A DNA stretch of 64,000 bases from Candidatus Poribacteria bacterium (GTDB lineage: Bacteria; Poribacteria; WGA-4E; JAJDTR01). Position numbers and translations under genes: made by a program. Positions 1-64,000 of the stretch are shown one piece after another; position 1 is the stretch's first letter, and every line of letters starts with the position of its first letter. The notes under the pieces were generated by a model. It searched no databases and was not told the DNA's origin. It saw nothing but the letters and a program-made list of their open reading frames with translations. The stretch covers positions 1,472,001 to 1,536,000 of the forward strand of contig CBDCTK010000002.1 in NCBI GenBank assembly GCA_965222225.1, in the 5' to 3' direction.

Positions 1-239
1 AAAAACCATTTCTGGAGAGGTATCTTGGTACCATGGAAGATGGTTCCTGCTGTAGCCGAAAAGCTAGATTCACAATCGTAGCAATTCCAACCAGTAGTAA
101 TGTCGTTTTTGTTCTTGCGTCCAACTTTTTCACTGCCACAGTGGATACAGCAAACACCGTCCTTCCAACGTTTTTCCTCTATAAATCTGAGACAAGATTC
201 TTGATTTGGAAACTCTTTCATAAGATTCAAAATGTCCAT
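1..239 (-). CDS. IS1595-family transposase, N-terminal zinc-ribbon part (runs off the window edge; absent from ORF track)
   Basis: Manual translation from ATG at 239: MDILNLMKEFPNQESCLRFIEEKRWKDGVCCIHCGS...WNCYDCESSFSATAGTIFHGTKIPLQKWF, the typical IS1595 Zn-ribbon N-terminus. AGGAG RBS at 246-250. Confidence 0.85.
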   Translation of the reverse strand, partial: MDILNLMKEFPNQESCLRFIEEKRWKDGVCCIHCGSEKVGRKNKNDITTGWNCYDCESSFSATAGTIFHGTKIPLQKWF

Positions 240-474
240 AGCAAACTCCTACGAGAAGAATAGTCACTATGGACATCTACGTGTGACGAAAAGATTTACG
301 ACAGGGTACCAAGTTTTATGTTTGTCGTCAGTCTAAAAGCTACAAGCTACTAATTCCGTATCCTTTTGATTTGCCGAGACATAACGTGCAAATCTGGGAG
401 CATCAGTAGATCAATAGAATGGTAGGATTGCTCAACCCGTATAGTTTTGTAAAAAGTCGAGCTAAGACTACGGT

Positions 475-2742
475 TCACATCGTCGGCGGCTTCGGGAAGG
501 GCCAATCTCCATTTGCCGAAGTTGTGTCGGATGTTTCAAGCCCAATCGCTTCTTCCTTTTTTTCAAATGCCCCGCGAATCCGGCTGCCGAGGTGGCTGTT
601 CCTTTCAACAACCTTGTTGTTACGGAGGGCAATACCAAGCGCCTCTTTCGTTCCAACGATGACAACTAGCTCCTTTGCCCGAGTGATTGCAGTATAAAGC
701 AGGTTGCGCTGAAGCATCATATAGTGTTGTGTCAGTAACGGTATAACAACAGCGGGATATTCGCTGCCTTGGGCCTTGTGGACAGTGGTGGCATACGCCA
801 AGACTAACTCATTCAAATCTGCTATGTCATAGCGAACAACCTTTTCGGGAAACGAAATTAAGACCTGTTTTTCAATCGGGTCCACGCTGGAAATGCGGCC
901 AATATCGCCATTGAACACCTCGTAATCGTAGTTGTTGCGGACCTGCATCACTTTATCGCCAACCCAAAAATTCCGTTCACCCCTTACCGTTTCAGCCAAA
1001 TCCGTATTTAGTGTCTCTTGTAGTCTCCTATTAAGATTGTCCGTGCCGACTGTGCTGCGACGCATCGGACAGAGCACTTGGATATCGTCCATCGGATGAT
1101 AGTCGTAGTGTTTAGGCAAACGATCTCGCACCAAGTTACAAATACAGGTGACAACTTCCTCCGGATCGGCCTCCTCAATGAAGAAAAAATTACGGTCTGA
1201 TGGTCCCGTGACTTTAGGGTGTCTACCCCGATTAACCCGATGGGCATTGGTCACAATCAAGCTTTCCTGAGCTTGTCGAAAAATCTCCATCAATCTTACA
1301 ACCGTAATTTTGTCGGACGCAATAAGATCTTTAAGGACATTTCCTGCCCCGACTGACGGTAGTTGATCTACATCGCCGATAAAAATGAGCATGGCTTCTG
1401 ATGGGACTGCCTTTAGAAAGTTGTTCATCAACACGAGATCTAACATTGAGATTTCGTCGATGATGACCGCGTCCGTTTCCAGCGGATTTTCCGCATTCCG
1501 TTTGAAGCCGTTCTCCTGCGGTGAAAACTCTAGAAGGCGATGAATGGTTTTCGCTTCGCGCTTTGTTGTTTCACTTAAACGTTTCGCGGCGCGTCCCGTT
1601 GGCGCGGCTAAGGTAATTCGTCTTCCGAGTTGCTCGAACAAGTAGATAATCCCGATTGTCGTCGTCGTTTTCCCCGTCCCTGGACCACCCGTCAAGATCA
1701 TCGCTCGCGAAGTCAATGCTTTCCTGATTGCTTCTCGCTGATTTGCCGCAAATGACATTCCCATCTTAGTTTCGAGTTGTGTAATGGAATGATCTAAAAA
1801 ACCCGGATTATACTGAGCGGTCGGGTATTTCAAGAGTCGTGAAAGATTATTCACCACGCCAATCTCAGAATAATAAAAGGGTGCAAGGTATACGGCTTCC
1901 TCAGCCTCAGTCGGTACGGGAATTCCCAAATTCTCGGGGATAATCTCTTCATTGACAGCTAACACTGCTATCCCGTTCTCGATTGCCTCAGTAGAGAGAC
2001 CCAATATCTCTTGCGACGCAGCAATCAACTCATGACGATACAGGAAGACATGGCCATCGTCCGCCTTCTGACTCAGGACGTATTTCAAACCGGCTTTGAC
2101 GCGATGCGGCGATTCATTGTCCATTCCCAGCTTTTCTGCGATCGTATCGGCTGTTTTAAACCCGATTCCGTAAATGTCATCTGCAAGGCGATATGGGTTT
2201 TCGCGGACAATCGGCACGGAGTCGCTCTGATAGGTTTTATAGATTTTAGCTGCATGGGTGGTGCTCACATTATGAGACTGCAAAAAGAGCATTACGTTCT
2301 TGACTTCCCGCTGTGCTTCCCACGCCTCCATAATCATATTAACCCGCTTCTTCCCAATTCCTTGTACCTGCATCATCTTTTTAGGCGTGCTCTCAATCAC
2401 ATCCATTGTTTCCATACCGAAGCAATTGACGATTCGCCCCGCCATTACAGGCCCAATTCCTTTAATTAGACCAGAGCCTAAGTATTTCCTCATACCCACG
2501 ACCGTGGCGGGCAGAACTGTTTCATATCCTTCAATCTGAAACTGTTTGCCGTATTTTGGATTGTTGGTCCAAATCCCTTTGAGAAGCATGCTTTCACCGG
2601 CATTGGCGGACGCGAGGTTACCTACAACCGTAATCAATTCATTCGGGTATTCACGCGAGGAGAGCCTTCCTATCGTGTAACCTGTTTCGGCATTTTCGAA
2701 AACGATTCGTTCTAGAATACCTTGAAGTGCTTCCATGGACAA
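475..2742 (-). CDS. recD2: ATP-dependent RecD2 (RecD/TraA-like) helicase
   Basis: N-terminal HhH region (LGSGLIKGIGP), Walker A GGPGTGKTT, IIDEISM, GDVDQLPSVG, YATTVHKAQGSEY. Start may be the ATG at 2736. Confidence 0.95.
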   Translation of the reverse strand: MSMEALQGILERIVFENAETGYTIGRLSSREYPNELITVVGNLASANAGESMLLKGIWTNNPKYGKQFQIEGYETVLPATVVGMRKYLGSGLIKGIGPVMAGRIVNCFGMETMDVIESTPKKMMQVQGIGKKRVNMIMEAWEAQREVKNVMLFLQSHNVSTTHAAKIYKTYQSDSVPIVRENPYRLADDIYGIGFKTADTIAEKLGMDNESPHRVKAGLKYVLSQKADDGHVFLYRHELIAASQEILGLSTEAIENGIAVLAVNEEIIPENLGIPVPTEAEEAVYLAPFYYSEIGVVNNLSRLLKYPTAQYNPGFLDHSITQLETKMGMSFAANQREAIRKALTSRAMILTGGPGTGKTTTTIGIIYLFEQLGRRITLAAPTGRAAKRLSETTKREAKTIHRLLEFSPQENGFKRNAENPLETDAVIIDEISMLDLVLMNNFLKAVPSEAMLIFIGDVDQLPSVGAGNVLKDLIASDKITVVRLMEIFRQAQESLIVTNAHRVNRGRHPKVTGPSDRNFFFIEEADPEEVVTCICNLVRDRLPKHYDYHPMDDIQVLCPMRRSTVGTDNLNRRLQETLNTDLAETVRGERNFWVGDKVMQVRNNYDYEVFNGDIGRISSVDPIEKQVLISFPEKVVRYDIADLNELVLAYATTVHKAQGSEYPAVVIPLLTQHYMMLQRNLLYTAITRAKELVVIVGTKEALGIALRNNKVVERNSHLGSRIRGAFEKKEEAIGLETSDTTSANGDWPFPKPPTM

Positions 2743-3717
2743 AAGACCTGGTCTACAAGTTTATGAGTTTGTTCAAGCGTTAGCGACTAAATCCACGTCT
2801 TGGCGCTTTCTCTGCTATGAATATACAACTCCGCTATTTATGCCGTAGCTGTTAGGTTATTGCCTTTTGAATTCGATAATTGAATTGCCCCACAGAAATT
2901 TACGTTAAGAGTTGGGTAGACCTCTAAACACTGCTAATCCCCCAAATGAATACGTTTATAGCGCTGTTCAAATGCCTGTTGGCCGCCTTCCAGAATATCG
3001 CATATTGCTTTCCGAACCTGTTTGTTTTGAATGCTAGACATGTGTCGTACAAGGGTCTCACGGTCTACCATCTCAAGTGGCAAAACCATCTCCGCATCGC
3101 CATTCACTACGATGTTGGCATTGTGCGTGGCGACGATAACCTGCCTTCGGCTTTTCGATTTCCTCAACTGTTCGACAATCAAATTGTAGATTAGCTCATT
3201 GTCTAGGTCGTCCTCAGGTTGGTCCAACAAGAGAGGCTCCTCTCCATACGATAAAATAAACGCTAACAACGCCGCTGTCTTTTGACCTGGTGATCCCTGC
3301 TCTATTCGTTGGCGGTTCTCGCCAAAGGTAACTTCCAGAGCATCCTTGGGAAACCATAACATACAATTGTCGATTGACTCGTCTGTTATTGACTCGTCTG
3401 TTAATGATTTCAAATAACTGGCGAACCGGGTATCTTGGGCATCCCTGTCTCCGTTGAGAATGCCCTGGATTGCAATTTTGAGATTTACAATTCGCTTGTT
3501 CCAGTTCTTGTGATAGATTTTCTTGAATTCTTCAATATCCTTGTCGAATCGCCCTTTACAATTTAGTATACGACGCATTTCTTTCTCTACGCCATCCCAA
3601 TCTTCGCCTAGAGTCTTGACCTTGATGCTAACCGCCGGATTGTCGCGCAAAACATTGCAAAGGAATTTTCGCCGCTTTTCCGAGAGTTTTGTCCTGTTGT
3701 CTTCAATTTGATCTAGC

Positions 3718-4761
3718 TAGGAGTTACGCAGTTGAGTGAAAATAGGTTATAATTTGAGTATGAATCCCCCTAAATATACTGACACTGACTATATTGATTT
3801 CTTGGTAGCCGCTCAGAAAAGTTACAGTTGTCTTGAATCGGAAAAAGTTCAACCCCAAGCTGATAATCCTCCGGCTCACGATTCGATAACACGGCTCTTG
3901 CATCGAGAGGAACCCGATACTGGCAAACTGTGGCAAGAATCGAGAAATCAGGTGAAATTAGAATCCGGAATTTTAGTTATAGATGACTCGACTCTGGATA
4001 AACCTTATTCACAAAAGATTGAACTCGTGACAAAACACTGGTCAGGGAAACACCACCGAGTTGTGAATGGGATTAACTTGGTCACTTTGCTCTGGACGGA
4101 TGGCGATAGACATATTCCGTGTGATTATCGAATCTATGATAAAGCCAAAGACGGCTTGACGAAGAATGAGCATTTCCGCGCCATGCTTGAAGAAGCGAAA
4201 ACACGCGGTTTTGCTCCTGAATGTGTGTGTTTTGATAGTTGGTATGCCAGTCTAAAGAATCTAAAAGCGGTGCGAGGTCATGGTTGGAAGTGGCTTACTC
4301 GTCTAGCTGCCAACCGACTTGTCAGTAAAGATTATTCCGGTAACCGTCCGGTGAGTACGCTTCCGAGTGAATCAACAGGTACAATTGTCCATCTCAAAGG
4401 CTATGGATTGATTCGAGTATTTAAGGTTGACACTCCAGAAGGTGACATTGAATATTGGGCAACGAATGATTTACAGATGGACGAATTGACGCGTCTCAAA
4501 TATGCCGAATGGTCTTGGACAATAGAAGAATATCATCGCGGGATTAAGCAATTTGTTGGCATTGAACGCGCACAAGTGCGCTCTGCTCGCACTCAAAGAA
4601 ATCATATCGGTTTAGCGCTGAGAGCCTTTCTGAGAATTGAGCACTATTGCTATCATACCGGTATCAGTTGGTTTGATGCAAAACTCTCTATTGTCAGAGA
4701 TGCGGTACGGGCTTATTTGGCACAACCTCTTTATACGCTTCAGCCAACTGCGTAACTCCTA
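3718..4761 (+). mobile_element. IS701-family insertion sequence, complete
   Basis: Perfect 17-bp terminal inverted repeats TAGGAGTTACGCAGTTG (3718-3734 / 4745-4761). Flanking direct repeat CTAGC (3713-3717 / 4762-4766), also readable as a 4-bp CTAG duplication with the left end at 3717. Confidence 0.95.
3760..4755 (+). CDS. IS701-family DDE transposase
   Basis: LVIDDSTLDKPY, HWSGKHH, FDSWY, WTIEEYHRGIKQ motifs. Stop codon lies inside the right inverted repeat. Confidence 0.93.
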   Translation: MNPPKYTDTDYIDFLVAAQKSYSCLESEKVQPQADNPPAHDSITRLLHREEPDTGKLWQESRNQVKLESGILVIDDSTLDKPYSQKIELVTKHWSGKHHRVVNGINLVTLLWTDGDRHIPCDYRIYDKAKDGLTKNEHFRAMLEEAKTRGFAPECVCFDSWYASLKNLKAVRGHGWKWLTRLAANRLVSKDYSGNRPVSTLPSESTGTIVHLKGYGLIRVFKVDTPEGDIEYWATNDLQMDELTRLKYAEWSWTIEEYHRGIKQFVGIERAQVRSARTQRNHIGLALRAFLRIEHYCYHTGISWFDAKLSIVRDAVRAYLAQPLYTLQPTA

Positions 4762-6624
4762 CTAGCAACGCTTTTTTGTTGTCTTCTAACTTTTTGGCTC
4801 GAGATTTGAATTCGAAAATACTGTCCAAATCCTTCTGAATATCCTCTCGTTGCTTTAATAGTTGGGAATATTTGTCTGGATCTATGCCTTGAAGTTCAAG
4901 CTCAGAGGATAATGACTCGTACTGCTTCATGTCTGACTCAAGTCCTTGCATCCAGACAGCGGCATTCTTTTCAGTTTGCCATTGAGTAATTACCAACATG
5001 GCTTCTTGTGCCAATTCGTCTAATTTATCGCTAATGCCACGCCATTTCTCATTTGCTTTTCTCAGATCCGGCAATATGTCGGGATGCTCTGAAAAATTTT
5101 CTTCTCTGAACTGTGCCGGGGCAATTTCGTCTTTCATCTTCGAAAGACGAAGACTCATCGTTCGCCACTGTGTTTCCACGTTCTCAAACTCGGTTACTTG
5201 TTCCTGACGTTTTCGGTATTTTTGCAACAGTTTCTCATGCCCCGATCCTTCAATATGTTTAATCTGACTCGCGAGGTCGTTTGACTTCCCTAGAAGCTCG
5301 TTCTCCCGATTGATTTTTCTCGTCGCCTCCGTCAATTCATTTGTAGTTTTCTTGTATTCGCCAACCAACCTTTTGTATTCCTCATCACTCGTGTCCCAAT
5401 CCACCTCAGGAGCTTTATCAATAATATCAAGCAGTGCACTCGGCTCGTTGGCAATATCGAAAATCTGTTTCTGGCTATAAATGTACGCCGGAAAAAGCGA
5501 AGTTATCTCACCGCGACAACTCCTCCAATCACCATCTTCATGCTTTTCCAAAGACGCAGGGACAGGGGACGCGGCGTTCCATTGCAAACGATAGCGCGTA
5601 CCATGCCTTCGGTAAATTAACCGAATTCTGCTTTCTTCTGTCAAGAGGGCATCATCCTCTATATTGTAGTACCGACCATTTTCCTGTTGCATTGAATCTG
5701 GCAGATCTTTAACGCGCTCTAGGACTAATCGCATGAACTCTAGTATGGTGGTTTTGCCACTGCCACGCCCTCCAATAATAGTGTTGAGAAATGGGCTTAA
5801 TTGGAACCTAAGTGGGTCGGTATGTCCAATGTGTTTTGACTTGGAAATCTCCAATTCTTCGACAAAGTATGATGGAGGTTCGTTCGGGCTGTCGTCCATA
5901 TTTCGCTTCACAGATACAACACCATCTCTCAGAGCAAGTTCTAATCCATCTATGGAAGGGGTGTCCATCTTTATCCAAGTAAACGTGCCGAACGTACTAC
6001 CGCTAAAACTGTGGGTGTCGGATCCTTTGACTTCAGTCCATCTCAGTTTTTTGTCCGTGTATATTTGGGGTTTCGGGGAACTTTCCTCGCACAACTCCAT
6101 GGCGTAAGTGTTTTCGTTGTTCAACGACTGCTCTAGCGTTGGGCCCCTAACTTGAAACAGACCCTTTGTCTTGTCGACATGGGCAGGAATAGCGATACCG
6201 CCTCGTTTACAAATCTCATTAAGAACTTCAATAAGGCTTTTGTTCGTTACTGTGTCGCTATGTCCTTTTCGGCCCGGGTAATCTACGGCTCCTATCAATT
6301 GATCGATATAGCCCCGATCCCTTTCACACCCGAATATCGCTAAAATATGAACATCGCCGTGGGCCGATATCTCTACGCCTGGAAACAGATAAAGAGGTCG
6401 GTACCATTCGGGTTTGGTTTTTTCTATGTGATTTAATGCCTGCTTCAAGTCATCTATCCAGTCGCCCGAGTTATGGTCCGTAATTGCTACGCAATCAATT
6501 TCCTGCGCCATAAACGCTTTTAACCAACATTCAGGCTCAACGTTGTCCTTGAAGTCATGAGAAACAGGAGTGTGAGTGTGAAAGTCGAATTTCCACCACC
6601 GTGCCCCCACAAATTGATGTTTGT

Positions 6625-6895
6625 TCATATTACTACCTCCAATACAGTTTCGGTATCTCCAGAACCGTAAAACGGCTTATCCTTTTCCAAGCGTTCGTCA
6701 TTGCTCCATCTTATCTCTGAATAATGAAACGGGGGTAATTTCTTCTGATTTTTTGTCTTTACAGATATGTTAGGTTTTGAATTGTCGTCTTCAAATAATT
6801 GAATTGGCGTGTGCAAACGCTTCCCCCAAACAGCATTGTTGAGCGCTCAATTATCGGACACCGCACCAAGCGAGTTCTCAATATTTTGAAGAGTT
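6625..6895 (-). pseudogene. Probable 3' remnant of a gene formerly coupled to the PHP-ATPase gene
   Basis: Its stop overlaps the ATPase ATG (ATGA at 6625-6628). The frame continues upstream past one in-frame TGA and has no good start. Confidence 0.35.
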
Positions 6896-7152
6896 CAAAC
6901 TTAATCCAACTTGTCAGATATTCCGTCGTGCATCTCATTCATTGCAGTCGGAAGGAAGGGGGTATATTAACATGTTCAATGGTGTTTCGTCTAATTTTTG
7001 ACTTTACGTGAAACGCAGTCACTAGGTATAATGCAAATAGCGCGAAATCGGGAGATATGTTTCGCTTGATGGCAACCAGAAATCGCGATTAGCCGATGGA
7101 ATCTTAATGTTCAACATATTCTCGGGATTGTCAATTGCAATACCTGACCTGA

Positions 7153-7740
7153 TTGGCTTGGTTCACTACATTTGCCAATAGTTGTGGCTGTAGGACCTTC
7201 CGTTTCTGGATCGAAGAAGTTGGTTGGAGATTCAAGGAGGATATCATCTGGGAAAAACCAATTTCAAGATATAAGAGATCCGGTGTTTTGATGCGGCATC
7301 CATATCCCGGCTACTACTACCCAAGCTTGGTCGCGGAATATGTGTTTGTATTCCAGAAACCAGCGGCGACGAAAAAGCATTTCAACATATATTGGAATCG
7401 AAGTCCTGCCGAGAAAGCCGCAAACGAAATTGACATGTCGGACTATCAGGGCGAAAAAAGCAAGAACGTCTGGAAGATTCGTCAGTTAGCTCCACAACAA
7501 AACCTCCATCCCTGTCCATTTCCGCTGGAGCTTGCAGAAAGGGTAATTGAACTGTATTCGAATAAAGGAGATTCAGTCATAGACATCTTTGCTGGAAGCG
7601 GGCAAACAAACTGCGCTGCAGAAAAACTAGGACGAAAACATCTCGGTATTGAAACTCAACAGAAGCACATTGATTATGCGGTACAGCAACTTAATCAAGT
7701 TTTGGCACAGCTAGAGTTATTTGATTCAAATCACGCATGA
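7153..7740 (+). pseudogene. N4/N6 DNA methyltransferase, 5'-truncated
   Basis: IIWEK, HPCPFP, DIFAGSG (motif I) present. The catalytic (D/S)PPY motif IV expected N-terminally in beta-class enzymes is missing. Confidence 0.75.
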
Positions 7741-8827
7741 AAGGTTGTTTGATGAATATTTACGCCGACCTTACCGAAGTAACGTATACGCCGACCCTTT
7801 GCTCTAGTCTAAAACACTTTCCCATAGACCAACTTCCGTTGGCGCTGCCAAATAACGCAACCTTTCTCTTGACGATTGATTCGGCAAACCAACTCGCTGT
7901 CAGTTGGTGGGTTACTCCGAAAAGGACAAGGTCGTATCCTTACGCGAGAGTTTATGATACCTTAGGTTTTTCTGGTAAGAAGGTTAACATAGTACCCTTT
8001 ATGAAGGACGAATATGAAGGACGAAGATCGGGACTTTGTGCAATGGGACACCATCTGTTTAATGAGTCTGTTGGACGTATATGTCGTGATAGCTTACTAT
8101 GACGATGCCACAAAGAACATCAAATACAACGATAAAATAACTCAACAGAGATTCAATACAGAACATATCGTCAATGAAATCGCCCAGCTTTTATCCTACC
8201 AATCTGATGCTTTACACTGGAATTTATCGCGCGTTGATGATATCGCGGGGATCGGTCAAATGGCATTAGACGCGTATACTGCAATTTCACACAAACTCGA
8301 TGTTGAAATGACCTCATGGGAAAGTGCTCACCATCGAATTACGAACCTGCGCCAAAACAAAGAGCATTTTATGCAATACTCAAGAAAACTGGCAAAGCAA
8401 GCACAAACAAGAGAAAGTCTAACCATTCAGCCAAAAGAACTCTTAACTGGCATCAAAGCAACGTTGACCATACAGAATTTTCTCGGAGGTTGTTACTATT
8501 GGACCTGTGACGAGGTTGAAATTCATGGCAACCAAATGCATTTGATTGAAGGGAAGCACTCTTAGGAAAGCAAAACTGCCATCAGATGGTGACACTAAAG
8601 ATGCACTGCTGAAAATGATGCTATTTGCGAATTTGGAAAACCTTAGAGTTGGAGCGAAACAATACATTCCTATACCAATTGTGAAACTGACGACAGCCCC
8701 TGGTCTGAGTCTAAAATCCCAAAGTGCCAAAATGAAATCGAAGCTACGAAAGCTATGGCACGAATCACACATTAACGGGTTCCGGGTTTCCATCAATGGA
8801 GAATATCTGACCTTACATTCCATGTGA
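7737..8827 (+). pseudogene. Type II restriction endonuclease-like gene split by two frameshifts
   Basis: Three overlapping ORFs read as one protein: WVTPKRTRSYPYARVYDTL...KDE / DRDFVQWDT...TCDEV...LIEGKH / LPS..D.KD.LLKM. PD-(D/E)xK-like core. ATGA overlap with the MTase. Shifts near 8013 and 8563. Confidence 0.7.
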
Positions 8828-9023
8828 TGGATATTATCAGGCTACGCAGTGATTGCAGATAATAGTTGCTCTCTGGAACTTCATCCCTTGTCACGTGAGA
8901 GAATTCCGTTGAATATATCCTCATTGTCTTGAATTATTTTGTCCTTTGGTGTGTCGCATCCTCGGGCCCATACGGATAAGTTAACAGTGTTCTTCTGGCC
9001 GCCTTAGAAAATCTTTACCTCCG

Positions 9024-10256
9024 TTATTCAAGCGTCGTCATCAACTTCTTGAATGCGTTCAATTGCGGTTGAATGATATGTGGCTCCCCAACTTTCGCAT
9101 CAAGGGCTTCAATTGTTTTCAATCCGTTGCCGGTGATGCCAACAACGATTCGGTCTTCTCGCCCGATATGCCCACTCTCAATGAGTTTCTTCGTCACGGC
9201 GAGAGTCACACCTCCCGCGGTTTCAGTAAAGATTCCTTCGGTAGCAGCGAGGAATTTAATCGCTTCAACAATCTCTTCATCCGTAGCGTACTCTCCCTGT
9301 CCGCCCGATTCGCGAACCGTGGAGACAGCGTAGATGCCATCGGCGGGATTCCCTATTGCAAGGGACTTTGCGATTGTGTCCGGCTTGACCGGCTTTACAA
9401 AGTCTCCATCCTCCTTAAGCGTGGCAACGATTGGTCCGCAACCCTCAGCCTGAGCCACATGAATTTTTGTCTTCGGTTCGTCGATTAAACCCAAGAGATG
9501 GAATTCTTTCAACGATTTCTTGGCTTTTGTAACGAGTGAACCTCCCGCTGCAGGTAGAATGAGGTGATCGGGAGCTTCCCAGCCGAGTTGCTCAATTAGT
9601 TCGAAGCAGAGCGTTTTCGAGCCTTCCGCATAGAACGGACGGAGGTTAATATTTGCGAATGCCCAAGGATATACACCGGCGATTTCACTACACAAACGGT
9701 TGACATCATCGTAATTGCCTGTGATGCCCACGACGGTCGGCGCGTAAACCAGTGACGCAATCACTTTGCCAAGTTCAAGGTCCGCAGGGATAAAGATGTA
9801 GCAGTTAAGGTTTGCAATCGCAGCCTGTGCCGCAACCGAATTCGCCAAGTTTCCTGTTGATGCACACGACACCGTGTCAAATCCAAACTCTTTTGACTTG
9901 CTTAGTGCGACTGCGACAACCCGATCTTTGAAGGAAAGCGTAGGATGACAGACAGAATCGTCCTTGATATAGAGTTCTTTGACTCCAAGGGCGTCTTCCA
10001 GATTCCTTGCACGGATAAGTGGCGTAAACCCTGAATTTAAACCGTCTGTGGGTTCTCCATCTATCGGTAGCAAGTCCGCATATCGCCACAAGCTGTCGGG
10101 ACCATCCTCGATCGATTTGCGAGAGATTGATTTTCGGATAACCTCATAATCGTAGTCTACCTCAAGCGGGCCAAAACAGAACTCGCACACATGCAAAGGT
10201 TCTTTCGGGTACTGGCGTTCACATTCTCGACACTTGAGTCCAATGACCTTCTCCAT
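9024..10256 (-). CDS. thrC: Threonine synthase family PLP enzyme
   Basis: N-terminal CxxC..CxxC, PTLSFKDR (PLP lysine), ASTGN, EGSKT, ITGNGLK. GGAGG RBS before the ATG at 10256. Confidence 0.9.
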   Translation of the reverse strand: MEKVIGLKCRECERQYPKEPLHVCEFCFGPLEVDYDYEVIRKSISRKSIEDGPDSLWRYADLLPIDGEPTDGLNSGFTPLIRARNLEDALGVKELYIKDDSVCHPTLSFKDRVVAVALSKSKEFGFDTVSCASTGNLANSVAAQAAIANLNCYIFIPADLELGKVIASLVYAPTVVGITGNYDDVNRLCSEIAGVYPWAFANINLRPFYAEGSKTLCFELIEQLGWEAPDHLILPAAGGSLVTKAKKSLKEFHLLGLIDEPKTKIHVAQAEGCGPIVATLKEDGDFVKPVKPDTIAKSLAIGNPADGIYAVSTVRESGGQGEYATDEEIVEAIKFLAATEGIFTETAGGVTLAVTKKLIESGHIGREDRIVVGITGNGLKTIEALDAKVGEPHIIQPQLNAFKKLMTTLE

Positions 10257-10282
10257 ATTTTTCCTCCACTGTTTATCAATAT

Positions 10283-10319
10283 AAAAAAAGCCTACTATCA
10301 CAGGGTTGCGATAATAGGC
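10283..10319 (-). terminator. Intrinsic terminator in the thrC 5' leader
   Basis: Minus-strand RNA GCCUAUUAUCGCA-ACCC-UGUGAUAGUAGGC-U7: 13-bp stem whose two G-U pairs form only on this strand. Confidence 0.8.
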
Positions 10320-10740
10320 AATCTCGCGAAAAATATATCTCTAACTTAATCTCGAACCCCCTATCTCTGTCTGGACAAGAAATACCGGTATCACCGTCGC
10401 GAGATTAGCACATCGCATAATCGTATAAGTATAATTCCAATAAGTGACGTGTTGTTCAGGTAACGCGAGGTTTGAGAGACTAGCGTATAATTTTATCCTC
10501 TCCGATGTCCGATAAAATCGCTTCCACATACTCCCTGCTGTTGTACGAAACTTTCCAAGTATTTTGGGAAATCTAGGTTCCTCCGTGCCGCCTGTAGCAG
10601 ACGGTATAAAGATGAGGAGTTTGCAATCTTGCTCACCTTGAGGTTGCCGCAACCGCACAAATTCTAGCATAAGTTCCTGGTAGAGGCAAACGAAAATAAA
10701 ACATCCCAAGTGAGCATAAATAATTTATGCCGTTATCCAT

Positions 10741-12036
10741 TTAAATCGTCAATACCACCTCAATCTCGTTATTTCCAGGTTGTAATTCGACTCGGATGAA
10801 CAAGAGTTGGTCGCTCAACCATTTCACTTCCTTGGCGTTTGAATTTACAAGGGTTAACCCTTCATGGTTTCCCCAGATTGCGAAACCGTAAGGCATTGCC
10901 TTCGAGGACTCGAGCGAAAAGCGCATCTGCAACTGATCCCTAGTGCGAGTGGGGGAGAAATATTCAATTTGTGGTAAGGTAAATTCTACACCGTGGCGGG
11001 ACTCGGTGGGCGGAGAGACATAATTTTTCATATCAATCGGCTCCATTTTGTCCCTCTCAAAGATGAATTGGCACTCGTCATCGTAATAATAAAGGGTTGA
11101 TTGAGAAGGAGCTTTCAATGAAACCTCATCAGCTTTAGGCCCGTTGCCCATAAGTAAGAAAGTTGGCGGCGTCTGCTTAAACGCAAGTTGATAATCGTTC
11201 GCCGCGTCAGAGAGCAGCATCACCTGCGTCGCTTCATGTTCACAAACCTTGCCGAGAAAAGCGTCAAGCTGTTCCGTCCCTTCCGACTCCAATTCCATCA
11301 AATCCGCAGCGCTAATATGCTGAACGTAGCCTAGCCAACGGTTCCATTTCGCGCTTGCGACATAGCAATCGAATGTCTGGCTTGCCGCACCACTTGAAAT
11401 CCATTGTTGAAGTGTAACCTCATGACTGTTTTGAGAGTCCCCTTCCTGCGGTTCCCGATTTTCCGCGAGATTGAAAGATGTACGTTGAATGCCGACAATT
11501 CGGCTTGACGGCGTTCCAGCAAGGTTATGATTATCTCTCGAAGGATAAAAAAACCCAAATGGGCATCCGCGGTCATCTCCGAGGTCCAAATCCGTTGCAT
11601 CCCATTGATATCCCCATAGCCCCTTGAACCCAACTTGTTCCAAAGCATAGAGAAGTACATGGGTTTTCTTATTTGCGCCTGCAACTCGAGGCGTTGCCCA
11701 CTCCATCACTCGGTGTATCTTACCCCATTCGGACGATACATACTTCGGTAATTTCTCGCGCATTGTCACGATGTGCTCGGCTGACTGGATGGTATCGCCG
11801 AGATCAACATCAGTCTCCCATATAGGCCCAATATCCAACATCAGAAGCGGTTCATCGCCGTGCGATTCATGCCATTCAGTAAGATTGTCGGCGAAGATGC
11901 GCGCCGAATTTCCGTTAATCGCCCAAGTAATTGGAATACCGTATTTGTGAGCGACCTCTGCGAGTAAGCCCATCCCACTTCTGAGAGCCCTGCGGTCATC
12001 GGAAATTGCTTTACAAACCAGCGAAAAGGTTAACAT
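10741..12036 (-). CDS. Hypothetical protein, possibly polysaccharide-deacetylase/GH57-like fold
   Basis: 431-aa ORF; GIPITWAI...HGDE N-terminal pattern loosely resembles that fold. Confidence 0.6.
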   Translation of the reverse strand: MLTFSLVCKAISDDRRALRSGMGLLAEVAHKYGIPITWAINGNSARIFADNLTEWHESHGDEPLLMLDIGPIWETDVDLGDTIQSAEHIVTMREKLPKYVSSEWGKIHRVMEWATPRVAGANKKTHVLLYALEQVGFKGLWGYQWDATDLDLGDDRGCPFGFFYPSRDNHNLAGTPSSRIVGIQRTSFNLAENREPQEGDSQNSHEVTLQQWISSGAASQTFDCYVASAKWNRWLGYVQHISAADLMELESEGTEQLDAFLGKVCEHEATQVMLLSDAANDYQLAFKQTPPTFLLMGNGPKADEVSLKAPSQSTLYYYDDECQFIFERDKMEPIDMKNYVSPPTESRHGVEFTLPQIEYFSPTRTRDQLQMRFSLESSKAMPYGFAIWGNHEGLTLVNSNAKEVKWLSDQLLFIRVELQPGNNEIEVVLTI

Positions 12037-12200
12037 GATGTCAAATACCTGAGATACGGATTAGGTCACAGGAGTTACAGACAAATTGTATTTTAACACT
12101 ATTTGGCAGAGATGTCACGTCTCTACTGTTAGGTCTAAACGAACGGGGACCTTCGGATTTAGCTGTGATGCAATAGTTCTTAAACTTGAGAATTTATAAC

Positions 12201-12229
12201 TTGATTTATCCCGTGTATGATGCTAGAGT
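12201..12229 (+). promoter_or_regulatory. Putative sigma70 promoter for sbcDC
   Basis: TTGATT-17 bp-TAGAGT with extended -10 TG. Confidence 0.45.
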
Positions 12230-12334
12230 GATTTTGCGGCAATTCTTGGCTTAACACAGTATCGGATTTGCAATCTACTAAGACGATTTCATCACGTCTT
12301 CACGCACCTACAACTACGTCCAATCAAGGCGTCT

Positions 12335-13564
12335 ATGCGAATTCTTCACACCGCGGACTGGCACATCGGACATCGGCTTTACGAGCGCAACCGAATTGAG
12401 GAACACCGCCAATTCCTAAAATGGCTGCTTGCAACCATCCAGGAGCATGAAGTCGACGTACTGGTTGTTTCCGGGGATGTATTCGATACTGCCCTACCTG
12501 CTTCGGAAGCGACCGGACTATACTACCAATTCCTTTTCCAACTCTACAAAGAGTCTGACGCCCAGGCGGTCATTACTGCTGGCAATCACGACTCTCCCCG
12601 TCATCTGGCAGCGCCGCGGGAATTCCTCAAGATGGGACGTATTCATGTTGTCGGAGAAATCGATTCGAGATTTGAAGGATTTGAAGATTGTGTTATCACA
12701 TTACACTCCCGCGCAGGGGACAAACCAAAAGATGCAGTGACGATCGCCGCGATCCCTTACTTATCCGAGAGTGAACTTCTGCCCCACATTTCGTTCGAGG
12801 CGGAGGTTGAAAGGGCGGAACGATATCGGGAGGCGACGAAGCAACTTTACGAACAATGTGTGGCACAGATGCCATCGCATCTGCCTAGAATATTGATGGG
12901 CCACCTTGTAGTACATGGCGGAGAGGAAAGTGGATCGGAGCGTGTTGTCCAAATTGGGGGAGCATCACTAGTGCGCCCCAGTGATTTCCCGAAGGGAGTC
13001 GACTATGTGGCATTGGGTCATCTTCATCGTCCACAATCAATCTATGGTGCCGATTGTCCGATTCGCTATTCGGGTTCGCCTTTACCAATGACTTTCAAAG
13101 AGGCAGAGTACGCAAAGAAAGTATACTTGGTTGATTTTACGGAAACTGCTGATACTCAACTCACGGAAATTAACGTCCCGGTGTTCAAAGAACTTTGTCG
13201 TGTGAAGGGGAACTACGATCAGGTGATAGTAGAAGCGATGTCCGGGGATTGGAGTGGAAAGTATATTGAGGTACAACTCACTCTTGATGCGCCACGGCTT
13301 GAGGTCAACGATGAAGTCCGCCAAGCGTTTGGAAGCCGCAAGGGCGAGGTGTTGATTGTGGAAGTACAATTAGCGGAACAGCTGCGCGAAACTGGGTTGT
13401 CTGCTGAGGAGATTTCTAGCAAGCCGCCAGAGGAGATTTTCGAGGAGTATTACCGTACAGAATATAAGGACGCAAGGGTCGCTGAAACGGAACTTCCAAG
13501 TTTATTAGAAACCTTTGAAGAACTGGTGCATATTGCCTCAACTAAAACTGAGGAAACTGAGTGA
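12335..13564 (+). CDS. sbcD: Exonuclease SbcCD nuclease subunit
   Basis: HTADWHIG, GDVFD, AGNHDS, ALGHLH, YSGSP. Confidence 0.95.
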   Translation: MRILHTADWHIGHRLYERNRIEEHRQFLKWLLATIQEHEVDVLVVSGDVFDTALPASEATGLYYQFLFQLYKESDAQAVITAGNHDSPRHLAAPREFLKMGRIHVVGEIDSRFEGFEDCVITLHSRAGDKPKDAVTIAAIPYLSESELLPHISFEAEVERAERYREATKQLYEQCVAQMPSHLPRILMGHLVVHGGEESGSERVVQIGGASLVRPSDFPKGVDYVALGHLHRPQSIYGADCPIRYSGSPLPMTFKEAEYAKKVYLVDFTETADTQLTEINVPVFKELCRVKGNYDQVIVEAMSGDWSGKYIEVQLTLDAPRLEVNDEVRQAFGSRKGEVLIVEVQLAEQLRETGLSAEEISSKPPEEIFEEYYRTEYKDARVAETELPSLLETFEELVHIASTKTEETE

Positions 13565-13602
13565 ATGACCTAAAGGGTTATATTAGATCTTGGAGAGATT
13601 AG

Positions 13603-16600
13603 ATGAGATTACTCAGATTGCGAATCAAGAACCTGAACAGTTTTCGCAGTGAGACTGAACTCGACTTCGAGCGTAAACCGCTGAATGGTACATCGCTGAT
13701 AGCAATTACAGGTCCAACTGGGGCGGGGAAAACTACCTTGCTCGATGCGCTATGCGTTGCGCTCTACAACAAAACACCGCGCCTATTAGGTGGTAAACGC
13801 AATAAGAATCCCGGTAATCTGCTGAGTCAGGGGAAAACAGAAGGATTTGCTGAAGCGCTTTTTGAAGCCAAAGGGAATCGTTATCTCGCTGAATGGCGAA
13901 TTAAACGCAACTCAAAGGGCGAACTCAAGCCAGAGGTTAAGTTGATCGAGGCTAATACAGAGAATGTGATTACCGATCGATTGTCCTCGCGAGGCGAATC
14001 TCATGACACAAGCGAGATGAGTGTGAGCAAAGTTATTGAATCCATCTTGGGACTAGATTTTAACGCCTTTAACCGCTCGGTAATGTTAGCACAAGGCGAT
14101 TTTGCGGCTTTCTTAAGAGCGAAACCTGAAGAGCGTCGCGGAATCTTGGAGGCGACAACGGGCATTGGGGTTTACGATCAACTCAAGCATGTGCTGAACA
14201 GAAAGGTCGATGAAACGGAATGGACGTATAATCCCCTTGAAAGGGATTTTGAAGCGATCACATTCGTGACTGATGAGGAAATGGAGAAAGCGCGAAATGA
14301 CCTTGAGGAACAGGAAGTCAAGGCCCAATCTTTGCAGAGGGAACGCGCCAAAATTCTGGATGAGAAGAAGATCGAGGAGGAGCGCGAGCGCCTATTCAAC
14401 CAACTGACACAGGCGGAAATACGTCAGGGACAACTGTTGAACCAGCAGAAAGAGATTAATCTACAGCAATCGGAACTAGAGTTTGCTCACCGTGCCGCAA
14501 AGCTGGTCCCTGAGCAGACAAAGTTTCGAGATGAAAAAAAAGATCTTGAGACGATACAGGGGAACTTTGGAAAAGCTAATGACAGTTTAGAATTCGCGAG
14601 AAAAGACTATGACGAAGCACGGAGGAACTTTGCGGAAATCAATGAAGCGCATCTTGATTTGCGATCAGACAGTGACGCCAGAATAAAGGCGTATCGAGCA
14701 GCAAGTGATGAGGAGGCTCGTGCGAAAGCGCAATTGGAAACGGTTAAGGGACGGACGGCAGAACTTGAAACGATTGGAAAACGTATTGACGAACTGTTGA
14801 AAACAGCTGCATTCCAAGACAAGGAAAGAGCCGCACTGGAAAAGGATATCGAAGAGGATATTTCGTTTTTACAAGAATCGTCGCTGCCGGAAGATAGCAA
14901 CCAATGCCTTAATCAGGCGAATATAGTTCTCCAGAAGCGCAACTGGAAATCGGAATTCTGGAACGAGAAGTTGAAGACGGGAAAAGAGTTACAGTCGAAG
15001 ATTACAGACTTGGTGGATGAGTTGGCAAAATCGGAGGAAGAGCGGCAGAGACGCATCAAGCAAACGCAAGTTGCGGACGCTAGGCTAACACAGGCAGAAT
15101 CCGCGTTGGAAGCACAACAGAATAAAGGCACCGTGGAGACATGGCAAGCGCAAAAACATCAGGCGAGTGAACATCAGTCCATTGCAATCAAGTTCGAGGA
15201 AAACCAGCGTCAATTGAGCGATGAAAGGGGTCAATTGAGGAAGGTGAGTGATTCCTTGAATTCCGCTCAGGAGGAGTTCGCAACACTCGATCGGAAATCT
15301 GAAATTCAAACCGAAGTATTCGGACGAGTGGAGGAAAAAGTGAAGCGCTGCACCTCCGAAAAAGACCGTGCTCGCATGCTGAACCACATCACCGACTTAC
15401 GCGGACAACTCGACGATAATCAACCGTGCCCAGTGTGTGGAGCGATGGAACATCCGTGGCGGGAGAAAAAGGAGGGGGAGCGTGAGAAACAGTTGAAAAT
15501 TGCCTCAGCTAATCTATCGGAGGCTGAAAAGGAACTTCAAGCTGAAAAAAGGGAATTCCAAAATCTGGAACAGGAACAGATTCGGTTCGAGGAAAACGAA
15601 TCGTATCTTAAGGAGCAAATTAGTGAATCTCGCAAGAAGTTTGAATCATTGGAAGAAATCCGCGACTCTGTGCAAATGAACTGGAAGGAGACCTATCCGC
15701 AGAACGAAATCTCTTCGCAATGGATCCAACAGATAATTGAAACAGCGGACGAATCCATCCGCAAACTTCAGGAAGTGCGGGAGGCATCGAAAGACCAGAA
15801 AAGATCTGCCGAACGTCTGAGTGAACAGGAGCGGGAGATTCAGCGCGTCAAGACTGAATTGGATGACGCCGAATCACAAGAACAGACTGTGAATACAGAG
15901 GTAGAAGGTCTAAGCGATGAAATTGAAGCACTTGACACAGACTTCTGGGAGGCGCTGCCTGACGATTTTCGTGAAGAGGACCAAGGGGAGGCACTTAATC
16001 AGTTCGAAGCACGGATTGAGGAAGTCCAAGCACGAAAAGAAAGATTAAATGAAGGACGGAACCGGCTGAGCCTACTCAAATTGGAGATTGAACAAAACTC
16101 GAAAGATCAAAACGCGAATCGAGAACGCCAAGCGGACGTGGTGGCAGAGATAGAGCGTTGTCGTGCCGAGGCCAATCAATTGTCCGAATCAGCGCGAGCA
16201 AAGACGGGAGGATTGACCGCAGAAGCTGCCAGTAACAAGCTGGGGAGGGAAGTGGCAGAAAAAACAGAGCTCCGTGAGAAAAGCCAGAAGGTGTCGAGTG
16301 AGAAGGAAAACGAACTGACCCAGGCACAGACAAAAGCAGATAATCTTGAGTCCCAGCACGCCGCGTGTGTAAAAAAATTGGATGCCGCACAACGCAGCTA
16401 TTTTGAGGCTCTAGAAAACGGTGACTTTGAGTCTCCTGAAGCTCATGAAGAGGCATTTCGTGATGAAGCGTGGATAAAGGGATGTGAGGTAAGAATCGCT
16501 GAATACATACAGGACTTGCGCACAGTTGGAGAGGAAGTTGCGCGATTGCGACCAAATTTCGCCGATCGACCATTCGACCCAGAGATAGTCACGCGCCTTC

Positions 16601-17235
16601 AAGAGGGAGAGGGAGGCATCAATGAGGAGATTGAATCATCCAGCCAGCAAGTTTGGGAATTGCAGGCGAATATTAAGAAATTAGAAGAGGATATCCAGCA
16701 ACGGAACGCGCAAAAAGGCGCGCTCGAAAAAGCCCTCCAAGAGAAGAACCGGTGGGCAAATCTACAGAATTGCATTCCCCACAACAGTCTGCGCGATTTC
16801 GCCCTGGAGCGGATGTTTGATTCGATAATCCGCTTCGCAAACCACCAATTGCAAGATCTTACGCAGCGTTATGAATTGAGAGTGGAAGGCATTGATGATA
16901 TGGTAGTGATTGATCGCTGGAATGGGAACGAAGAGCGTCCGGTGGAAACACTATCAGGAGGCGAAGCGTTTCTGACGAGCCTGTCACTCGCGCTTGCACT
17001 CTCCGAGATGAGCCGTGGTCGGACGCAACTCAACTCTCTCTACCTTGACGAAGGGTTTGGCACACTTGACAGTCAAACGCTGGACATCGCGATCTCTGCA
17101 CTAGAAGGATTGCGACTAGCAGGCAGAACTGTTGTGGTCATCAGCCACATTGACGAGTTGACTAGGCGGATTCCAGTACGAATTGCTGTTGATAAGGTGG
17201 GAAGTGGAAGCTCACGGGCGCGGATACAAGGGTAA
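13603..17235 (+). CDS. sbcC: SbcC SMC-like ATPase
   Basis: GPTGAGKTT, long coiled coil with CPVC zinc hook, LSGGE, LYLDEGFG, ISH. Confidence 0.95.
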   Translation: MRLLRLRIKNLNSFRSETELDFERKPLNGTSLIAITGPTGAGKTTLLDALCVALYNKTPRLLGGKRNKNPGNLLSQGKTEGFAEALFEAKGNRYLAEWRIKRNSKGELKPEVKLIEANTENVITDRLSSRGESHDTSEMSVSKVIESILGLDFNAFNRSVMLAQGDFAAFLRAKPEERRGILEATTGIGVYDQLKHVLNRKVDETEWTYNPLERDFEAITFVTDEEMEKARNDLEEQEVKAQSLQRERAKILDEKKIEEERERLFNQLTQAEIRQGQLLNQQKEINLQQSELEFAHRAAKLVPEQTKFRDEKKDLETIQGNFGKANDSLEFARKDYDEARRNFAEINEAHLDLRSDSDARIKAYRAASDEEARAKAQLETVKGRTAELETIGKRIDELLKTAAFQDKERAALEKDIEEDISFLQESSLPEDSNQCLNQANIVLQKRNWKSEFWNEKLKTGKELQSKITDLVDELAKSEEERQRRIKQTQVADARLTQAESALEAQQNKGTVETWQAQKHQASEHQSIAIKFEENQRQLSDERGQLRKVSDSLNSAQEEFATLDRKSEIQTEVFGRVEEKVKRCTSEKDRARMLNHITDLRGQLDDNQPCPVCGAMEHPWREKKEGEREKQLKIASANLSEAEKELQAEKREFQNLEQEQIRFEENESYLKEQISESRKKFESLEEIRDSVQMNWKETYPQNEISSQWIQQIIETADESIRKLQEVREASKDQKRSAERLSEQEREIQRVKTELDDAESQEQTVNTEVEGLSDEIEALDTDFWEALPDDFREEDQGEALNQFEARIEEVQARKERLNEGRNRLSLLKLEIEQNSKDQNANRERQADVVAEIERCRAEANQLSESARAKTGGLTAEAASNKLGREVAEKTELREKSQKVSSEKENELTQAQTKADNLESQHAACVKKLDAAQRSYFEALENGDFESPEAHEEAFRDEAWIKGCEVRIAEYIQDLRTVGEEVARLRPNFADRPFDPEIVTRLQEGEGGINEEIESSSQQVWELQANIKKLEEDIQQRNAQKGALEKALQEKNRWANLQNCIPHNSLRDFALERMFDSIIRFANHQLQDLTQRYELRVEGIDDMVVIDRWNGNEERPVETLSGGEAFLTSLSLALALSEMSRGRTQLNSLYLDEGFGTLDSQTLDIAISALEGLRLAGRTVVVISHIDELTRRIPVRIAVDKVGSGSSRARIQG

Positions 17236-17381
17236 ACACAGGTTAGCATTCTAAAGTGTCAAACCAATCTGATGATTTCAAGAAAGCGCGAAAGCGCGTT
17301 ACATTCGCGGATTGGTTAAGATGCCCTCCAATCAATTCTCCTCAATTTCTCACGTGAGTTCTACAAGACCACTTCGTCTGG

Positions 17382-17443
17382 TCACGGATATCCGTGAGGC
17401 GCCTAATTTGATTCTTGTACTCTTTCTAGACGAGCGTTATAAT
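17382..17443 (+). promoter_or_regulatory. Palindromic operator TCACGGATATCCGTGA plus sigma70 promoter of the Rieske/cyt b operon
   Basis: Perfect 16-bp palindrome at 17382-17397; TTGTAC(17415)-17 bp-TATAAT(17438). Same palindrome recurs at 25850. Confidence 0.75.
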
Positions 17444-17539
17444 ATACGAAATTTTGCAAGCAATATTGTAGTGCATACGTTTTTAGAGAATGATTCTTAA
17501 ATCCATCAGTCAAACACCGAACTCTTGAGGTTACATATC

Positions 17540-18028
17540 ATGGCATCTCGACGACAATTTTTCAAGTTCCTCGGATGGGGGAACTTTGTAGCTGCACTCG
17601 GGCTTGCTTTTGGTCCCGGATTAATCCGATTCTTGTATCCCCGTGTTCTGTTTGAGCCCTCCTCGACCTTTAAAGCAGGGTTTCCCGATGAATATCCACC
17701 CGGCAGTGTTAGTGAAAAGTACAAGAAAAATCCATACGGAGTTTGGATTGTTCGACGGGAGGATGGCGAATTCTACGCACTGTTGACCACTTGTACTCAC
17801 CTCGGTTGCACACCGCGTTGGTTTGGCTCCGAAAATAAGTTCAAGTGTCCCTGTCACGGGAGTGGTTTCGATCGGGAGGGCGTCAATTATGAGGGACCTG
17901 CACCCCGTCCTCTTGAGCGTGTAAAAATCGTTTTGGCGGAAGATGGACAGCTCGAAATTGATAAATCTGTGAAATTCCTCGGCGAAAGAGGTGACTGGGG
18001 AACACCCGGTTCGTTTTTGAAAGTTTAA
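17540..18028 (+). CDS. petC: Rieske 2Fe-2S subunit of a cytochrome bc/b6f-type complex
   Basis: Tat motif SRRQFF, CTHLGC and CPCHGS boxes. Confidence 0.93.
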   Translation: MASRRQFFKFLGWGNFVAALGLAFGPGLIRFLYPRVLFEPSSTFKAGFPDEYPPGSVSEKYKKNPYGVWIVRREDGEFYALLTTCTHLGCTPRWFGSENKFKCPCHGSGFDREGVNYEGPAPRPLERVKIVLAEDGQLEIDKSVKFLGERGDWGTPGSFLKV

Positions 18029-18148
18029 CCGAGTTTGCGGCACCAGAACTGACTATTGCGCTATGTGAGAAAGGAGCCAAACAGATTCTCCAAATGAGTA
18101 GTTGTCGCGAATTGTTCGCGTGCTCATGGAGTTGACTTCACATTTCTT

Positions 18149-18919
18149 ATGAATGAGAAACGTAACGGACTCAAGGGAAAAATTGTTAATTCTCCAATCT
18201 GGCGGTCAATGTTCCGCCACGGTTACGAGAACACTGGACGGCGGTATACGCTGCAAATCCTTCAAAATGTATGGCTGCATTTACATCCACCACGTGTTCC
18301 ACGCCACGGAATCAACTTCCGTTTTACTTGGTGCATGGGCGGAATCACCTTCTTGATGTTCCTTGTTACTGCGGTCACGGGAGTCCTGCTCATGTTTTAC
18401 TATCGCCCCACCGCAGAATATGCGTTTCGAGATGTGCAGTATCTGGAGTTCGATATCCCATTTGGAATGTTGTTGCGCAACATGCACCGTTGGGCAGCGC
18501 ACGGCATGGTCATCGCTGTTATGCTCCACATGTTCCGCGTTTTCTTGACCGGGTCATATAAGAAGCCGCGTGAGTTCAATTGGGGAGTTGGGGTTATATT
18601 GCTTGTTGTTACGCTCTTTCTCAGCTTCACGGGCTACCTGCTTCCGTGGGACCAGCTCGCCTTTTGGGCGGTCACAGTGGGTACGAATATGGCGCGAGCG
18701 ACTCCCGTCTTGGGACATGAGGGGCCATTCCACCCTCAGGACATCACCCAAGAGAACGATGTGCGGTTTGCTCTCCTCGGTGGAACAATTGTAGGCCCTT
18801 CAACTCTGTTGCGGTTTTATATTCTGCACTGTGTCGCCGTGCCGTTGCTTGCAAGCGTGCTGATGGCATTACATTTTTGGCGGGTTCGTAAGGACGGTGG
18901 GATTTCAGGCCCTCTATAG
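18149..18919 (+). CDS. petB: Cytochrome b6-like N-terminal subunit (split cytochrome b)
   Basis: HRWAAH..LH and LH..LH heme ligands, GYLLPWDQ, WCMGG (heme ci-type Cys), GISGPL terminus. Confidence 0.92.
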   Translation: MNEKRNGLKGKIVNSPIWRSMFRHGYENTGRRYTLQILQNVWLHLHPPRVPRHGINFRFTWCMGGITFLMFLVTAVTGVLLMFYYRPTAEYAFRDVQYLEFDIPFGMLLRNMHRWAAHGMVIAVMLHMFRVFLTGSYKKPREFNWGVGVILLVVTLFLSFTGYLLPWDQLAFWAVTVGTNMARATPVLGHEGPFHPQDITQENDVRFALLGGTIVGPSTLLRFYILHCVAVPLLASVLMALHFWRVRKDGGISGPL

Positions 18920-19104
18920 ATTCAATTAAGATGTCGACCTGGGTTAAAGTTGGCTCAAGCGCAAACGCCCGAAAGTCACACCCGTCAGGTTCAAGGTATC
19001 AAAATATAGCCCACTCATGGTTAATTGTCACTAAGAGTTCTGCTGGCGTGATTTGGTAACATACTTTTTCCGTTAGTTCAAACCTTTGAGGTAATCTGTA
19101 ATCT

Positions 19105-19971
19105 ATGGAACATTTGATAGCACTTGTTACGAAACCTGATAATGTCCCAATCCTTGCAATTGTTTTTCTATTACCATACTTCACTTGGCTCGCATTTAGT
19201 CAAGGACGCAAAAATGACCGAGCTGGAACACCGGCTGAAGCAGCACTCAAAGACAAAGTTTACGTTTGGCCCTACCTTTGCCGCAATGAATTTCTGTGCG
19301 CTATAATTATACTTCTCATCCTCGCCGTTTGGTCGATTACGATTGATGCCCCGCTAGAAGAACCGAGCGACCCCACCATAACCCCCAATCCCTCCAAAGC
19401 CCCGTGGTATTTCCTCGCGCTGCAAGAGATGCTAGTGTATTTCGACCCGTGGGTTGCCGGCGTCGTGTTACCAAGCTTAATTATCGTAGGTTTGATTGCC
19501 ATCCCTTATATTGACATCAACCCAAAGGGGAAAGGCTACTATACGCTTAAAGAGCGCCCGTTTGCAATCGTGACGTTCTGTTTCGGCTTTATCGTCCTGT
19601 GGATTACTCTGATGGTGGTTGGCACTTTTCTACGAGGCCCCGGTTGGAATTTCTTCGCCCCGTGGAATGCATGGGATCCCCACAAAGTCGTGCCACTGAC
19701 AAACGTCAACCTATCGTACAAGTTTGGCATTCGAGACGTGCATACCGCGAATGTGATCGGTTTTGTCGTTGTTGCCGGTTATTTTGCCTTAGGTCCTATC
19801 TTCTATCTATGGAAGATGCGAACCAGCGAATTTCTCCAAGAGTTGGGACTGGTCCGATATATTGTCGTGTCGTTCCTGTTTTTGACAATGCTTTCCCTTC
19901 CAATCAAGATGATTCTCCGGTGGGTGTGGAATATCAAATATATTTGGGTTTCCCCTTGGTTTAATATCTAG
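19105..19971 (+). CDS. petD: Cytochrome b C-terminal / subunit IV-like protein
   Basis: APLEEP..P..TPNPSKAPWYF (PEWY-equivalent), PYID, multiple TM helices. Confidence 0.85.
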   Translation: MEHLIALVTKPDNVPILAIVFLLPYFTWLAFSQGRKNDRAGTPAEAALKDKVYVWPYLCRNEFLCAIIILLILAVWSITIDAPLEEPSDPTITPNPSKAPWYFLALQEMLVYFDPWVAGVVLPSLIIVGLIAIPYIDINPKGKGYYTLKERPFAIVTFCFGFIVLWITLMVVGTFLRGPGWNFFAPWNAWDPHKVVPLTNVNLSYKFGIRDVHTANVIGFVVVAGYFALGPIFYLWKMRTSEFLQELGLVRYIVVSFLFLTMLSLPIKMILRWVWNIKYIWVSPWFNI

Positions 19972-20037
19972 GGTATGTTGCGTAACGTGTAAAACGCAGA
20001 AGATACCTGCCAAACCGAAGTTTTTTGTGTTTATTTT

Positions 20038-23000
20038 TTGTCGATTGATATAGTTAAGGAGTCAATTGGGATCGTGAGGAGCAAAAAAGATATTCCTGTA
20101 GAAGAGAAATCCTATGCCGTCTTATTCTTTATTCTTTCTGCTTTGCTGGGCCTCGTTACGATTTGGGGGTTCTGGAATGAAGCGATTACAAGGCGACCAT
20201 GGAAAGGTATTCAGCAGGAATTCTATCAGTACGAATATGAAAAGACGAAAATCGCGTTGGAGCGAGCCAAAAAGAATCTACCCGAGATTTCAGAACCTAA
20301 GGCGCTAGACCGGAAGAAACTGAACGAACTGGAGAATGCGGTAGCGGACGCAAAAGTAAAACGTGAAGAAGCGCTGCAGGAACGCAAATTTATTCAGAGT
20401 GAATCCGACGCAATACATTACAAATATCAACATGCGCTGCATGAGGCCAAGGCTCACGAAGCCTCTGGTGAAAGTGAACATTCAGTCGAAAAATGGAAGA
20501 AGAAACTGGATGGACTCGAGTCAGCGATTGAAGGCCCATTGACTCAAGTTGTTATAACTGCAGAGCTTAAATTGTCAGAGACGTATCAAACCCATGCCCA
20601 ATTCTATGAAACGAGTGGTCACCTTGAAGACGCTTTGAGCACATACCTGCTTGCGGCAAAATATAATCCCGGTAACCCCGAGATTTCTGACAAGGTTCGT
20701 ACGGTTCGTGAGCGGGCCGAATCACTTGCAGCGGACACAGCAAAACATGATGAAGTGGCGCGGATTGAGGAGAAACTTCACTCACTGAAGGGAATCAAGA
20801 CCTTTTTGGGTAGTTTATTGGAGAGCCCATTTACAAAAACACGGACGATAGTCCAGTATTATATTGAGGATTTCGATCACACGGCAGATCGATGCGCCAC
20901 CTGTCACTTTGCGGTGGACGAAAGCGGCTATGACAGTCACGGTAAAGAGATCTTTGAGGAGATAGAGGGTGATGGAGAAAGCGAATTTTCTATTCAACTT
21001 GCGCACCCGTTGGTGAAAGTCGGTAGCGAAACCGTAGTAATTGACGAAGAAGAAGCTGAAGAAGACAGCTATGAATTAAGCGAGGAGGGTCAACTTACCT
21101 TTACTGATCCAGATATATTCGCCGATGTTATTGAGGTTGCGTATGAAACAGGTTACAATCCGTCGCTGCGGACACACCCTCACCTCGATGTGCTACTCGG
21201 CAGCCACCCGGCGGAAAGATTCGGATGTACTCCATGCCATGGCGGCCAGGGGCAAGCCCTAACGTCGAAAGCCGCGCACGCACTTACACACAATGAGTAT
21301 TGGCTAACTCCTGTGTTGGGCTTGGATGAACATACCGGCAGGTCGTCTCCTGTGCTCCGCGGCTATATGGAATCGAATTGCCGCCGGTGCCATGATGGAG
21401 TAATGATGTTGGATGCTGTTTCGCCGCAAACAGGCGAAACACGGGATTATGCGCCGAATCTTACTAAAGGCATGGCACTATTTGAGGATCTTGGGTGCCA
21501 TGGTTGTCATGCTGTTGACGGCTACTCTGCGCTTGACAACATAGATAAAGTTGGACCATCGTTAGCCAAAATTGGAAGCAAAGTGAAGGGAATTGAATGG
21601 CTTGGGAGTTGGGTCAAGAATCCGAGCGCCCATTTGGCTAACACCAAGATGCCGAGCTTCTTTCCAAATTCAAAGATGACTCAACTCGTTTATTTCAAGA
21701 ACGGGAACAAGCGCACAGGTGTGGTCACGAAAACTGAGGACGGGATTATTGTTCAAGGAGACGACGGCACAGAATTCGTATATAGCGACGATGCGGTGGA
21801 AAAGGTAGTTGACGAAGTGAAATCGATTGCCCAGTACCTTGTGCAGTTGCGTGATTCCGCGATTGAAGAGGTTAATGCCACATATTCGACTTCCCTGCGT
21901 GCAATTACTGCTGGCGAAGAAGTGGTTAAATCGGTTGGATGCCTGTCATGTCATTCGGTTGACGGTCTGGGGAGCGATTTCGCGCCGGAGTTGGACAACG
22001 TCGGGAGCAAGGTTACACCTAATTTCCTTCGACAGTGGATAAGCAATCCAAAATCTTACGATCCTGACACAGCCATGCCCAGCTTACGCTTGACAGAATT
22101 CGAAGTGGACAATGCGGTGGCGTACCTAATGTCGTTGAAAGGGGCGACGACCGTTGCTATGGCAGATAGCCAATATCAACATGCGCTGAGCGATCCTGCG
22201 GAAGGTGAAAAGCTGGTCAGGAGTTATGGTTGCTATGGTTGCCATAACATCCCCGGTATTGAGAACGAATCGAAGGTGGGGGCAGATCTAGGTGAGTTTG
22301 GAGCCAAGACTACTGAGGAGTTCGATTTTGGAGACGCTGTCGGCATTGAGCATAGTTGGCACGATTGGACAATTGGCAAAATCACGAATCCGAGACGCTA
22401 CCAAACGCGCCGAATTGTTTCACGCATGCCTGTGTTTCCAATTGGCGAGGAGGATGCACGAGCACTGGCGGTTTTGCTCAAGAGTTTCCAGCCTACACAA
22501 TACCCCTTCAACTACATTCACAAACCGAGTGAACTGACGCAGCAGATTGATACGGGCCGTCGATTGGCGAAGAAATATAACTGCACCGGATGCCATGAAA
22601 TCGAAGGTAAAGGCGGAACATATGTAGACATCATCGCAGCGCATGAAGGACTTGACCAAATTCAAGCAAAACAGTTCGCTCCACCGACGCTGCAAGCCCA
22701 AGGAGCAAAAGTCTATCCCGACTGGCTGTTTGAATTTTTAAAGAATCCCACTCCGATTCGGTACGGACTTAAAGTTCGGATGCCTACCTTTGGTCTGTCA
22801 GACAACGACGGGACAGCACTCGTGAAATACTTCTCATCGCTGTCCGATGAGCCGTTCCCGTATAAAACAATTGCTTTGGAACCGGCTACAAGTGCTGATT
22901 TGAGAGTGGGCAAGCGGATTTTTGATGCCCTTGAATGTATATCATGTCATCCGGAGCAGGGCGAAGTGATTCCATCCGGAAGCAACAAGACAGGGCGTCC

Positions 23001-23208
23001 CGATCTTGCCTTAGCCAAATCCCGTCTGAAATCGGACTGGATTATTGAATGGCTCAAAGATCCGCAATCTTTCCAACCGGGGACTGCGATGCCCCAAGCC
23101 TGGCCAAAGATTGGCGGTGAGTACCAGCCTGTCGAAGGCGTCGCGGGCGATGACGCGGAAAAACAGATTCGACTGGTCAGAGATTATCTTATCTCATTAG
23201 CCAAGTGA
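20038..23208 (+). CDS. Membrane-anchored octaheme cytochrome c of the bc complex
   Basis: N-terminal TM helix, coiled coil, eight CxxCH motifs (CATCH, CTPCH, CRRCH, CHGCH, CLSCH, CYGCH, CTGCH, CISCH). Start codon uncertain. Confidence 0.88.
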   Translation: MSIDIVKESIGIVRSKKDIPVEEKSYAVLFFILSALLGLVTIWGFWNEAITRRPWKGIQQEFYQYEYEKTKIALERAKKNLPEISEPKALDRKKLNELENAVADAKVKREEALQERKFIQSESDAIHYKYQHALHEAKAHEASGESEHSVEKWKKKLDGLESAIEGPLTQVVITAELKLSETYQTHAQFYETSGHLEDALSTYLLAAKYNPGNPEISDKVRTVRERAESLAADTAKHDEVARIEEKLHSLKGIKTFLGSLLESPFTKTRTIVQYYIEDFDHTADRCATCHFAVDESGYDSHGKEIFEEIEGDGESEFSIQLAHPLVKVGSETVVIDEEEAEEDSYELSEEGQLTFTDPDIFADVIEVAYETGYNPSLRTHPHLDVLLGSHPAERFGCTPCHGGQGQALTSKAAHALTHNEYWLTPVLGLDEHTGRSSPVLRGYMESNCRRCHDGVMMLDAVSPQTGETRDYAPNLTKGMALFEDLGCHGCHAVDGYSALDNIDKVGPSLAKIGSKVKGIEWLGSWVKNPSAHLANTKMPSFFPNSKMTQLVYFKNGNKRTGVVTKTEDGIIVQGDDGTEFVYSDDAVEKVVDEVKSIAQYLVQLRDSAIEEVNATYSTSLRAITAGEEVVKSVGCLSCHSVDGLGSDFAPELDNVGSKVTPNFLRQWISNPKSYDPDTAMPSLRLTEFEVDNAVAYLMSLKGATTVAMADSQYQHALSDPAEGEKLVRSYGCYGCHNIPGIENESKVGADLGEFGAKTTEEFDFGDAVGIEHSWHDWTIGKITNPRRYQTRRIVSRMPVFPIGEEDARALAVLLKSFQPTQYPFNYIHKPSELTQQIDTGRRLAKKYNCTGCHEIEGKGGTYVDIIAAHEGLDQIQAKQFAPPTLQAQGAKVYPDWLFEFLKNPTPIRYGLKVRMPTFGLSDNDGTALVKYFSSLSDEPFPYKTIALEPATSADLRVGKRIFDALECISCHPEQGEVIPSGSNKTGRPDLALAKSRLKSDWIIEWLKDPQSFQPGTAMPQAWPKIGGEYQPVEGVAGDDAEKQIRLVRDYLISLAK

Positions 23209-23221
23209 TTCTGGAGTAACC

Positions 23222-23593
23222 ATGCGACATCTACTAATCATCATTGGGATGGTTGCAGTTAGCATGAGTTGGTTGATTTGGCTCTGTCGTGTGGTAGATC
23301 CAAGTACCCGTTACGGCTCGAAAGTCGAGTATAATTACGCAAGGTATTGTGCAGGATGTCATGGAGCGAACGGCGAAGGCAACGGCCGAATCGGAAGATT
23401 CAAAAAGCTAGACCCCGCAAATCTGACGGAAGCTGATTTCTGGGTTAGCCGAAGCGACGAACAACTTATCCATAGTATTGATGCCGGCAAAAACGACATG
23501 CCGGCATTTTTTTATTATTTAACCCTTGAGGAAGAGAAGGAACTTCTCACTTTCATCAAAGAACACTTCCGTCCCGAGCTGACTCGCGATTGA
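23222..23593 (+). CDS. Small monoheme cytochrome c (c6-like)
   Basis: CAGCH, MPAF axial Met, N-terminal hydrophobic segment. Confidence 0.85.
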   Translation: MRHLLIIIGMVAVSMSWLIWLCRVVDPSTRYGSKVEYNYARYCAGCHGANGEGNGRIGRFKKLDPANLTEADFWVSRSDEQLIHSIDAGKNDMPAFFYYLTLEEEKELLTFIKEHFRPELTRD

Positions 23594-23862
23594 ACAACCA
23601 TTACACATTGGAAAATCTCAACAATCGGAAACCGTTTTGGACAGGTTGTCAAGCTGGCGCGATCGGAAGTATTGTCTGCGATCCAAAGATACTGATTTTC
23701 AAGGACGAGGAATTGAAATTTTCACGTAGGGCTTTATTCTGGTATGTTTTCAGCGTATGCTGAATAACGCTTGGTCAGGTTTCAATTGGCGAATGTCTGC
23801 CTCAATCGTTCGATTTATGAACCATCCGCAATTCCCTCGTTTGATTTAGAGGAGGTAGAGCA

Positions 23863-24069
23863 ATGAGACAAGTGGTTGTTTATCCGGGTGAAGATGGTTA
23901 CTGGGTTGCTGAGTGTCATAGCTTGCTCGGTTGCATTAGTCAAGGGAAAACAAAGCAAGAAGCTATCGCGAATATTAAAGAAGCAATTGAAGGATACATT
24001 GTTTCTCTTGAGGAAGATGGACTTCCAGTTCCCGAAGAACACTTTGCGGCGTTGCTAGTAGCTGTATGA
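23863..24069 (+). CDS. hicB: HicB-family antitoxin (short type)
   Basis: GYWVAEC.SL.GCISQGKT..EA..NIKEAI; GGAGG RBS. Confidence 0.88.
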   Translation: MRQVVVYPGEDGYWVAECHSLLGCISQGKTKQEAIANIKEAIEGYIVSLEEDGLPVPEEHFAALLVAV

Positions 24070-24287
24070 GCAGATTGCCGAGGATTTCAGGGAGGGATTG
24101 CGCCAAAGTACTTAATAAGATTGGGGTCTACCAGAGGCGGCAGCATGGAGGGCACCTGAATCTGCGTCGAGGCAATCCGTTTGCTCAGGTAGTGGTTCCC
24201 AACCATAAAGAATTAGATAGAGGCACCTTGCGAAGCATCATCAGAGGTGCAGGAATTGGAGTAGACGAGTTTCTGAGGTTATTGTGA
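24066..24287 (+). CDS. hicA: HicA-family toxin
   Basis: LPRISG, RQHGGH, VVVPNHKELDRGTLRSIIR; ATGA overlap with hicB. Confidence 0.88.
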   Translation: MSRLPRISGRDCAKVLNKIGVYQRRQHGGHLNLRRGNPFAQVVVPNHKELDRGTLRSIIRGAGIGVDEFLRLL

Positions 24288-24417
24288 AGGCTGCATTCAC
24301 TCAAGATGTGTTTTTCAGGCATCAAGGAACTAAACTCGTATGCTATCTCTTCTTTTCTAGCTCAATACCGACAGGTTCAACGCGATCATCAGAGGAATCG
24401 CGAAATTCGCGATTGTA

Positions 24418-25575
24418 TTGGCGATTGCTAGTCTGATTATAGGATTCTCCGCCTGCGACGAATTGGCTTCGATTTTATCCAGCGGCGCGATATCCCGGAT
24501 GGACGGAGATATTCCTCAACTGGATGGTCTGGTAGGAGAGATACCGATTGGTCTTGTCCTGCCGCTGACAGGTTCTCTCACCTTGACTGACCTATCAATG
24601 AGAAATGCATCTGACCTAGCTCTTCACGAGATTAATAGCGCACAACATGGTGACGCAAGGATTAAGTTCCTACTTGAGGACGATCGCAGTACCGTAGAGG
24701 GGGCAATTGAAGCTTACAATAAACTCAATAGTCAAAACGGCATGTCGGCAATCTTAGGTCCTACGACCTCATCTGCGACAAAAGAGGTTTTTCCCATCGC
24801 GCAACGCCATAAAACCGTGGCAATTAGCCAGACGTCCGCCGCACAGGGCCTCAGCGCCCTTGGCGATTTTGTCCTTCGTGCAGGCCTCACGGTTGACAAA
24901 CTTGTGCCGCACGGGATCCAGATGACCCAACAGAAACTGGGTTATCAACGTGTTGCTACAATAGCTGACTCAGTTGACCTCTTCTCCCGGAGCAGCCAAG
25001 CAGTTCTTGTTGATTCGCTCAAGGCGAACGATGTCGAGGTTTTGGTAGCAGAGACCTTCGAAACCGGTGAGACAAACTTTACGGAGCAATTAACTCGCGT
25101 CAAGGAATCTGATCCCGACGCTATCCTTATTTCGGCTCTGTCACCGGAAATAACCGCAATTCTCATTCAAGGCAGGCAGCTTGGATTTCCGTCGATGTTC
25201 CTTTCATTGTTACCGTTACCCTGACATCGGAACAGATACAACTCCGAGCGATGCCGCCGAGGGCGCCATTTCATTCACAAGTTGGATTGGCACGGCTAAC
25301 GCCCCTGGCAATCATGCCTTTGTGCAGAACTACTGCGATAAATATGGGATGCAACCGAGTCATTCGCGGCACAGGCGTATGCCGCCGTCTATATTCTGGT
25401 TGAAGCGATTCCGAAAGCCCAATCAACCGATTCAACGGCAATCCGGGACGAGCTGGCTAAAATCAAAAATCTCGACACTGTTCTAGGAAAATTCGCTTTT
25501 GATGCCGGCGGAGGCACAGTTTATGCACCGACTGTACTCATCGTCAAGAACGGTCAACTTGAGATTTTCGAGTGA
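24418..25575 (+). pseudogene. Branched-chain amino acid ABC substrate-binding lipoprotein, frameshifted
   Basis: IGLVLPLTG, ILGPTTS, FETGETNF. The C-terminal third is spread over several frames down to ...VKNGQLEIFE stop at 25575. Confidence 0.75.
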
Positions 25576-25617
25576 ACGTCAGATTCACTCGGGATTACTA
25601 AACCGAATTATATATGA

Positions 25618-25781
25618 TAGAACTTACGCAGTAACAGGAGACCTACGGTAGGCTGGGCATCTTGTCTTGCCACGCATGGGCGGTCGCGACCGGGAGATCG
25701 CTCCTACAGGGATTGTAGCGTCGAAACGGGAAATAGATTACGTTACAGCGAATCTCTAAGCCTTCAAATGCGTAAGTCCTT
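25618..25781. mobile_element. Non-autonomous MITE-like element with IS701-like ends
   Basis: TAGAACTTACGCA (25618-25630) ... TGCGTAAGTCCTT (25769-25781), 11/13 inverted match. Ends resemble the IS701 IR TAGGAGTTACGCA at 3718. Confidence 0.6.
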
Positions 25782-25849
25782 TATGAGTTTTGCTGCGGCA
25801 ATGACGTATTCATTAGACACTTATGCAGACCTGACGCTGGCTCATCCAG

Positions 25850-25912
25850 TCACGGATATCCGTGAGGTTGATTCTTTAATTCTTGATTCTCTTTTTCGTG
25901 CCGTGCTATCAT
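25850..25912 (+). promoter_or_regulatory. Second palindromic operator TCACGGATATCCGTGA plus promoter of the bd-like module
   Basis: Palindrome at 25850-25865; TTGATT(25883)-18 bp-TATCAT(25907) with extended TG. Same 17-bp gap to -35 as the first copy. Confidence 0.72.
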
Positions 25913-25982
25913 AATCTCAATCTGTAAAAACTTATTTTGCTCTCGTTACTTAAATAAAAATGAAGAAAGGACAATTAAACTC

Positions 25983-26747
25983 ATGAAAACCGTAATGCGG
26001 CTGACAACACTAAGTCTCTTAATCTTCGCGGCAGGTTTCGCATACGCCGCAACCATCACCGGAACTGTTATGTATGATGGAGATGCGCCCGCACGCCCAA
26101 TGCTATCGGCAACCAAGGATCAGCACTGTATTGACGCTCTGGAGAGCGCCAAATCTGAAGTTCTAGTCGTTTCCAAGGGAAAAGGGATTAAGAACGTAGT
26201 TGTTTATCTGCGTGCTCGTGGGGCGACACCGACAACTCCGGCCAGGAATCCGGTCATGGATCAAAAAGATTGCCTCTATGCGCCTCATGTTCTGGTTGTC
26301 ACCGCGGGCACTACAGTCGATGTGAAATCCAGTGATCCGGTGGCGCACAACGTTCATTCTCACGCAACTAAAAACGAGGCACCGAATTGGCAGATACCTG
26401 GTCCCGGGAAAGCTTTACCTTTGAAATTAGAAAAGCGTGAAGCCATTAAGTTCACATGTGACATTCACAACTGGATGACGGGATATATTTTCGTGGTTGA
26501 CAATGACTACCATGCCGTGACAGGGTACCAAGACGGTAAGGGCAAATGGGTTAGCTCCGACAGTTATGAAGCTTCAAGCGATAACGGCGCTTACACAATC
26601 AAAGACGTTCCTGCAGGCAAATATCGAATCCAAGCATGGCACGAGGAACTTGGTACCACAAAAGCCAAAGTTGTCGAAGTTGCCGCGAGCGGAGAACTCA
26701 ATGTCAACTTTACAAGCGCCGATTTCAAGAAAAAAAGTGCAAAGTAA
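25983..26747 (+). CDS. Secreted cupredoxin-like / carboxypeptidase-regulatory-like domain protein (paralog 1)
   Basis: Signal peptide, MDQKDC.YAPHV, HNVH, CDIHNWM (type-1 Cu-like ligand set), VPAGKYRIQAWHE. Confidence 0.75.
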   Translation: MKTVMRLTTLSLLIFAAGFAYAATITGTVMYDGDAPARPMLSATKDQHCIDALESAKSEVLVVSKGKGIKNVVVYLRARGATPTTPARNPVMDQKDCLYAPHVLVVTAGTTVDVKSSDPVAHNVHSHATKNEAPNWQIPGPGKALPLKLEKREAIKFTCDIHNWMTGYIFVVDNDYHAVTGYQDGKGKWVSSDSYEASSDNGAYTIKDVPAGKYRIQAWHEELGTTKAKVVEVAASGELNVNFTSADFKKKSAK

Positions 26748-26823
26748 CTATTGAGACATCGCCGTAACGAAATGCAGTCGCTTGTCCTTCGTTCGACCAT
26801 TTCGATTGCGAGACACCAACATT

Positions 26824-28641
26824 ATGCGTTTCATATCCACCGACTCCAAACACAGGTCGTATTTTTATCTCGGGCTGCTTGTAATATATCTAATCTTAGC
26901 GATTGCGCCTGCCTTTGCGCAGCAGGATGCGACCGACTTGGAGTACCGGCCCTTTCCGAAGATTGGTAGTCGCAGCGCCGCCTGGATCGCCGCCCAACTT
27001 CACCTGCTATTCGGATCCTTCATCCTAGGAGTGCCGATGTTCGCTGTCGTCATTGAGTTTGTCGGCATGAAGACGAAGGACAAGCGTTACGACAAGATGG
27101 CGCAGGAGTTCATCAAACTGTGCATGGGAGCGTTCTCGACAACTGCCCTGATGGGCGGTGTGTTGGTCTTCGTTCTCATCTGGTGCTATCCCAGAGTGAT
27201 GAACAAGATGACAGGGATCTTCGGCCCAACGATGATTTTCTATGTCTTCCTGTTTTTTGGAGAAACCTTCACGCTCTATCTTTACTCTTATGGGTGGGAT
27301 CGAATGCAAGGAAAGGTGTCGAAGATGTGGCACCTGTTTTTGGGTGTGCTTCTAAACGTTTTCGGTACCGCGATTATGTTCGTCTCTAATGCGTGGCTGA
27401 CATACCAAACCAGCCCGGCGATTATGGGGCCCAAACCTGATCACAAGGCGATTTCACTTCATGACGAAGAAACAGGCGAATTCATCGGCACGCTGTGGCA
27501 AGCGGTCAATAACTATACTTGGATGCCCGTCAACATACACCGTCTGATCGGGAACGTGGCTTTCGGCGGCGCAATCGTCGGCGCGTATGCCGCTTTTCGC
27601 TTTCTGGTTGCCAAGACGAAAGAAGACAAGGCGCACTACGATTGGATGGGATATACCGGCAACTTTATCGCACTGTGCGGACTGATTCCACTACCATTCG
27701 CCGGATACTGGTTGGGGCGCGAGATTTATATGTTCAACGTGACGATGGGCATTAATATGATGGGGAGCCTCTTTTCGTGGTTGTTCATCATTCAGGCGGT
27801 GATGATTGGCGTGCTGTTTATCGGTGCGAACTACTATCTCTGGTCAGGCATGACACGCATCAAGGGTGGGGAAATTTATACGCGCTATCGGCCCTATATG
27901 ATCGCAATTATAGTTATCTGCGTGGCGATCTGGATGACGCCGCGCATGTTAATCACGACGCCGGGAGAACAGGCGGCAATGGGTGGACCGTACCACCCGC
28001 TCGTTGGGTTTTTCGGCTTGATGACAGCGAAGAACACGGTTGTCAATATTATCATCTTGACCACTTTCCTCAGCTTCCTCTTTTACCGCCGATCCGGAAA
28101 AGCAACGACGGTGGGTTGGAGTAAAGGGGGCAATATCATTATCGCGGTTATCTTTGGACTTGCGGTCGCAGGGATTATCACTATCGGTCTGGCAGGATTT
28201 AAAGTCGACAGTGACTTGCGCGTTAATGTTCTAACACCGGTTCAAGTGTTGATTGCGTTAGCCGTCATGATTTTAGTAACTGTAATAGACCTGACCATGT
28301 ATCGGAAGGCAATGAGTTCAAGCGATATCAAATGGGGACAGATGACCGACCGCTCACAGTACGTGCTAATACTGCTTGCTATCACCTTTACTTCCTTGAT
28401 GGGATTGATGGGCTACGCGCGATCTGGCCTTCGCGAAAATTGGCACATTTTTGGCGTGATGCCCGACACTTCACCAGATTCATTCACGCCGATGTTAGCC
28501 GATGCCGTCAATGTAATTGCTGTTATTATGGTGATTTTCTTCGCTCTCGTAGGCTTCATATTCTGGATCGGATTGTGGGGTGACAAGAAAAAAGTGGCGC
28601 ACGCCCCTGTTTCAACGGAAGTTGGTACAGGTGACGATTAA
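26824..28641 (+). CDS. Cytochrome bd-like oxidase subunit I homolog (Nitrospira/OR-N-like), no cydB in window
   Basis: AQLHLLFGSFILGVP, GETFTLYLY, NIHRLIGN, MGYARSGLRENW (GRQPW-equivalent); many TM helices. Confidence 0.8.
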   Translation: MRFISTDSKHRSYFYLGLLVIYLILAIAPAFAQQDATDLEYRPFPKIGSRSAAWIAAQLHLLFGSFILGVPMFAVVIEFVGMKTKDKRYDKMAQEFIKLCMGAFSTTALMGGVLVFVLIWCYPRVMNKMTGIFGPTMIFYVFLFFGETFTLYLYSYGWDRMQGKVSKMWHLFLGVLLNVFGTAIMFVSNAWLTYQTSPAIMGPKPDHKAISLHDEETGEFIGTLWQAVNNYTWMPVNIHRLIGNVAFGGAIVGAYAAFRFLVAKTKEDKAHYDWMGYTGNFIALCGLIPLPFAGYWLGREIYMFNVTMGINMMGSLFSWLFIIQAVMIGVLFIGANYYLWSGMTRIKGGEIYTRYRPYMIAIIVICVAIWMTPRMLITTPGEQAAMGGPYHPLVGFFGLMTAKNTVVNIIILTTFLSFLFYRRSGKATTVGWSKGGNIIIAVIFGLAVAGIITIGLAGFKVDSDLRVNVLTPVQVLIALAVMILVTVIDLTMYRKAMSSSDIKWGQMTDRSQYVLILLAITFTSLMGLMGYARSGLRENWHIFGVMPDTSPDSFTPMLADAVNVIAVIMVIFFALVGFIFWIGLWGDKKKVAHAPVSTEVGTGDD

Positions 28642-28652
28642 GGCGAAATGTC

Positions 28653-29771
28653 ATGCTAAATCGTGAAAGACTTCAACGCGCTCAAGCGCGTATGCGGCAG
28701 CAGCAGATTGACGCATATCTTATTCTGACACACGATGATTACATCTATTTCTTCGGGGAGGACCGCTATCAGCCGCGTGCGATTATTCTCGCACAGGGAC
28801 CTCCTATCGTAGTTACGTTTGTCGGAGAGGAAGAAGAGGTCAAAGCCTCTTTAGGAGTGGAAGATGTCAGAATCTTCGGCTCCGTCGGGCAACAGATTAA
28901 GGATGTCGTTCAAGTAATGCGCCAAATGGCAGGCGGGAAGGAGACGATAACAGTTGGCGTACAAATGTGGTTTTCCACGCCAGCCTTTCTGTTGAATCTA
29001 TTTCAGAAAGCCAATCCGCAGGTCAAGGTCGTAAACATCGCATCTGTGATGGATGAACTCCGCATGGTGAAAGATGAATCTGAGGTAGCGCTCATGCGTC
29101 GCGCCGGAGAAATCGCCGCCATCGGCATGAGAACGGCAGTAGATACACTTAAACCGGGTGTAACAGAAAACCAAGCCGCTGGCGAAATAGAATACGCGAT
29201 GCGGAGAGCTGGGGGACACGGCACCGCAACGCCAGTTTTTGTCAACTCCGGCATTCGTTCCGGTTGGTTGCACGGCACTGCGACAGATAAGCCAATCGAA
29301 GAAGGGGATTTGGTCGTAATTGACTTGGTGCCGCGCTACAAAGGATACTGTGCCAACCTCTGTCGCACGTTTATCGTGGGCGATCCGACGACGAAACAGC
29401 AAGAAATATTCAATACCTATAGAGATGCCCAAGCTGCCGGATTACAAGCATTAAAACCGGGGGCACGGATTCGAGATATTGATACAGCCGCCAAGAAGGT
29501 CTTCGACGACGCGGGTTATGGCGAGTTCTATGTGTCGGGCATGAGCCATAGCATCGGGCTAGGTTTTGAAGAATCACCAGCGCCGACCATTCACCCCGGT
29601 GATTCTGGCCTCCAAATTTGCGAAGGCATGACGGTGACAGTTGGCCACCCCGTACTGTCGGTCCCCGGTACAGGGGGGGCGCGGTTGGAGGACACGTTCC
29701 ACGTTATGTCATACGCGACTAAGCCCATAACAAATTTTCCGTCGGAGTTGGGGTTGTCCAACGCATCTTAG
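28653..29771 (+). CDS. M24 Xaa-Pro peptidase family protein
   Basis: LRMVKDESE, GDLVVID, HSIGL, GGARLED; some metal ligands look substituted. Confidence 0.85.
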   Translation: MLNRERLQRAQARMRQQQIDAYLILTHDDYIYFFGEDRYQPRAIILAQGPPIVVTFVGEEEEVKASLGVEDVRIFGSVGQQIKDVVQVMRQMAGGKETITVGVQMWFSTPAFLLNLFQKANPQVKVVNIASVMDELRMVKDESEVALMRRAGEIAAIGMRTAVDTLKPGVTENQAAGEIEYAMRRAGGHGTATPVFVNSGIRSGWLHGTATDKPIEEGDLVVIDLVPRYKGYCANLCRTFIVGDPTTKQQEIFNTYRDAQAAGLQALKPGARIRDIDTAAKKVFDDAGYGEFYVSGMSHSIGLGFEESPAPTIHPGDSGLQICEGMTVTVGHPVLSVPGTGGARLEDTFHVMSYATKPITNFPSELGLSNAS

Positions 29772-29807
29772 CTATTCCGTTGAGAGCCAAGAAATAGGAA
29801 CTAACTG

Positions 29808-31328
29808 ATGTCAAACACGCTCACAAGAATCGCAAGTTTGGTTGTTATGATTGTGAGTTTTATTGCCTACGTTGCGAAAGCACCAGCTTTCCCGATTGCG
29901 TCAGAAAATCTCCTGCCGTGGTCAACGTGGTTTTTCATCTCCGCGATAGCGAATATAATACTCTGGCAGCGGGTGATGAAGCTGATCGCGTTTTCATTGC
30001 TAGTAATCTGGTTCTATGCGTTTGCCGCCAGTATTGTTCCGGAAACCTCGACCGCGAAGGTGGATGTGTTGAGCATTGAACGAACACCGGAGGCATTTGT
30101 TGAGGCGGGCGAGATAATCTTTAACGGAAAAGGAAAATGCCATACCTGTCACACGCTCGATCCGTCAGCCCCTAAAAGTCGCTGCCCGGATATGTCGGAT
30201 GTTGGTATTCGAGCCGCGACACGTAAGCCCGGCGTGACAGCAAAAGAGTATCTGATCGAATCCACATACGAACCTCACAAATTCCTTGTCCCCGGCTACG
30301 GCAACATTATGCCGCCGGTCTGGAAGCCCCCAATCAGTTTATCAGAGCTTGAGATCGAAACCGTCATCGCCTTCCTCCAAAATCAAGGCGGAGAAGTGGA
30401 TCTGACGCGGTTTGAACCGCCCGTTGATATCGGAAGTCCCGAGGCAGTAGGTGAGGAGTTGCCTCCCCTCCTAGCCGGAGACATTGAGCGCGGTAAGAAG
30501 GTTTTCGTAGATGGCGCGAAATGCATTGCATGTCACGAGGTTACCGGGGTTGCAAAACCAGCTGGTCAAACCCTAGACGAAGGAGTAGAGGTTGTCGCCG
30601 CGCCCGACTTGACGGAGATTGCGGCAGTCAACCCTATGCGGTATATTGAGGAGTCGATCCTTAAACCGAACGCCCAAATTGTGAGCGGATACGGTTCCGT
30701 CACAGTGAAAACGGGCGGCGCGTCAATTCAGGGAACGCTTATTTCCCAAGACAACGAGAAAATCACTGTGCGCGTCAAAGACGCCGCCGGAGTTGAAACC
30801 GAACAGACGGTGCTCTTGACCGAAATTGATCCCGAACCGATTGAAGAGTTAGCGAATCTAAAGGAGCAAGAGTATTTCTGGATTGAGGTCACTTCCGCAG
30901 ACTCAGAGACGAAAATAAGCGGCGACCTTCTCGAAGAGGATGGAGAAAACATTACCATCCAAGCCGGTGGAGAACCACAGACGGTATCCAAATCGAATGT
31001 TAAGGCACAGGCGACCATAATCGATTTTGATGGGAATGAAATCGTCGGTGAGTTGGTGTCAGAGAATGAGGACGAAGTCACGCTGATTGTCGATGGGGTA
31101 GAGCAAATTATTGACACCTTCGATATTGATGAAGGCCCCACTTATAGTCGCGCCTACGGTAAAAGGCATTATGTTACTTCGCCAATGCCTGACAATTTCC
31201 CACTCCTGTTATCCGTCGCTGACATGAGCGATTTGCTGGCTTTTTTAGCGTCATTGACCGGTGCAATAGAGGAGACAGTTGTTGAAGCTGAAGTTTCAAA
31301 CGTCGGAGCAGAGGAAACGGCTGAGTAA
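29808..31328 (+). CDS. Membrane-bound diheme cytochrome c with acidic beta-rich repeat insert
   Basis: N-terminal TM helices, CHTCH and CIACH, ESILKPNA.I..GY ... SPMP. Confidence 0.82.
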   Translation: MSNTLTRIASLVVMIVSFIAYVAKAPAFPIASENLLPWSTWFFISAIANIILWQRVMKLIAFSLLVIWFYAFAASIVPETSTAKVDVLSIERTPEAFVEAGEIIFNGKGKCHTCHTLDPSAPKSRCPDMSDVGIRAATRKPGVTAKEYLIESTYEPHKFLVPGYGNIMPPVWKPPISLSELEIETVIAFLQNQGGEVDLTRFEPPVDIGSPEAVGEELPPLLAGDIERGKKVFVDGAKCIACHEVTGVAKPAGQTLDEGVEVVAAPDLTEIAAVNPMRYIEESILKPNAQIVSGYGSVTVKTGGASIQGTLISQDNEKITVRVKDAAGVETEQTVLLTEIDPEPIEELANLKEQEYFWIEVTSADSETKISGDLLEEDGENITIQAGGEPQTVSKSNVKAQATIIDFDGNEIVGELVSENEDEVTLIVDGVEQIIDTFDIDEGPTYSRAYGKRHYVTSPMPDNFPLLLSVADMSDLLAFLASLTGAIEETVVEAEVSNVGAEETAE

Positions 31329-31479
31329 CACCAGTTTTTCAACTCAATCGATCGGGGATTGTCATCTAGGCATACCAACGGCGTTAAAATTGTGCAAGCG
31401 CCCGATTTCCTGTGGTTGACGGTGTATGTATCCTCCTCGGTGACCTAATAAGTGATAGGGTGTCAATTAGGAGACTTAA

Positions 31480-32265
31480 TTGATGATGAAACGGATATCG
31501 CTATTCACCAGATGCCTGATTCTTTTTGTCTTCATCTGGCTCTTTCTGCGTTTCTTCATCGGTGGAGTGTGGTCTGTACCGCTGCCCGCGAGCGTTATTG
31601 CGATGTATGTCGGTCTAATACTTTTGGCAATTCTTGTCCACGTGTCAGTCGAGGATGATAGATTTCGCGAATTCCTGCGCCCTATCAAAGAGACGCTAGT
31701 CGATGATGACAAAAAGTTGCGACGGAAGGCGTTAGTTATCCTAATTCCACTCGCCCTGCTTGCGTTCACGTTCTCAAAGGTCTCCACAAAGGCAGATCCG
31801 CCAGCGGCGTTGCGTGTTGCCCACCCTGCGCCCCCTGATGAGTTGACATATGGCGACAAGGTAATCGGTGCAACGCAGGAAGTAGTGAACCCTTTCCGGC
31901 ATCTTGAAAAAGACGGGGTGGATGCATTCAAAGCGCATGCAGAAAATGGGCGTCGTGTCTACTATCAGAACTGTTTCTACTGTCATGGCGATGACCTTGA
32001 TGGCGAGGGGCATTTCGCCCACGGCTTAAACCCACTGCCAGCGAACTTCCAAGACCCCGGCATCATTCCGAACTTCCAAGAATCGTTCTTTTTCTGGCGT
32101 ATCAGTAAAGGTGGACCGGGGTTACCACCATCCGCTACCCCTTGGAATTCCGCCATGCCGGTCTGGGAGAACTATTTGACTGAAGAAGAGATTTGGGATG
32201 TCATCATCTTCTTGTCCGAGTACACCGGCTATAAGCCGAGAACGTTTGGCGATGCTGCCCACTAA
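31480..32265 (+). CDS. Membrane-bound monoheme cytochrome c
   Basis: Three TM segments, CFYCH, FWRISKGGPGLP...SAMP.W. Confidence 0.85.
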   Translation: MMMKRISLFTRCLILFVFIWLFLRFFIGGVWSVPLPASVIAMYVGLILLAILVHVSVEDDRFREFLRPIKETLVDDDKKLRRKALVILIPLALLAFTFSKVSTKADPPAALRVAHPAPPDELTYGDKVIGATQEVVNPFRHLEKDGVDAFKAHAENGRRVYYQNCFYCHGDDLDGEGHFAHGLNPLPANFQDPGIIPNFQESFFFWRISKGGPGLPPSATPWNSAMPVWENYLTEEEIWDVIIFLSEYTGYKPRTFGDAAH

Positions 32266-32453
32266 GCTTCTGCAAAAAGTCCAACTCTGGTAAAGCAGCG
32301 AAATTGTTCAATCGGCGATGGTAATTCAGTAGAGGGCCCCAAATTAAGCGAAACCTAGATTCGAATGGTTTCACATCTAAACCTGTCCTGCTTCGGTAGT
32401 CAAAAAAGCCTTCTCCGCTGTGAAGACGGTACCGAACGGAGAATAATCTGCTA

Positions 32454-34187
32454 ATGAACCGATTATTTGTTAAAAAAACACTCGCTATATGTATCGTAGG
32501 TTCCCTTCTATTGCCTGCAATTATGGCGTACCCAGTTTTTGCACAGGGCAAGACCGCCCCCGCTGCTTCCGAGGCTGGAAAGTCGCTTTACATGGACAAG
32601 TGTGCTCATTGCCACGGTATTGAGGGGGATGGCAATGGGGATGCCGCCGAAAATTTGGTGCCAAGACCGAGGGATTTCACGTCAGGACTTTACAAAATTC
32701 GCTCCACCGAGGGTGGAAACTTGCCGACAGCCCAGGACCTTTTTGAGGTGATTTCGAACGGTATGCCGGAATCTTCAATGCCAGCGTGGGAGGGACTTCT
32801 CAGCGAGGCTGAGCGATGGAGCCTCGTTGCCCATATCAAGACATTCTTTGAGGGTTTTGAGGGAGCGTCGCTGCGGGTGATTGACCTGTCAGGCAAGGTA
32901 CCTTATTCTGAGGAGAGCGTTGCCAAAGGAAAAGAGTTTTACGCCAAGCTTGGCTGCGTCGAATGTCACGGCGCACTCGGTCGAGGGGATGGTACATCTG
33001 CACCTGATCTCACGGATGAGTGGGGTTTCCGCACCTGGCCCGCAAATATGGAGCACAGTTGGAATTTCAGGGGTGGCTCAACGACTGGGGATATTTTCAA
33101 ACGATTTATTGGCGGGATTGCCGGGTCACCGATGCCGGCATTCGTTTCTGCTTTCCGACTCGGATTGACCGATGCCGAGACAGAGCGGATAACTGCACTT
33201 GAAGAGAATGACGAAATGACAGAGGAGGAGGAAACGGAGTATGCAGAGCTGGAGGAGAAAGCCTACGAGTATGAAAACATCATGCTCGATATTGAAGAGG
33301 GCAATGAAGTTTCGCCCGAAGATCTGAAGAAGGTCGACGATGCCATGAAGCCGATATACGAGAAGAGTTGGCATTTGGCGAACTATGTGAAATCGCTAGG
33401 GCGCAAGGAGCGCCCTGCAGCCGCAGTAGGTGACAAGGTGCTGCGCTCGCAATATCGCTTGGGCGACCTGCCGGGATTGAATAATGCCGCCTGGGGTGAA
33501 ATCGAGGAGGCGAGCTACTTCCCGCTCGTGGGTCAAGTTGTCATTGAACCGCGACAGTTCAACCCGTCCATAGATTCTGTGACGGCCAAGTCTTTCTATA
33601 ACGATAATGAAGTCGCGTTTCTCTTTACGTGGGACGATCGGACGAAAACGCTTCCGCAAGAGGATGACGAGACGGGCGAAACCGTTGAGGATGCCATTGC
33701 CATTCAGTTTCCTGTAAAGCTGCCTAAAAATCCTTCCGATCCCAAACCGTACTTCATCTGGGGTGGACGCCGTCCCGTTTACCTCTGGCAGTGGAAGGTT
33801 GCTGAACAAGACAAGATCACGGAGATGAACGCTAAGGGAATTGACAATGCCACTGTCCAATCGTCGCAAAGCCAGATGCAGGTTGAAGGCGTCTACGAAG
33901 ATGGGCGTTACCGTCTGTGGGTCAAGCGGACGCTAAGGACGGATGATAAAAATGACCTTCAACTTGAGCCCGGAACCTTTATCCCCATCGCATTCTCCGC
34001 CTGGGACGGCGCCAACGGCGACGTGAAAACTAAACGAGCCATTTCGACATGGTATACTTTCATTCTCGATCCTGTGCCGTCAAACAGACGTTTCGTGTAT
34101 CCGCCGCTTGTCGCGCTTATCTCTGTTGGGTTCCTTTTTGGCTTGAGAGGTAGCGCAAAGAGACGAACTAGTACGAATAGTACATGA
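32454..34187 (+). CDS. Diheme cytochrome c fused to an ethylbenzene-dehydrogenase-gamma-like (DOMON-type heme b) domain
   Basis: CAHCH, CVECH, PRPRDF; C-terminal FTWDD.T, DAIAIQFP, AFSAWDG..G..K.AIS.W, then a TM anchor. Confidence 0.82.
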   Translation: MNRLFVKKTLAICIVGSLLLPAIMAYPVFAQGKTAPAASEAGKSLYMDKCAHCHGIEGDGNGDAAENLVPRPRDFTSGLYKIRSTEGGNLPTAQDLFEVISNGMPESSMPAWEGLLSEAERWSLVAHIKTFFEGFEGASLRVIDLSGKVPYSEESVAKGKEFYAKLGCVECHGALGRGDGTSAPDLTDEWGFRTWPANMEHSWNFRGGSTTGDIFKRFIGGIAGSPMPAFVSAFRLGLTDAETERITALEENDEMTEEEETEYAELEEKAYEYENIMLDIEEGNEVSPEDLKKVDDAMKPIYEKSWHLANYVKSLGRKERPAAAVGDKVLRSQYRLGDLPGLNNAAWGEIEEASYFPLVGQVVIEPRQFNPSIDSVTAKSFYNDNEVAFLFTWDDRTKTLPQEDDETGETVEDAIAIQFPVKLPKNPSDPKPYFIWGGRRPVYLWQWKVAEQDKITEMNAKGIDNATVQSSQSQMQVEGVYEDGRYRLWVKRTLRTDDKNDLQLEPGTFIPIAFSAWDGANGDVKTKRAISTWYTFILDPVPSNRRFVYPPLVALISVGFLFGLRGSAKRRTSTNST

Positions 34188-34344
34188 TTAACATTCCTAA
34201 GGATAGTCCGACACTCTGTGTGAAACCCTGCACAGTTGACGATTCAGTGACAAGAAATAGAGAAATAAGAGAGTCGCAAATCCGTTGATATAACCTGAAA
34301 ACAACTCTATTCATTCTTAAGATAATTTCAAAAGGAGTTCAATT

Positions 34345-35133
34345 ATGAAAACCCAAGTTGTTACAGTCCTAACCTTGATTATTGCAGGCGTTTATGCCAC
34401 CGGTGCCATCGCTGCCGGCAAAGGCGAAGCTGTCGAATCACTTATGTTCCCCGCTAGTTATAAAGTCGGGAGTGTTTCTAATGGCGGCACCATCGCCGGC
34501 ACTGTGAAATTTGAAGGCACAGCGCCCGCAATGAAGAAACTTGAAATCACCAAGAATCCCGAAGTCTGTGGTTTAACCGACAATTTTGATGAATCGGTAG
34601 TAGTCGGCGAAGGCAGTGCTTTGAAAAACACCATCATATATCTGATGGATATTTCGTCAGGTGCGGGTTTTTCGAAGGACGCTAAGGTCAAATACGAACT
34701 CGATCAGAAAGGCTGTCATTTCAATCCGCATGTTCGTCTACTTCCCGTCGGACAACGATTGACCATGCTCAATCCCGACAAAATCATGCACAATGTCCAT
34801 ATTTTTAGTAGAGAGAACCCCGCATTCAATAGATCGCAACCGGGCAGCAGACGAAAGATGCCGGTTAAAGCGGTGAAGAAGGCGGAAGGACCTGTGGCTG
34901 TAAAATGTGACGTCCATGGCTGGATGAAAGCCTGGATTGCTTACATTCCTCATCCATACTTTGCACTCAGCGATGAGAACGGGAAATATACGCTTGAGAA
35001 CGTGCCTCCGGGCACCTACAAACTTGGCTACTGGCATGAAGCATGCGGAACGAATAATGATGCGCCTGCCTCAGTTACCGTGGATGCCGGCGGAAGCGTT
35101 ATGCAGGACTTTACACTCTCTCTCAAGAAGTAG
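34345..35133 (+). CDS. Secreted cupredoxin-like / carboxypeptidase-regulatory-like domain protein (paralog 2)
   Basis: LDQKGC.F.PHV, HNVH, CDVHGWM, VPPGTY.L..WHE. Confidence 0.75.
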   Translation: MKTQVVTVLTLIIAGVYATGAIAAGKGEAVESLMFPASYKVGSVSNGGTIAGTVKFEGTAPAMKKLEITKNPEVCGLTDNFDESVVVGEGSALKNTIIYLMDISSGAGFSKDAKVKYELDQKGCHFNPHVRLLPVGQRLTMLNPDKIMHNVHIFSRENPAFNRSQPGSRRKMPVKAVKKAEGPVAVKCDVHGWMKAWIAYIPHPYFALSDENGKYTLENVPPGTYKLGYWHEACGTNNDAPASVTVDAGGSVMQDFTLSLKK

Positions 35134-35268
35134 AGGTTATATGTCCACGCCGCAGTTGCCGGTTTCCCTACAAAGTTCAGTTACTTTCGGCTATTTCTCA
35201 ATAGGCTTTTGCAGTCTTTATCGGTAGTATGAAGGGCGATTGTTGCCTCCTTCAACTTTCAATTAAAG

Positions 35269-36186
35269 ATGTTCCCGATTGAAGTGGAAAATCTCTCGCA
35301 CGCCTACGGTGACCGAACCGCGTTGGCGGATGTCAGTTTTCGTATCAGTATGGGGGAGATTTTCGCCTTTCTTGGACCCAATGGCAGTGGAAAGACAACA
35401 CTCTTTAAAATTCTTGCGACCCTGATTCCCATGGGGTGCGGGGAGGTCACGCTTCTCGGGCATAATCTGGTAAGTGAAGCGTCTCGAGTCAGGAGACACT
35501 TGGGAGTTGTTTTTCAGCATCCAAGTTTGGATTTGAAGCTCACGGTTGCTGAGAACCTCCGGCATCACGGGCATCTTTACGGAATATGGGGTGCAGATTT
35601 AAAGCATCGCATCCGCTCGGTCCTCAAACAACAGGAATTGACCGGCCGCGCAGGAGACCTGGTAGAAACGCTCTCTGGAGGGTTGAGGCGGCGCGCCGAA
35701 CTTGCCAAAACGTTGCTCCATCAGCCTAGATTACTGTTGCTTGATGAACCAAGCACGGGGCTGGACCCGATTGCCCGTCGGAATTTGCTAGAATCGTTGA
35801 AAGACCTGCGTAAAACAGGGGAAGTGACGGTCGTTCTGACAACCCATATGCTGGACGAAGCCGAAACGTGTGACCGGATCGGGATTCTCAACTCGGGAGA
35901 ATTGGTCGCTATCGGAACACCCGATGAACTAAAAAGTCAAGTCAGTGGAGATGTTGTTATCGTTGATTCTCCGGTACCCGAACAACTAGCGCCGAGAATC
36001 AGCCGACGGTTTGGATGTGAGGTTACTTCAGTTGGCGACATGTTGCACATTGAATGCGATCGTGGACATGAGTTTGTTCGAGATATCGTTGCCGCATTTC
36101 CATCAGAAATTGACTCTGCACGCTATGGCAAACCGACGTTAGAGGATGTCTTCATCAAACTAACAGGACGCCGTTTCGTATCATAG
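35269..36186 (+). CDS. ABC transporter ATP-binding protein (drug/export type)
   Basis: GPNGSGKTT, LSGG, LLLDEPSTGLD, PTLEDVF. Confidence 0.92.
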   Translation: MFPIEVENLSHAYGDRTALADVSFRISMGEIFAFLGPNGSGKTTLFKILATLIPMGCGEVTLLGHNLVSEASRVRRHLGVVFQHPSLDLKLTVAENLRHHGHLYGIWGADLKHRIRSVLKQQELTGRAGDLVETLSGGLRRRAELAKTLLHQPRLLLLDEPSTGLDPIARRNLLESLKDLRKTGEVTVVLTTHMLDEAETCDRIGILNSGELVAIGTPDELKSQVSGDVVIVDSPVPEQLAPRISRRFGCEVTSVGDMLHIECDRGHEFVRDIVAAFPSEIDSARYGKPTLEDVFIKLTGRRFVS

Positions 36187-36278
36187 ACTTCTCGCTGTCG
36201 CGTTAGAAGGGATATTGGAACAAGCAACATTACGAACAAGGAATCGGGTTCAAGTCAGCTTAGAAAGACAAACAACGC

Positions 36279-36564
36279 CTGGAAACACAGAAATACATCT
36301 ATTGGCAAGACGAGACGATGTATCGCGGCTACTTTGAAACCTATCCCGACTACTGAACCCAGGGAGAGACGATAGAAGAATATCTTCTCGACATCTTCAG
36401 GGAGTTGACAAGCAGCACCATTCCCTGTGTCCGAAAGATCGCCGAGTTGCGTGTCGCATGATTGGTATCAAAACCCAAACACGAAGATATCTCAACCTGT
36501 GCCACGGCATAGAGAAATTAAAGATTCTCTGGCGAAACATATTGTCAAGATGCCAAAAGACTGA
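36279..36564 (+). pseudogene. Degenerate hicB-hicA toxin-antitoxin remnant (absent from ORF track)
   Basis: Manual translation: ETQKYI/YWQDETMYRGYFETYPDY*TQGETIEE...IPCVRKIAELRVA* followed by HDWYQNPNTKISQPVPRHREIKDSLAKHIVKM. Confidence 0.7.
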
Positions 36565-36570
36565 ATTATA

Positions 36571-37362
36571 TTGATAATAAAAATATTACTCCCCGTGACG
36601 ACAATCTGGTGGCGTGAAGTCATCAGGTTTCTGCGTCAGCGGAGCCGTTTGGTCAGCGCAATTGCGCAGCCACTGGTATTTTGGCTTCTGCTGGGTGGCG
36701 GGTTAAACGCTTCATTCCGTCCGTCCGGGCTTCAGGAGGGGACAAACTATATTACTTATTTCTACCCCGGCGTCTTGGTGCTCGTCCTGTTGTTCACGGC
36801 GATTTTTTCAACCATCGCCGTAGTGCAAGACCGACGAGAAGGATTTCTTCAAGGCGTTTTAGTTGCTCCGGTTTCCAGATGGAGCGTCGTGTTCGGACAA
36901 GCGTGCGGTGGAACTACATTAGCGCTCGTGCAAGGCGCACTTTTTCTCTTGCTGTCGCCGATTATTGGAATGTCCTTCAGTTTTGCTTCCATTCTGTCAA
37001 CAGTTGGCGTGATGGTGCTTCTGAGTTTTGGGCTCACGAGCATGGGGCTGATGATTGCGTGGCGGATGGATTCGACACAAGGATTTCATGCAGTGATGAA
37101 TCTGATCCTCATCCCGATTTGGCTGCTATCCGGGGCGTTTTTCCCCGTAGCCGGGGTGTCACCACTGCTTGAATGGGTCATGAAAATAAATCCGTTAACC
37201 TACGGCGTCGCGGCGTTACGCCAATGCCTCTATCTCAACAATCTTGAAGCGGTTGGTGAGATTCCTCAACTGTCTTTATCGCTCGTTGTTACCGGGTTGT
37301 TCTGTGTTGCGATGTATTTGGGCGCTACTCAAACAGCGTATCGTCGTGTGAATATTACGTGA
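36571..37362 (+). CDS. ABC-2 type transporter permease
   Basis: DRREGFLQGVLVAPV, LSGAFFP, NPLTYGV. Confidence 0.9.
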   Translation: MIIKILLPVTTIWWREVIRFLRQRSRLVSAIAQPLVFWLLLGGGLNASFRPSGLQEGTNYITYFYPGVLVLVLLFTAIFSTIAVVQDRREGFLQGVLVAPVSRWSVVFGQACGGTTLALVQGALFLLLSPIIGMSFSFASILSTVGVMVLLSFGLTSMGLMIAWRMDSTQGFHAVMNLILIPIWLLSGAFFPVAGVSPLLEWVMKINPLTYGVAALRQCLYLNNLEAVGEIPQLSLSLVVTGLFCVAMYLGATQTAYRRVNIT

Positions 37363-37413
37363 GAGAAACCCTTTCCAACGAATTCAGCGACCCAGAAAGG
37401 AGATTTTAATGAA

Positions 37414-38097
37414 ATGCTGAAATGGCTGAATTTCCCTGAATGGCTTCCAGAGAACGTATCCACTTATGGCGAAGAGGTAGATAAACTCTTCGTCCTAATC
37501 TACTGGATAACTTCCATTGTGTTTATAGCTGTAATGGCGGTACTCATCGGTTTTTTGATTAAGTATCGCTTTAAAGACGGACGTAAAGCGGATTATATTG
37601 AAGGTAGCACAACCCTTGAGATTACATGGACCGCGGCAACGACCGTCATTGTATTCGGTTTAGCCATGTTGAGCCTGCCGCAATGGAACAAACTCAAAGT
37701 CCCGTCCCAGTTTCCCAGTGGCCCTGATGATGTCCTAGTTCAAGTCAGCGCCAAACAATTCAACTGGGACATGACATATCCGGGAGCTGACGGTAAACTG
37801 GGAACTGCCGATGACCTGACGCTTGAGAATCAGTTACACGTACCCGTGAATAAGGTCGTGCACATCAAACTCACGTCGGAAGATGTCATCCACAGTTTCT
37901 TCTTACCGAATATGCGGGTCAAGCAGGATGCGTTACCCGGGCGGACCATTGACGTTTGGTTTGATGCAACGAAGGTAGGCAAGTACGAAATCCCATGTGC
38001 TGAACTCTGCGGGTTTGGGCACTCCGGAATGCTCGGATACCTCACCGTCCATACGGATGATGCCTATGCGAAGTGGGTAGAAGAAGCTTGGAAGTGA
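37414..38097 (+). CDS. coxB: Cytochrome c oxidase subunit II (CuA)
   Basis: LEITWT, DVIHSF, CAELCGFGHSGM. Confidence 0.95.
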   Translation: MLKWLNFPEWLPENVSTYGEEVDKLFVLIYWITSIVFIAVMAVLIGFLIKYRFKDGRKADYIEGSTTLEITWTAATTVIVFGLAMLSLPQWNKLKVPSQFPSGPDDVLVQVSAKQFNWDMTYPGADGKLGTADDLTLENQLHVPVNKVVHIKLTSEDVIHSFFLPNMRVKQDALPGRTIDVWFDATKVGKYEIPCAELCGFGHSGMLGYLTVHTDDAYAKWVEEAWK

Positions 38098-38316
38098 CGG
38101 CAAGCGGGATGCTGAAGAACCTTAATAACCATTGCTGAAAACTGTTTCGTTGTCTGCAAGTGGGCGCCGCTGAAGGCAACGTCAAAGGCGAAATCCTGTC
38201 CTTACTTTAGTAGATTGGGACGCAAGAAAATGAGATAAACACAACCTAAGAAACGCCTGAATTTCCGGTTTAAGTGTAAGAAATAATTACCATTCACAGA
38301 AAGGAGTTCGTGTCGA

Positions 38317-40164
38317 ATGAACGATCACGCAAATGAATCGCATGACCATCATCACGAGGAAAGTTTTGTCAGTAAATATATTTTCTCACTCGACCACAAG
38401 ATGATTGGCAGGCAATTCTTAATCTATGGATTGATTATGTTCATGGTCGGCGGTGGGCTTGCGTTACTGTTCCGCTGGCAGCTTGCTTGGCCTGAAAAAC
38501 CACTCCCAATCATCGGGTTCTCCCAGGCGTATCTAGACGAAGGTGAAGTCGTCACCGGCGCAGACCGAATGTGGGAAAAATGGGGCGAGGACGATGAGGA
38601 GAACTGGGCTGAACGAACGATGCACGGCGGCATCATCGGACCAGAGTTGTTCAACGCGCTGTTTACAATGCACGCCACCATAATGGTTTTCTTTGTTGTT
38701 GTACCGTTGCTTGTTGGTGCGTTTGGGAATTTCCTCATCCCGTTGATGATTGGCACGAGAGACATGGCGTTTCCCGCGCTGAATATGCTGTCGTTCTGGT
38801 CGAGTGTGCTTGGCGCTTTCATTATGATGGCTGGGTTTCTCGTCCCCGGTGGGCACGCCGCCGCAGGGTGGACCGGATACGCGCCGCTCTCGTCGGTTCC
38901 TGACTTTACCGGTGTGTATTGGGGACAAAACCTTTGGTGTATCGCACTAATCGTTATGGGCGTTTCCTCGCTGATGGGGTCAATTAACTACATAACCACA
39001 ATTATCAACATGCGGGCGCCCGGGATGACGTACTTTCGTCTTCCACTCGTTATCTGGTCACTCTTTATTGTCGCAATTCTACTGCTGCTTGCGTTTCCCG
39101 TCGTAGCCTCGGCGCTTGCGCTGCTGCTTTTCGATAGAATGGCAGGCACCTCGTTCTTTTCGCCGGCAGGGGGCGGCGAACCACTCCTCTGGCAGCACCT
39201 CTTCTGGTTCTTTGGGCACCCGGAGGTTTACATTCTGATCCTTCCGGGCATGGGGCTCGTCTCGGAGATGATTTCGGTCTTTTCCAGAAAGCCGATTTTC
39301 GGGTATAAGTCAATGGTATTCGCCATGATTTCAATCGCCTTTCTGGGTTGGGTGGTGTGGGGACATCACATGTTCCAGAGCGGAATGAACCCGGCATTAA
39401 GCATGGGGTTCATGACGACGACGATGTTGATTGCCGTCCCTTCGGCGATAAAAACCTTTAACTGGATCGGCACCCTATTCCGTGGATCGATTCGGTTTGA
39501 AGTACCGATGTTGCATTCGCTCGCTTTTGTCTCCATGTTCGTAATTGGGGGGCTCAGCGGTATCTATATGGCAAACTCGCCTGTAGATATCCACATCCAC
39601 GATACCTACTACATCGTCGCGCATATCCATTACGTCGTCTTCGGCGGCAGCGTATTCGCGTTGTTCGGCGCAATCTTTTACTGGTTCCCCAAGATGTTCG
39701 GGCGTCACATGAATTCGACTCTTGGCAAGGTGCACTTCTGGTTGACTTTCCTAGCCTTTAACGGTGTATTTTTCCCAATGCACATCCTCGGTGTTGCCGG
39801 GCACATGCGCCGTATTTCCAACCCTCTGCAGTATGAATTTCTGCAAGACTTACAGCCAATAAACGTGTTCATTACCATCTGCGCGTTCATTTTGGGAACC
39901 ACTCAGATAATCTTGTTGGTAAATGTGTTCTGGAGTATATTCAAGGGTAAGGTAGCCGAACAGAATCCGTGGCACGCGAACACCCTAGAGTGGCAAGCGC
40001 CGACCCCAGTACCGCACGGTAATTTCGATCAGATTCCGCACGTTTACCACGGGCCCTATGAGTATAGCGTTCCCGGTGCTGATCGGGACTGGATTCCACA
40101 GACGCAGGCGGATGGTGAACCTTCTGACGGTGAACCGATACCAGCCGGCGCCACTGCCGATTAA
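38317..40164 (+). CDS. coxA: Cytochrome c oxidase subunit I, A1 type
   Basis: DHK.IG, MHAT.M, DMAFP, GHPEVY, WGHHM, AHIHY, K-channel Lys (PSAIK). Confidence 0.97.
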   Translation: MNDHANESHDHHHEESFVSKYIFSLDHKMIGRQFLIYGLIMFMVGGGLALLFRWQLAWPEKPLPIIGFSQAYLDEGEVVTGADRMWEKWGEDDEENWAERTMHGGIIGPELFNALFTMHATIMVFFVVVPLLVGAFGNFLIPLMIGTRDMAFPALNMLSFWSSVLGAFIMMAGFLVPGGHAAAGWTGYAPLSSVPDFTGVYWGQNLWCIALIVMGVSSLMGSINYITTIINMRAPGMTYFRLPLVIWSLFIVAILLLLAFPVVASALALLLFDRMAGTSFFSPAGGGEPLLWQHLFWFFGHPEVYILILPGMGLVSEMISVFSRKPIFGYKSMVFAMISIAFLGWVVWGHHMFQSGMNPALSMGFMTTTMLIAVPSAIKTFNWIGTLFRGSIRFEVPMLHSLAFVSMFVIGGLSGIYMANSPVDIHIHDTYYIVAHIHYVVFGGSVFALFGAIFYWFPKMFGRHMNSTLGKVHFWLTFLAFNGVFFPMHILGVAGHMRRISNPLQYEFLQDLQPINVFITICAFILGTTQIILLVNVFWSIFKGKVAEQNPWHANTLEWQAPTPVPHGNFDQIPHVYHGPYEYSVPGADRDWIPQTQADGEPSDGEPIPAGATAD

Positions 40165-40296
40165 CCACAGTCTGGGACGCTGTTGGACAGGGACACACAT
40201 TGATTCGTCAATTAATCAATAGACCAATCATTGTCCGTGTGCGTCCGCGTTCCTTTGCTCGTTACGTTTTACAAATCGTGTTAGGAGGTATCGCGT

Positions 40297-41433
40297 TTGA
40301 GGCAACAGTCTTTCCATGAAATAGATATGTACCATATATGGCTTCACCGAATCGCTGTATTGACAGCAGTGATGACTTTTATCCTAATCTGCATGGGAGG
40401 GCTTGTAACCAGCACGGATTCGGGGCTTGCCGTTCCCGATTGGCCCACAACATTTGGATACAACATGTTCCTCTATCCGTTGTCGAAAACGGTCAGCGGT
40501 TTTCTGTTTAGTGTTGATCCGACCCTGCAAACGGATTTGGACGAAGGTAACCTCTCCGAGAATCTGCGGAGTGCGCTTGAAAACAATGAGATTTCGATTT
40601 CAGAAAACGCTGTAATCTCGACTGAAGAAGAAGGGGGTAGGTGGAGGCTCACGGATAGTGAGAATGAACGAACCTATACCCTGATTAAATCGGACGCGAG
40701 GCTGGATGTCTACGTACACGGCGTTCTCTACGAACACACTCATCGATTGATTGGCTCAATCGTTGGGGTGCTAACGATTCTATTATTGGTGGCAATCTGG
40801 GCAAAGGACGATCGGAGATGGCTTATATTGCTGGGCGCGATCGCACTTCTTGCTGTCATCGTGCAAGGTGTGATGGGTGGTCTGCGTGTGACACACCTTA
40901 GCAGAGCCCTCGCAATCGTGCATGCCTGCTTTGCCCAAGTGTTTTTTGGGTTGACCGCCAGTCTCGTGCTGTTTACCTCGCGCGGATGGTTGCAAATCTG
41001 GCAAAGAATTGAAGATCCAGGTGCATCGCGTCTGAGGCGGCTAAGTGGAATTACGTTAGTGCTCATTTATGTTCAATTCATCTTCGGTGCAATATTGAGG
41101 CATACTGGGACTCGGCTGGATGCCCATCTGCTTTTTGCTGCCTTGGTGACAATTCACGTATTCTTGCTTTCTGGACGAGTGTTGAGCGATTACCTAGGGT
41201 ATTTGCGGCTTGTTCGTCCTGTATTGGTACTCAGCGGTTTGCTCGCTGTGCAATTGGTTTTGGGCGGTGCGGCATACGTTGCTGAATTCACTTCTGTCGG
41301 TGAAGTCGTGTCTTCTTCCATGAGCGTGATAATCACAACTGCCCATGTTGCAATCGGCGCGTTGATGCTGGTCATGTCCGTCGTAGTGACTGTGAGTGTT
41401 TATCGTCTTACAAGCTTAGACCGGACCCCTTGA
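40297..41433 (+). CDS. ctaA: Heme A synthase (COX15/CtaA), Cys-less loop with inserted domain
   Basis: GGLVTS..SGLAVPDWP, EHTHR, QGVMGG, further His in TM helices. Start may be the downstream ATG. Confidence 0.88.
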   Translation: MRQQSFHEIDMYHIWLHRIAVLTAVMTFILICMGGLVTSTDSGLAVPDWPTTFGYNMFLYPLSKTVSGFLFSVDPTLQTDLDEGNLSENLRSALENNEISISENAVISTEEEGGRWRLTDSENERTYTLIKSDARLDVYVHGVLYEHTHRLIGSIVGVLTILLLVAIWAKDDRRWLILLGAIALLAVIVQGVMGGLRVTHLSRALAIVHACFAQVFFGLTASLVLFTSRGWLQIWQRIEDPGASRLRRLSGITLVLIYVQFIFGAILRHTGTRLDAHLLFAALVTIHVFLLSGRVLSDYLGYLRLVRPVLVLSGLLAVQLVLGGAAYVAEFTSVGEVVSSSMSVIITTAHVAIGALMLVMSVVVTVSVYRLTSLDRTP

Positions 41434-41454
41434 CGAGTAGAACTCGTTAGTGAT

Positions 41455-41580
41455 GAGGATCAAGCGATTGATTAGAGAGCGATCAACTGAGTGGATAACG
41501 AGGATCAAGGGAACGAACGGTGACCGCGATAGAGTTCCCATAGAAAATCCCATAATGACTGCGATAGAGCTTCCATAGGG
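41455..41580 (+). repeat. Modular intergenic repeat, copy A
   Basis: GATCAA / GAGTGGATAACGAG / TGACCGCGATAGA.TTCCCATAGAAA modules shared with 55162-55410 and 62037-62192. Confidence 0.7.
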
Positions 41581-41607
41581 AACGCAATAACCTGCGTTCA
41601 TTGAGGT

Positions 41608-42516
41608 ATGCGCATGATGTCAACAACTCAGACTCAAGACAATGACCTGTCCGAACTAAGCCGCCGAGTGTCAACTTTCGTGGAATTGACTAAGCCGCGA
41701 CTCGTAGCAATGATACTGATTACAACCTTCGCCGGCTTCTATCTCGCATCTTCGGATTCTCTCAATTGGCTTCAACTTGTTGAGGTGATTATCGGCACCG
41801 GGTTGTCGGCGGCAGGAGTGTTAGCTCTGAATCAATACCTCGAACGGGACCTAGATGCACAGATGGTAAGGACATGCAACCGTCCCTTGCCAGACAAGCG
41901 TGTCGAACCGACGACCGCGCTATTCTTTGGCGTGTTACTGACTGTTGGCGGCCTCGCATTTACGGCATTCTGCGTTAACTCGTTAAGCGCATTGGCCATC
42001 TCTGCTATCGTCGTGACCTATCTATTCGTCTATACGCCGCTCAAACAGAAGTCACCGCTCTGCACCATTGCCGGCGCGGTTCCGGGGGCATTGCCGCCCG
42101 TTATCGGCTGGGTCGCCGCACGAGGAACAATCAATATTGAAGCATGGACACTTTTCGCCATTCTTTTTCTCTGGCAGCTACCCCACTCCTTGTCGATTGC
42201 ATGCATCTACCGCGACGAATACGCGCAGGCGGGATTCCGATTGCTTCCGGTTGTTCACCCGGATGGCAAGAGCACGAGACGACAAATTGTGAGCAACTGT
42301 TTGGCTCTTCTTGTCGTAGCACTGCTGCCCACATTGGTCGGCATCGCGGGTATCCTTTACTTCTTCGCCGCGCTAGTCTTGAGCGTCTGCTTTCTTGCGT
42401 TCGGTATCAAGCTGTCAGTTTCTCCTACAACCGTATCTGCAAAACGGTTGCTATACGCCTCATTGATATATCTGCCGCTTGTATTTCTTGTAATGGCGCT
42501 TGATAAAACCGCGTGA
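41608..42516 (+). CDS. ctaB: Heme O synthase (protoheme IX farnesyltransferase)
   Basis: LTKPRL, NQYLERDLD..M.RT..RPLP, YTPLK, GALPP.IGW, WQLPH. Confidence 0.95.
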   Translation: MRMMSTTQTQDNDLSELSRRVSTFVELTKPRLVAMILITTFAGFYLASSDSLNWLQLVEVIIGTGLSAAGVLALNQYLERDLDAQMVRTCNRPLPDKRVEPTTALFFGVLLTVGGLAFTAFCVNSLSALAISAIVVTYLFVYTPLKQKSPLCTIAGAVPGALPPVIGWVAARGTINIEAWTLFAILFLWQLPHSLSIACIYRDEYAQAGFRLLPVVHPDGKSTRRQIVSNCLALLVVALLPTLVGIAGILYFFAALVLSVCFLAFGIKLSVSPTTVSAKRLLYASLIYLPLVFLVMALDKTA

Positions 42517-42539
42517 TGAGATGAGGAATTTTAGCTCGG

Positions 42540-42650
42540 ATGAATGACCACAAAAAGCAGAGCCGAAACCGTCGCCTCGGGTTACTCCTATTTGCAATCT
42601 TTGTCACCCTATTTGTTGTCGCAACGATTATCGCGCTGGTGAAAAACTAA
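42540..42650 (+). CDS. 36-aa single-TM small protein in the cox operon (absent from ORF track)
   Basis: MNDHKKQSRNRRLGLLLFAIFVTLFVVATIIALVKN: basic N-terminus plus one TM helix, filling the ctaB-coxC gap. Confidence 0.6.
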   Translation: MNDHKKQSRNRRLGLLLFAIFVTLFVVATIIALVKN

Positions 42651-42704
42651 AGTACAACAAGCAAATGAATACCATTCCCTTGGATACACTAGGCGTTAAT
42701 TCTG

Positions 42705-43310
42705 ATGACTGAAGCAGAACAAGCAACATACGAACATACCGCTGATACAGGTCAACTGATGAGCAATGCCCGTTTGGCTATACTGATACTTCTAGGCGCG
42801 GAAATCATGTTTTTCGCAGGCTTGATTGGGACATTCCTCGTGTTTCGATTGGGCAGTGTGACATGGCCGCCGCCCTCGCAGGCTGATGTGCGATTGCCGA
42901 TTGGCGTCACGGGGATTAATACGATTGTCCTGTTGTTAAGTGGTTATACCATGATTCGGGCGCTGCGGGTGGTGCGTAGGGACAGTCAGAAGGAACTTCG
43001 ACGCTGGCTACTCGTGACAGGTCTTCTCGGCGCAATTTTCCTTGTTGTACAAGGCTCCGAATGGGTTCGATTAGTGCATCACGGATTCACACTGTCGTCA
43101 GGTGTCTACGGTTCAATCTTTTATGTCCTCATCGGTTGCCATGCGCTGCACGTATTGGTTGCAGTCGTTTGGGAGTTGAGTGTTTTTGCCAAAGCGTTAG
43201 GCGGTGGCTTCTCGGCGGATCGCCACGTTGGCGTCGAAATCTGCACTATCTATTGGACATTTGTCGTGGGGTTGTGGCCCATACTATATGTAATGGTCTA
43301 TTTGGTCTAA
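42705..43310 (+). CDS. coxC: Cytochrome c oxidase subunit III (copy 1)
   Basis: E.MFF.GL, NT.VLL.S, Q..EW, GCH..HV, YW.FV...W. Confidence 0.9.
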   Translation: MTEAEQATYEHTADTGQLMSNARLAILILLGAEIMFFAGLIGTFLVFRLGSVTWPPPSQADVRLPIGVTGINTIVLLLSGYTMIRALRVVRRDSQKELRRWLLVTGLLGAIFLVVQGSEWVRLVHHGFTLSSGVYGSIFYVLIGCHALHVLVAVVWELSVFAKALGGGFSADRHVGVEICTIYWTFVVGLWPILYVMVYLV

Positions 43311-43435
43311 ACTGAGGGAAATTAAAGATAGTTCCCAATCACGGTAACCTGCCACTTGACGGATCGGAGAGATGTCGGTGTCCGGCGATTCGGGAACGTA
43401 AGTACCGACTACAAATCGTGAATAAGGAGATCTTC

Positions 43436-43657
43436 ATGATTCGCCGCTATTTTCCGCTCGTGTTGAGGATTACAGTTTGTGCGCTGTTTGTAATACCGAC
43501 CGCAGTCCAAGCATGTCCCTCGTGCAAACTCGTTGATGACCCGATTGCGCAAGGTTTCAAATGGAGCATTCTGTTCCTTATGGCAATGCCCTATATCGTC
43601 TTCAGCCTGATTGGTGGTGGAGTATTTTTTTCGATTAAGCGCGTCAAACAGCGTTAA
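43436..43657 (+). CDS. Small exported CxxC membrane protein
   Basis: AGGAG RBS; signal peptide ending AVQA, then CPSC, then TM ILFLMAMPY. Confidence 0.65.
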   Translation: MIRRYFPLVLRITVCALFVIPTAVQACPSCKLVDDPIAQGFKWSILFLMAMPYIVFSLIGGGVFFSIKRVKQR

Positions 43658-43696
43658 AAACATGAATCGCATTCAGATATGAAAGGAGTATGAAAA

Positions 43697-44350
43697 TTGT
43701 CAGAAACTGCAGCCATAGATCATTCTGCTGATGTCTATGAGCCGTCTCTAACGCCTGACAGTCAGGGTAAGTTGGGGATGTGGCTTTTTCTCATTAGTGA
43801 TGCCATGTCGTTTGGGGCGTTGCTCGCTGTTTACGGTGCCGTGCGTGCGGGCGCAGCGGAGTGGGCACCCCCATCCGAAGTGCTCGGCATTAACCTCACA
43901 GCGGGTATGACCTTCCTGTTAATCTGTAGTAGTCTCACGATGGTCAAAGCGCTTGAATCCATTCAGAATGGCAACCAATCGAGAATGTGTGCCTATCTCG
44001 GGGTGACGATTCTGTGTGGGTTAATCTTCTTGGGATTGCAAGCGTATGAATGGACACACTTGATCACGCACGGCGAGCCCGGTCTCACCCTCACCACAAT
44101 TCCTCATCACGGGTTGTCTGGTGCTGAGATCTCCGGTTCGGTGCTTTTTGGTCCGACCTTCTACGCGATCACAGGTTTCCATGGTGCACACGTGACCGGC
44201 GGCGTCATCTACCTCATCGTTATCTTGATTCAGGGGTTACGAGGGGCGTATACAGCAGAATATAATCACAAAGTCGAGATCTTGGGGTTGTATTGGCATT
44301 TTGTTGACCTAGTCTGGATCATGGTCTTTACTTTCGTCTATCTAGTGTAA
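43697..44350 (+). CDS. coxC: Cytochrome c oxidase subunit III (copy 2)
   Basis: GMWLFL.SD, TGFHG.HV, GLYWHFVDLVW. Confidence 0.92.
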   Translation: MSETAAIDHSADVYEPSLTPDSQGKLGMWLFLISDAMSFGALLAVYGAVRAGAAEWAPPSEVLGINLTAGMTFLLICSSLTMVKALESIQNGNQSRMCAYLGVTILCGLIFLGLQAYEWTHLITHGEPGLTLTTIPHHGLSGAEISGSVLFGPTFYAITGFHGAHVTGGVIYLIVILIQGLRGAYTAEYNHKVEILGLYWHFVDLVWIMVFTFVYLV

Positions 44351-44370
44351 TCACCAAATGGAGAATCAAG

Positions 44371-44703
44371 ATGGAACACGCTCACAAAGAACACCCGAAA
44401 TACATGAGGATATTTTGGATCCTTCTCGTACTCACGATCGCTGAAGTTGCCGTCGTTTACCTGCCGTTTCCAAAGGTTGTGACCACGCTTCTGCTTATCG
44501 GTATGGCATGCACTAAAGCGGCTTACGTCGCGCTCTATTTCATGCATCTGAAATTTGAACAGAAAACCTTGACAGCCATTGCGCTGACGCCCTTTATCAT
44601 CTGCGTGTTTCTCGTGTTTATGCTGTTGCCAGACCTAATGACAGATGCCCGGCACGCAGAAGAAGCTAAAGCCGAAAGTCATGCGGTGGATACATCGCAT
44701 TAG
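44371..44703 (+). CDS. coxD: Cytochrome c oxidase subunit IV (prokaryotic)
   Basis: LT..EV, KA..V.LYFMHLKFE. Confidence 0.88.
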   Translation: MEHAHKEHPKYMRIFWILLVLTIAEVAVVYLPFPKVVTTLLLIGMACTKAAYVALYFMHLKFEQKTLTAIALTPFIICVFLVFMLLPDLMTDARHAEEAKAESHAVDTSH

Positions 44704-44763
44704 CGTAAAGCATATCGTGGATGTGCGCGTCTGACACCTGCGATTCGACTTACACAGCACGCC

Positions 44764-45426
44764 ATGGAAGCCGACATAAAATCCTTAGAGAAGGCGACTA
44801 CTTCGAGAAAGCGTTTGCTGCCCGGTATACTCTGGGGAGTGCTAATTTTCGTGATAGCCGCCATCGTCGTCGCGAACATTTGGTCGGTCATGCATCGACC
44901 GAGTGAAACCTCCGTGTCGGAGAGTTCATTATCAAGACTCGCGGTTCATCACCAACTGCCGGATTTCGCTTTGACTAATCAGCACGGTCACGCGCTTTCA
45001 CTCGCCGATTTAGAAGGCAAGGTTTGGGTCGCGGATTTCATCTTCACAAGTTGCCCCACTATCTGTCCGGCGATGACTGATGAGATGACGCGGCTTCAAG
45101 ATGAGTTTCCGTCCGAATCCGGACTGCGTTTCGTCTCTTTCTCTGTCGATCCGGAACGTGATACCCCGGCGGTGCTCTCCCGCTACGCGGACAGCTTCGG
45201 AGCAGACCATAGTCGTTGGTTCTTCTTGACGGGCGAAAAAACACTGATTTATCAACTCGCGCACGACGGATTCAATCTGGCAGCCGGGCATCGGGGGAGT
45301 GAAATCCTTCATAGCACTCGCTTTGTTCTTGTGGATAGACAGGGAAACGTACGCGGCTACTATGATAGTCGAAATAAGACCAATCTCCAGCGCCTGCGGC
45401 GAGACATAAGTACCTTGCTGAAGTAG
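44764..45426 (+). CDS. SCO1/SenC copper chaperone
   Basis: FTSCPTICP, VDPERD, ILHS.RFVLVD. Confidence 0.92.
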   Translation: MEADIKSLEKATTSRKRLLPGILWGVLIFVIAAIVVANIWSVMHRPSETSVSESSLSRLAVHHQLPDFALTNQHGHALSLADLEGKVWVADFIFTSCPTICPAMTDEMTRLQDEFPSESGLRFVSFSVDPERDTPAVLSRYADSFGADHSRWFFLTGEKTLIYQLAHDGFNLAAGHRGSEILHSTRFVLVDRQGNVRGYYDSRNKTNLQRLRRDISTLLK

Positions 45427-45456
45427 CCAAAATCGCTTCGGAGAAAGAAGGTCGAA

Positions 45457-45726
45457 ATGATTAGGCTTGACGCGGCGCGGCTAGGTGTAGCGTTCCTTAT
45501 TTTCCTCATCAACCTTCCTTTCGGGTTTTACCGAGTCCGTTTCAGAAGATTCTCTCGCCCTTGGGGACGAACCATCTATCTCCCGATTCTCATCAACGTC
45601 CTAACCCGCCGTTTGATTCTGCAATGGGATTGGGGCGCAATTCCCTACCTTTTCACTGGAACGGTCTTGGGACATCTATTGGGTGGATTTTGGGGAAAAA
45701 AGCGCAAAAAACAAGAATCTTCCTAG
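45457..45726 (+). CDS. Small hypothetical membrane protein
   Basis: 89 aa, hydrophobic, INLPFG.YR...RFS..W. Confidence 0.6.
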   Translation: MIRLDAARLGVAFLIFLINLPFGFYRVRFRRFSRPWGRTIYLPILINVLTRRLILQWDWGAIPYLFTGTVLGHLLGGFWGKKRKKQESS

Positions 45727-45779
45727 CGGCTTCGTGGTATAGATTCTACGCTGCAAGAGGATGACGGGAGGGGCAGTCG

Positions 45780-46607
45780 GTGAAAATCGTTCTAAGTCGG
45801 AAAGGATTTGACAGTTCTATCGGCGGATATCCGAGCCCAATATTGCCCGATGGCAAGATGCTCAGCTTGCCGATTCCCGGGGACTGGGAGACATTGACCT
45901 ATAGCGACATCATTGCGCCCGGAGGCAAAACCTATGCAGAAATCATTGAAGAACTGGATGCTGGGGCAGAGATTGGATGTGAAGGGGCTCACCTAGATCC
46001 CGATCTTGTGCCGGGCACATTGCCCCGTCCTCCGGACTGGCTTCCAGCATTTGGACAAGACAGTGCCGCGGCGTCCCATTTGCGGAATCAAGGAGTTTCC
46101 CGGGGCGATCTATTTCTGTTTTTCGGCTGGTTCCGACATACTGAGGAGGTTGAAGACAAAAGACGCTTTTACGGCAACCTCAACGGCTTCCACGCCATAT
46201 TCGGTTATTTGGAAATCGGCGATATTATTAGTGCCAATGAAGATACTCAGTTGCCGAATCGGTTGAATGGACATCCTCATGCTAGTACAGCACAAAAGAA
46301 ACGAATTAACAATACAATCTACGTCGCCGCGTCGAGGTTCAGTGATCACCTGGGTTATCCCGGTGCTGGTGTCTTTCAGTTTGACGATCGGAAGGTGTTA
46401 ACAAAGCAGGGAGAATCAAGGAGTCGCTGGAATCTCAACCCGAAAATTTTCCGACACGTCAGAATTTCTTACCACTCGGAGAACTCATGGAAGGACGGGT
46501 ATTTTCAGTCAGCAGGACGTGGCCAAGAATTTGTCATTCATGCGGATGAGGAAATCATTGAATGGGCTTTCCGTCTAATTAAAGATGCCCGCCTCTGGCA
46601 GCATTGA
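45780..46607 (+). CDS. Nucleotide-modification-associated domain 3 (Nmad3)-like protein
   Basis: SRKGFDS..GG.PSPI.PDG...SLPIP, HLDPD, FGQ, GDLFLFFGWF. Confidence 0.7.
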   Translation: MKIVLSRKGFDSSIGGYPSPILPDGKMLSLPIPGDWETLTYSDIIAPGGKTYAEIIEELDAGAEIGCEGAHLDPDLVPGTLPRPPDWLPAFGQDSAAASHLRNQGVSRGDLFLFFGWFRHTEEVEDKRRFYGNLNGFHAIFGYLEIGDIISANEDTQLPNRLNGHPHASTAQKKRINNTIYVAASRFSDHLGYPGAGVFQFDDRKVLTKQGESRSRWNLNPKIFRHVRISYHSENSWKDGYFQSAGRGQEFVIHADEEIIEWAFRLIKDARLWQH

Positions 46608-46744
46608 ACAAGCCACGATTACTTTGTTCTTTACGCACTGGAATATGGCGGTCTCTCACCCCTAAAGTTCGGCTAGGATTTCAGGTCTTTACCCTGACGA
46701 AAAAATACATTCGCAAAAAGAAAACATAAATCGGAGGAGGAAGG

Positions 46745-48667
46745 ATGTTCAAGAAAATCTATGTGCCCGTTGACAATTCGGATCATTCTGATGCGAGCGT
46801 CAGTCTTGCCGTAGCGTTCTCCAAGAAATTTGGGTCGCAACTCGTCGGCTCCCACGTCTACGCGGCAAAGATGCACGACGTGCGATTCAAACAGATGGAG
46901 TACACTCTCCCCGAAGAATATCAGGACGAAGCCGAACTCGAAAAACAGCGCCGGATTCATGACACCCTGATTACGATGGGGCTTCAATTGATCTCCGACT
47001 CTTACCTTGAGGTAATGAAGAAAAAGTGCGTCGAAAATGATATTCCCTTTGAAGCGAAGATGCCGGAAGGCAAGCATTTCATCAAGCTGGCCGAGGACAT
47101 TCAGCAGTGCGATTACGACCTTGTAATAATGGGTGCCCTCGGTATGGGCGCGGTCAAGGACAGCCTGCTCGGCGGCGTCGTGGAGCGTGTTGTGCGGCGC
47201 ATCCAGACAGACACTCTCGTCGTCCGAAATACAGAGGGGATTCTTGACCAACCTGGGCATATCCTCGTCGGGATCGATGGTAGCCCCGAGTCCTTCGCCG
47301 GATTGAAAACAGCCATCCGCATCGGCAAAGCGTTTGACAGGCAAGTAGAAGCAATCGGCGTTTACGACCCTTATCTTCACTATGTCGTGTTCAATTCGGT
47401 GGTCAACGTTCTAACGGAGCGCGCCTCCAAAACCTTTAGATTCAAAGAACAGGAGCAACTGCACGAAGAGGTTATCGACACCGGGCTCGCCAAAATCTAT
47501 CAATCCCATCTGGAGATTGCCCGCACAATTGCCAAGGAAGATCACGGTTACAATCTCAAAATTACCTTGCTGGATGGCAAAGCCTTCGAGAAAGTCCTGC
47601 AATATACCCGAAAGACACAGCCATGGATGCTCGTGCTAGGGCGAATCGGCGTCCACAGCGAGACGGATATGGACATCGGCAGCAACACCGAAAACCTGTT
47701 GCGACTTGCACCGTGTAACGTATTGCTGTCAAGCGCCCGATACGTCCCCAAAATTGATGTTAAAGCCGAGGAGACGGTCGTCTGGACGCAGGAAGCCATG
47801 GATCGAATGGCGAAAGCGCCGCCACAGATACAGGGTATCGCGCGGACAGCCGTCCATCGCTACGCAATTGAACGAGGTCATTCCGTGATTACCGAGAGCG
47901 TGATTGAGCAGGCGATGGACGCCTTCATGCCGGGGCGTTCAGCGGATCGGATGACCAAGGTTGCCAAACAGATTGCTACGCAAACCGTTCTGGATTCGAA
48001 TGCCGTCAAGACCTTTATCTGTGCCGATTGCGGCTACGCAGCACGCGATCAGAAGCCTGTCAAATGCCCCGTCTGCAGCGTGGATGGGGACCACTTTCAG
48101 ATGGTCGACAAAGAATCACTCCGGAAAGTCGCTGACAAAGAAGGCGGCGTGAGTGAAGAACAGACATTCGACGGTCTCCGTCTCCAGTGGTCGGATCAGG
48201 CAAAGAAGGCGTTACGAAATGTACCGCGCGGTTTCATGCGGCGCAATGTCAAAGCGCGAATCGAAAAATCGGCGCGCACCCAGAAAATCAGCACTATAAC
48301 CAATGATTTCGCCATGCGGATTGTCAACGAAAGCATGAATCAGGCGTCCGCAATCCGCGAAGACGCCCCCGAACTTAAAGCCGTTGCCCAGTCCCGTGAA
48401 TCCTCGGATACCTCTCAAGGGGAAACGTTTGAGAGCGCGTTTGAGTGGGCGCCGGAGGCACGCGAACGTTTGAACCTCGTCCCCTCCGGGTTTATGCGAA
48501 ACATCACCCTATCCCGTGTTGAACAGCGCGCTCGAGAAGCGAATCTCACAACAATAAATCTAGAATTTGCCGCGCAGGTGATTGAGGAGGGACGCAGCTT
48601 GGATAACGAAGTCCTCGGCACATACTACCGGCAGGATCTCAGCGTGAATGACTCCAAAACCGAATAG
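46745..48667 (+). CDS. Tandem USP + rubredoxin-like knuckle + three PCP_red-like domains
   Basis: Two USP domains (IYVPVD.S...GALG.G...LLGGV.ERV; ILVGIDGS...IGSNTENL), CADC..CPVC, three W-x3-A-x2-(R/A)-x4-P helical repeats. Confidence 0.82.
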   Translation: MFKKIYVPVDNSDHSDASVSLAVAFSKKFGSQLVGSHVYAAKMHDVRFKQMEYTLPEEYQDEAELEKQRRIHDTLITMGLQLISDSYLEVMKKKCVENDIPFEAKMPEGKHFIKLAEDIQQCDYDLVIMGALGMGAVKDSLLGGVVERVVRRIQTDTLVVRNTEGILDQPGHILVGIDGSPESFAGLKTAIRIGKAFDRQVEAIGVYDPYLHYVVFNSVVNVLTERASKTFRFKEQEQLHEEVIDTGLAKIYQSHLEIARTIAKEDHGYNLKITLLDGKAFEKVLQYTRKTQPWMLVLGRIGVHSETDMDIGSNTENLLRLAPCNVLLSSARYVPKIDVKAEETVVWTQEAMDRMAKAPPQIQGIARTAVHRYAIERGHSVITESVIEQAMDAFMPGRSADRMTKVAKQIATQTVLDSNAVKTFICADCGYAARDQKPVKCPVCSVDGDHFQMVDKESLRKVADKEGGVSEEQTFDGLRLQWSDQAKKALRNVPRGFMRRNVKARIEKSARTQKISTITNDFAMRIVNESMNQASAIREDAPELKAVAQSRESSDTSQGETFESAFEWAPEARERLNLVPSGFMRNITLSRVEQRAREANLTTINLEFAAQVIEEGRSLDNEVLGTYYRQDLSVNDSKTE

Positions 48668-48816
48668 AGGCAATCCTCTCACGCAAGATACAGTGGAGCC
48701 GCCTTAGAGATGACGACCCGTTTCCTGACTCAAATGATTCATCTACGCCGTCAATCTGCGCGTCATTTAACAAGACATTCTGTGCAACCAAGAGTAATGC
48801 GGAAAGGAGATTCAAA

Positions 48817-50514
48817 TTGTTAAATATTCAACCGGGGTACCTTACTCTAGATGAACTGCTTGCAAAACGTCTGTTTCGAATTCCTCATTATCAGCGTGCT
48901 TACTCGTGGGAGCGCAAACACCGTAGGGACATGTTTAAGGATATTAAAAAACTCAGTGACAATCCAACGAGTTTCCATTTCATGTCGACGGTAGTCGGAT
49001 TGCGGCGCCAGACAAAGACAATCGTAACGGACCAGTTTAGCGAGATTGAGGTCGTAGATGGGCAGCAACGCCTGACTACGCTCGTGATTCTACTCAAAGC
49101 AATTGAGAGAAAACTGGATTGTTCCGTGCCCAACGAGAAACGGCTTGGACAAGAACTTCGAGAGCTTCTTGTCAAACAGGACGATGCGAGTCTTATTTTA
49201 CTGCAAACAAATCATGATCGAAGCCAGTATTTTGCCGACTTCCTGAGGTATGGAGCCTGTCCCCCAATCCTCAATGCCCGAACTCTTGCAGATCATGAAT
49301 TATTAAAGGCAATCAGCGAGTGTAATCTCTTCGTTGAAAACTGGAGCGATCGAATTGACCTATTGCGAATAATTAAGAATCAACTGACGTTCATATTTCA
49401 TGAGATTGATGATGAAGCAGCGGTTTATACGGTTTTCGAGGTTCTCAACAATAGAGGACTTAACGTTTCTTGGTTAGATAGACTGAAAAGCATGTTAATG
49501 TCATTAGCCTTTGAGGCCAATAGGGGAAATGTTGACGAACACATAGATGAACTTCACCAAATTTGGGGAAGGATTTACGAGACCATTGGACTGCGGCAAG
49601 AGTTAAACACCGAATCTCTAACCTTTGCTGCAACCCTTAAATCTCAATCTAGACGGAGCTCAGCTTTTGGCGAGGAAAGGGCTGTGGAAAGCCTTATGAC
49701 TCAGTGCGACGGAAACGCCTCCAAAGCTATTGCAACGTCGAAGTGGCTGCTGAAGGTCATCTCTGTCGTCAAACGGTTTTTGGAGGATATGCAACGTTCC
49801 AGAGAAGCCGTAACCAAAATTTCGCAAGCGAGATTGCTCGCTGTAGCAATTATCTTGAAAGATTTTTCTTGTAATGAAGAAAAAGAACTCCTCGATCAGT
49901 GGGAGAATACGACATTCCGTATATTCGGTCTATGTAGAAAAGATGCCCGCACAGGCGTCGGCGATTACGTTAGACTAGCTTGGGACATATTGAACGATGC
50001 AAATTTAAATGCTAGGCACGTTTCGGAAAGAGTGACGCAAATCGGTGAGGGGAAAGATCGAAACGTTGAATCGGCTCTTCTTGAACTCGAAAATAGCAAT
50101 TGTTACGAAGGATGGCAGGACCAACTCAGATACCTGCTGTATCGCTATGAAGAACATCTGGCAGAACAGCAGGGCCAGAGATTTCGTAGTGAACAATGGA
50201 ATCGCATTTGGCAAGAATCGGCTGCTAAATCAATAGAACATATATTTCCACAGTCAAGAGGCAGTCAGGAACCGCTAGAAAACCAAGAAGGTGTTTTCGT
50301 CCATAGACTTGGAAATCTGCTACTTTTACCGCCTAGTCTTAATTCAGCGCTTCAAGATAGAGAACCAAGAGCAAAAGTGAACGACTATAGAGATACGGGA
50401 CTTCTCATTGCTGCTGAAGTAACACGAACTATAGAGCGGGACGGATGGGGTTTGGAACAAATCATGGAGCGCGAACAACGGCTGCTTAATTGGATTCGGT
50501 GTGAATGGGAGTAG
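48817..50514 (+). CDS. GmrSD-like (DUF262 + DUF1524/HNH) modification-dependent nuclease
   Basis: IP.YQR.YSW, VVDGQQRLTT, FEVLNNRG, IEHIFPQ, LGNLLLL...N. Confidence 0.85.
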   Translation: MLNIQPGYLTLDELLAKRLFRIPHYQRAYSWERKHRRDMFKDIKKLSDNPTSFHFMSTVVGLRRQTKTIVTDQFSEIEVVDGQQRLTTLVILLKAIERKLDCSVPNEKRLGQELRELLVKQDDASLILLQTNHDRSQYFADFLRYGACPPILNARTLADHELLKAISECNLFVENWSDRIDLLRIIKNQLTFIFHEIDDEAAVYTVFEVLNNRGLNVSWLDRLKSMLMSLAFEANRGNVDEHIDELHQIWGRIYETIGLRQELNTESLTFAATLKSQSRRSSAFGEERAVESLMTQCDGNASKAIATSKWLLKVISVVKRFLEDMQRSREAVTKISQARLLAVAIILKDFSCNEEKELLDQWENTTFRIFGLCRKDARTGVGDYVRLAWDILNDANLNARHVSERVTQIGEGKDRNVESALLELENSNCYEGWQDQLRYLLYRYEEHLAEQQGQRFRSEQWNRIWQESAAKSIEHIFPQSRGSQEPLENQEGVFVHRLGNLLLLPPSLNSALQDREPRAKVNDYRDTGLLIAAEVTRTIERDGWGLEQIMEREQRLLNWIRCEWE

Positions 50515-50645
50515 TGGCAAATTTGGATCGACCAAGCGGTATGGGGATTGCAAACTGCTCTAGTTTGGTTCTCAGATTTGTACCGCATTCCCCGCCTTAG
50601 CCGGAATTATCCGCGAATAGGGATTCAAGGAGGAATAGGTATTTC

Positions 50646-51365
50646 ATGAAAGATACTGAGGTGATTGAAAGATTCGTAGCACACCTAGCGCAACATGGCC
50701 ACCAAGGTCTCAAGGTGGATGAAATCCCGGACGAGAAGGAACGAAATTTACCCGAGATTGATGCAATTGCTGGTCCGTTTGCTATCGAACACACGAGTAT
50801 CGACACAGTCCCACATCAACGCCGGAATGACGATTGGTTTCTGCAAGTCATCGAAGGGCTTGAACAAGAGCTCTCCGGCGGACTCCCGTTTCACCTTGTT
50901 GTTATACTTGAATATGAGGCCGTTACCAAAGGACAAGACTGGAAGCGAATTCGCCAAGCACTCAAGAACTGGGTTGTTGATCGAGCGAAATACTTGCCAG
51001 ATGGGGACCATATTCTTGATGGCGTTTTTGGCATTCCGTTCAAACTTCATGTGCACAAGGATACTGATTTGCCTTCACATCTTTTTTTTGTCCGTTCTAC
51101 TCCTGAGGATGACACCCTTTCCGAGCGCGTCGGAAAGCAGCTTGATAAAAAGGCGAAGAAACTAGCCAAATATCAAACGAAAGGAAAGACGACATTACTT
51201 CTCGTTGAGAGTTCTGATTTTGCTCTTATGAGCAGAACAATGATGCGAGGTACGATAAAAGAAACGTACGTAGGTGGTAATCTGTCTGGAGTAGACCAAA
51301 TTTGGTACGCCGAAAGATTTGACGAGGATAATATCAAGTTCACGGATTTCACCTCCCTTCTGTGA
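50646..51365 (+). CDS. Hypothetical protein, possible PD-(D/E)xK-like nuclease
   Basis: PD...ID....AIEHT pattern; GGAGG RBS. Confidence 0.55.
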   Translation: MKDTEVIERFVAHLAQHGHQGLKVDEIPDEKERNLPEIDAIAGPFAIEHTSIDTVPHQRRNDDWFLQVIEGLEQELSGGLPFHLVVILEYEAVTKGQDWKRIRQALKNWVVDRAKYLPDGDHILDGVFGIPFKLHVHKDTDLPSHLFFVRSTPEDDTLSERVGKQLDKKAKKLAKYQTKGKTTLLLVESSDFALMSRTMMRGTIKETYVGGNLSGVDQIWYAERFDEDNIKFTDFTSLL

Positions 51366-51388
51366 ACGCCATGAAACCTAGCAAAGTT

Positions 51389-51462
51389 CGTAGGGTGCGA
51401 ATCGTCGATTTCCCCTCTTGCTGCGATCAAACGAGAGGATAACGAGTGCGATAGAGATCCCA
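51389..51462 (+). repeat. Modular intergenic repeat, copy B
   Basis: GTAGGGTGCGA ... GCGATCAA.CGAGAGGATAACGAGTGCGATAGAGATCC. Confidence 0.65.
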
Positions 51463-51530
51463 CCATCCGTTTTTCCGCGAGCGATGTTTCGCACTGCGTT
51501 CCAAGTAACACGCCTTATTCTCCGTTGCGC

Positions 51531-51559
51531 TTGCATCTAGCCACCCCTTGTGCTAACAT
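51531..51559 (+). promoter_or_regulatory. Putative sigma70 promoter for the BMP gene
   Basis: TTGCAT-17 bp-TAACAT with extended TG. Confidence 0.45.
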
Positions 51560-51616
51560 TTCAACTGGACTACAACACCTTCACACATGACTATCAACTA
51601 CTGAGAAGGAAAAAAT

Positions 51617-52681
51617 ATGGGCAATTTGAACATAACGAAATGTCTTCCCGGATTTTTATTAGCGTTATTCTGTGTCGGAATCTCCGGCTGCGATCTTATC
51701 CAGCAAGCAATCCTTTCGGACCTGCCGGACGACGCCGATGCCGTCCTCCTTCGCGTAACCATGATCTATCCAAGAGATTGCATTGGAGACGCCGGTTACT
51801 GTGATAGTTTCCATATCGGAGTAAGAACGGCTGAGGCAGAACTCGGGATTAGCCTCACCGAGGTTGCCGGAATGGAGAGCGACCCGGCAGCAACAGAAAT
51901 GCAGTTAAGGGAAGCCGCTCAAAACTCAGACCTCGTTCTAGCGGCAGGTTACCAAATGGGAGCGCCCCTTGCGCGAGTGGCACCGGAATTTCCCGATGTG
52001 AGATTTGCGATTTTTGATGTCGTCCTTGATATTCCGAATGTTGCCTCCATCAATTACAAGGCAAACGAAGGCTCGTTTCTCGTCGGCGCGATCGCCGCGT
52101 TGAAATCTGAAAGTGGGAAAATAGGCTATATTGGCGGAGCCGATGTTCCCTTACTACACGAATTTGAAGCCGGTTACATCGCAGGAGTTAACGCCGTCAA
52201 TCCTGACGCTGGAGTTACGGTCGAATACATCAGCGAGGATGAAACCGGTTTTGGCATGCCGGACAGAGCAAAAGAGATAGCGTTAGCCCAATATGCAAGT
52301 GGAATTGATGTCATCTACGTTGCTGCGGGCGGATCCGGTAACGGAGTGCTCGAAGCTGCACGAGAGCAGCAAAAATTTGTCATTTGGGTTGACTCCAACG
52401 GCAATTACCTCGAACCCGGCATAGTTTTGACGAGCATGGTCAAAGAACTTTCAGATTCCGTCATCAAAGTCATCAGTGAGACCGCCGCCGGGACTTTTGT
52501 AGGGGGAGTACGATACCTCGGACTCGAAGATGGTGGAGTCAGCTATGCCGTAGATGAACACAATCAGTCTCTATTTTCCCACGAGATTCTAGATCGTGTT
52601 GAATCGTTGAAAGCGCAAATCGTTGCGGGCGAAATTATCGTTCCCGATCGCATCATTCTTCCGCGCGAACAAAGCCAATGA
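51617..52681 (+). CDS. BMP-family (nucleoside-type) ABC substrate-binding lipoprotein
   Basis: Lipobox ISGC, EGSFLVG.IAA, IGYIGG, DVIY.AAG.SG.G, LTSMVK. Confidence 0.9.
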   Translation: MGNLNITKCLPGFLLALFCVGISGCDLIQQAILSDLPDDADAVLLRVTMIYPRDCIGDAGYCDSFHIGVRTAEAELGISLTEVAGMESDPAATEMQLREAAQNSDLVLAAGYQMGAPLARVAPEFPDVRFAIFDVVLDIPNVASINYKANEGSFLVGAIAALKSESGKIGYIGGADVPLLHEFEAGYIAGVNAVNPDAGVTVEYISEDETGFGMPDRAKEIALAQYASGIDVIYVAAGGSGNGVLEAAREQQKFVIWVDSNGNYLEPGIVLTSMVKELSDSVIKVISETAAGTFVGGVRYLGLEDGGVSYAVDEHNQSLFSHEILDRVESLKAQIVAGEIIVPDRIILPREQSQ

Positions 52682-52783
52682 TCTCATCATCGTTAGGGGA
52701 GGCATCTGTGCCTATCCTAACGGTGGCATGAGCAACGAATTCAAAAGCGAGAAAAACCTACATTTCAAAATGAAGATTTCTCA

Positions 52784-53002
52784 ATGACAGCACAACTCGA
52801 AAAAGACTTTGCGGAAGCCTCGAAACTTTCACCAAGCGAACAAGATGCCCTTGCAGAATGGCTGTTTGCCGAACTCCAATCTGAGAAACGGTGGACTAAA
52901 CAATTCGCTGATTCTCAAAATACAGTGCCCAAACTGGCTTCTGAAGCGCTCGCCGAACATCATAGTGGTCATACTCAAGAATTAGATCTCAATCGCCGAT
53001 GA
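52784..53002 (+). CDS. Orphan addiction-module antitoxin-like protein
   Basis: LE..F.EA.KL...EQDALA.W...EL..E..W...F pattern; no toxin ORF follows. Confidence 0.6.
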   Translation: MTAQLEKDFAEASKLSPSEQDALAEWLFAELQSEKRWTKQFADSQNTVPKLASEALAEHHSGHTQELDLNRR

Positions 53003-53080
53003 TATCAGATTGCGTTTCTCGCAATCACGTATCACGCAGAAGTTCCAAGCCACACATGTCTCAATTAAACGGAGGTCCTG

Positions 53081-53932
53081 GTGTCCAACAAATCCCCGCT
53101 GAATTTTGCCGAAATCCTTGTGTGCCTTGATGGTTCAAAATATTCTCGGGCGGCGGTGGAATATGCCACGCAAATTGCCGTTGAACACGACGCCTCACTT
53201 ACGGGTGTCGGTGTGATTGATCTTCCCGGTATCCTACGCGCAAGCGGTCCTGCTCCGATTGGAGCTATGCGCTCCGGCGATCTCACTGAGCAACACCACG
53301 TCAAAGAGGCGCAGGGTCTCGTCTCCCGAATCCTAAAAGACTTTGAGAAAACCTGTCGTGAAAAAGATATTCGCCATACCATCCATTCAGAAGCCGGCAG
53401 CCCGTTTCGGGAAATTATTGAGGAATCAAAATTTCACGACTTTATTATTCTCGGGCAAAAAACCTTTTTTCGACACGGCATCGGACGCGAGCGAGGTAAC
53501 ACTCTACATCGGATCCTGCACAACGGATTAACAGCAGTTTTTGCCGTCCCCGATTCTGCCAGAGAGATTAAAAAAGTGCTTGTTGCATACGATAACAGCG
53601 TCCAAGTCACTAAAGCAATTCAGATGTTTCTACTGCTCCACATCTGGAATCAGTGCGACATTACTCTTCTGAATATCAATAACGATGCGGCTCGCGCAAA
53701 GCAATTGCTCAATAGGCTTGGCGATTACGTGGGAAGATACGGAATACAGCCGACAAAAGTACACTTGAAAGGACGTCCGGATAAAGTCGTTCTGTCGTAT
53801 ATCCGAGAACATGAAATCGACCTACTCGTTATGGGGGCGTATGGCAAACGAACCGCGTCGGAGTTTGTCGTCGGTAGTGTGACGAAATCCCTTGTTACTC
53901 AGGCAGGTATTCCGCTGTTTATTTATCATTAA
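53081..53932 (+). CDS. Tandem universal stress protein
   Basis: ILVCLDGS, VLVAYD.S, DLLVMGAYG...VGSVT. Confidence 0.9.
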   Translation: MSNKSPLNFAEILVCLDGSKYSRAAVEYATQIAVEHDASLTGVGVIDLPGILRASGPAPIGAMRSGDLTEQHHVKEAQGLVSRILKDFEKTCREKDIRHTIHSEAGSPFREIIEESKFHDFIILGQKTFFRHGIGRERGNTLHRILHNGLTAVFAVPDSAREIKKVLVAYDNSVQVTKAIQMFLLLHIWNQCDITLLNINNDAARAKQLLNRLGDYVGRYGIQPTKVHLKGRPDKVVLSYIREHEIDLLVMGAYGKRTASEFVVGSVTKSLVTQAGIPLFIYH

Positions 53933-54127
53933 CTGGAATCAATGAATTCTTTTCCAACCAGATAAGTTGCGATTGCGCAATTTCGACGGTCATGTGTGTC
54001 TCGGGAATAGAATCGGGATACGATGACCGAAACGAAACAATAAAGACTTGTCAATGACCTCAGTTACGAGTAGCACACATGCGGCGCCAGCCTTCAGGGG
54101 GCAGTCAAGGATTAAGCATCGTAAACC

Positions 54128-55021
54128 ATGAAAACGTACAGCGACCTCCCTAGCGATGGCGGATCTGGCATCATCGGGCAGGTGACTCAACAAGTCAGTC
54201 GCACCCAAAAACGGTTAGAATCGATACACCATACCGTTGCCATCATGAGCGGGAAGGGCGGTGTGGGCAAAAGTTCGATAACGGCGAATCTTGCCTCGGC
54301 CCTCGCTTTGCGGGGCAACAGCGTTGGCGTACTCGACGCCGACATCAACGGGCCCTCGATCGCCAAGATGATAGGCGTGAGAGGCATGAAAGTTGATTAC
54401 GGCGCGGACGGTGTTAAACCCGTTATTAGTCCGCTAGGGGTCAGAGTCATGTCAATGGATCTGTTTCTGAAGGACGACGAAACGCCAGTCTTATGGGAAG
54501 CCCAAACACAGAAAGATGCGTTCACTTGGCGCGGAACCATGGAGGTGTCTGCGCTCCGCGAGTTTCTGTCTGACACCGAATGGGGAGTTCTTGACTACCT
54601 CCTGATCGATCTGCCACCAGGCACCGATCGATTGCCGAATTTAATCGATTTGTTACCGACACTCGGCGGCACGGTCGTCGTCACAATTCCTTCTAGCGTC
54701 TCGCAACTTGTCGTCAAGAAATCGTTGACGATGGCGAAGAAATTGCTCAACACGCCGGTCGTGGGCATCGTCGAAAATATGGCGGCATACGTTTGCGCAG
54801 ATTGCGGGAAAACTGAAGACCTGTTTCCTACAGGCAATACGGAAGAGATGGCGCGTCAATTTGGCGTCTCACTACTCGGCAGAATACCGTTCGATCCGCG
54901 TATCTCTACGGCTGCAGATAACGGTAACGCATTCGTGGAAAAATTTGCTGACACCCCGGCAGGCGCTGGCTTGACGAAAATAGCGGCGAAAATCGAATCC
55001 TTCTTCAACCACGAAACTTAA
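54128..55021 (+). CDS. mrp: Mrp/NBP35 (ApbC) Fe-S carrier P-loop ATPase
   Basis: SGKGGVGKS, DADINGPS, WRG, DLPPGT, VENM..YVCADC. Confidence 0.9.
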   Translation: MKTYSDLPSDGGSGIIGQVTQQVSRTQKRLESIHHTVAIMSGKGGVGKSSITANLASALALRGNSVGVLDADINGPSIAKMIGVRGMKVDYGADGVKPVISPLGVRVMSMDLFLKDDETPVLWEAQTQKDAFTWRGTMEVSALREFLSDTEWGVLDYLLIDLPPGTDRLPNLIDLLPTLGGTVVVTIPSSVSQLVVKKSLTMAKKLLNTPVVGIVENMAAYVCADCGKTEDLFPTGNTEEMARQFGVSLLGRIPFDPRISTAADNGNAFVEKFADTPAGAGLTKIAAKIESFFNHET

Positions 55022-55161
55022 CATTTATGCTGGGTACTGTAAGCGAGTTTGCAATATGCAGGTGTGTAAGTCATGAGAACGCTGATAGGAACCATTCAAT
55101 GGAATGTCGGCGAGCAGATACATCTTGATCGAATTATTAATTTCGATGCGGACACATTCTT

Positions 55162-55410
55162 AGAACCTGTTTGAAAAGTACAGTTTGTAGGGTGCGATCA
55201 ACCGACTGATTAAGGAGGGCGATAGAAATCCCCTCAAGCGAGTGGATAGCGAGTGCGATAGCTATATGTAGGGTGCGCACTGCGCACCAGCCTTTGGGGT
55301 TGATTTCTTGTAGGGTGCGATCAACTGAGCGAATAGCGACTGCGATCAAGGGAATGGATAATGACCGCGATAGAATTCCCATAGAAATCCCGTGCGATAG
55401 AGATCCTAAG
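55162..55410 (+). repeat. Modular intergenic repeat, copy C (longest; includes GTAG-REP-like hairpin)
   Basis: Three GTAGGGTGCG words; hairpin GGTGCGCA-C-TGCGCACC; 50 bp identical to 62085-62134. Confidence 0.8.
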
Positions 55411-55425
55411 TGAACGAGAGGAAAA

Positions 55426-55890
55426 ATGTGCGAGTTAGCGAATAGCCTCGCTAAATTGAAGCATCTCTGTCAAAACGGACGAGTATCAGAACATACATTC
55501 TACGAAATAGCTCATCCATTAGCTGAAAAACGATATGAGCCACTGCGGGTGTTCTTGATAGAGATGTTGGAGTCTCCGAACGCTACATGTCGTCTGAATG
55601 CAGTGCATTTGTTGGGTGGTCATTGGCACGAGAAACCAGACATTGGAGAAAAGTTAGTCGAATTGCTAACAAATGATCCCAACGATGATATCCGCATGCT
55701 GTCCGCGAGCGCACTATCCCATATCAAATATGTTGAATCGCGGGAAATACTGCATCAGTGCGCCAATGACCCGAAGCAGGCATCCTTTGTCAAAGAAAGC
55801 TGCGTTGACGCCATTCGTGTCCTTGATGGAACTTCACAAGTTCAAATCCTTCGCGAACAACTAAATCAGATTGGGAATGAGGGTGGGTAA
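55426..55890 (+). CDS. HEAT-repeat protein
   Basis: R..AV.LLG, DP..DIR..SA.AL repeats. Confidence 0.7.
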   Translation: MCELANSLAKLKHLCQNGRVSEHTFYEIAHPLAEKRYEPLRVFLIEMLESPNATCRLNAVHLLGGHWHEKPDIGEKLVELLTNDPNDDIRMLSASALSHIKYVESREILHQCANDPKQASFVKESCVDAIRVLDGTSQVQILREQLNQIGNEGG

Positions 55891-55947
55891 AAACAAGTCA
55901 CTCGTAGTAAGTACGTATTCATCAACTTCCGCTCTTGGAGTCAACTA

Positions 55948-56460
55948 ATGAAATTCCTATGCCTTGAATGCAACACAGCCATGAAATTCAAAGAATCGAA
56001 AACGCCCGAAGGTGGCACGTTGACCGCAATATTCGAGTGCCCGGACTGCTTTGGGGAATTCGCAATGCACATGAACCCGTGGGAAACCCAAATGCTCAAG
56101 TCACTTGACGTTCAGCTCGGTGGAAAAAGTGAAAATGCACCCCCGATGCAGATGGTGCGTTCCTTTCTGAGTGACCAGAAGGAAGGAACGCTCTCATCAA
56201 GTCACACTCCCCAGCCAGCCTCGGAATCGGAAGGTGGTAGATGTCCCTTTACATCGGTGGTTGCCGACGCGTTTCAGGATCAGAGGTCGGAACCTGCCGA
56301 TCTCGTATGGACCGAAGAAGCACTTGAACGCCTGAATCGAATTCCGAGTTTTGTCCAATCAATGGCTAAAGCCGGAATTGAAGATTTCGCCCGCGAAAAA
56401 GGGATAGCAAAAATTACTGCCGAGGTGATGGACACTGCGCGCGGCAACTTCGGCATGTAG
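55948..56460 (+). CDS. Zn-ribbon + PCP_red-like domain protein
   Basis: MKFLCLEC...ECPDC, CPF motif, C-terminal WTEEALERLNRIPSFV...IE.FARE.G...IT. Confidence 0.8.
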   Translation: MKFLCLECNTAMKFKESKTPEGGTLTAIFECPDCFGEFAMHMNPWETQMLKSLDVQLGGKSENAPPMQMVRSFLSDQKEGTLSSSHTPQPASESEGGRCPFTSVVADAFQDQRSEPADLVWTEEALERLNRIPSFVQSMAKAGIEDFAREKGIAKITAEVMDTARGNFGM

Positions 56461-56516
56461 CGCCGTGACCCGGATGAAATACGAGAGTGCCCTCTGGTTT
56501 CACGTTCCACCGATTT

Positions 56517-57008
56517 ATGCGCATATTCGTCGAACTCATCATACGTTGGATTCACCTTGTTGCCGCAATCGTTTGGCTAGGTGGAATCTTTTTTTCCGTG
56601 AGCATCGCATCGCCGATGCTAAGGAAGCATTTGCCTGCTTTCGAAGGCATCCGGCACACCGTAGCAATTCGGAATCGCCTGCGTCACGTAATCCGTTTCA
56701 CTATCCATATTCTACTGATCACGGGTGCGATGAATGTCTTCATCGTTGGTCTGAACACGCAGATGAATTTCCCGCAGAACTACGCCATCGCCTTTGTAGC
56801 GAAACTCGCCTTTGTCGGATTGATGACGCTGTTCCATAGTCTGCATATTGCCGTTTTCAACAGGCGCATGGAAACTGCATCGACCAACCCGAATGTTAAT
56901 GAGTTAGAGGTTGTGAGACTGCAGCGGCTGACGGACGGATGCGGTATCATTGCACTGCTAATTGGTCTCATCGTCCTGGCCCTTTCCTTGCGATTGGATG
57001 CAGGGTAA
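56517..57008 (+). CDS. CopD-like / DUF4149-like 4-TM membrane protein
   Basis: RWIHLVAAIVWLGG, LLITG, KL...LH. Confidence 0.7.
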   Translation: MRIFVELIIRWIHLVAAIVWLGGIFFSVSIASPMLRKHLPAFEGIRHTVAIRNRLRHVIRFTIHILLITGAMNVFIVGLNTQMNFPQNYAIAFVAKLAFVGLMTLFHSLHIAVFNRRMETASTNPNVNELEVVRLQRLTDGCGIIALLIGLIVLALSLRLDAG

Positions 57009-57074
57009 TGGATTGGGCGCTGGAATCCCGATTCGCAAAGATGGAAAGATTGGATTGGCAGGAAGTCTGGAAAA

Positions 57075-58376
57075 ATGGAAACTAAAGTCCAAGCCGTCTC
57101 ATGGAATATTACGCGGCTATGCAATCTCAAATGTGAGCACTGTTATCTGCCCGCCGGATTTGTAGATACCAACGATTTTCCGACCGGCTACTATCGGGAT
57201 GCAGAGTTGACACAGTCCCAATGCTTCCGCGTGATTGATGAGATTGCCGAAATCAATCCCAACATCCTACTGATTCTCACAGGCGGCGAACCATTGTTGC
57301 GTCCCGACATACTGGAAATCTCTGAGTATGCCGCGCAAACCGGATTCTTAGTCGTGATGGGTACCAACGGGGCGTTGCTGAACGATGAGGTAGTTCTGCG
57401 GATGAGCGACCACGGTGTGAGTGGTGCAGGGATTAGCTTGGATGCGGTGGATGCAGTTAATCACGACAGGTTCAGGGGTATGGAAGGTGCCTATGAAGCC
57501 ACGATGTACGGGATTGAAGCGCTGAAACGCGCCAATCTGGACTTTCTGGTGCAAACCTCGGTGACGCGCTGGAATTACGATGAAATTCCTCAGATTGTTG
57601 AGTTCGCTTATCAATTGGGCGCCAAGGTCATTAATATCTACTTCCTCGTCAAAACAGGGCGCGGAAAGACGGTCATGGACATCACGCCGTCGCAGTACGA
57701 GAAGCTGCTCTCGAAGCTTTTTGAGCTACAGGCGGAATATCGGGGCAAAATGCTCGTCGCGGCGAAATGCGCACCCCACTACAAGCGCGCAATTTACGAG
57801 CAACAGTCCGATTCGCCGTTTCTGCAAGCCTATCCGAGCGGCACATGCCCTTGCGGGATCTACTATTGCCGTATCACGCCCGAAGGCGATTTGACGCCGT
57901 GTCCATACATGCCTGTCAGCGTCGGCAATCTGAAAGACGAGAGTTTTGCAGAATTATGGAACAAATCGAAAGTTTTTCAAGACCTGAGAAATCGTCAGCT
58001 ATTGGAAGGGAAATGCGGCGCGTGTGAGTTTCGTGATGTTTGCGGTGGTTGCCGTGCGCGCGCCTACGCCGCTACGGGGAACTACCTTGCCGAGGATACG
58101 TCGTGCGAGTATCAACCGGGGCAATACGGCAGCCAGACTATCAGTTTTGAGAAGACGACACCCTTCGCGGCGGAGGTAGACTATGAATTGCGCTGGACAG
58201 ATCTAGCGCAGAAGAGATTAAAGCGTGTTCCCTCCTTCGCGCGAGGGATGGTTATCAAAAGCGTCGAAAAGTACGCGCGCGAACACGATTACCGCGAAAT
58301 CACGCCCGAAACGATGAAGGCGGTCAAAGAACGGTTCGACAAAACGGGGATTCCCTCATTCCGCCCTCGCCGTTAG
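57075..58376 (+). CDS. AhbD/NirJ-like radical SAM/SPASM protein with C-terminal PCP_red-like domain
   Basis: WNIT.LCNLKCEHC, TGGEPLLR.D, CAPH, SPASM C..G...C...G..PCPY...GKC..C....CGGCRARAY...C, then WTD.A..RL.RVPSF. Confidence 0.85.
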   Translation: METKVQAVSWNITRLCNLKCEHCYLPAGFVDTNDFPTGYYRDAELTQSQCFRVIDEIAEINPNILLILTGGEPLLRPDILEISEYAAQTGFLVVMGTNGALLNDEVVLRMSDHGVSGAGISLDAVDAVNHDRFRGMEGAYEATMYGIEALKRANLDFLVQTSVTRWNYDEIPQIVEFAYQLGAKVINIYFLVKTGRGKTVMDITPSQYEKLLSKLFELQAEYRGKMLVAAKCAPHYKRAIYEQQSDSPFLQAYPSGTCPCGIYYCRITPEGDLTPCPYMPVSVGNLKDESFAELWNKSKVFQDLRNRQLLEGKCGACEFRDVCGGCRARAYAATGNYLAEDTSCEYQPGQYGSQTISFEKTTPFAAEVDYELRWTDLAQKRLKRVPSFARGMVIKSVEKYAREHDYREITPETMKAVKERFDKTGIPSFRPRR

Positions 58377-58483
58377 CTTCTTGAAAAGTGGGATCGGCGA
58401 TCATCAAATCGCCGCTTAGCCTTCTAACCGCGCACAAGTATTTTGTGTTTCACGCCTAATGTGAGCATAAAGGAGAACAAACA

Positions 58484-58897
58484 GTGAGTACCCAAACCAA
58501 AATTGAACAACGCCTATCCGCCGTTGAAAATCGCTTGAATCGGCTCGAGGATCTTTTGATTGGTATCAGTCAAAAACTGGACCGGAAACCCCCGCAAACG
58601 GAAATAAACGAAAAGAAGGGGGAAGTGCTCAAGGAATGGGTCACGGATTACGTTTCAATGCGGCTACAACAACTTGTGCCGGAGACCTGCGACCATCCCG
58701 CTGAAGCCAACCTAAGCGAAGGTCCCTTTCTTGACAACACCACGACACGTTGCACTGAAGAGGTCGTCCATCGTGTCAAACGCATTCCCATCCCGTTTGT
58801 TCGCGAAATGGTTGTGCAGCGAGTCGCCGAGAATGCGCGAAACGCCGACGTAGACGTGGTCGACATTGAGTTCTTTGAGAAAGCCGCTACCTTTTGA
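58484..58897 (+). CDS. Coiled-coil + PCP_red-like small protein
   Basis: AAGGAG RBS; N-terminal coiled coil; CTEEV..RVKRIPIPFVREMV...V.E.AR. Confidence 0.7.
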   Translation: MSTQTKIEQRLSAVENRLNRLEDLLIGISQKLDRKPPQTEINEKKGEVLKEWVTDYVSMRLQQLVPETCDHPAEANLSEGPFLDNTTTRCTEEVVHRVKRIPIPFVREMVVQRVAENARNADVDVVDIEFFEKAATF

Positions 58898-59015
58898 CAG
58901 TGCAAAGCTACAGAGGAGTTTCCTCTACCGCATTTCCATTTGGAGGATTTTCTTAAAGTCTCAATCTAAACTCCTGTAAGATGAGTGTCGTGCACCGTAC
59001 ATCCGTATTACGCCT

Positions 59016-59396
59016 ATGGAATGGGTACTTAACGTCTTCTCCGAATATATCGAAAACGACTTCAAAAAGCGACTGGGAAATCCGAAGCCCACGGTTGATG
59101 ACCTGTGGGATACGTTCAAGGTGCTTTTTCCGACAACCACCGCGCGGCTGCTAGTTCAAGAACCGGTTGGGAACACCGTCAGATTCAAGGCGCTTGCTTT
59201 CTACCACGCGGATGAGATGGGCCCCCTAATCGAGGATCCGATGGGCTATATCAAAAAGCATTTCGGCGGCGGGAAATTCAAAATTAACTTCTATTGTGGA
59301 ATGCAATTCATTGCCACAATCAACTTCAAACCCGAAGGACCAGAAATCTGGCGCGACTTGCCCGAGCTCCCCGAGTCACATATTCCTGCCGATTAA
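59016..59396 (+). CDS. Hypothetical protein
   Basis: 126-aa ORF in operon position; no recognised family. Confidence 0.65.
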   Translation: MEWVLNVFSEYIENDFKKRLGNPKPTVDDLWDTFKVLFPTTTARLLVQEPVGNTVRFKALAFYHADEMGPLIEDPMGYIKKHFGGGKFKINFYCGMQFIATINFKPEGPEIWRDLPELPESHIPAD

Positions 59397-59415
59397 ATCG
59401 GACACACATTGGATA

Positions 59416-59838
59416 ATGGGCGATCAACAACCACTGACGACATGCCCCGACTGCAATAGCGCGAACATCCAAAGAATCGGAGAAAATGGATATTTCTGCC
59501 TCGATTGTGAATGGGACAACTTGTCGTTTGTCGCTGGCAATAATGATTCGCTAGTTTCCGCGCTCCGGCACGGCGACATCAATGCTCGACGAGAGGCGGC
59601 ACAAGCGCTAATCAACATTGGAGACACCGACCGCGACCTTGCAACTTCAGACGACCTAGCGCCCCTGCTTGAAGCCCTTGATGACAGCGAGGACGATGTC
59701 CGCTACTTCTCCGTCGTCGCCTTAGGAAAGCTCGGAGATACCGCCGCGCTCCCCAAACTAAAAAAGCTAGAACAACACGATTCCTCAGAGCTTGTCAAGC
59801 AAGGCGCCAAAACCGCAATTGAACGCCTCCAAACCTAG
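59416..59838 (+). CDS. Zn-ribbon + HEAT-repeat protein
   Basis: CPDC..CLDC then RREAA.AL..IG and VR...V.ALG.LG; ATG at 59416 preferred. Confidence 0.7.
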   Translation: MGDQQPLTTCPDCNSANIQRIGENGYFCLDCEWDNLSFVAGNNDSLVSALRHGDINARREAAQALINIGDTDRDLATSDDLAPLLEALDDSEDDVRYFSVVALGKLGDTAALPKLKKLEQHDSSELVKQGAKTAIERLQT

Positions 59839-59899
59839 CGATCCGGTAAGGTTGGCGCTGCCTATCGTCTTTTTTAACAAATCATGCCTTTAATCCGTC

Positions 59900-60319
59900 A
59901 TGCTAACTATTTCCGACCTCCCCTCCGTTAACGCCACGCTCAACACCATCAGCGTCATACTCCTGACCATTGGCTACCTCTGTATCCGCTCCCGAAAAAC
60001 TATCGCCCACAGAAACTGCATGATAGCCGCCTTCATTGTCTCAGCTCTATTTCTAACCTCTTACCTGACCTACCACTACCACGCCGGATCGACTCCCTTT
60101 GAGGGTGAAGGCTGGATTCGAGGAGTCTACTTCACCGTCCTCATTCCGCACATCGTCCTTGCCGCTCTTATCCTTCCGCTTGCACTGACTACGCTCTACT
60201 TCGCCATCCGCAAGCAGTTCGCCAAACACCGACGAATTGCCCGGTGGACGCTCCCAATCTGGCTATACGTTTCTGTCACTGGCGTAATTGTGTACTGGAT
60301 GCTCTACCACCTCCAGTAA
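59900..60319 (+). CDS. DUF420 (CtaM-like) oxidase assembly membrane protein
   Basis: LP.VNA.LN, HR.CM..AF..S.LFL.SYL.YH, HRRIARWT.PIWLYVSVTGV.VY. Confidence 0.9.
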   Translation: MLTISDLPSVNATLNTISVILLTIGYLCIRSRKTIAHRNCMIAAFIVSALFLTSYLTYHYHAGSTPFEGEGWIRGVYFTVLIPHIVLAALILPLALTTLYFAIRKQFAKHRRIARWTLPIWLYVSVTGVIVYWMLYHLQ

Positions 60320-60424
60320 CCTCTCGCCATCCGTTAATCCACTCTCGCTTTCTTTTTGAAATTGTCTCAAGCATTATAGTATACTCTCACACGAAACCTG
60401 CACTGTGACGAGGAAACGGAAAAC

Positions 60425-61174
60425 ATGAGACCACAACACCCCGAATCTTTCCATACCGGCGAACCCTTAGACATCAGCGAGATTGGCGCTCCGACGCCGG
60501 ACGGCAATCCCCAAACAAGTTCACGACGATTATTCCTGCAACTTTACGCTTTTACGGGAGCCTCTCAACCAGATGCGTTAATCGAACCACTTCGCGCAAT
60601 TAACTTGGAGTCCGTCCTTTATCACGATTTGAACGATCCGACAGGGGTCGGCATACTCTTAATCGCGACGGATCCCGCCGACTTGGTGACCCAGGCACGA
60701 ACACTCTTTGGCAGCCAACCCTTCTCCGCATTGCGACCAAGACCGGAATTAACCATGATCGGCAGAACCTATTCAACAGGACGTGAACCCAATCTTGAGG
60801 ACTGGCTGTTGGTCAAGCCGCGTCGGAATGTCCTCAATCCGGCGCTGCGCTGGGCGATCTGGTACCCGTTGCGCCGCAAACCTGAATTTTATCTCCTCGC
60901 GCCGCCCGACCAGGGGAAAATTCTTGCGGAGCACGGCATGATGGGACGCGCCTATGCCGAAGCCGGCTATGCCAACGACATCCGTGTGGCTTGCTTCGGA
61001 CTGGATCAGCATGACAACGAGTTCGTGATAGGATTGGTCGGCGCCGAACTCTATCCATTGTCGCGCCTCGTGCAGGACATGCGGAAAACGCAGCAAACCG
61101 CCAAATACATTGACTCGCTCGGGCCATTTTTCGTCGGACAAGTTTGTTGGCAAAGCCCGATGCGGGCTGATTGA
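60425..61174 (+). CDS. Chlorite dismutase / coproheme decarboxylase (ChdC/HemQ) superfamily heme protein
   Basis: WYPLRR, EHG..G proximal His, GLD..DNEFV, LV..MR, GPFFVG. Confidence 0.82.
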   Translation: MRPQHPESFHTGEPLDISEIGAPTPDGNPQTSSRRLFLQLYAFTGASQPDALIEPLRAINLESVLYHDLNDPTGVGILLIATDPADLVTQARTLFGSQPFSALRPRPELTMIGRTYSTGREPNLEDWLLVKPRRNVLNPALRWAIWYPLRRKPEFYLLAPPDQGKILAEHGMMGRAYAEAGYANDIRVACFGLDQHDNEFVIGLVGAELYPLSRLVQDMRKTQQTAKYIDSLGPFFVGQVCWQSPMRAD

Positions 61175-61311
61175 TTCTGGTTGCCCCATTTCCTCGCTGG
61201 AATTAAACGCCACCATAAGCCTAGCCGTCAAAAACATCAAGGTCCGAGTGGAATCTGGGTACACGGCACTCTGCGAAAATCCAAATCTCTCCGAAACTTG
61301 TACGTAAGAGT

Positions 61312-62037
61312 ATGAAAAACATCATCTCAATCTGCGGTAAAGAGTTATATACCTATTTCGTCTCGCCGATTGCCTACTTCGTTTTTTTCGTGTTTATAGC
61401 GGTTACCGGGTTCTTATTCAGTGCCATATTCTTCTATGAACACGAGATTGGCGGTTCAGCCATGGCAGTCATGCAGGTTGTGTTTGGCAATATCAGTATC
61501 ATCTTGCTGTTTTTTACGCCTGCGCTGACGATGAAACTGTTCGCAGAAGAGCGGAAATCCGGCACGATTGAATTGCTTCTTACCTCGCCGGTAACAGACA
61601 CCGAGGTCGTAGTTGGCAAATTCCTGGCGAGTTTGAGTTTGCTACTCATTATGCTTTTATTGACATTCCTTTTCCCAATCCTTATCCTCCCATTTGGCAA
61701 GCTTGACACCGGTCCAGTTTTGAGCGGCTACTTGGGGCTCTTGCTACTTGGATCTTGTTTTCTCTCGCTCGGGTTGCTGTTCTCTTCAATGAGCAAAAAC
61801 CAAGTGGTCTCTGCACTGACTAGCTTCGGGTTGTTACTCACGCTATGGGTTATTGGTTCCTTGTCGAATGGCGCCGGAAAGCTAGGCGAGATTTTAGCCT
61901 ACCTTTCTCTCACCGAGCATTTCGAGGATTTTGCCCGCGGTGTGGTATCACTCAAGCACGCTGTGTACTACCTCAGTTTCATCAGTGTCTGTCTGTTCGC
62001 CACGGTTAAGTCTGTTGAATCCTCAAAATGGAGGTAA
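61312..62037 (+). CDS. ABC transporter permease (GldF-like)
   Basis: KEL..YF.SPIAY, P.LTM.LFAEERKSGT.ELLLT.P, NQVV.A. Confidence 0.88.
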   Translation: MKNIISICGKELYTYFVSPIAYFVFFVFIAVTGFLFSAIFFYEHEIGGSAMAVMQVVFGNISIILLFFTPALTMKLFAEERKSGTIELLLTSPVTDTEVVVGKFLASLSLLLIMLLLTFLFPILILPFGKLDTGPVLSGYLGLLLLGSCFLSLGLLFSSMSKNQVVSALTSFGLLLTLWVIGSLSNGAGKLGEILAYLSLTEHFEDFARGVVSLKHAVYYLSFISVCLFATVKSVESSKWR

Positions 62038-62192
62038 GAACCTGTTTGAAAAGTACATTTGTAGGATCAAGCGAGTGGATAACGAGCTATATGTAGGGTG
62101 CGCACTGCGCACCAGCCTTTGGGGTTGATTTCTTCTAGGATCAACTGAGCGAATAGCGAAGGCGATAGTAAATCTTGATAGAGATCCTACAG
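62037..62192 (+). repeat. Modular intergenic repeat, copy D
   Basis: AGAACCTGTTTGAAAAGTACA identical to 55162-55182; 50-bp REP-containing block identical to copy C. Confidence 0.8.
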
Positions 62193-62287
62193 GTATGTAG
62201 CAGCCAACAATGAAAACATGAAAAAACTTTCTCAAATACCCAAAAATCGCTTTGTCACCTTTTTTTCAAACAGGCTCTAAGGTTGCA

Positions 62288-63940
62288 ATGACATCCGAAG
62301 AAAAATCCCGGACGCGCGCGAACCTTGCCCCACTCCTCGGTTTCTTGACGCTCATCCTCCTGTTCGGTGCGCTCGCCAGTTATCTCCTTGCGGCTACCGG
62401 TGCTTTCTGGATTCTACTCCTGCTCGGTTTAGGGACTCTGATTGCCTTCGTTGCACTCAACGCGCAAATCGTTACGCTGTTTTTTGTCAGCCGACAGGCA
62501 CGTTACGGCGCAAATGTAGCGATTAGTATTATTGGGCTTGTTGGAATAATGGTCATCATCAACGTCATTGTCGGTCATAAGTTAGATTTGACAGCAGATT
62601 TGACAGCAGACAAACTTTATACCCTGTCGGATCAGACGAAGAAAATTCTGCGCGGCTTGGATCGCGAGGTCAAGGTACTTGCGTTCTTCAGCAACAATGC
62701 CGACAACCCGAGGATGCAAAATCAACTTGCGTTTGGCCGAGATGTGTTGGGCAGGTACGCGCGTGAAACGGACAAACTAGAGGTTGAGTTCATTGATCCG
62801 GAGGCAGATCCCCATACCAGTGAAATGTATGACATCCAGTTTGGCGGTACGGTGGTTTTTGAGAGTGGTCAAAAGCGAGAACAGGTGACCGCTGTTGACG
62901 AGCAAAAATTTACCAGCGCAATCATGAAGGTGGTACGCGACGAGATTAAGCGCGTCTATTTCCTGATAGGTCACGAGGAACGCGGAATTGACGCATTTGA
63001 TGCCGATGGCTATCAGCAAGCGAAAGAGGGGTTAGAAAAACAGAATTATGCCGTAGAGCCGCTAACGCTGACCACCGAGCCTGATGTCCCCGCTGACTGC
63101 AACGCCCTCGTAATTGCTGCTCCGAAAACCTCGCTTATATCCCACGAGGTCAAGGCAATCGCCAGATACCTCGAACGTAACGGCAAGCTGCTCTTGATGT
63201 TTGAGCCTTCAATACTCTCGGCGGAAGACCCGAATCAACAGTTGGTTGACTTGGTTGCTCAGTGGGGTGTCTCGGTTGGAAATGACTATGTTCTTGTATT
63301 CGATCCGCGTTTCTCGTACGTGTTTGTGGGACCCGAAGCACCATTCATTAGACAGTTAGAGTTTCATGAAGTCACACGGTATGTTCAGTCCGCGATCTTC
63401 CAAACAGCACGATCGGTAACGCCAAAAGACGTGAATAGAGCCAATCTCAACGTAAAATCGCTTGCCAAGACAATTGATACCGTTGGAGTATGTTGGGGCG
63501 AGACCGAGCGCGGGGAAGATGGGGTATTGCTACCGGAAGCGTCCTACACCGAAGGCGTTGATACGCCGCCGCCTTTGTCCCTCGCCGTTGCGGTCGAGCT
63601 GAAGGACGAAATCGAGGAGACAGAGGAAGGGGACTCGTCCGAGAAACCGGAGGATGCCAAATCCACCGAGATACGAACACGCATCGTTGTCCTTGGCGAT
63701 TCAGATTTTGCGTCAAACGCCTATTTTGCCAATTCTGGCGGCGGCGACCTTTTTCTGAATGCAATAAACTGGTTAACGCTTGAGGAAGACCTAATCGCTA
63801 TTCGCCCTATCGGCCCGAGTCAACAATCTCTCCGGCGCATGACCGCGAGCGAAGCGAGGCTTGTGCAAATGACTTCAATATTCCTGATTCCGATTGTCGT
63901 CTTCATTATTGGCGTCACGGTGTGGTGGCATCGCCGTTAG
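62288..63940 (+). CDS. GldG-like ABC-associated accessory protein
   Basis: DLT.DK.YTLSDQT, YFL.GHEE, IVVLGDSDF.SN, N.INWL, C-terminal TM ending WWHRR. Confidence 0.85.
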   Translation: MTSEEKSRTRANLAPLLGFLTLILLFGALASYLLAATGAFWILLLLGLGTLIAFVALNAQIVTLFFVSRQARYGANVAISIIGLVGIMVIINVIVGHKLDLTADLTADKLYTLSDQTKKILRGLDREVKVLAFFSNNADNPRMQNQLAFGRDVLGRYARETDKLEVEFIDPEADPHTSEMYDIQFGGTVVFESGQKREQVTAVDEQKFTSAIMKVVRDEIKRVYFLIGHEERGIDAFDADGYQQAKEGLEKQNYAVEPLTLTTEPDVPADCNALVIAAPKTSLISHEVKAIARYLERNGKLLLMFEPSILSAEDPNQQLVDLVAQWGVSVGNDYVLVFDPRFSYVFVGPEAPFIRQLEFHEVTRYVQSAIFQTARSVTPKDVNRANLNVKSLAKTIDTVGVCWGETERGEDGVLLPEASYTEGVDTPPPLSLAVAVELKDEIEETEEGDSSEKPEDAKSTEIRTRIVVLGDSDFASNAYFANSGGGDLFLNAINWLTLEEDLIAIRPIGPSQQSLRRMTASEARLVQMTSIFLIPIVVFIIGVTVWWHRR

Positions 63941-64000
63941 CTTTCTTCGCTTTCACTTAGCTCGACTTTGTGCATTTGTAGTGCATTTGTAGGGTGCGAT

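What the first reader, a model, noticed from the sequence alone, without database searches (positions are those of the whole stretch)
46745..59838. PCP_red-tagged protein set (USP-rubredoxin, Zn-ribbon, radical SAM, coiled-coil) with an Mrp ATPase: candidate undescribed cofactor-maturation or sensing system
Seen: the same ~45-aa helical motif (W/C-x3-A/V-x2-R-x4-P...E/R-x-A...IT) occurs six times in four genes: three times in the USP fusion (near 47783, 48188, 48446), and once each near 56308, 58194 and 58751. These genes lie with Mrp/ApbC, a CopD-like membrane protein and an unknown ORF, between SCO and DUF420, two oxidase assembly genes. Known: the motif resembles PCP_red (PF08369), the C-terminal domain of ChlB/BchB of dark protochlorophyllide reductase, whose partner ChlL/BchL is a MinD/NifH-class ATPase, the same class as Mrp. 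No DPOR genes are in the window. Inference: PCP_red is a shared docking tag that recruits clients to the Mrp dimer, or links them into one complex, for Fe-S/heme loading or heme modification for the upstream oxidases.
Basis: partly seen in the sequence, partly recalled or inferred. Interest (0 to 1): 0.88.

Follow-up and report, generated by a model that had tools for sequence, protein, structure and literature searches.

The report
PCP_red-tagged proteins with dedicated Mrp ATPase
A sponge-symbiont (Poribacteria) genome carries a conserved gene set in which a small helical domain otherwise known only from a chlorophyll enzyme is attached to four different proteins beside a dedicated iron-sulfur-carrier ATPase and a heme-type radical SAM enzyme, which looks like an undescribed cofactor-handling module.

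Summary
Pfam PF08369 (PCP_red) matches six times in four genes. Five matches are above the curated cut-off and one is below it. These are the only matches in the 5.7 Mb genome, which has no DPOR.

The organism is a Candidatus Poribacteria bacterium. The set is conserved in three of the four families sampled from its order.

Two sub-modules sit inside an aa3 oxidase, heme a and copper biogenesis cluster:
- A: USP-USP-PCP_red-rubredoxin-2xPCP_red, an Mrp paralog, and Zn-ribbon-PCP_red.
- B: a CopD/HemJ-like membrane protein, AhbD/NirJ-like rSAM/SPASM-PCP_red, coiled-coil-PCP_red-like, a 126-aa unknown, and Zn-ribbon-HEAT.

GmrSD, Nmad3, Bmp and a 239-aa ORF are lineage-specific inserts.

The strongest new result is the Mrp link:
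- An Mrp gene lies directly upstream of the Zn-ribbon-PCP_red gene in 68 of 68 Poribacteria loci and in 31 of 32 distant metagenome loci.
- The paralog co-occurs with the set in 34 of 34 genomes, against 0 of 7 without it.
- Complex prediction gave weak support: 0.39 against 0.00 for controls.

Whether PCP_red itself is the docking element, and which cofactor is handled, is not shown. I found no description in print.

The parts
46745..48667 (+). USP-USP-PCP_red-rubredoxin-like-PCP_red-PCP_red protein (640 aa). PCP_red copies lie at 47783-47914, 48188-48307 and 48446-48568. The rubredoxin-like CxxC...CxxC is at about residues 425-451.
   Evidence: Pfam Usp 116 bits (2 stretches), PCP_red 96.5 bits (3 stretches), RUBY_RBDX 24.6 bits against a cut-off of 26.5. 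Orthologues are 74-88% identical in 6 loci of other genera. It lies within 10 kb of the Zn-ribbon-PCP_red gene in 66 of 68 loci.
53081..53932 (+). Tandem USP protein (283 aa), an accessory member.
   Evidence: Pfam Usp 95.5 bits. Present between the USP fusion and Mrp in 19 of 68 loci.
54128..55021 (+). Dedicated Mrp/NBP35/NUBPL-type P-loop ATPase paralog (297 aa), with a deviant Walker A (SGKGGVGKS) and a CxxC motif (C223, C226).
   Evidence: PF10609 257.5 bits. It is below the equivalog cut-offs of MrpORP (261 against 450) and ApbC (185 against 348). A second, better-scoring Mrp lies elsewhere in the genome. The paralog is in 34 of 34 genomes with the set and 0 of 7 without it. The CxxC is invariant in 24 of 24 aligned sequences.
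55426..55890 (+). HEAT-repeat protein (154 aa) inserted between Mrp and the Zn-ribbon-PCP_red gene. It is lineage-specific.
   Evidence: HEAT_2 61.8 bits. Found in 3 of 68 loci.
55948..56460 (+). Zn-ribbon - disordered linker with an invariant G-G-K/R-C-P-F motif - PCP_red protein (170 aa). The PCP_red copy is at 56308-56442.
   Evidence: PCP_red 62.1 bits. C5, C8, C31, C34, C99-P100-F101 and the PCP_red core are invariant in 38 sequences. AF2 model: beta Zn ribbon, linker with pLDDT below 50, three helices with pLDDT 86. Foldseek matches 2L09, 2KRU and 2YNM_D at rmsd 1.0-2.1 A.
56487..57008 (+). CopD/DUF2269/HemJ-like small membrane protein (173 aa).
   Evidence: All Pfam matches are below cut-off: CopD 29.2 against 32.1, DUF2269 20.7, UPF0093 17.8. 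NCBIfam CopD 33 against 195. It precedes the rSAM gene in 47 of 68 loci, and also where module B has moved elsewhere.
57075..58376 (+). AhbD/NirJ-like radical SAM/SPASM enzyme with a C-terminal PCP_red (433 aa). The PCP_red copy is at 58194-58328.
   Evidence: Radical_SAM 80.3, SPASM 42.2 and PCP_red 55.1 bits. TIGR04545 AhbD 329 bits over positions 2-339 of 339, cut-off 500; NirJ2 304 bits. It is the only AhbD-like gene in the genome.
58484..58897 (+). Coiled-coil protein with a divergent C-terminal PCP_red-like domain (137 aa). The copy is at 58757-58885, with W replaced by C.
   Evidence: PCP_red 21.9 bits, below the cut-off. Its domain is 85-92% identical across families. It follows the rSAM gene in 46 of 68 loci.
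59016..59396 (+). Conserved 126-aa protein of no known family.
   Evidence: No Pfam or NCBIfam match even at E 10. It is 75-83% identical across families. The Atlas gives leads only, to Nitrospirota hypothetical proteins at 0.83.
59416..59838 (+). Zn-ribbon + HEAT/PBS-lyase-like repeat protein (140 aa from the ATG at 59416; the longer ORF from 59296 overlaps the previous gene).
   Evidence: HEAT_2 51.6 and HEAT_PBS 35.5 bits. Orthologues are about 140 aa.
59900..61174 (+). Context: DUF420 (59900-60319) and a chlorite-dismutase-family (ChdC/HemQ-like) gene (60425-61174).
   Evidence: DUF420 156.9 bits and Chlor_dismutase 62.7 bits. It is the only Cld-family gene in the genome.
37414..45726 (+). 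Context: COX2, COX1, CtaA, CtaB, COX3 (two copies), COX4, SCO1 and a conserved 89-aa ORF.
   Evidence: Pfam results. The order COX3-COX4-SCO1-orf89-USP fusion is conserved.

Best explanation
This is a conserved, undescribed cofactor-handling module of Poribacteria, and its parts recur in Nitrospinota, Nitrospirota and other phyla.

I read PCP_red, a roughly 45-residue three-helix domain, as a portable protein-protein interaction domain.

A dedicated Mrp/NBP35-type P-loop ATPase paralog works as a pair with the Zn-ribbon-PCP_red protein. I take this pair to be a carrier plus adaptor for an iron-sulfur cluster.

Through PCP_red contacts the pair is tied to two other proteins:
- An AhbD/NirJ-like radical SAM/SPASM enzyme, which needs up to three [4Fe-4S] clusters. 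It most likely acts on an iron tetrapyrrole, for example oxygen-independent coproheme decarboxylation or a heme modification.
- A USP-rubredoxin protein with three PCP_red copies, which would act as an ATP- or redox-responsive scaffold or regulator.

In Poribacteria the module serves heme supply for the adjacent aa3 oxidase cluster.

Shown:
- the domain identity, and its restriction to this locus;
- conservation of the set;
- the Mrp/Zn-ribbon-PCP_red gene pair across lineages;
- that this Mrp is a separate paralog;
- the AhbD/NirJ-like nature of the rSAM.

Inferred:
- physical binding;
- that PCP_red is the contact element;
- Fe-S as the cargo;
- the tetrapyrrole substrate;
- the regulatory role of the USP fusion.
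For: 1. There are six PF08369 matches, all in 11.1 kb, and none elsewhere in the genome.

2. Each of the six copies is its own conserved orthologous type, 59-92% identical across families.

3. The set is found in 34 of 41 relatives. That covers families f1 to f3 completely and 0 of 7 genomes in f4. In the phylum sample it is in 136 of 151 genomes.

4. Mrp lies directly upstream of the Zn-ribbon-PCP_red gene in 68 of 68 full-flank Poribacteria loci, and 49 of these have a gap under about 150 bases. The same holds in 31 of 32 long metagenome loci whose Zn-ribbon protein is only 33-39% identical to the window's.

5. The genome has a second, better-scoring Mrp (350 against 252 bits). The paralog (56-100% identity) is in 34 of 34 genomes with PCP_red. 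In the 7 of 7 genomes without PCP_red, only the housekeeping type (34-43% identity) is found.

6. In a tree, the Mrps linked to the Zn-ribbon protein group apart from Poribacteria housekeeping Mrps (100/100).

7. Complex prediction (two Mrp copies plus the Zn-ribbon-PCP_red protein) gave weak support. The score was 0.39 (runs 0.39, 0.46, 0.36) against a best control of 0.00. Partner pLDDT was 61-62, and the runs agree in at least 67% of contacts. That mark was reached by 58 of 80 solved complexes and 2 of 110 mismatches. At scores of 0.60 or under, however, it was reached by only 7 of those 80 solved complexes and by both mismatches. My own alignments were used.

8. The same three carrier types (USP, Zn ribbon, rSAM/SPASM) bear 2-6 PCP_red copies in other lineages. 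Of the 120 best of 1860 profile hits, 41 have Usp, 27 have the rubredoxin-like domain, 5 have SPASM and 4 have Radical_SAM. Source names include Nitrospinota and Candidatus Manganitrophus. Atlas clusters are mostly Nitrospirota, Acidobacteriota and Pseudomonadota.

9. Where the locus is split (19 of 68 loci), both halves are kept in the genome and module B stays intact elsewhere.

10. Heme context. The rSAM matches the whole AhbD model at 329 bits. The genome has a HemY/CgoX-like gene, one ferrochelatase and one ChdC-like gene. It has no HemF and no HemN above cut-off. That pattern fits the coproporphyrin pathway, whose last step is done by AhbD or ChdC (review PMC7242693, passages seen).
Against: - No interface was reported. 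The complex score is in the band that the tool calls more often wrong than right unless the guess was likely beforehand.
- No Mrp fusion with the Zn-ribbon or PCP_red was found. The single candidate, P0416, is a frameshift read-through.
- In the distant lineage the Mrp/Zn-ribbon pair has no PCP_red-bearing client within 10 kb. It sits with sulfate-assimilation genes instead. The pair therefore does not need the other tagged proteins nearby, and PCP_red need not be a client tag.
- Across the six paralogous types only P and A are invariant. That argues against one common docking surface.
- The rSAM is below the AhbD equivalog cut-off (329 against 500), so its substrate is unknown.
- The AF2 model of the rSAM was poor (pLDDT 57.9), so nothing can be said about where its PCP_red sits.
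- The contrast between presence and absence in the order is one phylogenetic event, not 41 independent data points.
- Contexts in Nitrospinota and Nitrospirota could not be fetched.
Confidence: 0.4

Rival explanations
1. PCP_red is a tetrapyrrole-contacting or heme-sensing module. On this reading the set is a heme (or coproheme) chaperone and sensor system. The Zn-ribbon-PCP_red protein would bind heme through its invariant Cys-Pro-Phe motif, and the Mrp-type ATPase would drive hand-over to the rSAM enzyme or to the oxidase.
For: - Every context of the domain seen here involves a tetrapyrrole enzyme that also holds Fe-S. These are ChlB/BchB of DPOR, an AhbD/NirJ-like rSAM, a neighbouring siroheme-type sulfite reductase in the distant lineage, and one Haem_oxygenas_2 fusion among the 120 proteins scanned.
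- The G-G-x-C-P-F motif is invariant in 38 of 38 Poribacteria sequences. It is kept in 6 of 8 sequences in an alignment that includes distant homologues.
- The neighbours are a CopD/HemJ-like membrane protein and PBS-lyase-type HEAT proteins.
- The locus lies between CtaA/CtaB and a ChdC-like gene.
Against: - In DPOR the helix that touches protochlorophyllide in trans is BchB 398-420 (PMC12022308, passages seen). PCP_red aligns to BchB 472-523, so the domain is not known to contact the pigment.
- The likeness of Cys-Pro-Phe to heme regulatory motifs is recalled, not tested.
- Mrp/NBP35 proteins are known as Fe-S carriers, not heme carriers (established knowledge).
- No conserved His or Cys lies inside the PCP_red domain itself.
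Confidence: 0.2
2. There is no common complex. On this reading Mrp and the Zn-ribbon protein are a pair in their own right, contacting through the Zn ribbon or the linker. PCP_red is merely a stable helical appendage reused in several unrelated proteins. The locus is then an ordinary oxidase and heme biogenesis operon with an AhbD-type heme synthase and stress proteins.
For: - The pair occurs without the other tagged genes in the distant lineage.
- Modules A and B separate in 19 of 68 loci.
- Only two residues are invariant across the six copies.
- The complex score is weak and no interface was reported.
Against: - All PCP_red copies of a 5.7 Mb genome lie in one locus.
- All four carriers are kept or lost together: 5-6 copies in each of 34 genomes and none in 7.
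- The same three carrier types recur with variable copy numbers in other phyla.
- Each copy is strongly conserved.
Confidence: 0.25
3. Module B is a peptide-modification (RiPP-like) system. The rSAM/SPASM enzyme would modify one of the small conserved proteins (the 137-aa or the 126-aa protein), and PCP_red would serve as the substrate-recognition element.
For: - SPASM rSAM enzymes are often peptide maturases. Weaker NCBIfam matches to PqqE, the mycofactocin maturase and sactipeptide maturases are present.
- Two small conserved proteins of no known family follow the enzyme.
- A PhyH-like dioxygenase sits beside it in 19 of 68 loci.
Against: - The best matches by far are the tetrapyrrole enzymes AhbD (329 bits) and NirJ2 (304 bits), against 128-137 bits for PqqE and the mycofactocin maturase.
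- The small proteins are 69-92% identical across families, with no variable core typical of a precursor peptide.
- The surrounding context is heme and oxidase.
Confidence: 0.05

Closest known systems
C-terminal PCP_red domain of ChlB/BchB, the B subunit of dark-operative protochlorophyllide reductase (PF08369; PDB 2KRU, 2XDQ, 2YNM, 3AEK)
   Same: The sequence family is the same: phmmer gives E 3e-9 to 2XDQ_B residues 455-507. The three-helix fold is the same: Foldseek gives rmsd 1.0-2.1 A to 2YNM_D and 2KRU. It also sits at a C-terminus, in 4 of the 6 copies.
   Different: There is no nitrogenase-like catalytic domain and no ChlN or ChlL in the genome. There are six copies on four unrelated carriers. 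The partner ATPase candidate is Mrp-class rather than NifH-class. The role of the domain in DPOR itself is not stated in the papers I could read.
Asr4154 of Nostoc sp. PCC 7120 (PDB 2L09), a stand-alone PCP_red-like protein from structural genomics
   Same: It is the best structural match (45% identity, rmsd 2.1 A over 51 columns) and it has no DPOR catalytic part.
   Different: It is a single 62-residue domain with no attached Zn ribbon, USP or rSAM. I saw no function in its PDB title.
Mrp/ApbC/NBP35/NUBPL iron-sulfur carrier ATPases, including MrpORP of the Desulfovibrio orange-protein complex
   Same: PF10609 matches at 257.5 bits. The deviant Walker A and the CxxC are both present. The best NCBIfam model is MrpORP.
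   Different: It is below both equivalog cut-offs (261 against 450; 185 against 348). It matches only positions 1-249 of the 365-position MrpORP model. It is a second, divergent paralog beside a housekeeping copy. It is always paired with a Zn-ribbon-PCP_red gene.
AhbD (heme b synthase) and NirJ, radical SAM/SPASM enzymes that act on propionate side chains of iron tetrapyrroles
   Same: It matches the AhbD model end to end (positions 2-339 of 339). It has the CxxxCxxC motif and a SPASM domain.
   Different: The score is 329 bits against a cut-off of 500. It carries an extra 85-residue C-terminal part with PCP_red. No AhbA, AhbB or AhbC context was seen, and the other rSAM matches in the genome are weak (E 2e-11 or worse).
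Client-targeting in eukaryotic Fe-S protein biogenesis: the NBP35-CFD1 scaffold, the CIA targeting complex with a WD40 propeller and HEAT-repeat MMS19, and client tags such as LYR or C-terminal tripeptides (recalled, not from a call)
   Same: It may work alike: an NBP35-type ATPase, adaptor proteins, and a short recognisable element on clients. Here HEAT-repeat genes accompany the Mrp paralog. A beta-propeller gene does so in 43 of 68 loci.
   Different: No homology beyond the ATPase was tested or claimed. The supposed tag here is a folded domain. Binding and cargo are not shown.

Membership tests
PCP_red (PF08369) | Score at or above the curated gathering cut-off of 32.5 bits | tested here: met
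   USP fusion 96.5 bits (3 stretches), Zn-ribbon protein 62.1, rSAM 55.1. The coiled-coil protein reaches only 21.9 bits. It is counted as a divergent copy because of its position, its alignment and its conservation.
PCP_red (PF08369) | Three-helix fold as in the solved domain (2KRU, 2L09) | tested here: met
   In the AF2 model of the Zn-ribbon protein, the domain has pLDDT about 86. Foldseek gives 2L09 rmsd 2.1 A, 2KRU 1.6 A and 2YNM_D 1.0 A, with E-values of 3e-3 to 6e-2.
DPOR subunit B (ChlB/BchB, TIGR01278) | Nitrogenase-like Oxidored_nitro catalytic domain, with ChlN and ChlL partners | tested here: not met
   TIGR01278 scores 52.6 and 40.4 bits against a cut-off of 490, and only over model positions 444-511. 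No PF00148 match in the genome. Only short P-loop matches to PF00142.
Mrp/NBP35/NUBPL P-loop ATPases (PF10609) | Family score above cut-off, deviant Walker A, and a CxxC pair for a bridging cluster | tested here: met
   257.5 bits against a cut-off of 27.1. SGKGGVGKS and C223/C226 are invariant in 24 of 24 sequences. Cluster binding itself cannot be tested here.
ApbC (NF008669) / MrpORP (NF041136) equivalogs | Score above the equivalog cut-off | tested here: not met
   ApbC 184.9 against 348. MrpORP 261.2 against 450, covering positions 1-249 of 365.
AhbD heme b synthase (TIGR04545) | Score above the 500-bit equivalog cut-off | tested here: not met
   329.2 bits over positions 2-339 of 339.
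Radical SAM / SPASM | Radical_SAM and SPASM domains above cut-off, and a CxxxCxxC motif | tested here: met
   80.3 bits against 29.5, and 42.2 against 21.5. C16-x3-C20-x2-C23 is read in the translation. C16 is invariant and C20 and C23 are at least 90% conserved in 38 sequences.
Universal stress protein (PF00582) | Family score above cut-off; ATP-binding motif G-x2-G-x9-G-S/T (motif recalled) | tested here: met
   116.2 bits in 2 stretches. By eye, the motif fits the second USP domain (G-RI-G-VHSETDMDI-G-S) but not the first. ATP binding was not tested.
Coproheme decarboxylase ChdC/HemQ (chlorite dismutase family, PF06778), neighbouring gene | Family score above cut-off; catalytic residues | tested here: inconclusive
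   62.7 bits against 25, but only over profile positions 92-188. Catalytic residues were not examined.

The most novel reading that the evidence does not exclude
PCP_red may be a domain-encoded address label for a dedicated Mrp-type cofactor-delivery ATPase. Proteins that carry it (a radical SAM tetrapyrrole enzyme, a USP-rubredoxin regulator, small adaptors) would be brought to the ATPase, or to each other, for iron-sulfur loading or heme hand-over.

This would be the first folded client or adaptor tag for cofactor insertion in bacteria. It would be spread over Poribacteria, Nitrospinota, Nitrospirota and others. It would also assign a function to the unexplained C-terminal domain of ChlB/BchB in chlorophyll biosynthesis.
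Probability: 0.2. Interest if true: 0.85.

Novelty: new variant of a known kind. Interest (0 to 1): 0.62.

Why it matters
Little is known about how bacterial iron-sulfur carriers of the Mrp/ApbC class choose their clients. PF08369 has no assigned role outside (or even inside) DPOR in the papers I could read.

This locus gives a concrete, testable set:
- one dedicated Mrp paralog;
- one obligate small partner;
- three further proteins that carry the same domain;
- a plausible client with several clusters.

It is conserved in a large group of sponge symbionts that face changing oxygen. Related architectures occur in nitrite and manganese oxidisers.

If the domain proves to be a docking element, it would give a rule for predicting clients from sequence. 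It would also suggest an experiment on the maturation of the chlorophyll enzyme.

Tried and rejected
- **AF2 of the rSAM-PCP_red protein**. Mean pLDDT was 57.9 and the SPASM part fell below 50. It was not usable for seeing whether PCP_red caps the active site, so I dropped it.
- **Complex prediction**. The verdict was weak support (0.39 against 0.00 for controls), with no interface given. I report it with its caveats.
- **Fused Mrp-Zn-ribbon or Mrp-PCP_red forms** (lengths 'longer'). Three hits. The only one with PF10609 (P0416) has a garbled middle and is a read-through artefact. The tool says that finding none is weak evidence.
- **Genome-collection scan for distant Zn-ribbon-PCP_red loci**. 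There were 540 confirmed relatives, but the 80 kept are all Poribacteria (78 by record title; two records are titled uncultured bacterium).
- **Whole-record search of long metagenome contigs for further PCP_red genes**. The records are not held.
- **Role of the BchB C-terminus in DPOR.** I saw passages of PMC13474568, PMC12022308, bioRxiv 10.1101/2020.03.31.018135 and PMC12518044. They give only two relevant facts. A C-terminal tag on BchB perturbs activity, and the trans helix is at residues 398-420. PMC3568340 is not held.
- **Literature.**
  - 'PCP_red' or 'PF08369': 9 papers, none about this set to judge from titles and abstract starts.
  - 'Poribacteria' + 'heme' + 'radical SAM': 3 unrelated papers.
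  - 'Manganitrophus', 'bd-like', 'radical SAM': nothing on the set (passages of PMC9040806).
  - 'bd-like', 'AhbD', 'NirJ', 'universal stress protein', 'Nitrospina': one paper, PMC8115632. In its section 16, USP proteins next to electron-transport operons rise at low oxygen in Nitrospira marina. It makes no mention of PCP_red.
  - Supplements were closed and may hold gene lists that bear on this.
- **Rfam scan of 36000-64000.** No match.
- **Promoter and terminator scans.** Not above shuffles.
- **Atlas search for the 126-aa protein.** Leads only, at 0.83.
- **RiPP reading.** Considered and ranked low (see rivals).

Full report
**1. What is there**

The region 46745-59838 holds the following genes on the + strand (ORF list; Pfam and NCBIfam).

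| Window coordinates | Gene |
|---|---|
| 46745-48667 | 640-aa protein: two USP domains, a PCP_red, a rubredoxin-like CxxC...CxxC element, and two more PCP_red domains |
| 48817-50514 | GmrSD-type restriction enzyme |
| 50646-51365 | 239-aa ORF of no family |
| 51617-52681 | Bmp/PnrA-type binding protein |
| 53081-53932 | Tandem USP protein |
| 54128-55021 | Mrp/NUBPL-type P-loop ATPase |
| 55426-55890 | HEAT-repeat protein |
| 55948-56460 | 170-aa Zn-ribbon protein ending in PCP_red |
| 56487-57008 | Small membrane protein with sub-threshold matches to CopD, DUF2269 and UPF0093/HemJ |
| 57075-58376 | Radical SAM/SPASM enzyme ending in PCP_red |
| 58484-58897 | 137-aa coiled-coil protein with a sub-threshold PCP_red match |
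| 59016-59396 | 126-aa protein of no family |
| 59416-59838 | Zn-ribbon-HEAT protein |

- Upstream lie a bd-like CydA, cytochromes c, COX2, COX1, CtaA, CtaB, two COX3, COX4, SCO1, an 89-aa ORF and an Nmad3 gene.
- Downstream lie DUF420, a chlorite-dismutase-family gene and an ABC-2 permease.

**2.

- Five PCP_red copies pass Pfam's cut-off and the sixth does not (21.9 against 32.5 bits).
- A six-frame search of the whole 5.7 Mb genome finds these six places and no other.
- The genome has no nitrogenase-like catalytic subunit. It has only short P-loop matches to the NifH family, so there is no DPOR.
- The Zn-ribbon protein's domain aligns to the last 50 residues or so of ChlB/BchB in solved DPOR structures, and to the stand-alone Nostoc protein Asr4154.
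- Its AF2 model (mean pLDDT 67.7; domain about 86) superposes on 2L09, 2KRU and 2YNM_D at 1.0-2.1 A.

**3. Organism and conservation**

- Source names and record titles place the window in Candidatus Poribacteria.
- Among 41 relatives, G000 included, 34 carry 5-6 PCP_red matches in the same four proteins. All 7 genomes of a fourth family carry none.
- In a sample of 151 genomes of the phylum, 136 have the two strongest copies. By family: f1 9/9, f2 100/100, f3 25/26, f4 0/4, f5 1/5, f6-f9 0/6.
- Each of the six copies is its own conserved type, 59-92% identical across families. The coiled-coil protein's copy is the most conserved.

**4. Anatomy of the locus**

Comparison used 6 loci of other genera and 68 full-flank loci from the genome collection. 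It gives this core:

COX3-COX4-SCO1-orf89 | USP fusion - (PQQ-like beta-propeller, 43/68) or (tandem USP, 19/68) - Mrp - Zn-ribbon-PCP_red | CopD-like - rSAM-PCP_red - (PhyH-like dioxygenase, 19/68) - coiled-coil-PCP_red - 126-aa protein - Zn-ribbon-HEAT | DUF420 - Cld-like - ABC-2.

- GmrSD and the 239-aa ORF occur in 0 of 68 loci. Nmad3 is in 6, Bmp in 7 and the HEAT gene between Mrp and the Zn-ribbon gene in 3. These are inserts of the window's own lineage.
- In 19 of 68 loci the matched genes stop after the Zn-ribbon gene.
- In three such genomes the second half (CopD-like to Zn-ribbon-HEAT) sits intact elsewhere, among unrelated genes.
- I therefore describe two sub-modules, A and B. They are kept together in genomes but not always in one place.

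**5. The Mrp link**

- The genome has two Mrp-family genes. The one here scores lower (252 against 350 bits).
- Its orthologues (56-100% identity) are found in all 34 genomes that have the PCP_red set. In the 7 genomes that lack the set, only the housekeeping type (34-43% identity) is found.
- Mrp is the gene directly upstream of the Zn-ribbon-PCP_red gene in 68 of 68 Poribacteria loci. The gap is usually under about 150 bases, and in one locus of another genus (L007) the reading frames overlap by 4 bases.
- A metagenome scan used distant homologues of the Zn-ribbon protein. These carry two PCP_red copies and are 33-39% identical to the window's protein. The scan gave 32 loci of at least 9 kb, and 31 have an Mrp gene directly upstream on the same strand.
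- Those loci fall into few lineages, so they are not 31 independent cases.
- In a tree, these Mrps and the Poribacteria paralog lie together, apart from Poribacteria housekeeping copies (100/100). The metagenome organisms' own housekeeping copies were not available, so this is suggestive only.
- The single complex job (two Mrp chains plus the Zn-ribbon-PCP_red protein, my own alignments) returned weak support. The score was 0.39 (runs 0.39, 0.46, 0.36) against a best control of 0.00. Partner pLDDT was 61-62, and the runs agree in at least 67% of contacts.
- That mark was reached by 58 of 80 solved complexes and 2 of 110 mismatched pairs. At scores of 0.60 or under, it was reached by only 7 of those 80 solved complexes and by both mismatches. 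No interface was reported.
- No genuine fusion of Mrp with the partner was found.

**6.

- In the largest distant lineage the pair follows an Rrf2 regulator, a sulfite reductase-TusA fusion, PAPS-reductase-family genes and CysN/C. This is a sulfate-assimilation operon, with no oxidase, rSAM-PCP_red or USP-PCP_red gene within 10 kb.
- The pair is therefore a unit of its own and is not tied to oxidases. A PCP_red-bearing client need not be nearby.
- Across the six paralogous copies only one Pro and one Ala are invariant. That fits type-specific partners better than one shared docking site.
- In DPOR the element that reaches the pigment in trans is a helix at BchB 398-420 (PMC12022308, passages). 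That is upstream of PCP_red (472-523 in 3AEK_B).
- The papers I could read do not say what the last domain does. They say only that a C-terminal tag on BchB perturbs activity (bioRxiv 10.1101/2020.03.31.018135, passage).

**7. The wider family**

- A profile of the six types found 1860 cluster representatives at E up to 0.001, and 576 at up to 1e-10, among 1.84 billion. The best 150 carry 2-6 copies.
- Of the best 120, 41 have Usp, 27 the rubredoxin-like domain, 5 SPASM, 4 Radical_SAM, 4 DUF7130 and 1 Haem_oxygenas_2. The rest have PCP_red only.
- Zn-ribbon proteins with 2-3 copies and rSAM proteins with 2-4 copies occur.
- Source names include Nitrospinota and Candidatus Manganitrophus. Atlas clusters with Usp plus PCP_red are mostly Nitrospirota, Acidobacteriota and Pseudomonadota.
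- So the same three carriers recur with a variable number of copies. That is the behaviour of a modular interaction domain.

**8. The enzyme and the heme context**

- The rSAM matches the AhbD model over its whole length (329 bits, cut-off 500) and NirJ2 next (304 bits). Peptide maturases score far lower.
- It is the only such gene in the genome.
- The genome has a HemY/CgoX-type oxidase (302 bits), one ferrochelatase 13 kb beyond the window end, and one Cld-family gene (in this locus). It has no HemF and no HemN above cut-off.
- This fits the coproporphyrin pathway, whose last step is done by ChdC or by AhbD (PMC7242693, passages).
- An oxygen-independent coproheme decarboxylase is the simplest reading. 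A different side-chain modification of heme cannot be excluded.

**9. The Zn-ribbon protein**

- Four Cys of the ribbon, a G-G-K/R-C-P-F motif in the disordered linker and the PCP_red core are invariant in 38 sequences. The motif survives in 6 of 8 sequences in an alignment with distant homologues.
- From memory, Cys-Pro followed by a hydrophobic residue resembles heme regulatory motifs. A lone Cys could equally be a cluster ligand. Neither idea was tested.

**10. Verdict**

- The feature is real and conserved. As far as my searches show, it is undescribed.
- The best-supported statement is that a dedicated Mrp paralog and a Zn-ribbon-PCP_red protein form a functional pair. In Poribacteria this pair belongs to a larger PCP_red-bearing set with an AhbD/NirJ-like enzyme, inside a heme and oxidase cluster.
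- That PCP_red is the docking tag, and that the cargo is Fe-S, remain hypotheses with concrete tests.

Noticed in passing
window 45780-46607 and 48817-51365: Nmad3 (228 bits), GmrSD (N- and C-terminal domains) and a 239-aa ORF of no family interrupt the conserved operon. GmrSD and the 239-aa ORF are in 0 of 68 related loci, and Nmad3 is in 6. This looks like small defence-type insertions into a housekeeping cluster.
   Followed up: partly
window 55185-55371, 62085-62166 and 51414-51452: Intergenic repeats. A 55-nt unit at 55260-55314 recurs at 62085-62139 (98% identical) and holds a GTGCGCACTGCGCAC palindrome. Units of about 39 nt (GCGATCAA...GCGAT) occur five times. No Rfam match in 36000-64000, which covers all these copies.
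   Followed up: partly
window 26782-34187: A 619-aa bd-like CydA homologue matches only the first 236 of 418 positions of Cyt_bd_oxida_I. It is followed by an M24 peptidase, c-type cytochromes and a cytochrome c with an EB_dh heme domain.
   Followed up: no
window 38317-40164; genomes G013, G016, G019, G022, G025, G028, G031: The family without the PCP_red set has a different COX1: 50-52% identical, matching only from residue 104-111 on. Families with the set have a COX1 that is 73-96% identical from residues 1-7 on. This is one phylogenetic contrast only.
   Followed up: partly
L164:1050-10771 and 16 similar metagenome loci: In a distant lineage the Mrp/Zn-ribbon-2xPCP_red pair ends an operon. 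The operon holds an Rrf2 regulator, a sulfite reductase fused to TusA (with a HEPN match), a PAPS reductase, a glycosyltransferase-family-3 protein, a CysD-like gene and CysN/C.
   Followed up: partly
L007:9484-10767 and L009:14289-15017: Two accessory genes are missing from the window. One is a PQQ/BamB-like beta-propeller between the USP fusion and Mrp (43 of 68 loci). The other is a PhyH-like Fe(II)/2-oxoglutarate dioxygenase after the rSAM gene (19 of 68 loci; two copies in some).
   Followed up: partly
window 46673-47380, minus strand: A 235-aa ORF lies antisense to the start of the USP fusion gene. No evidence for it was sought and it is most likely spurious.
   Followed up: no
protein P0068: One Poribacteria homologue of the Zn-ribbon protein has its Cys-Pro-Phe linker segment duplicated. 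This hints that the motif is a functional unit.
   Followed up: no
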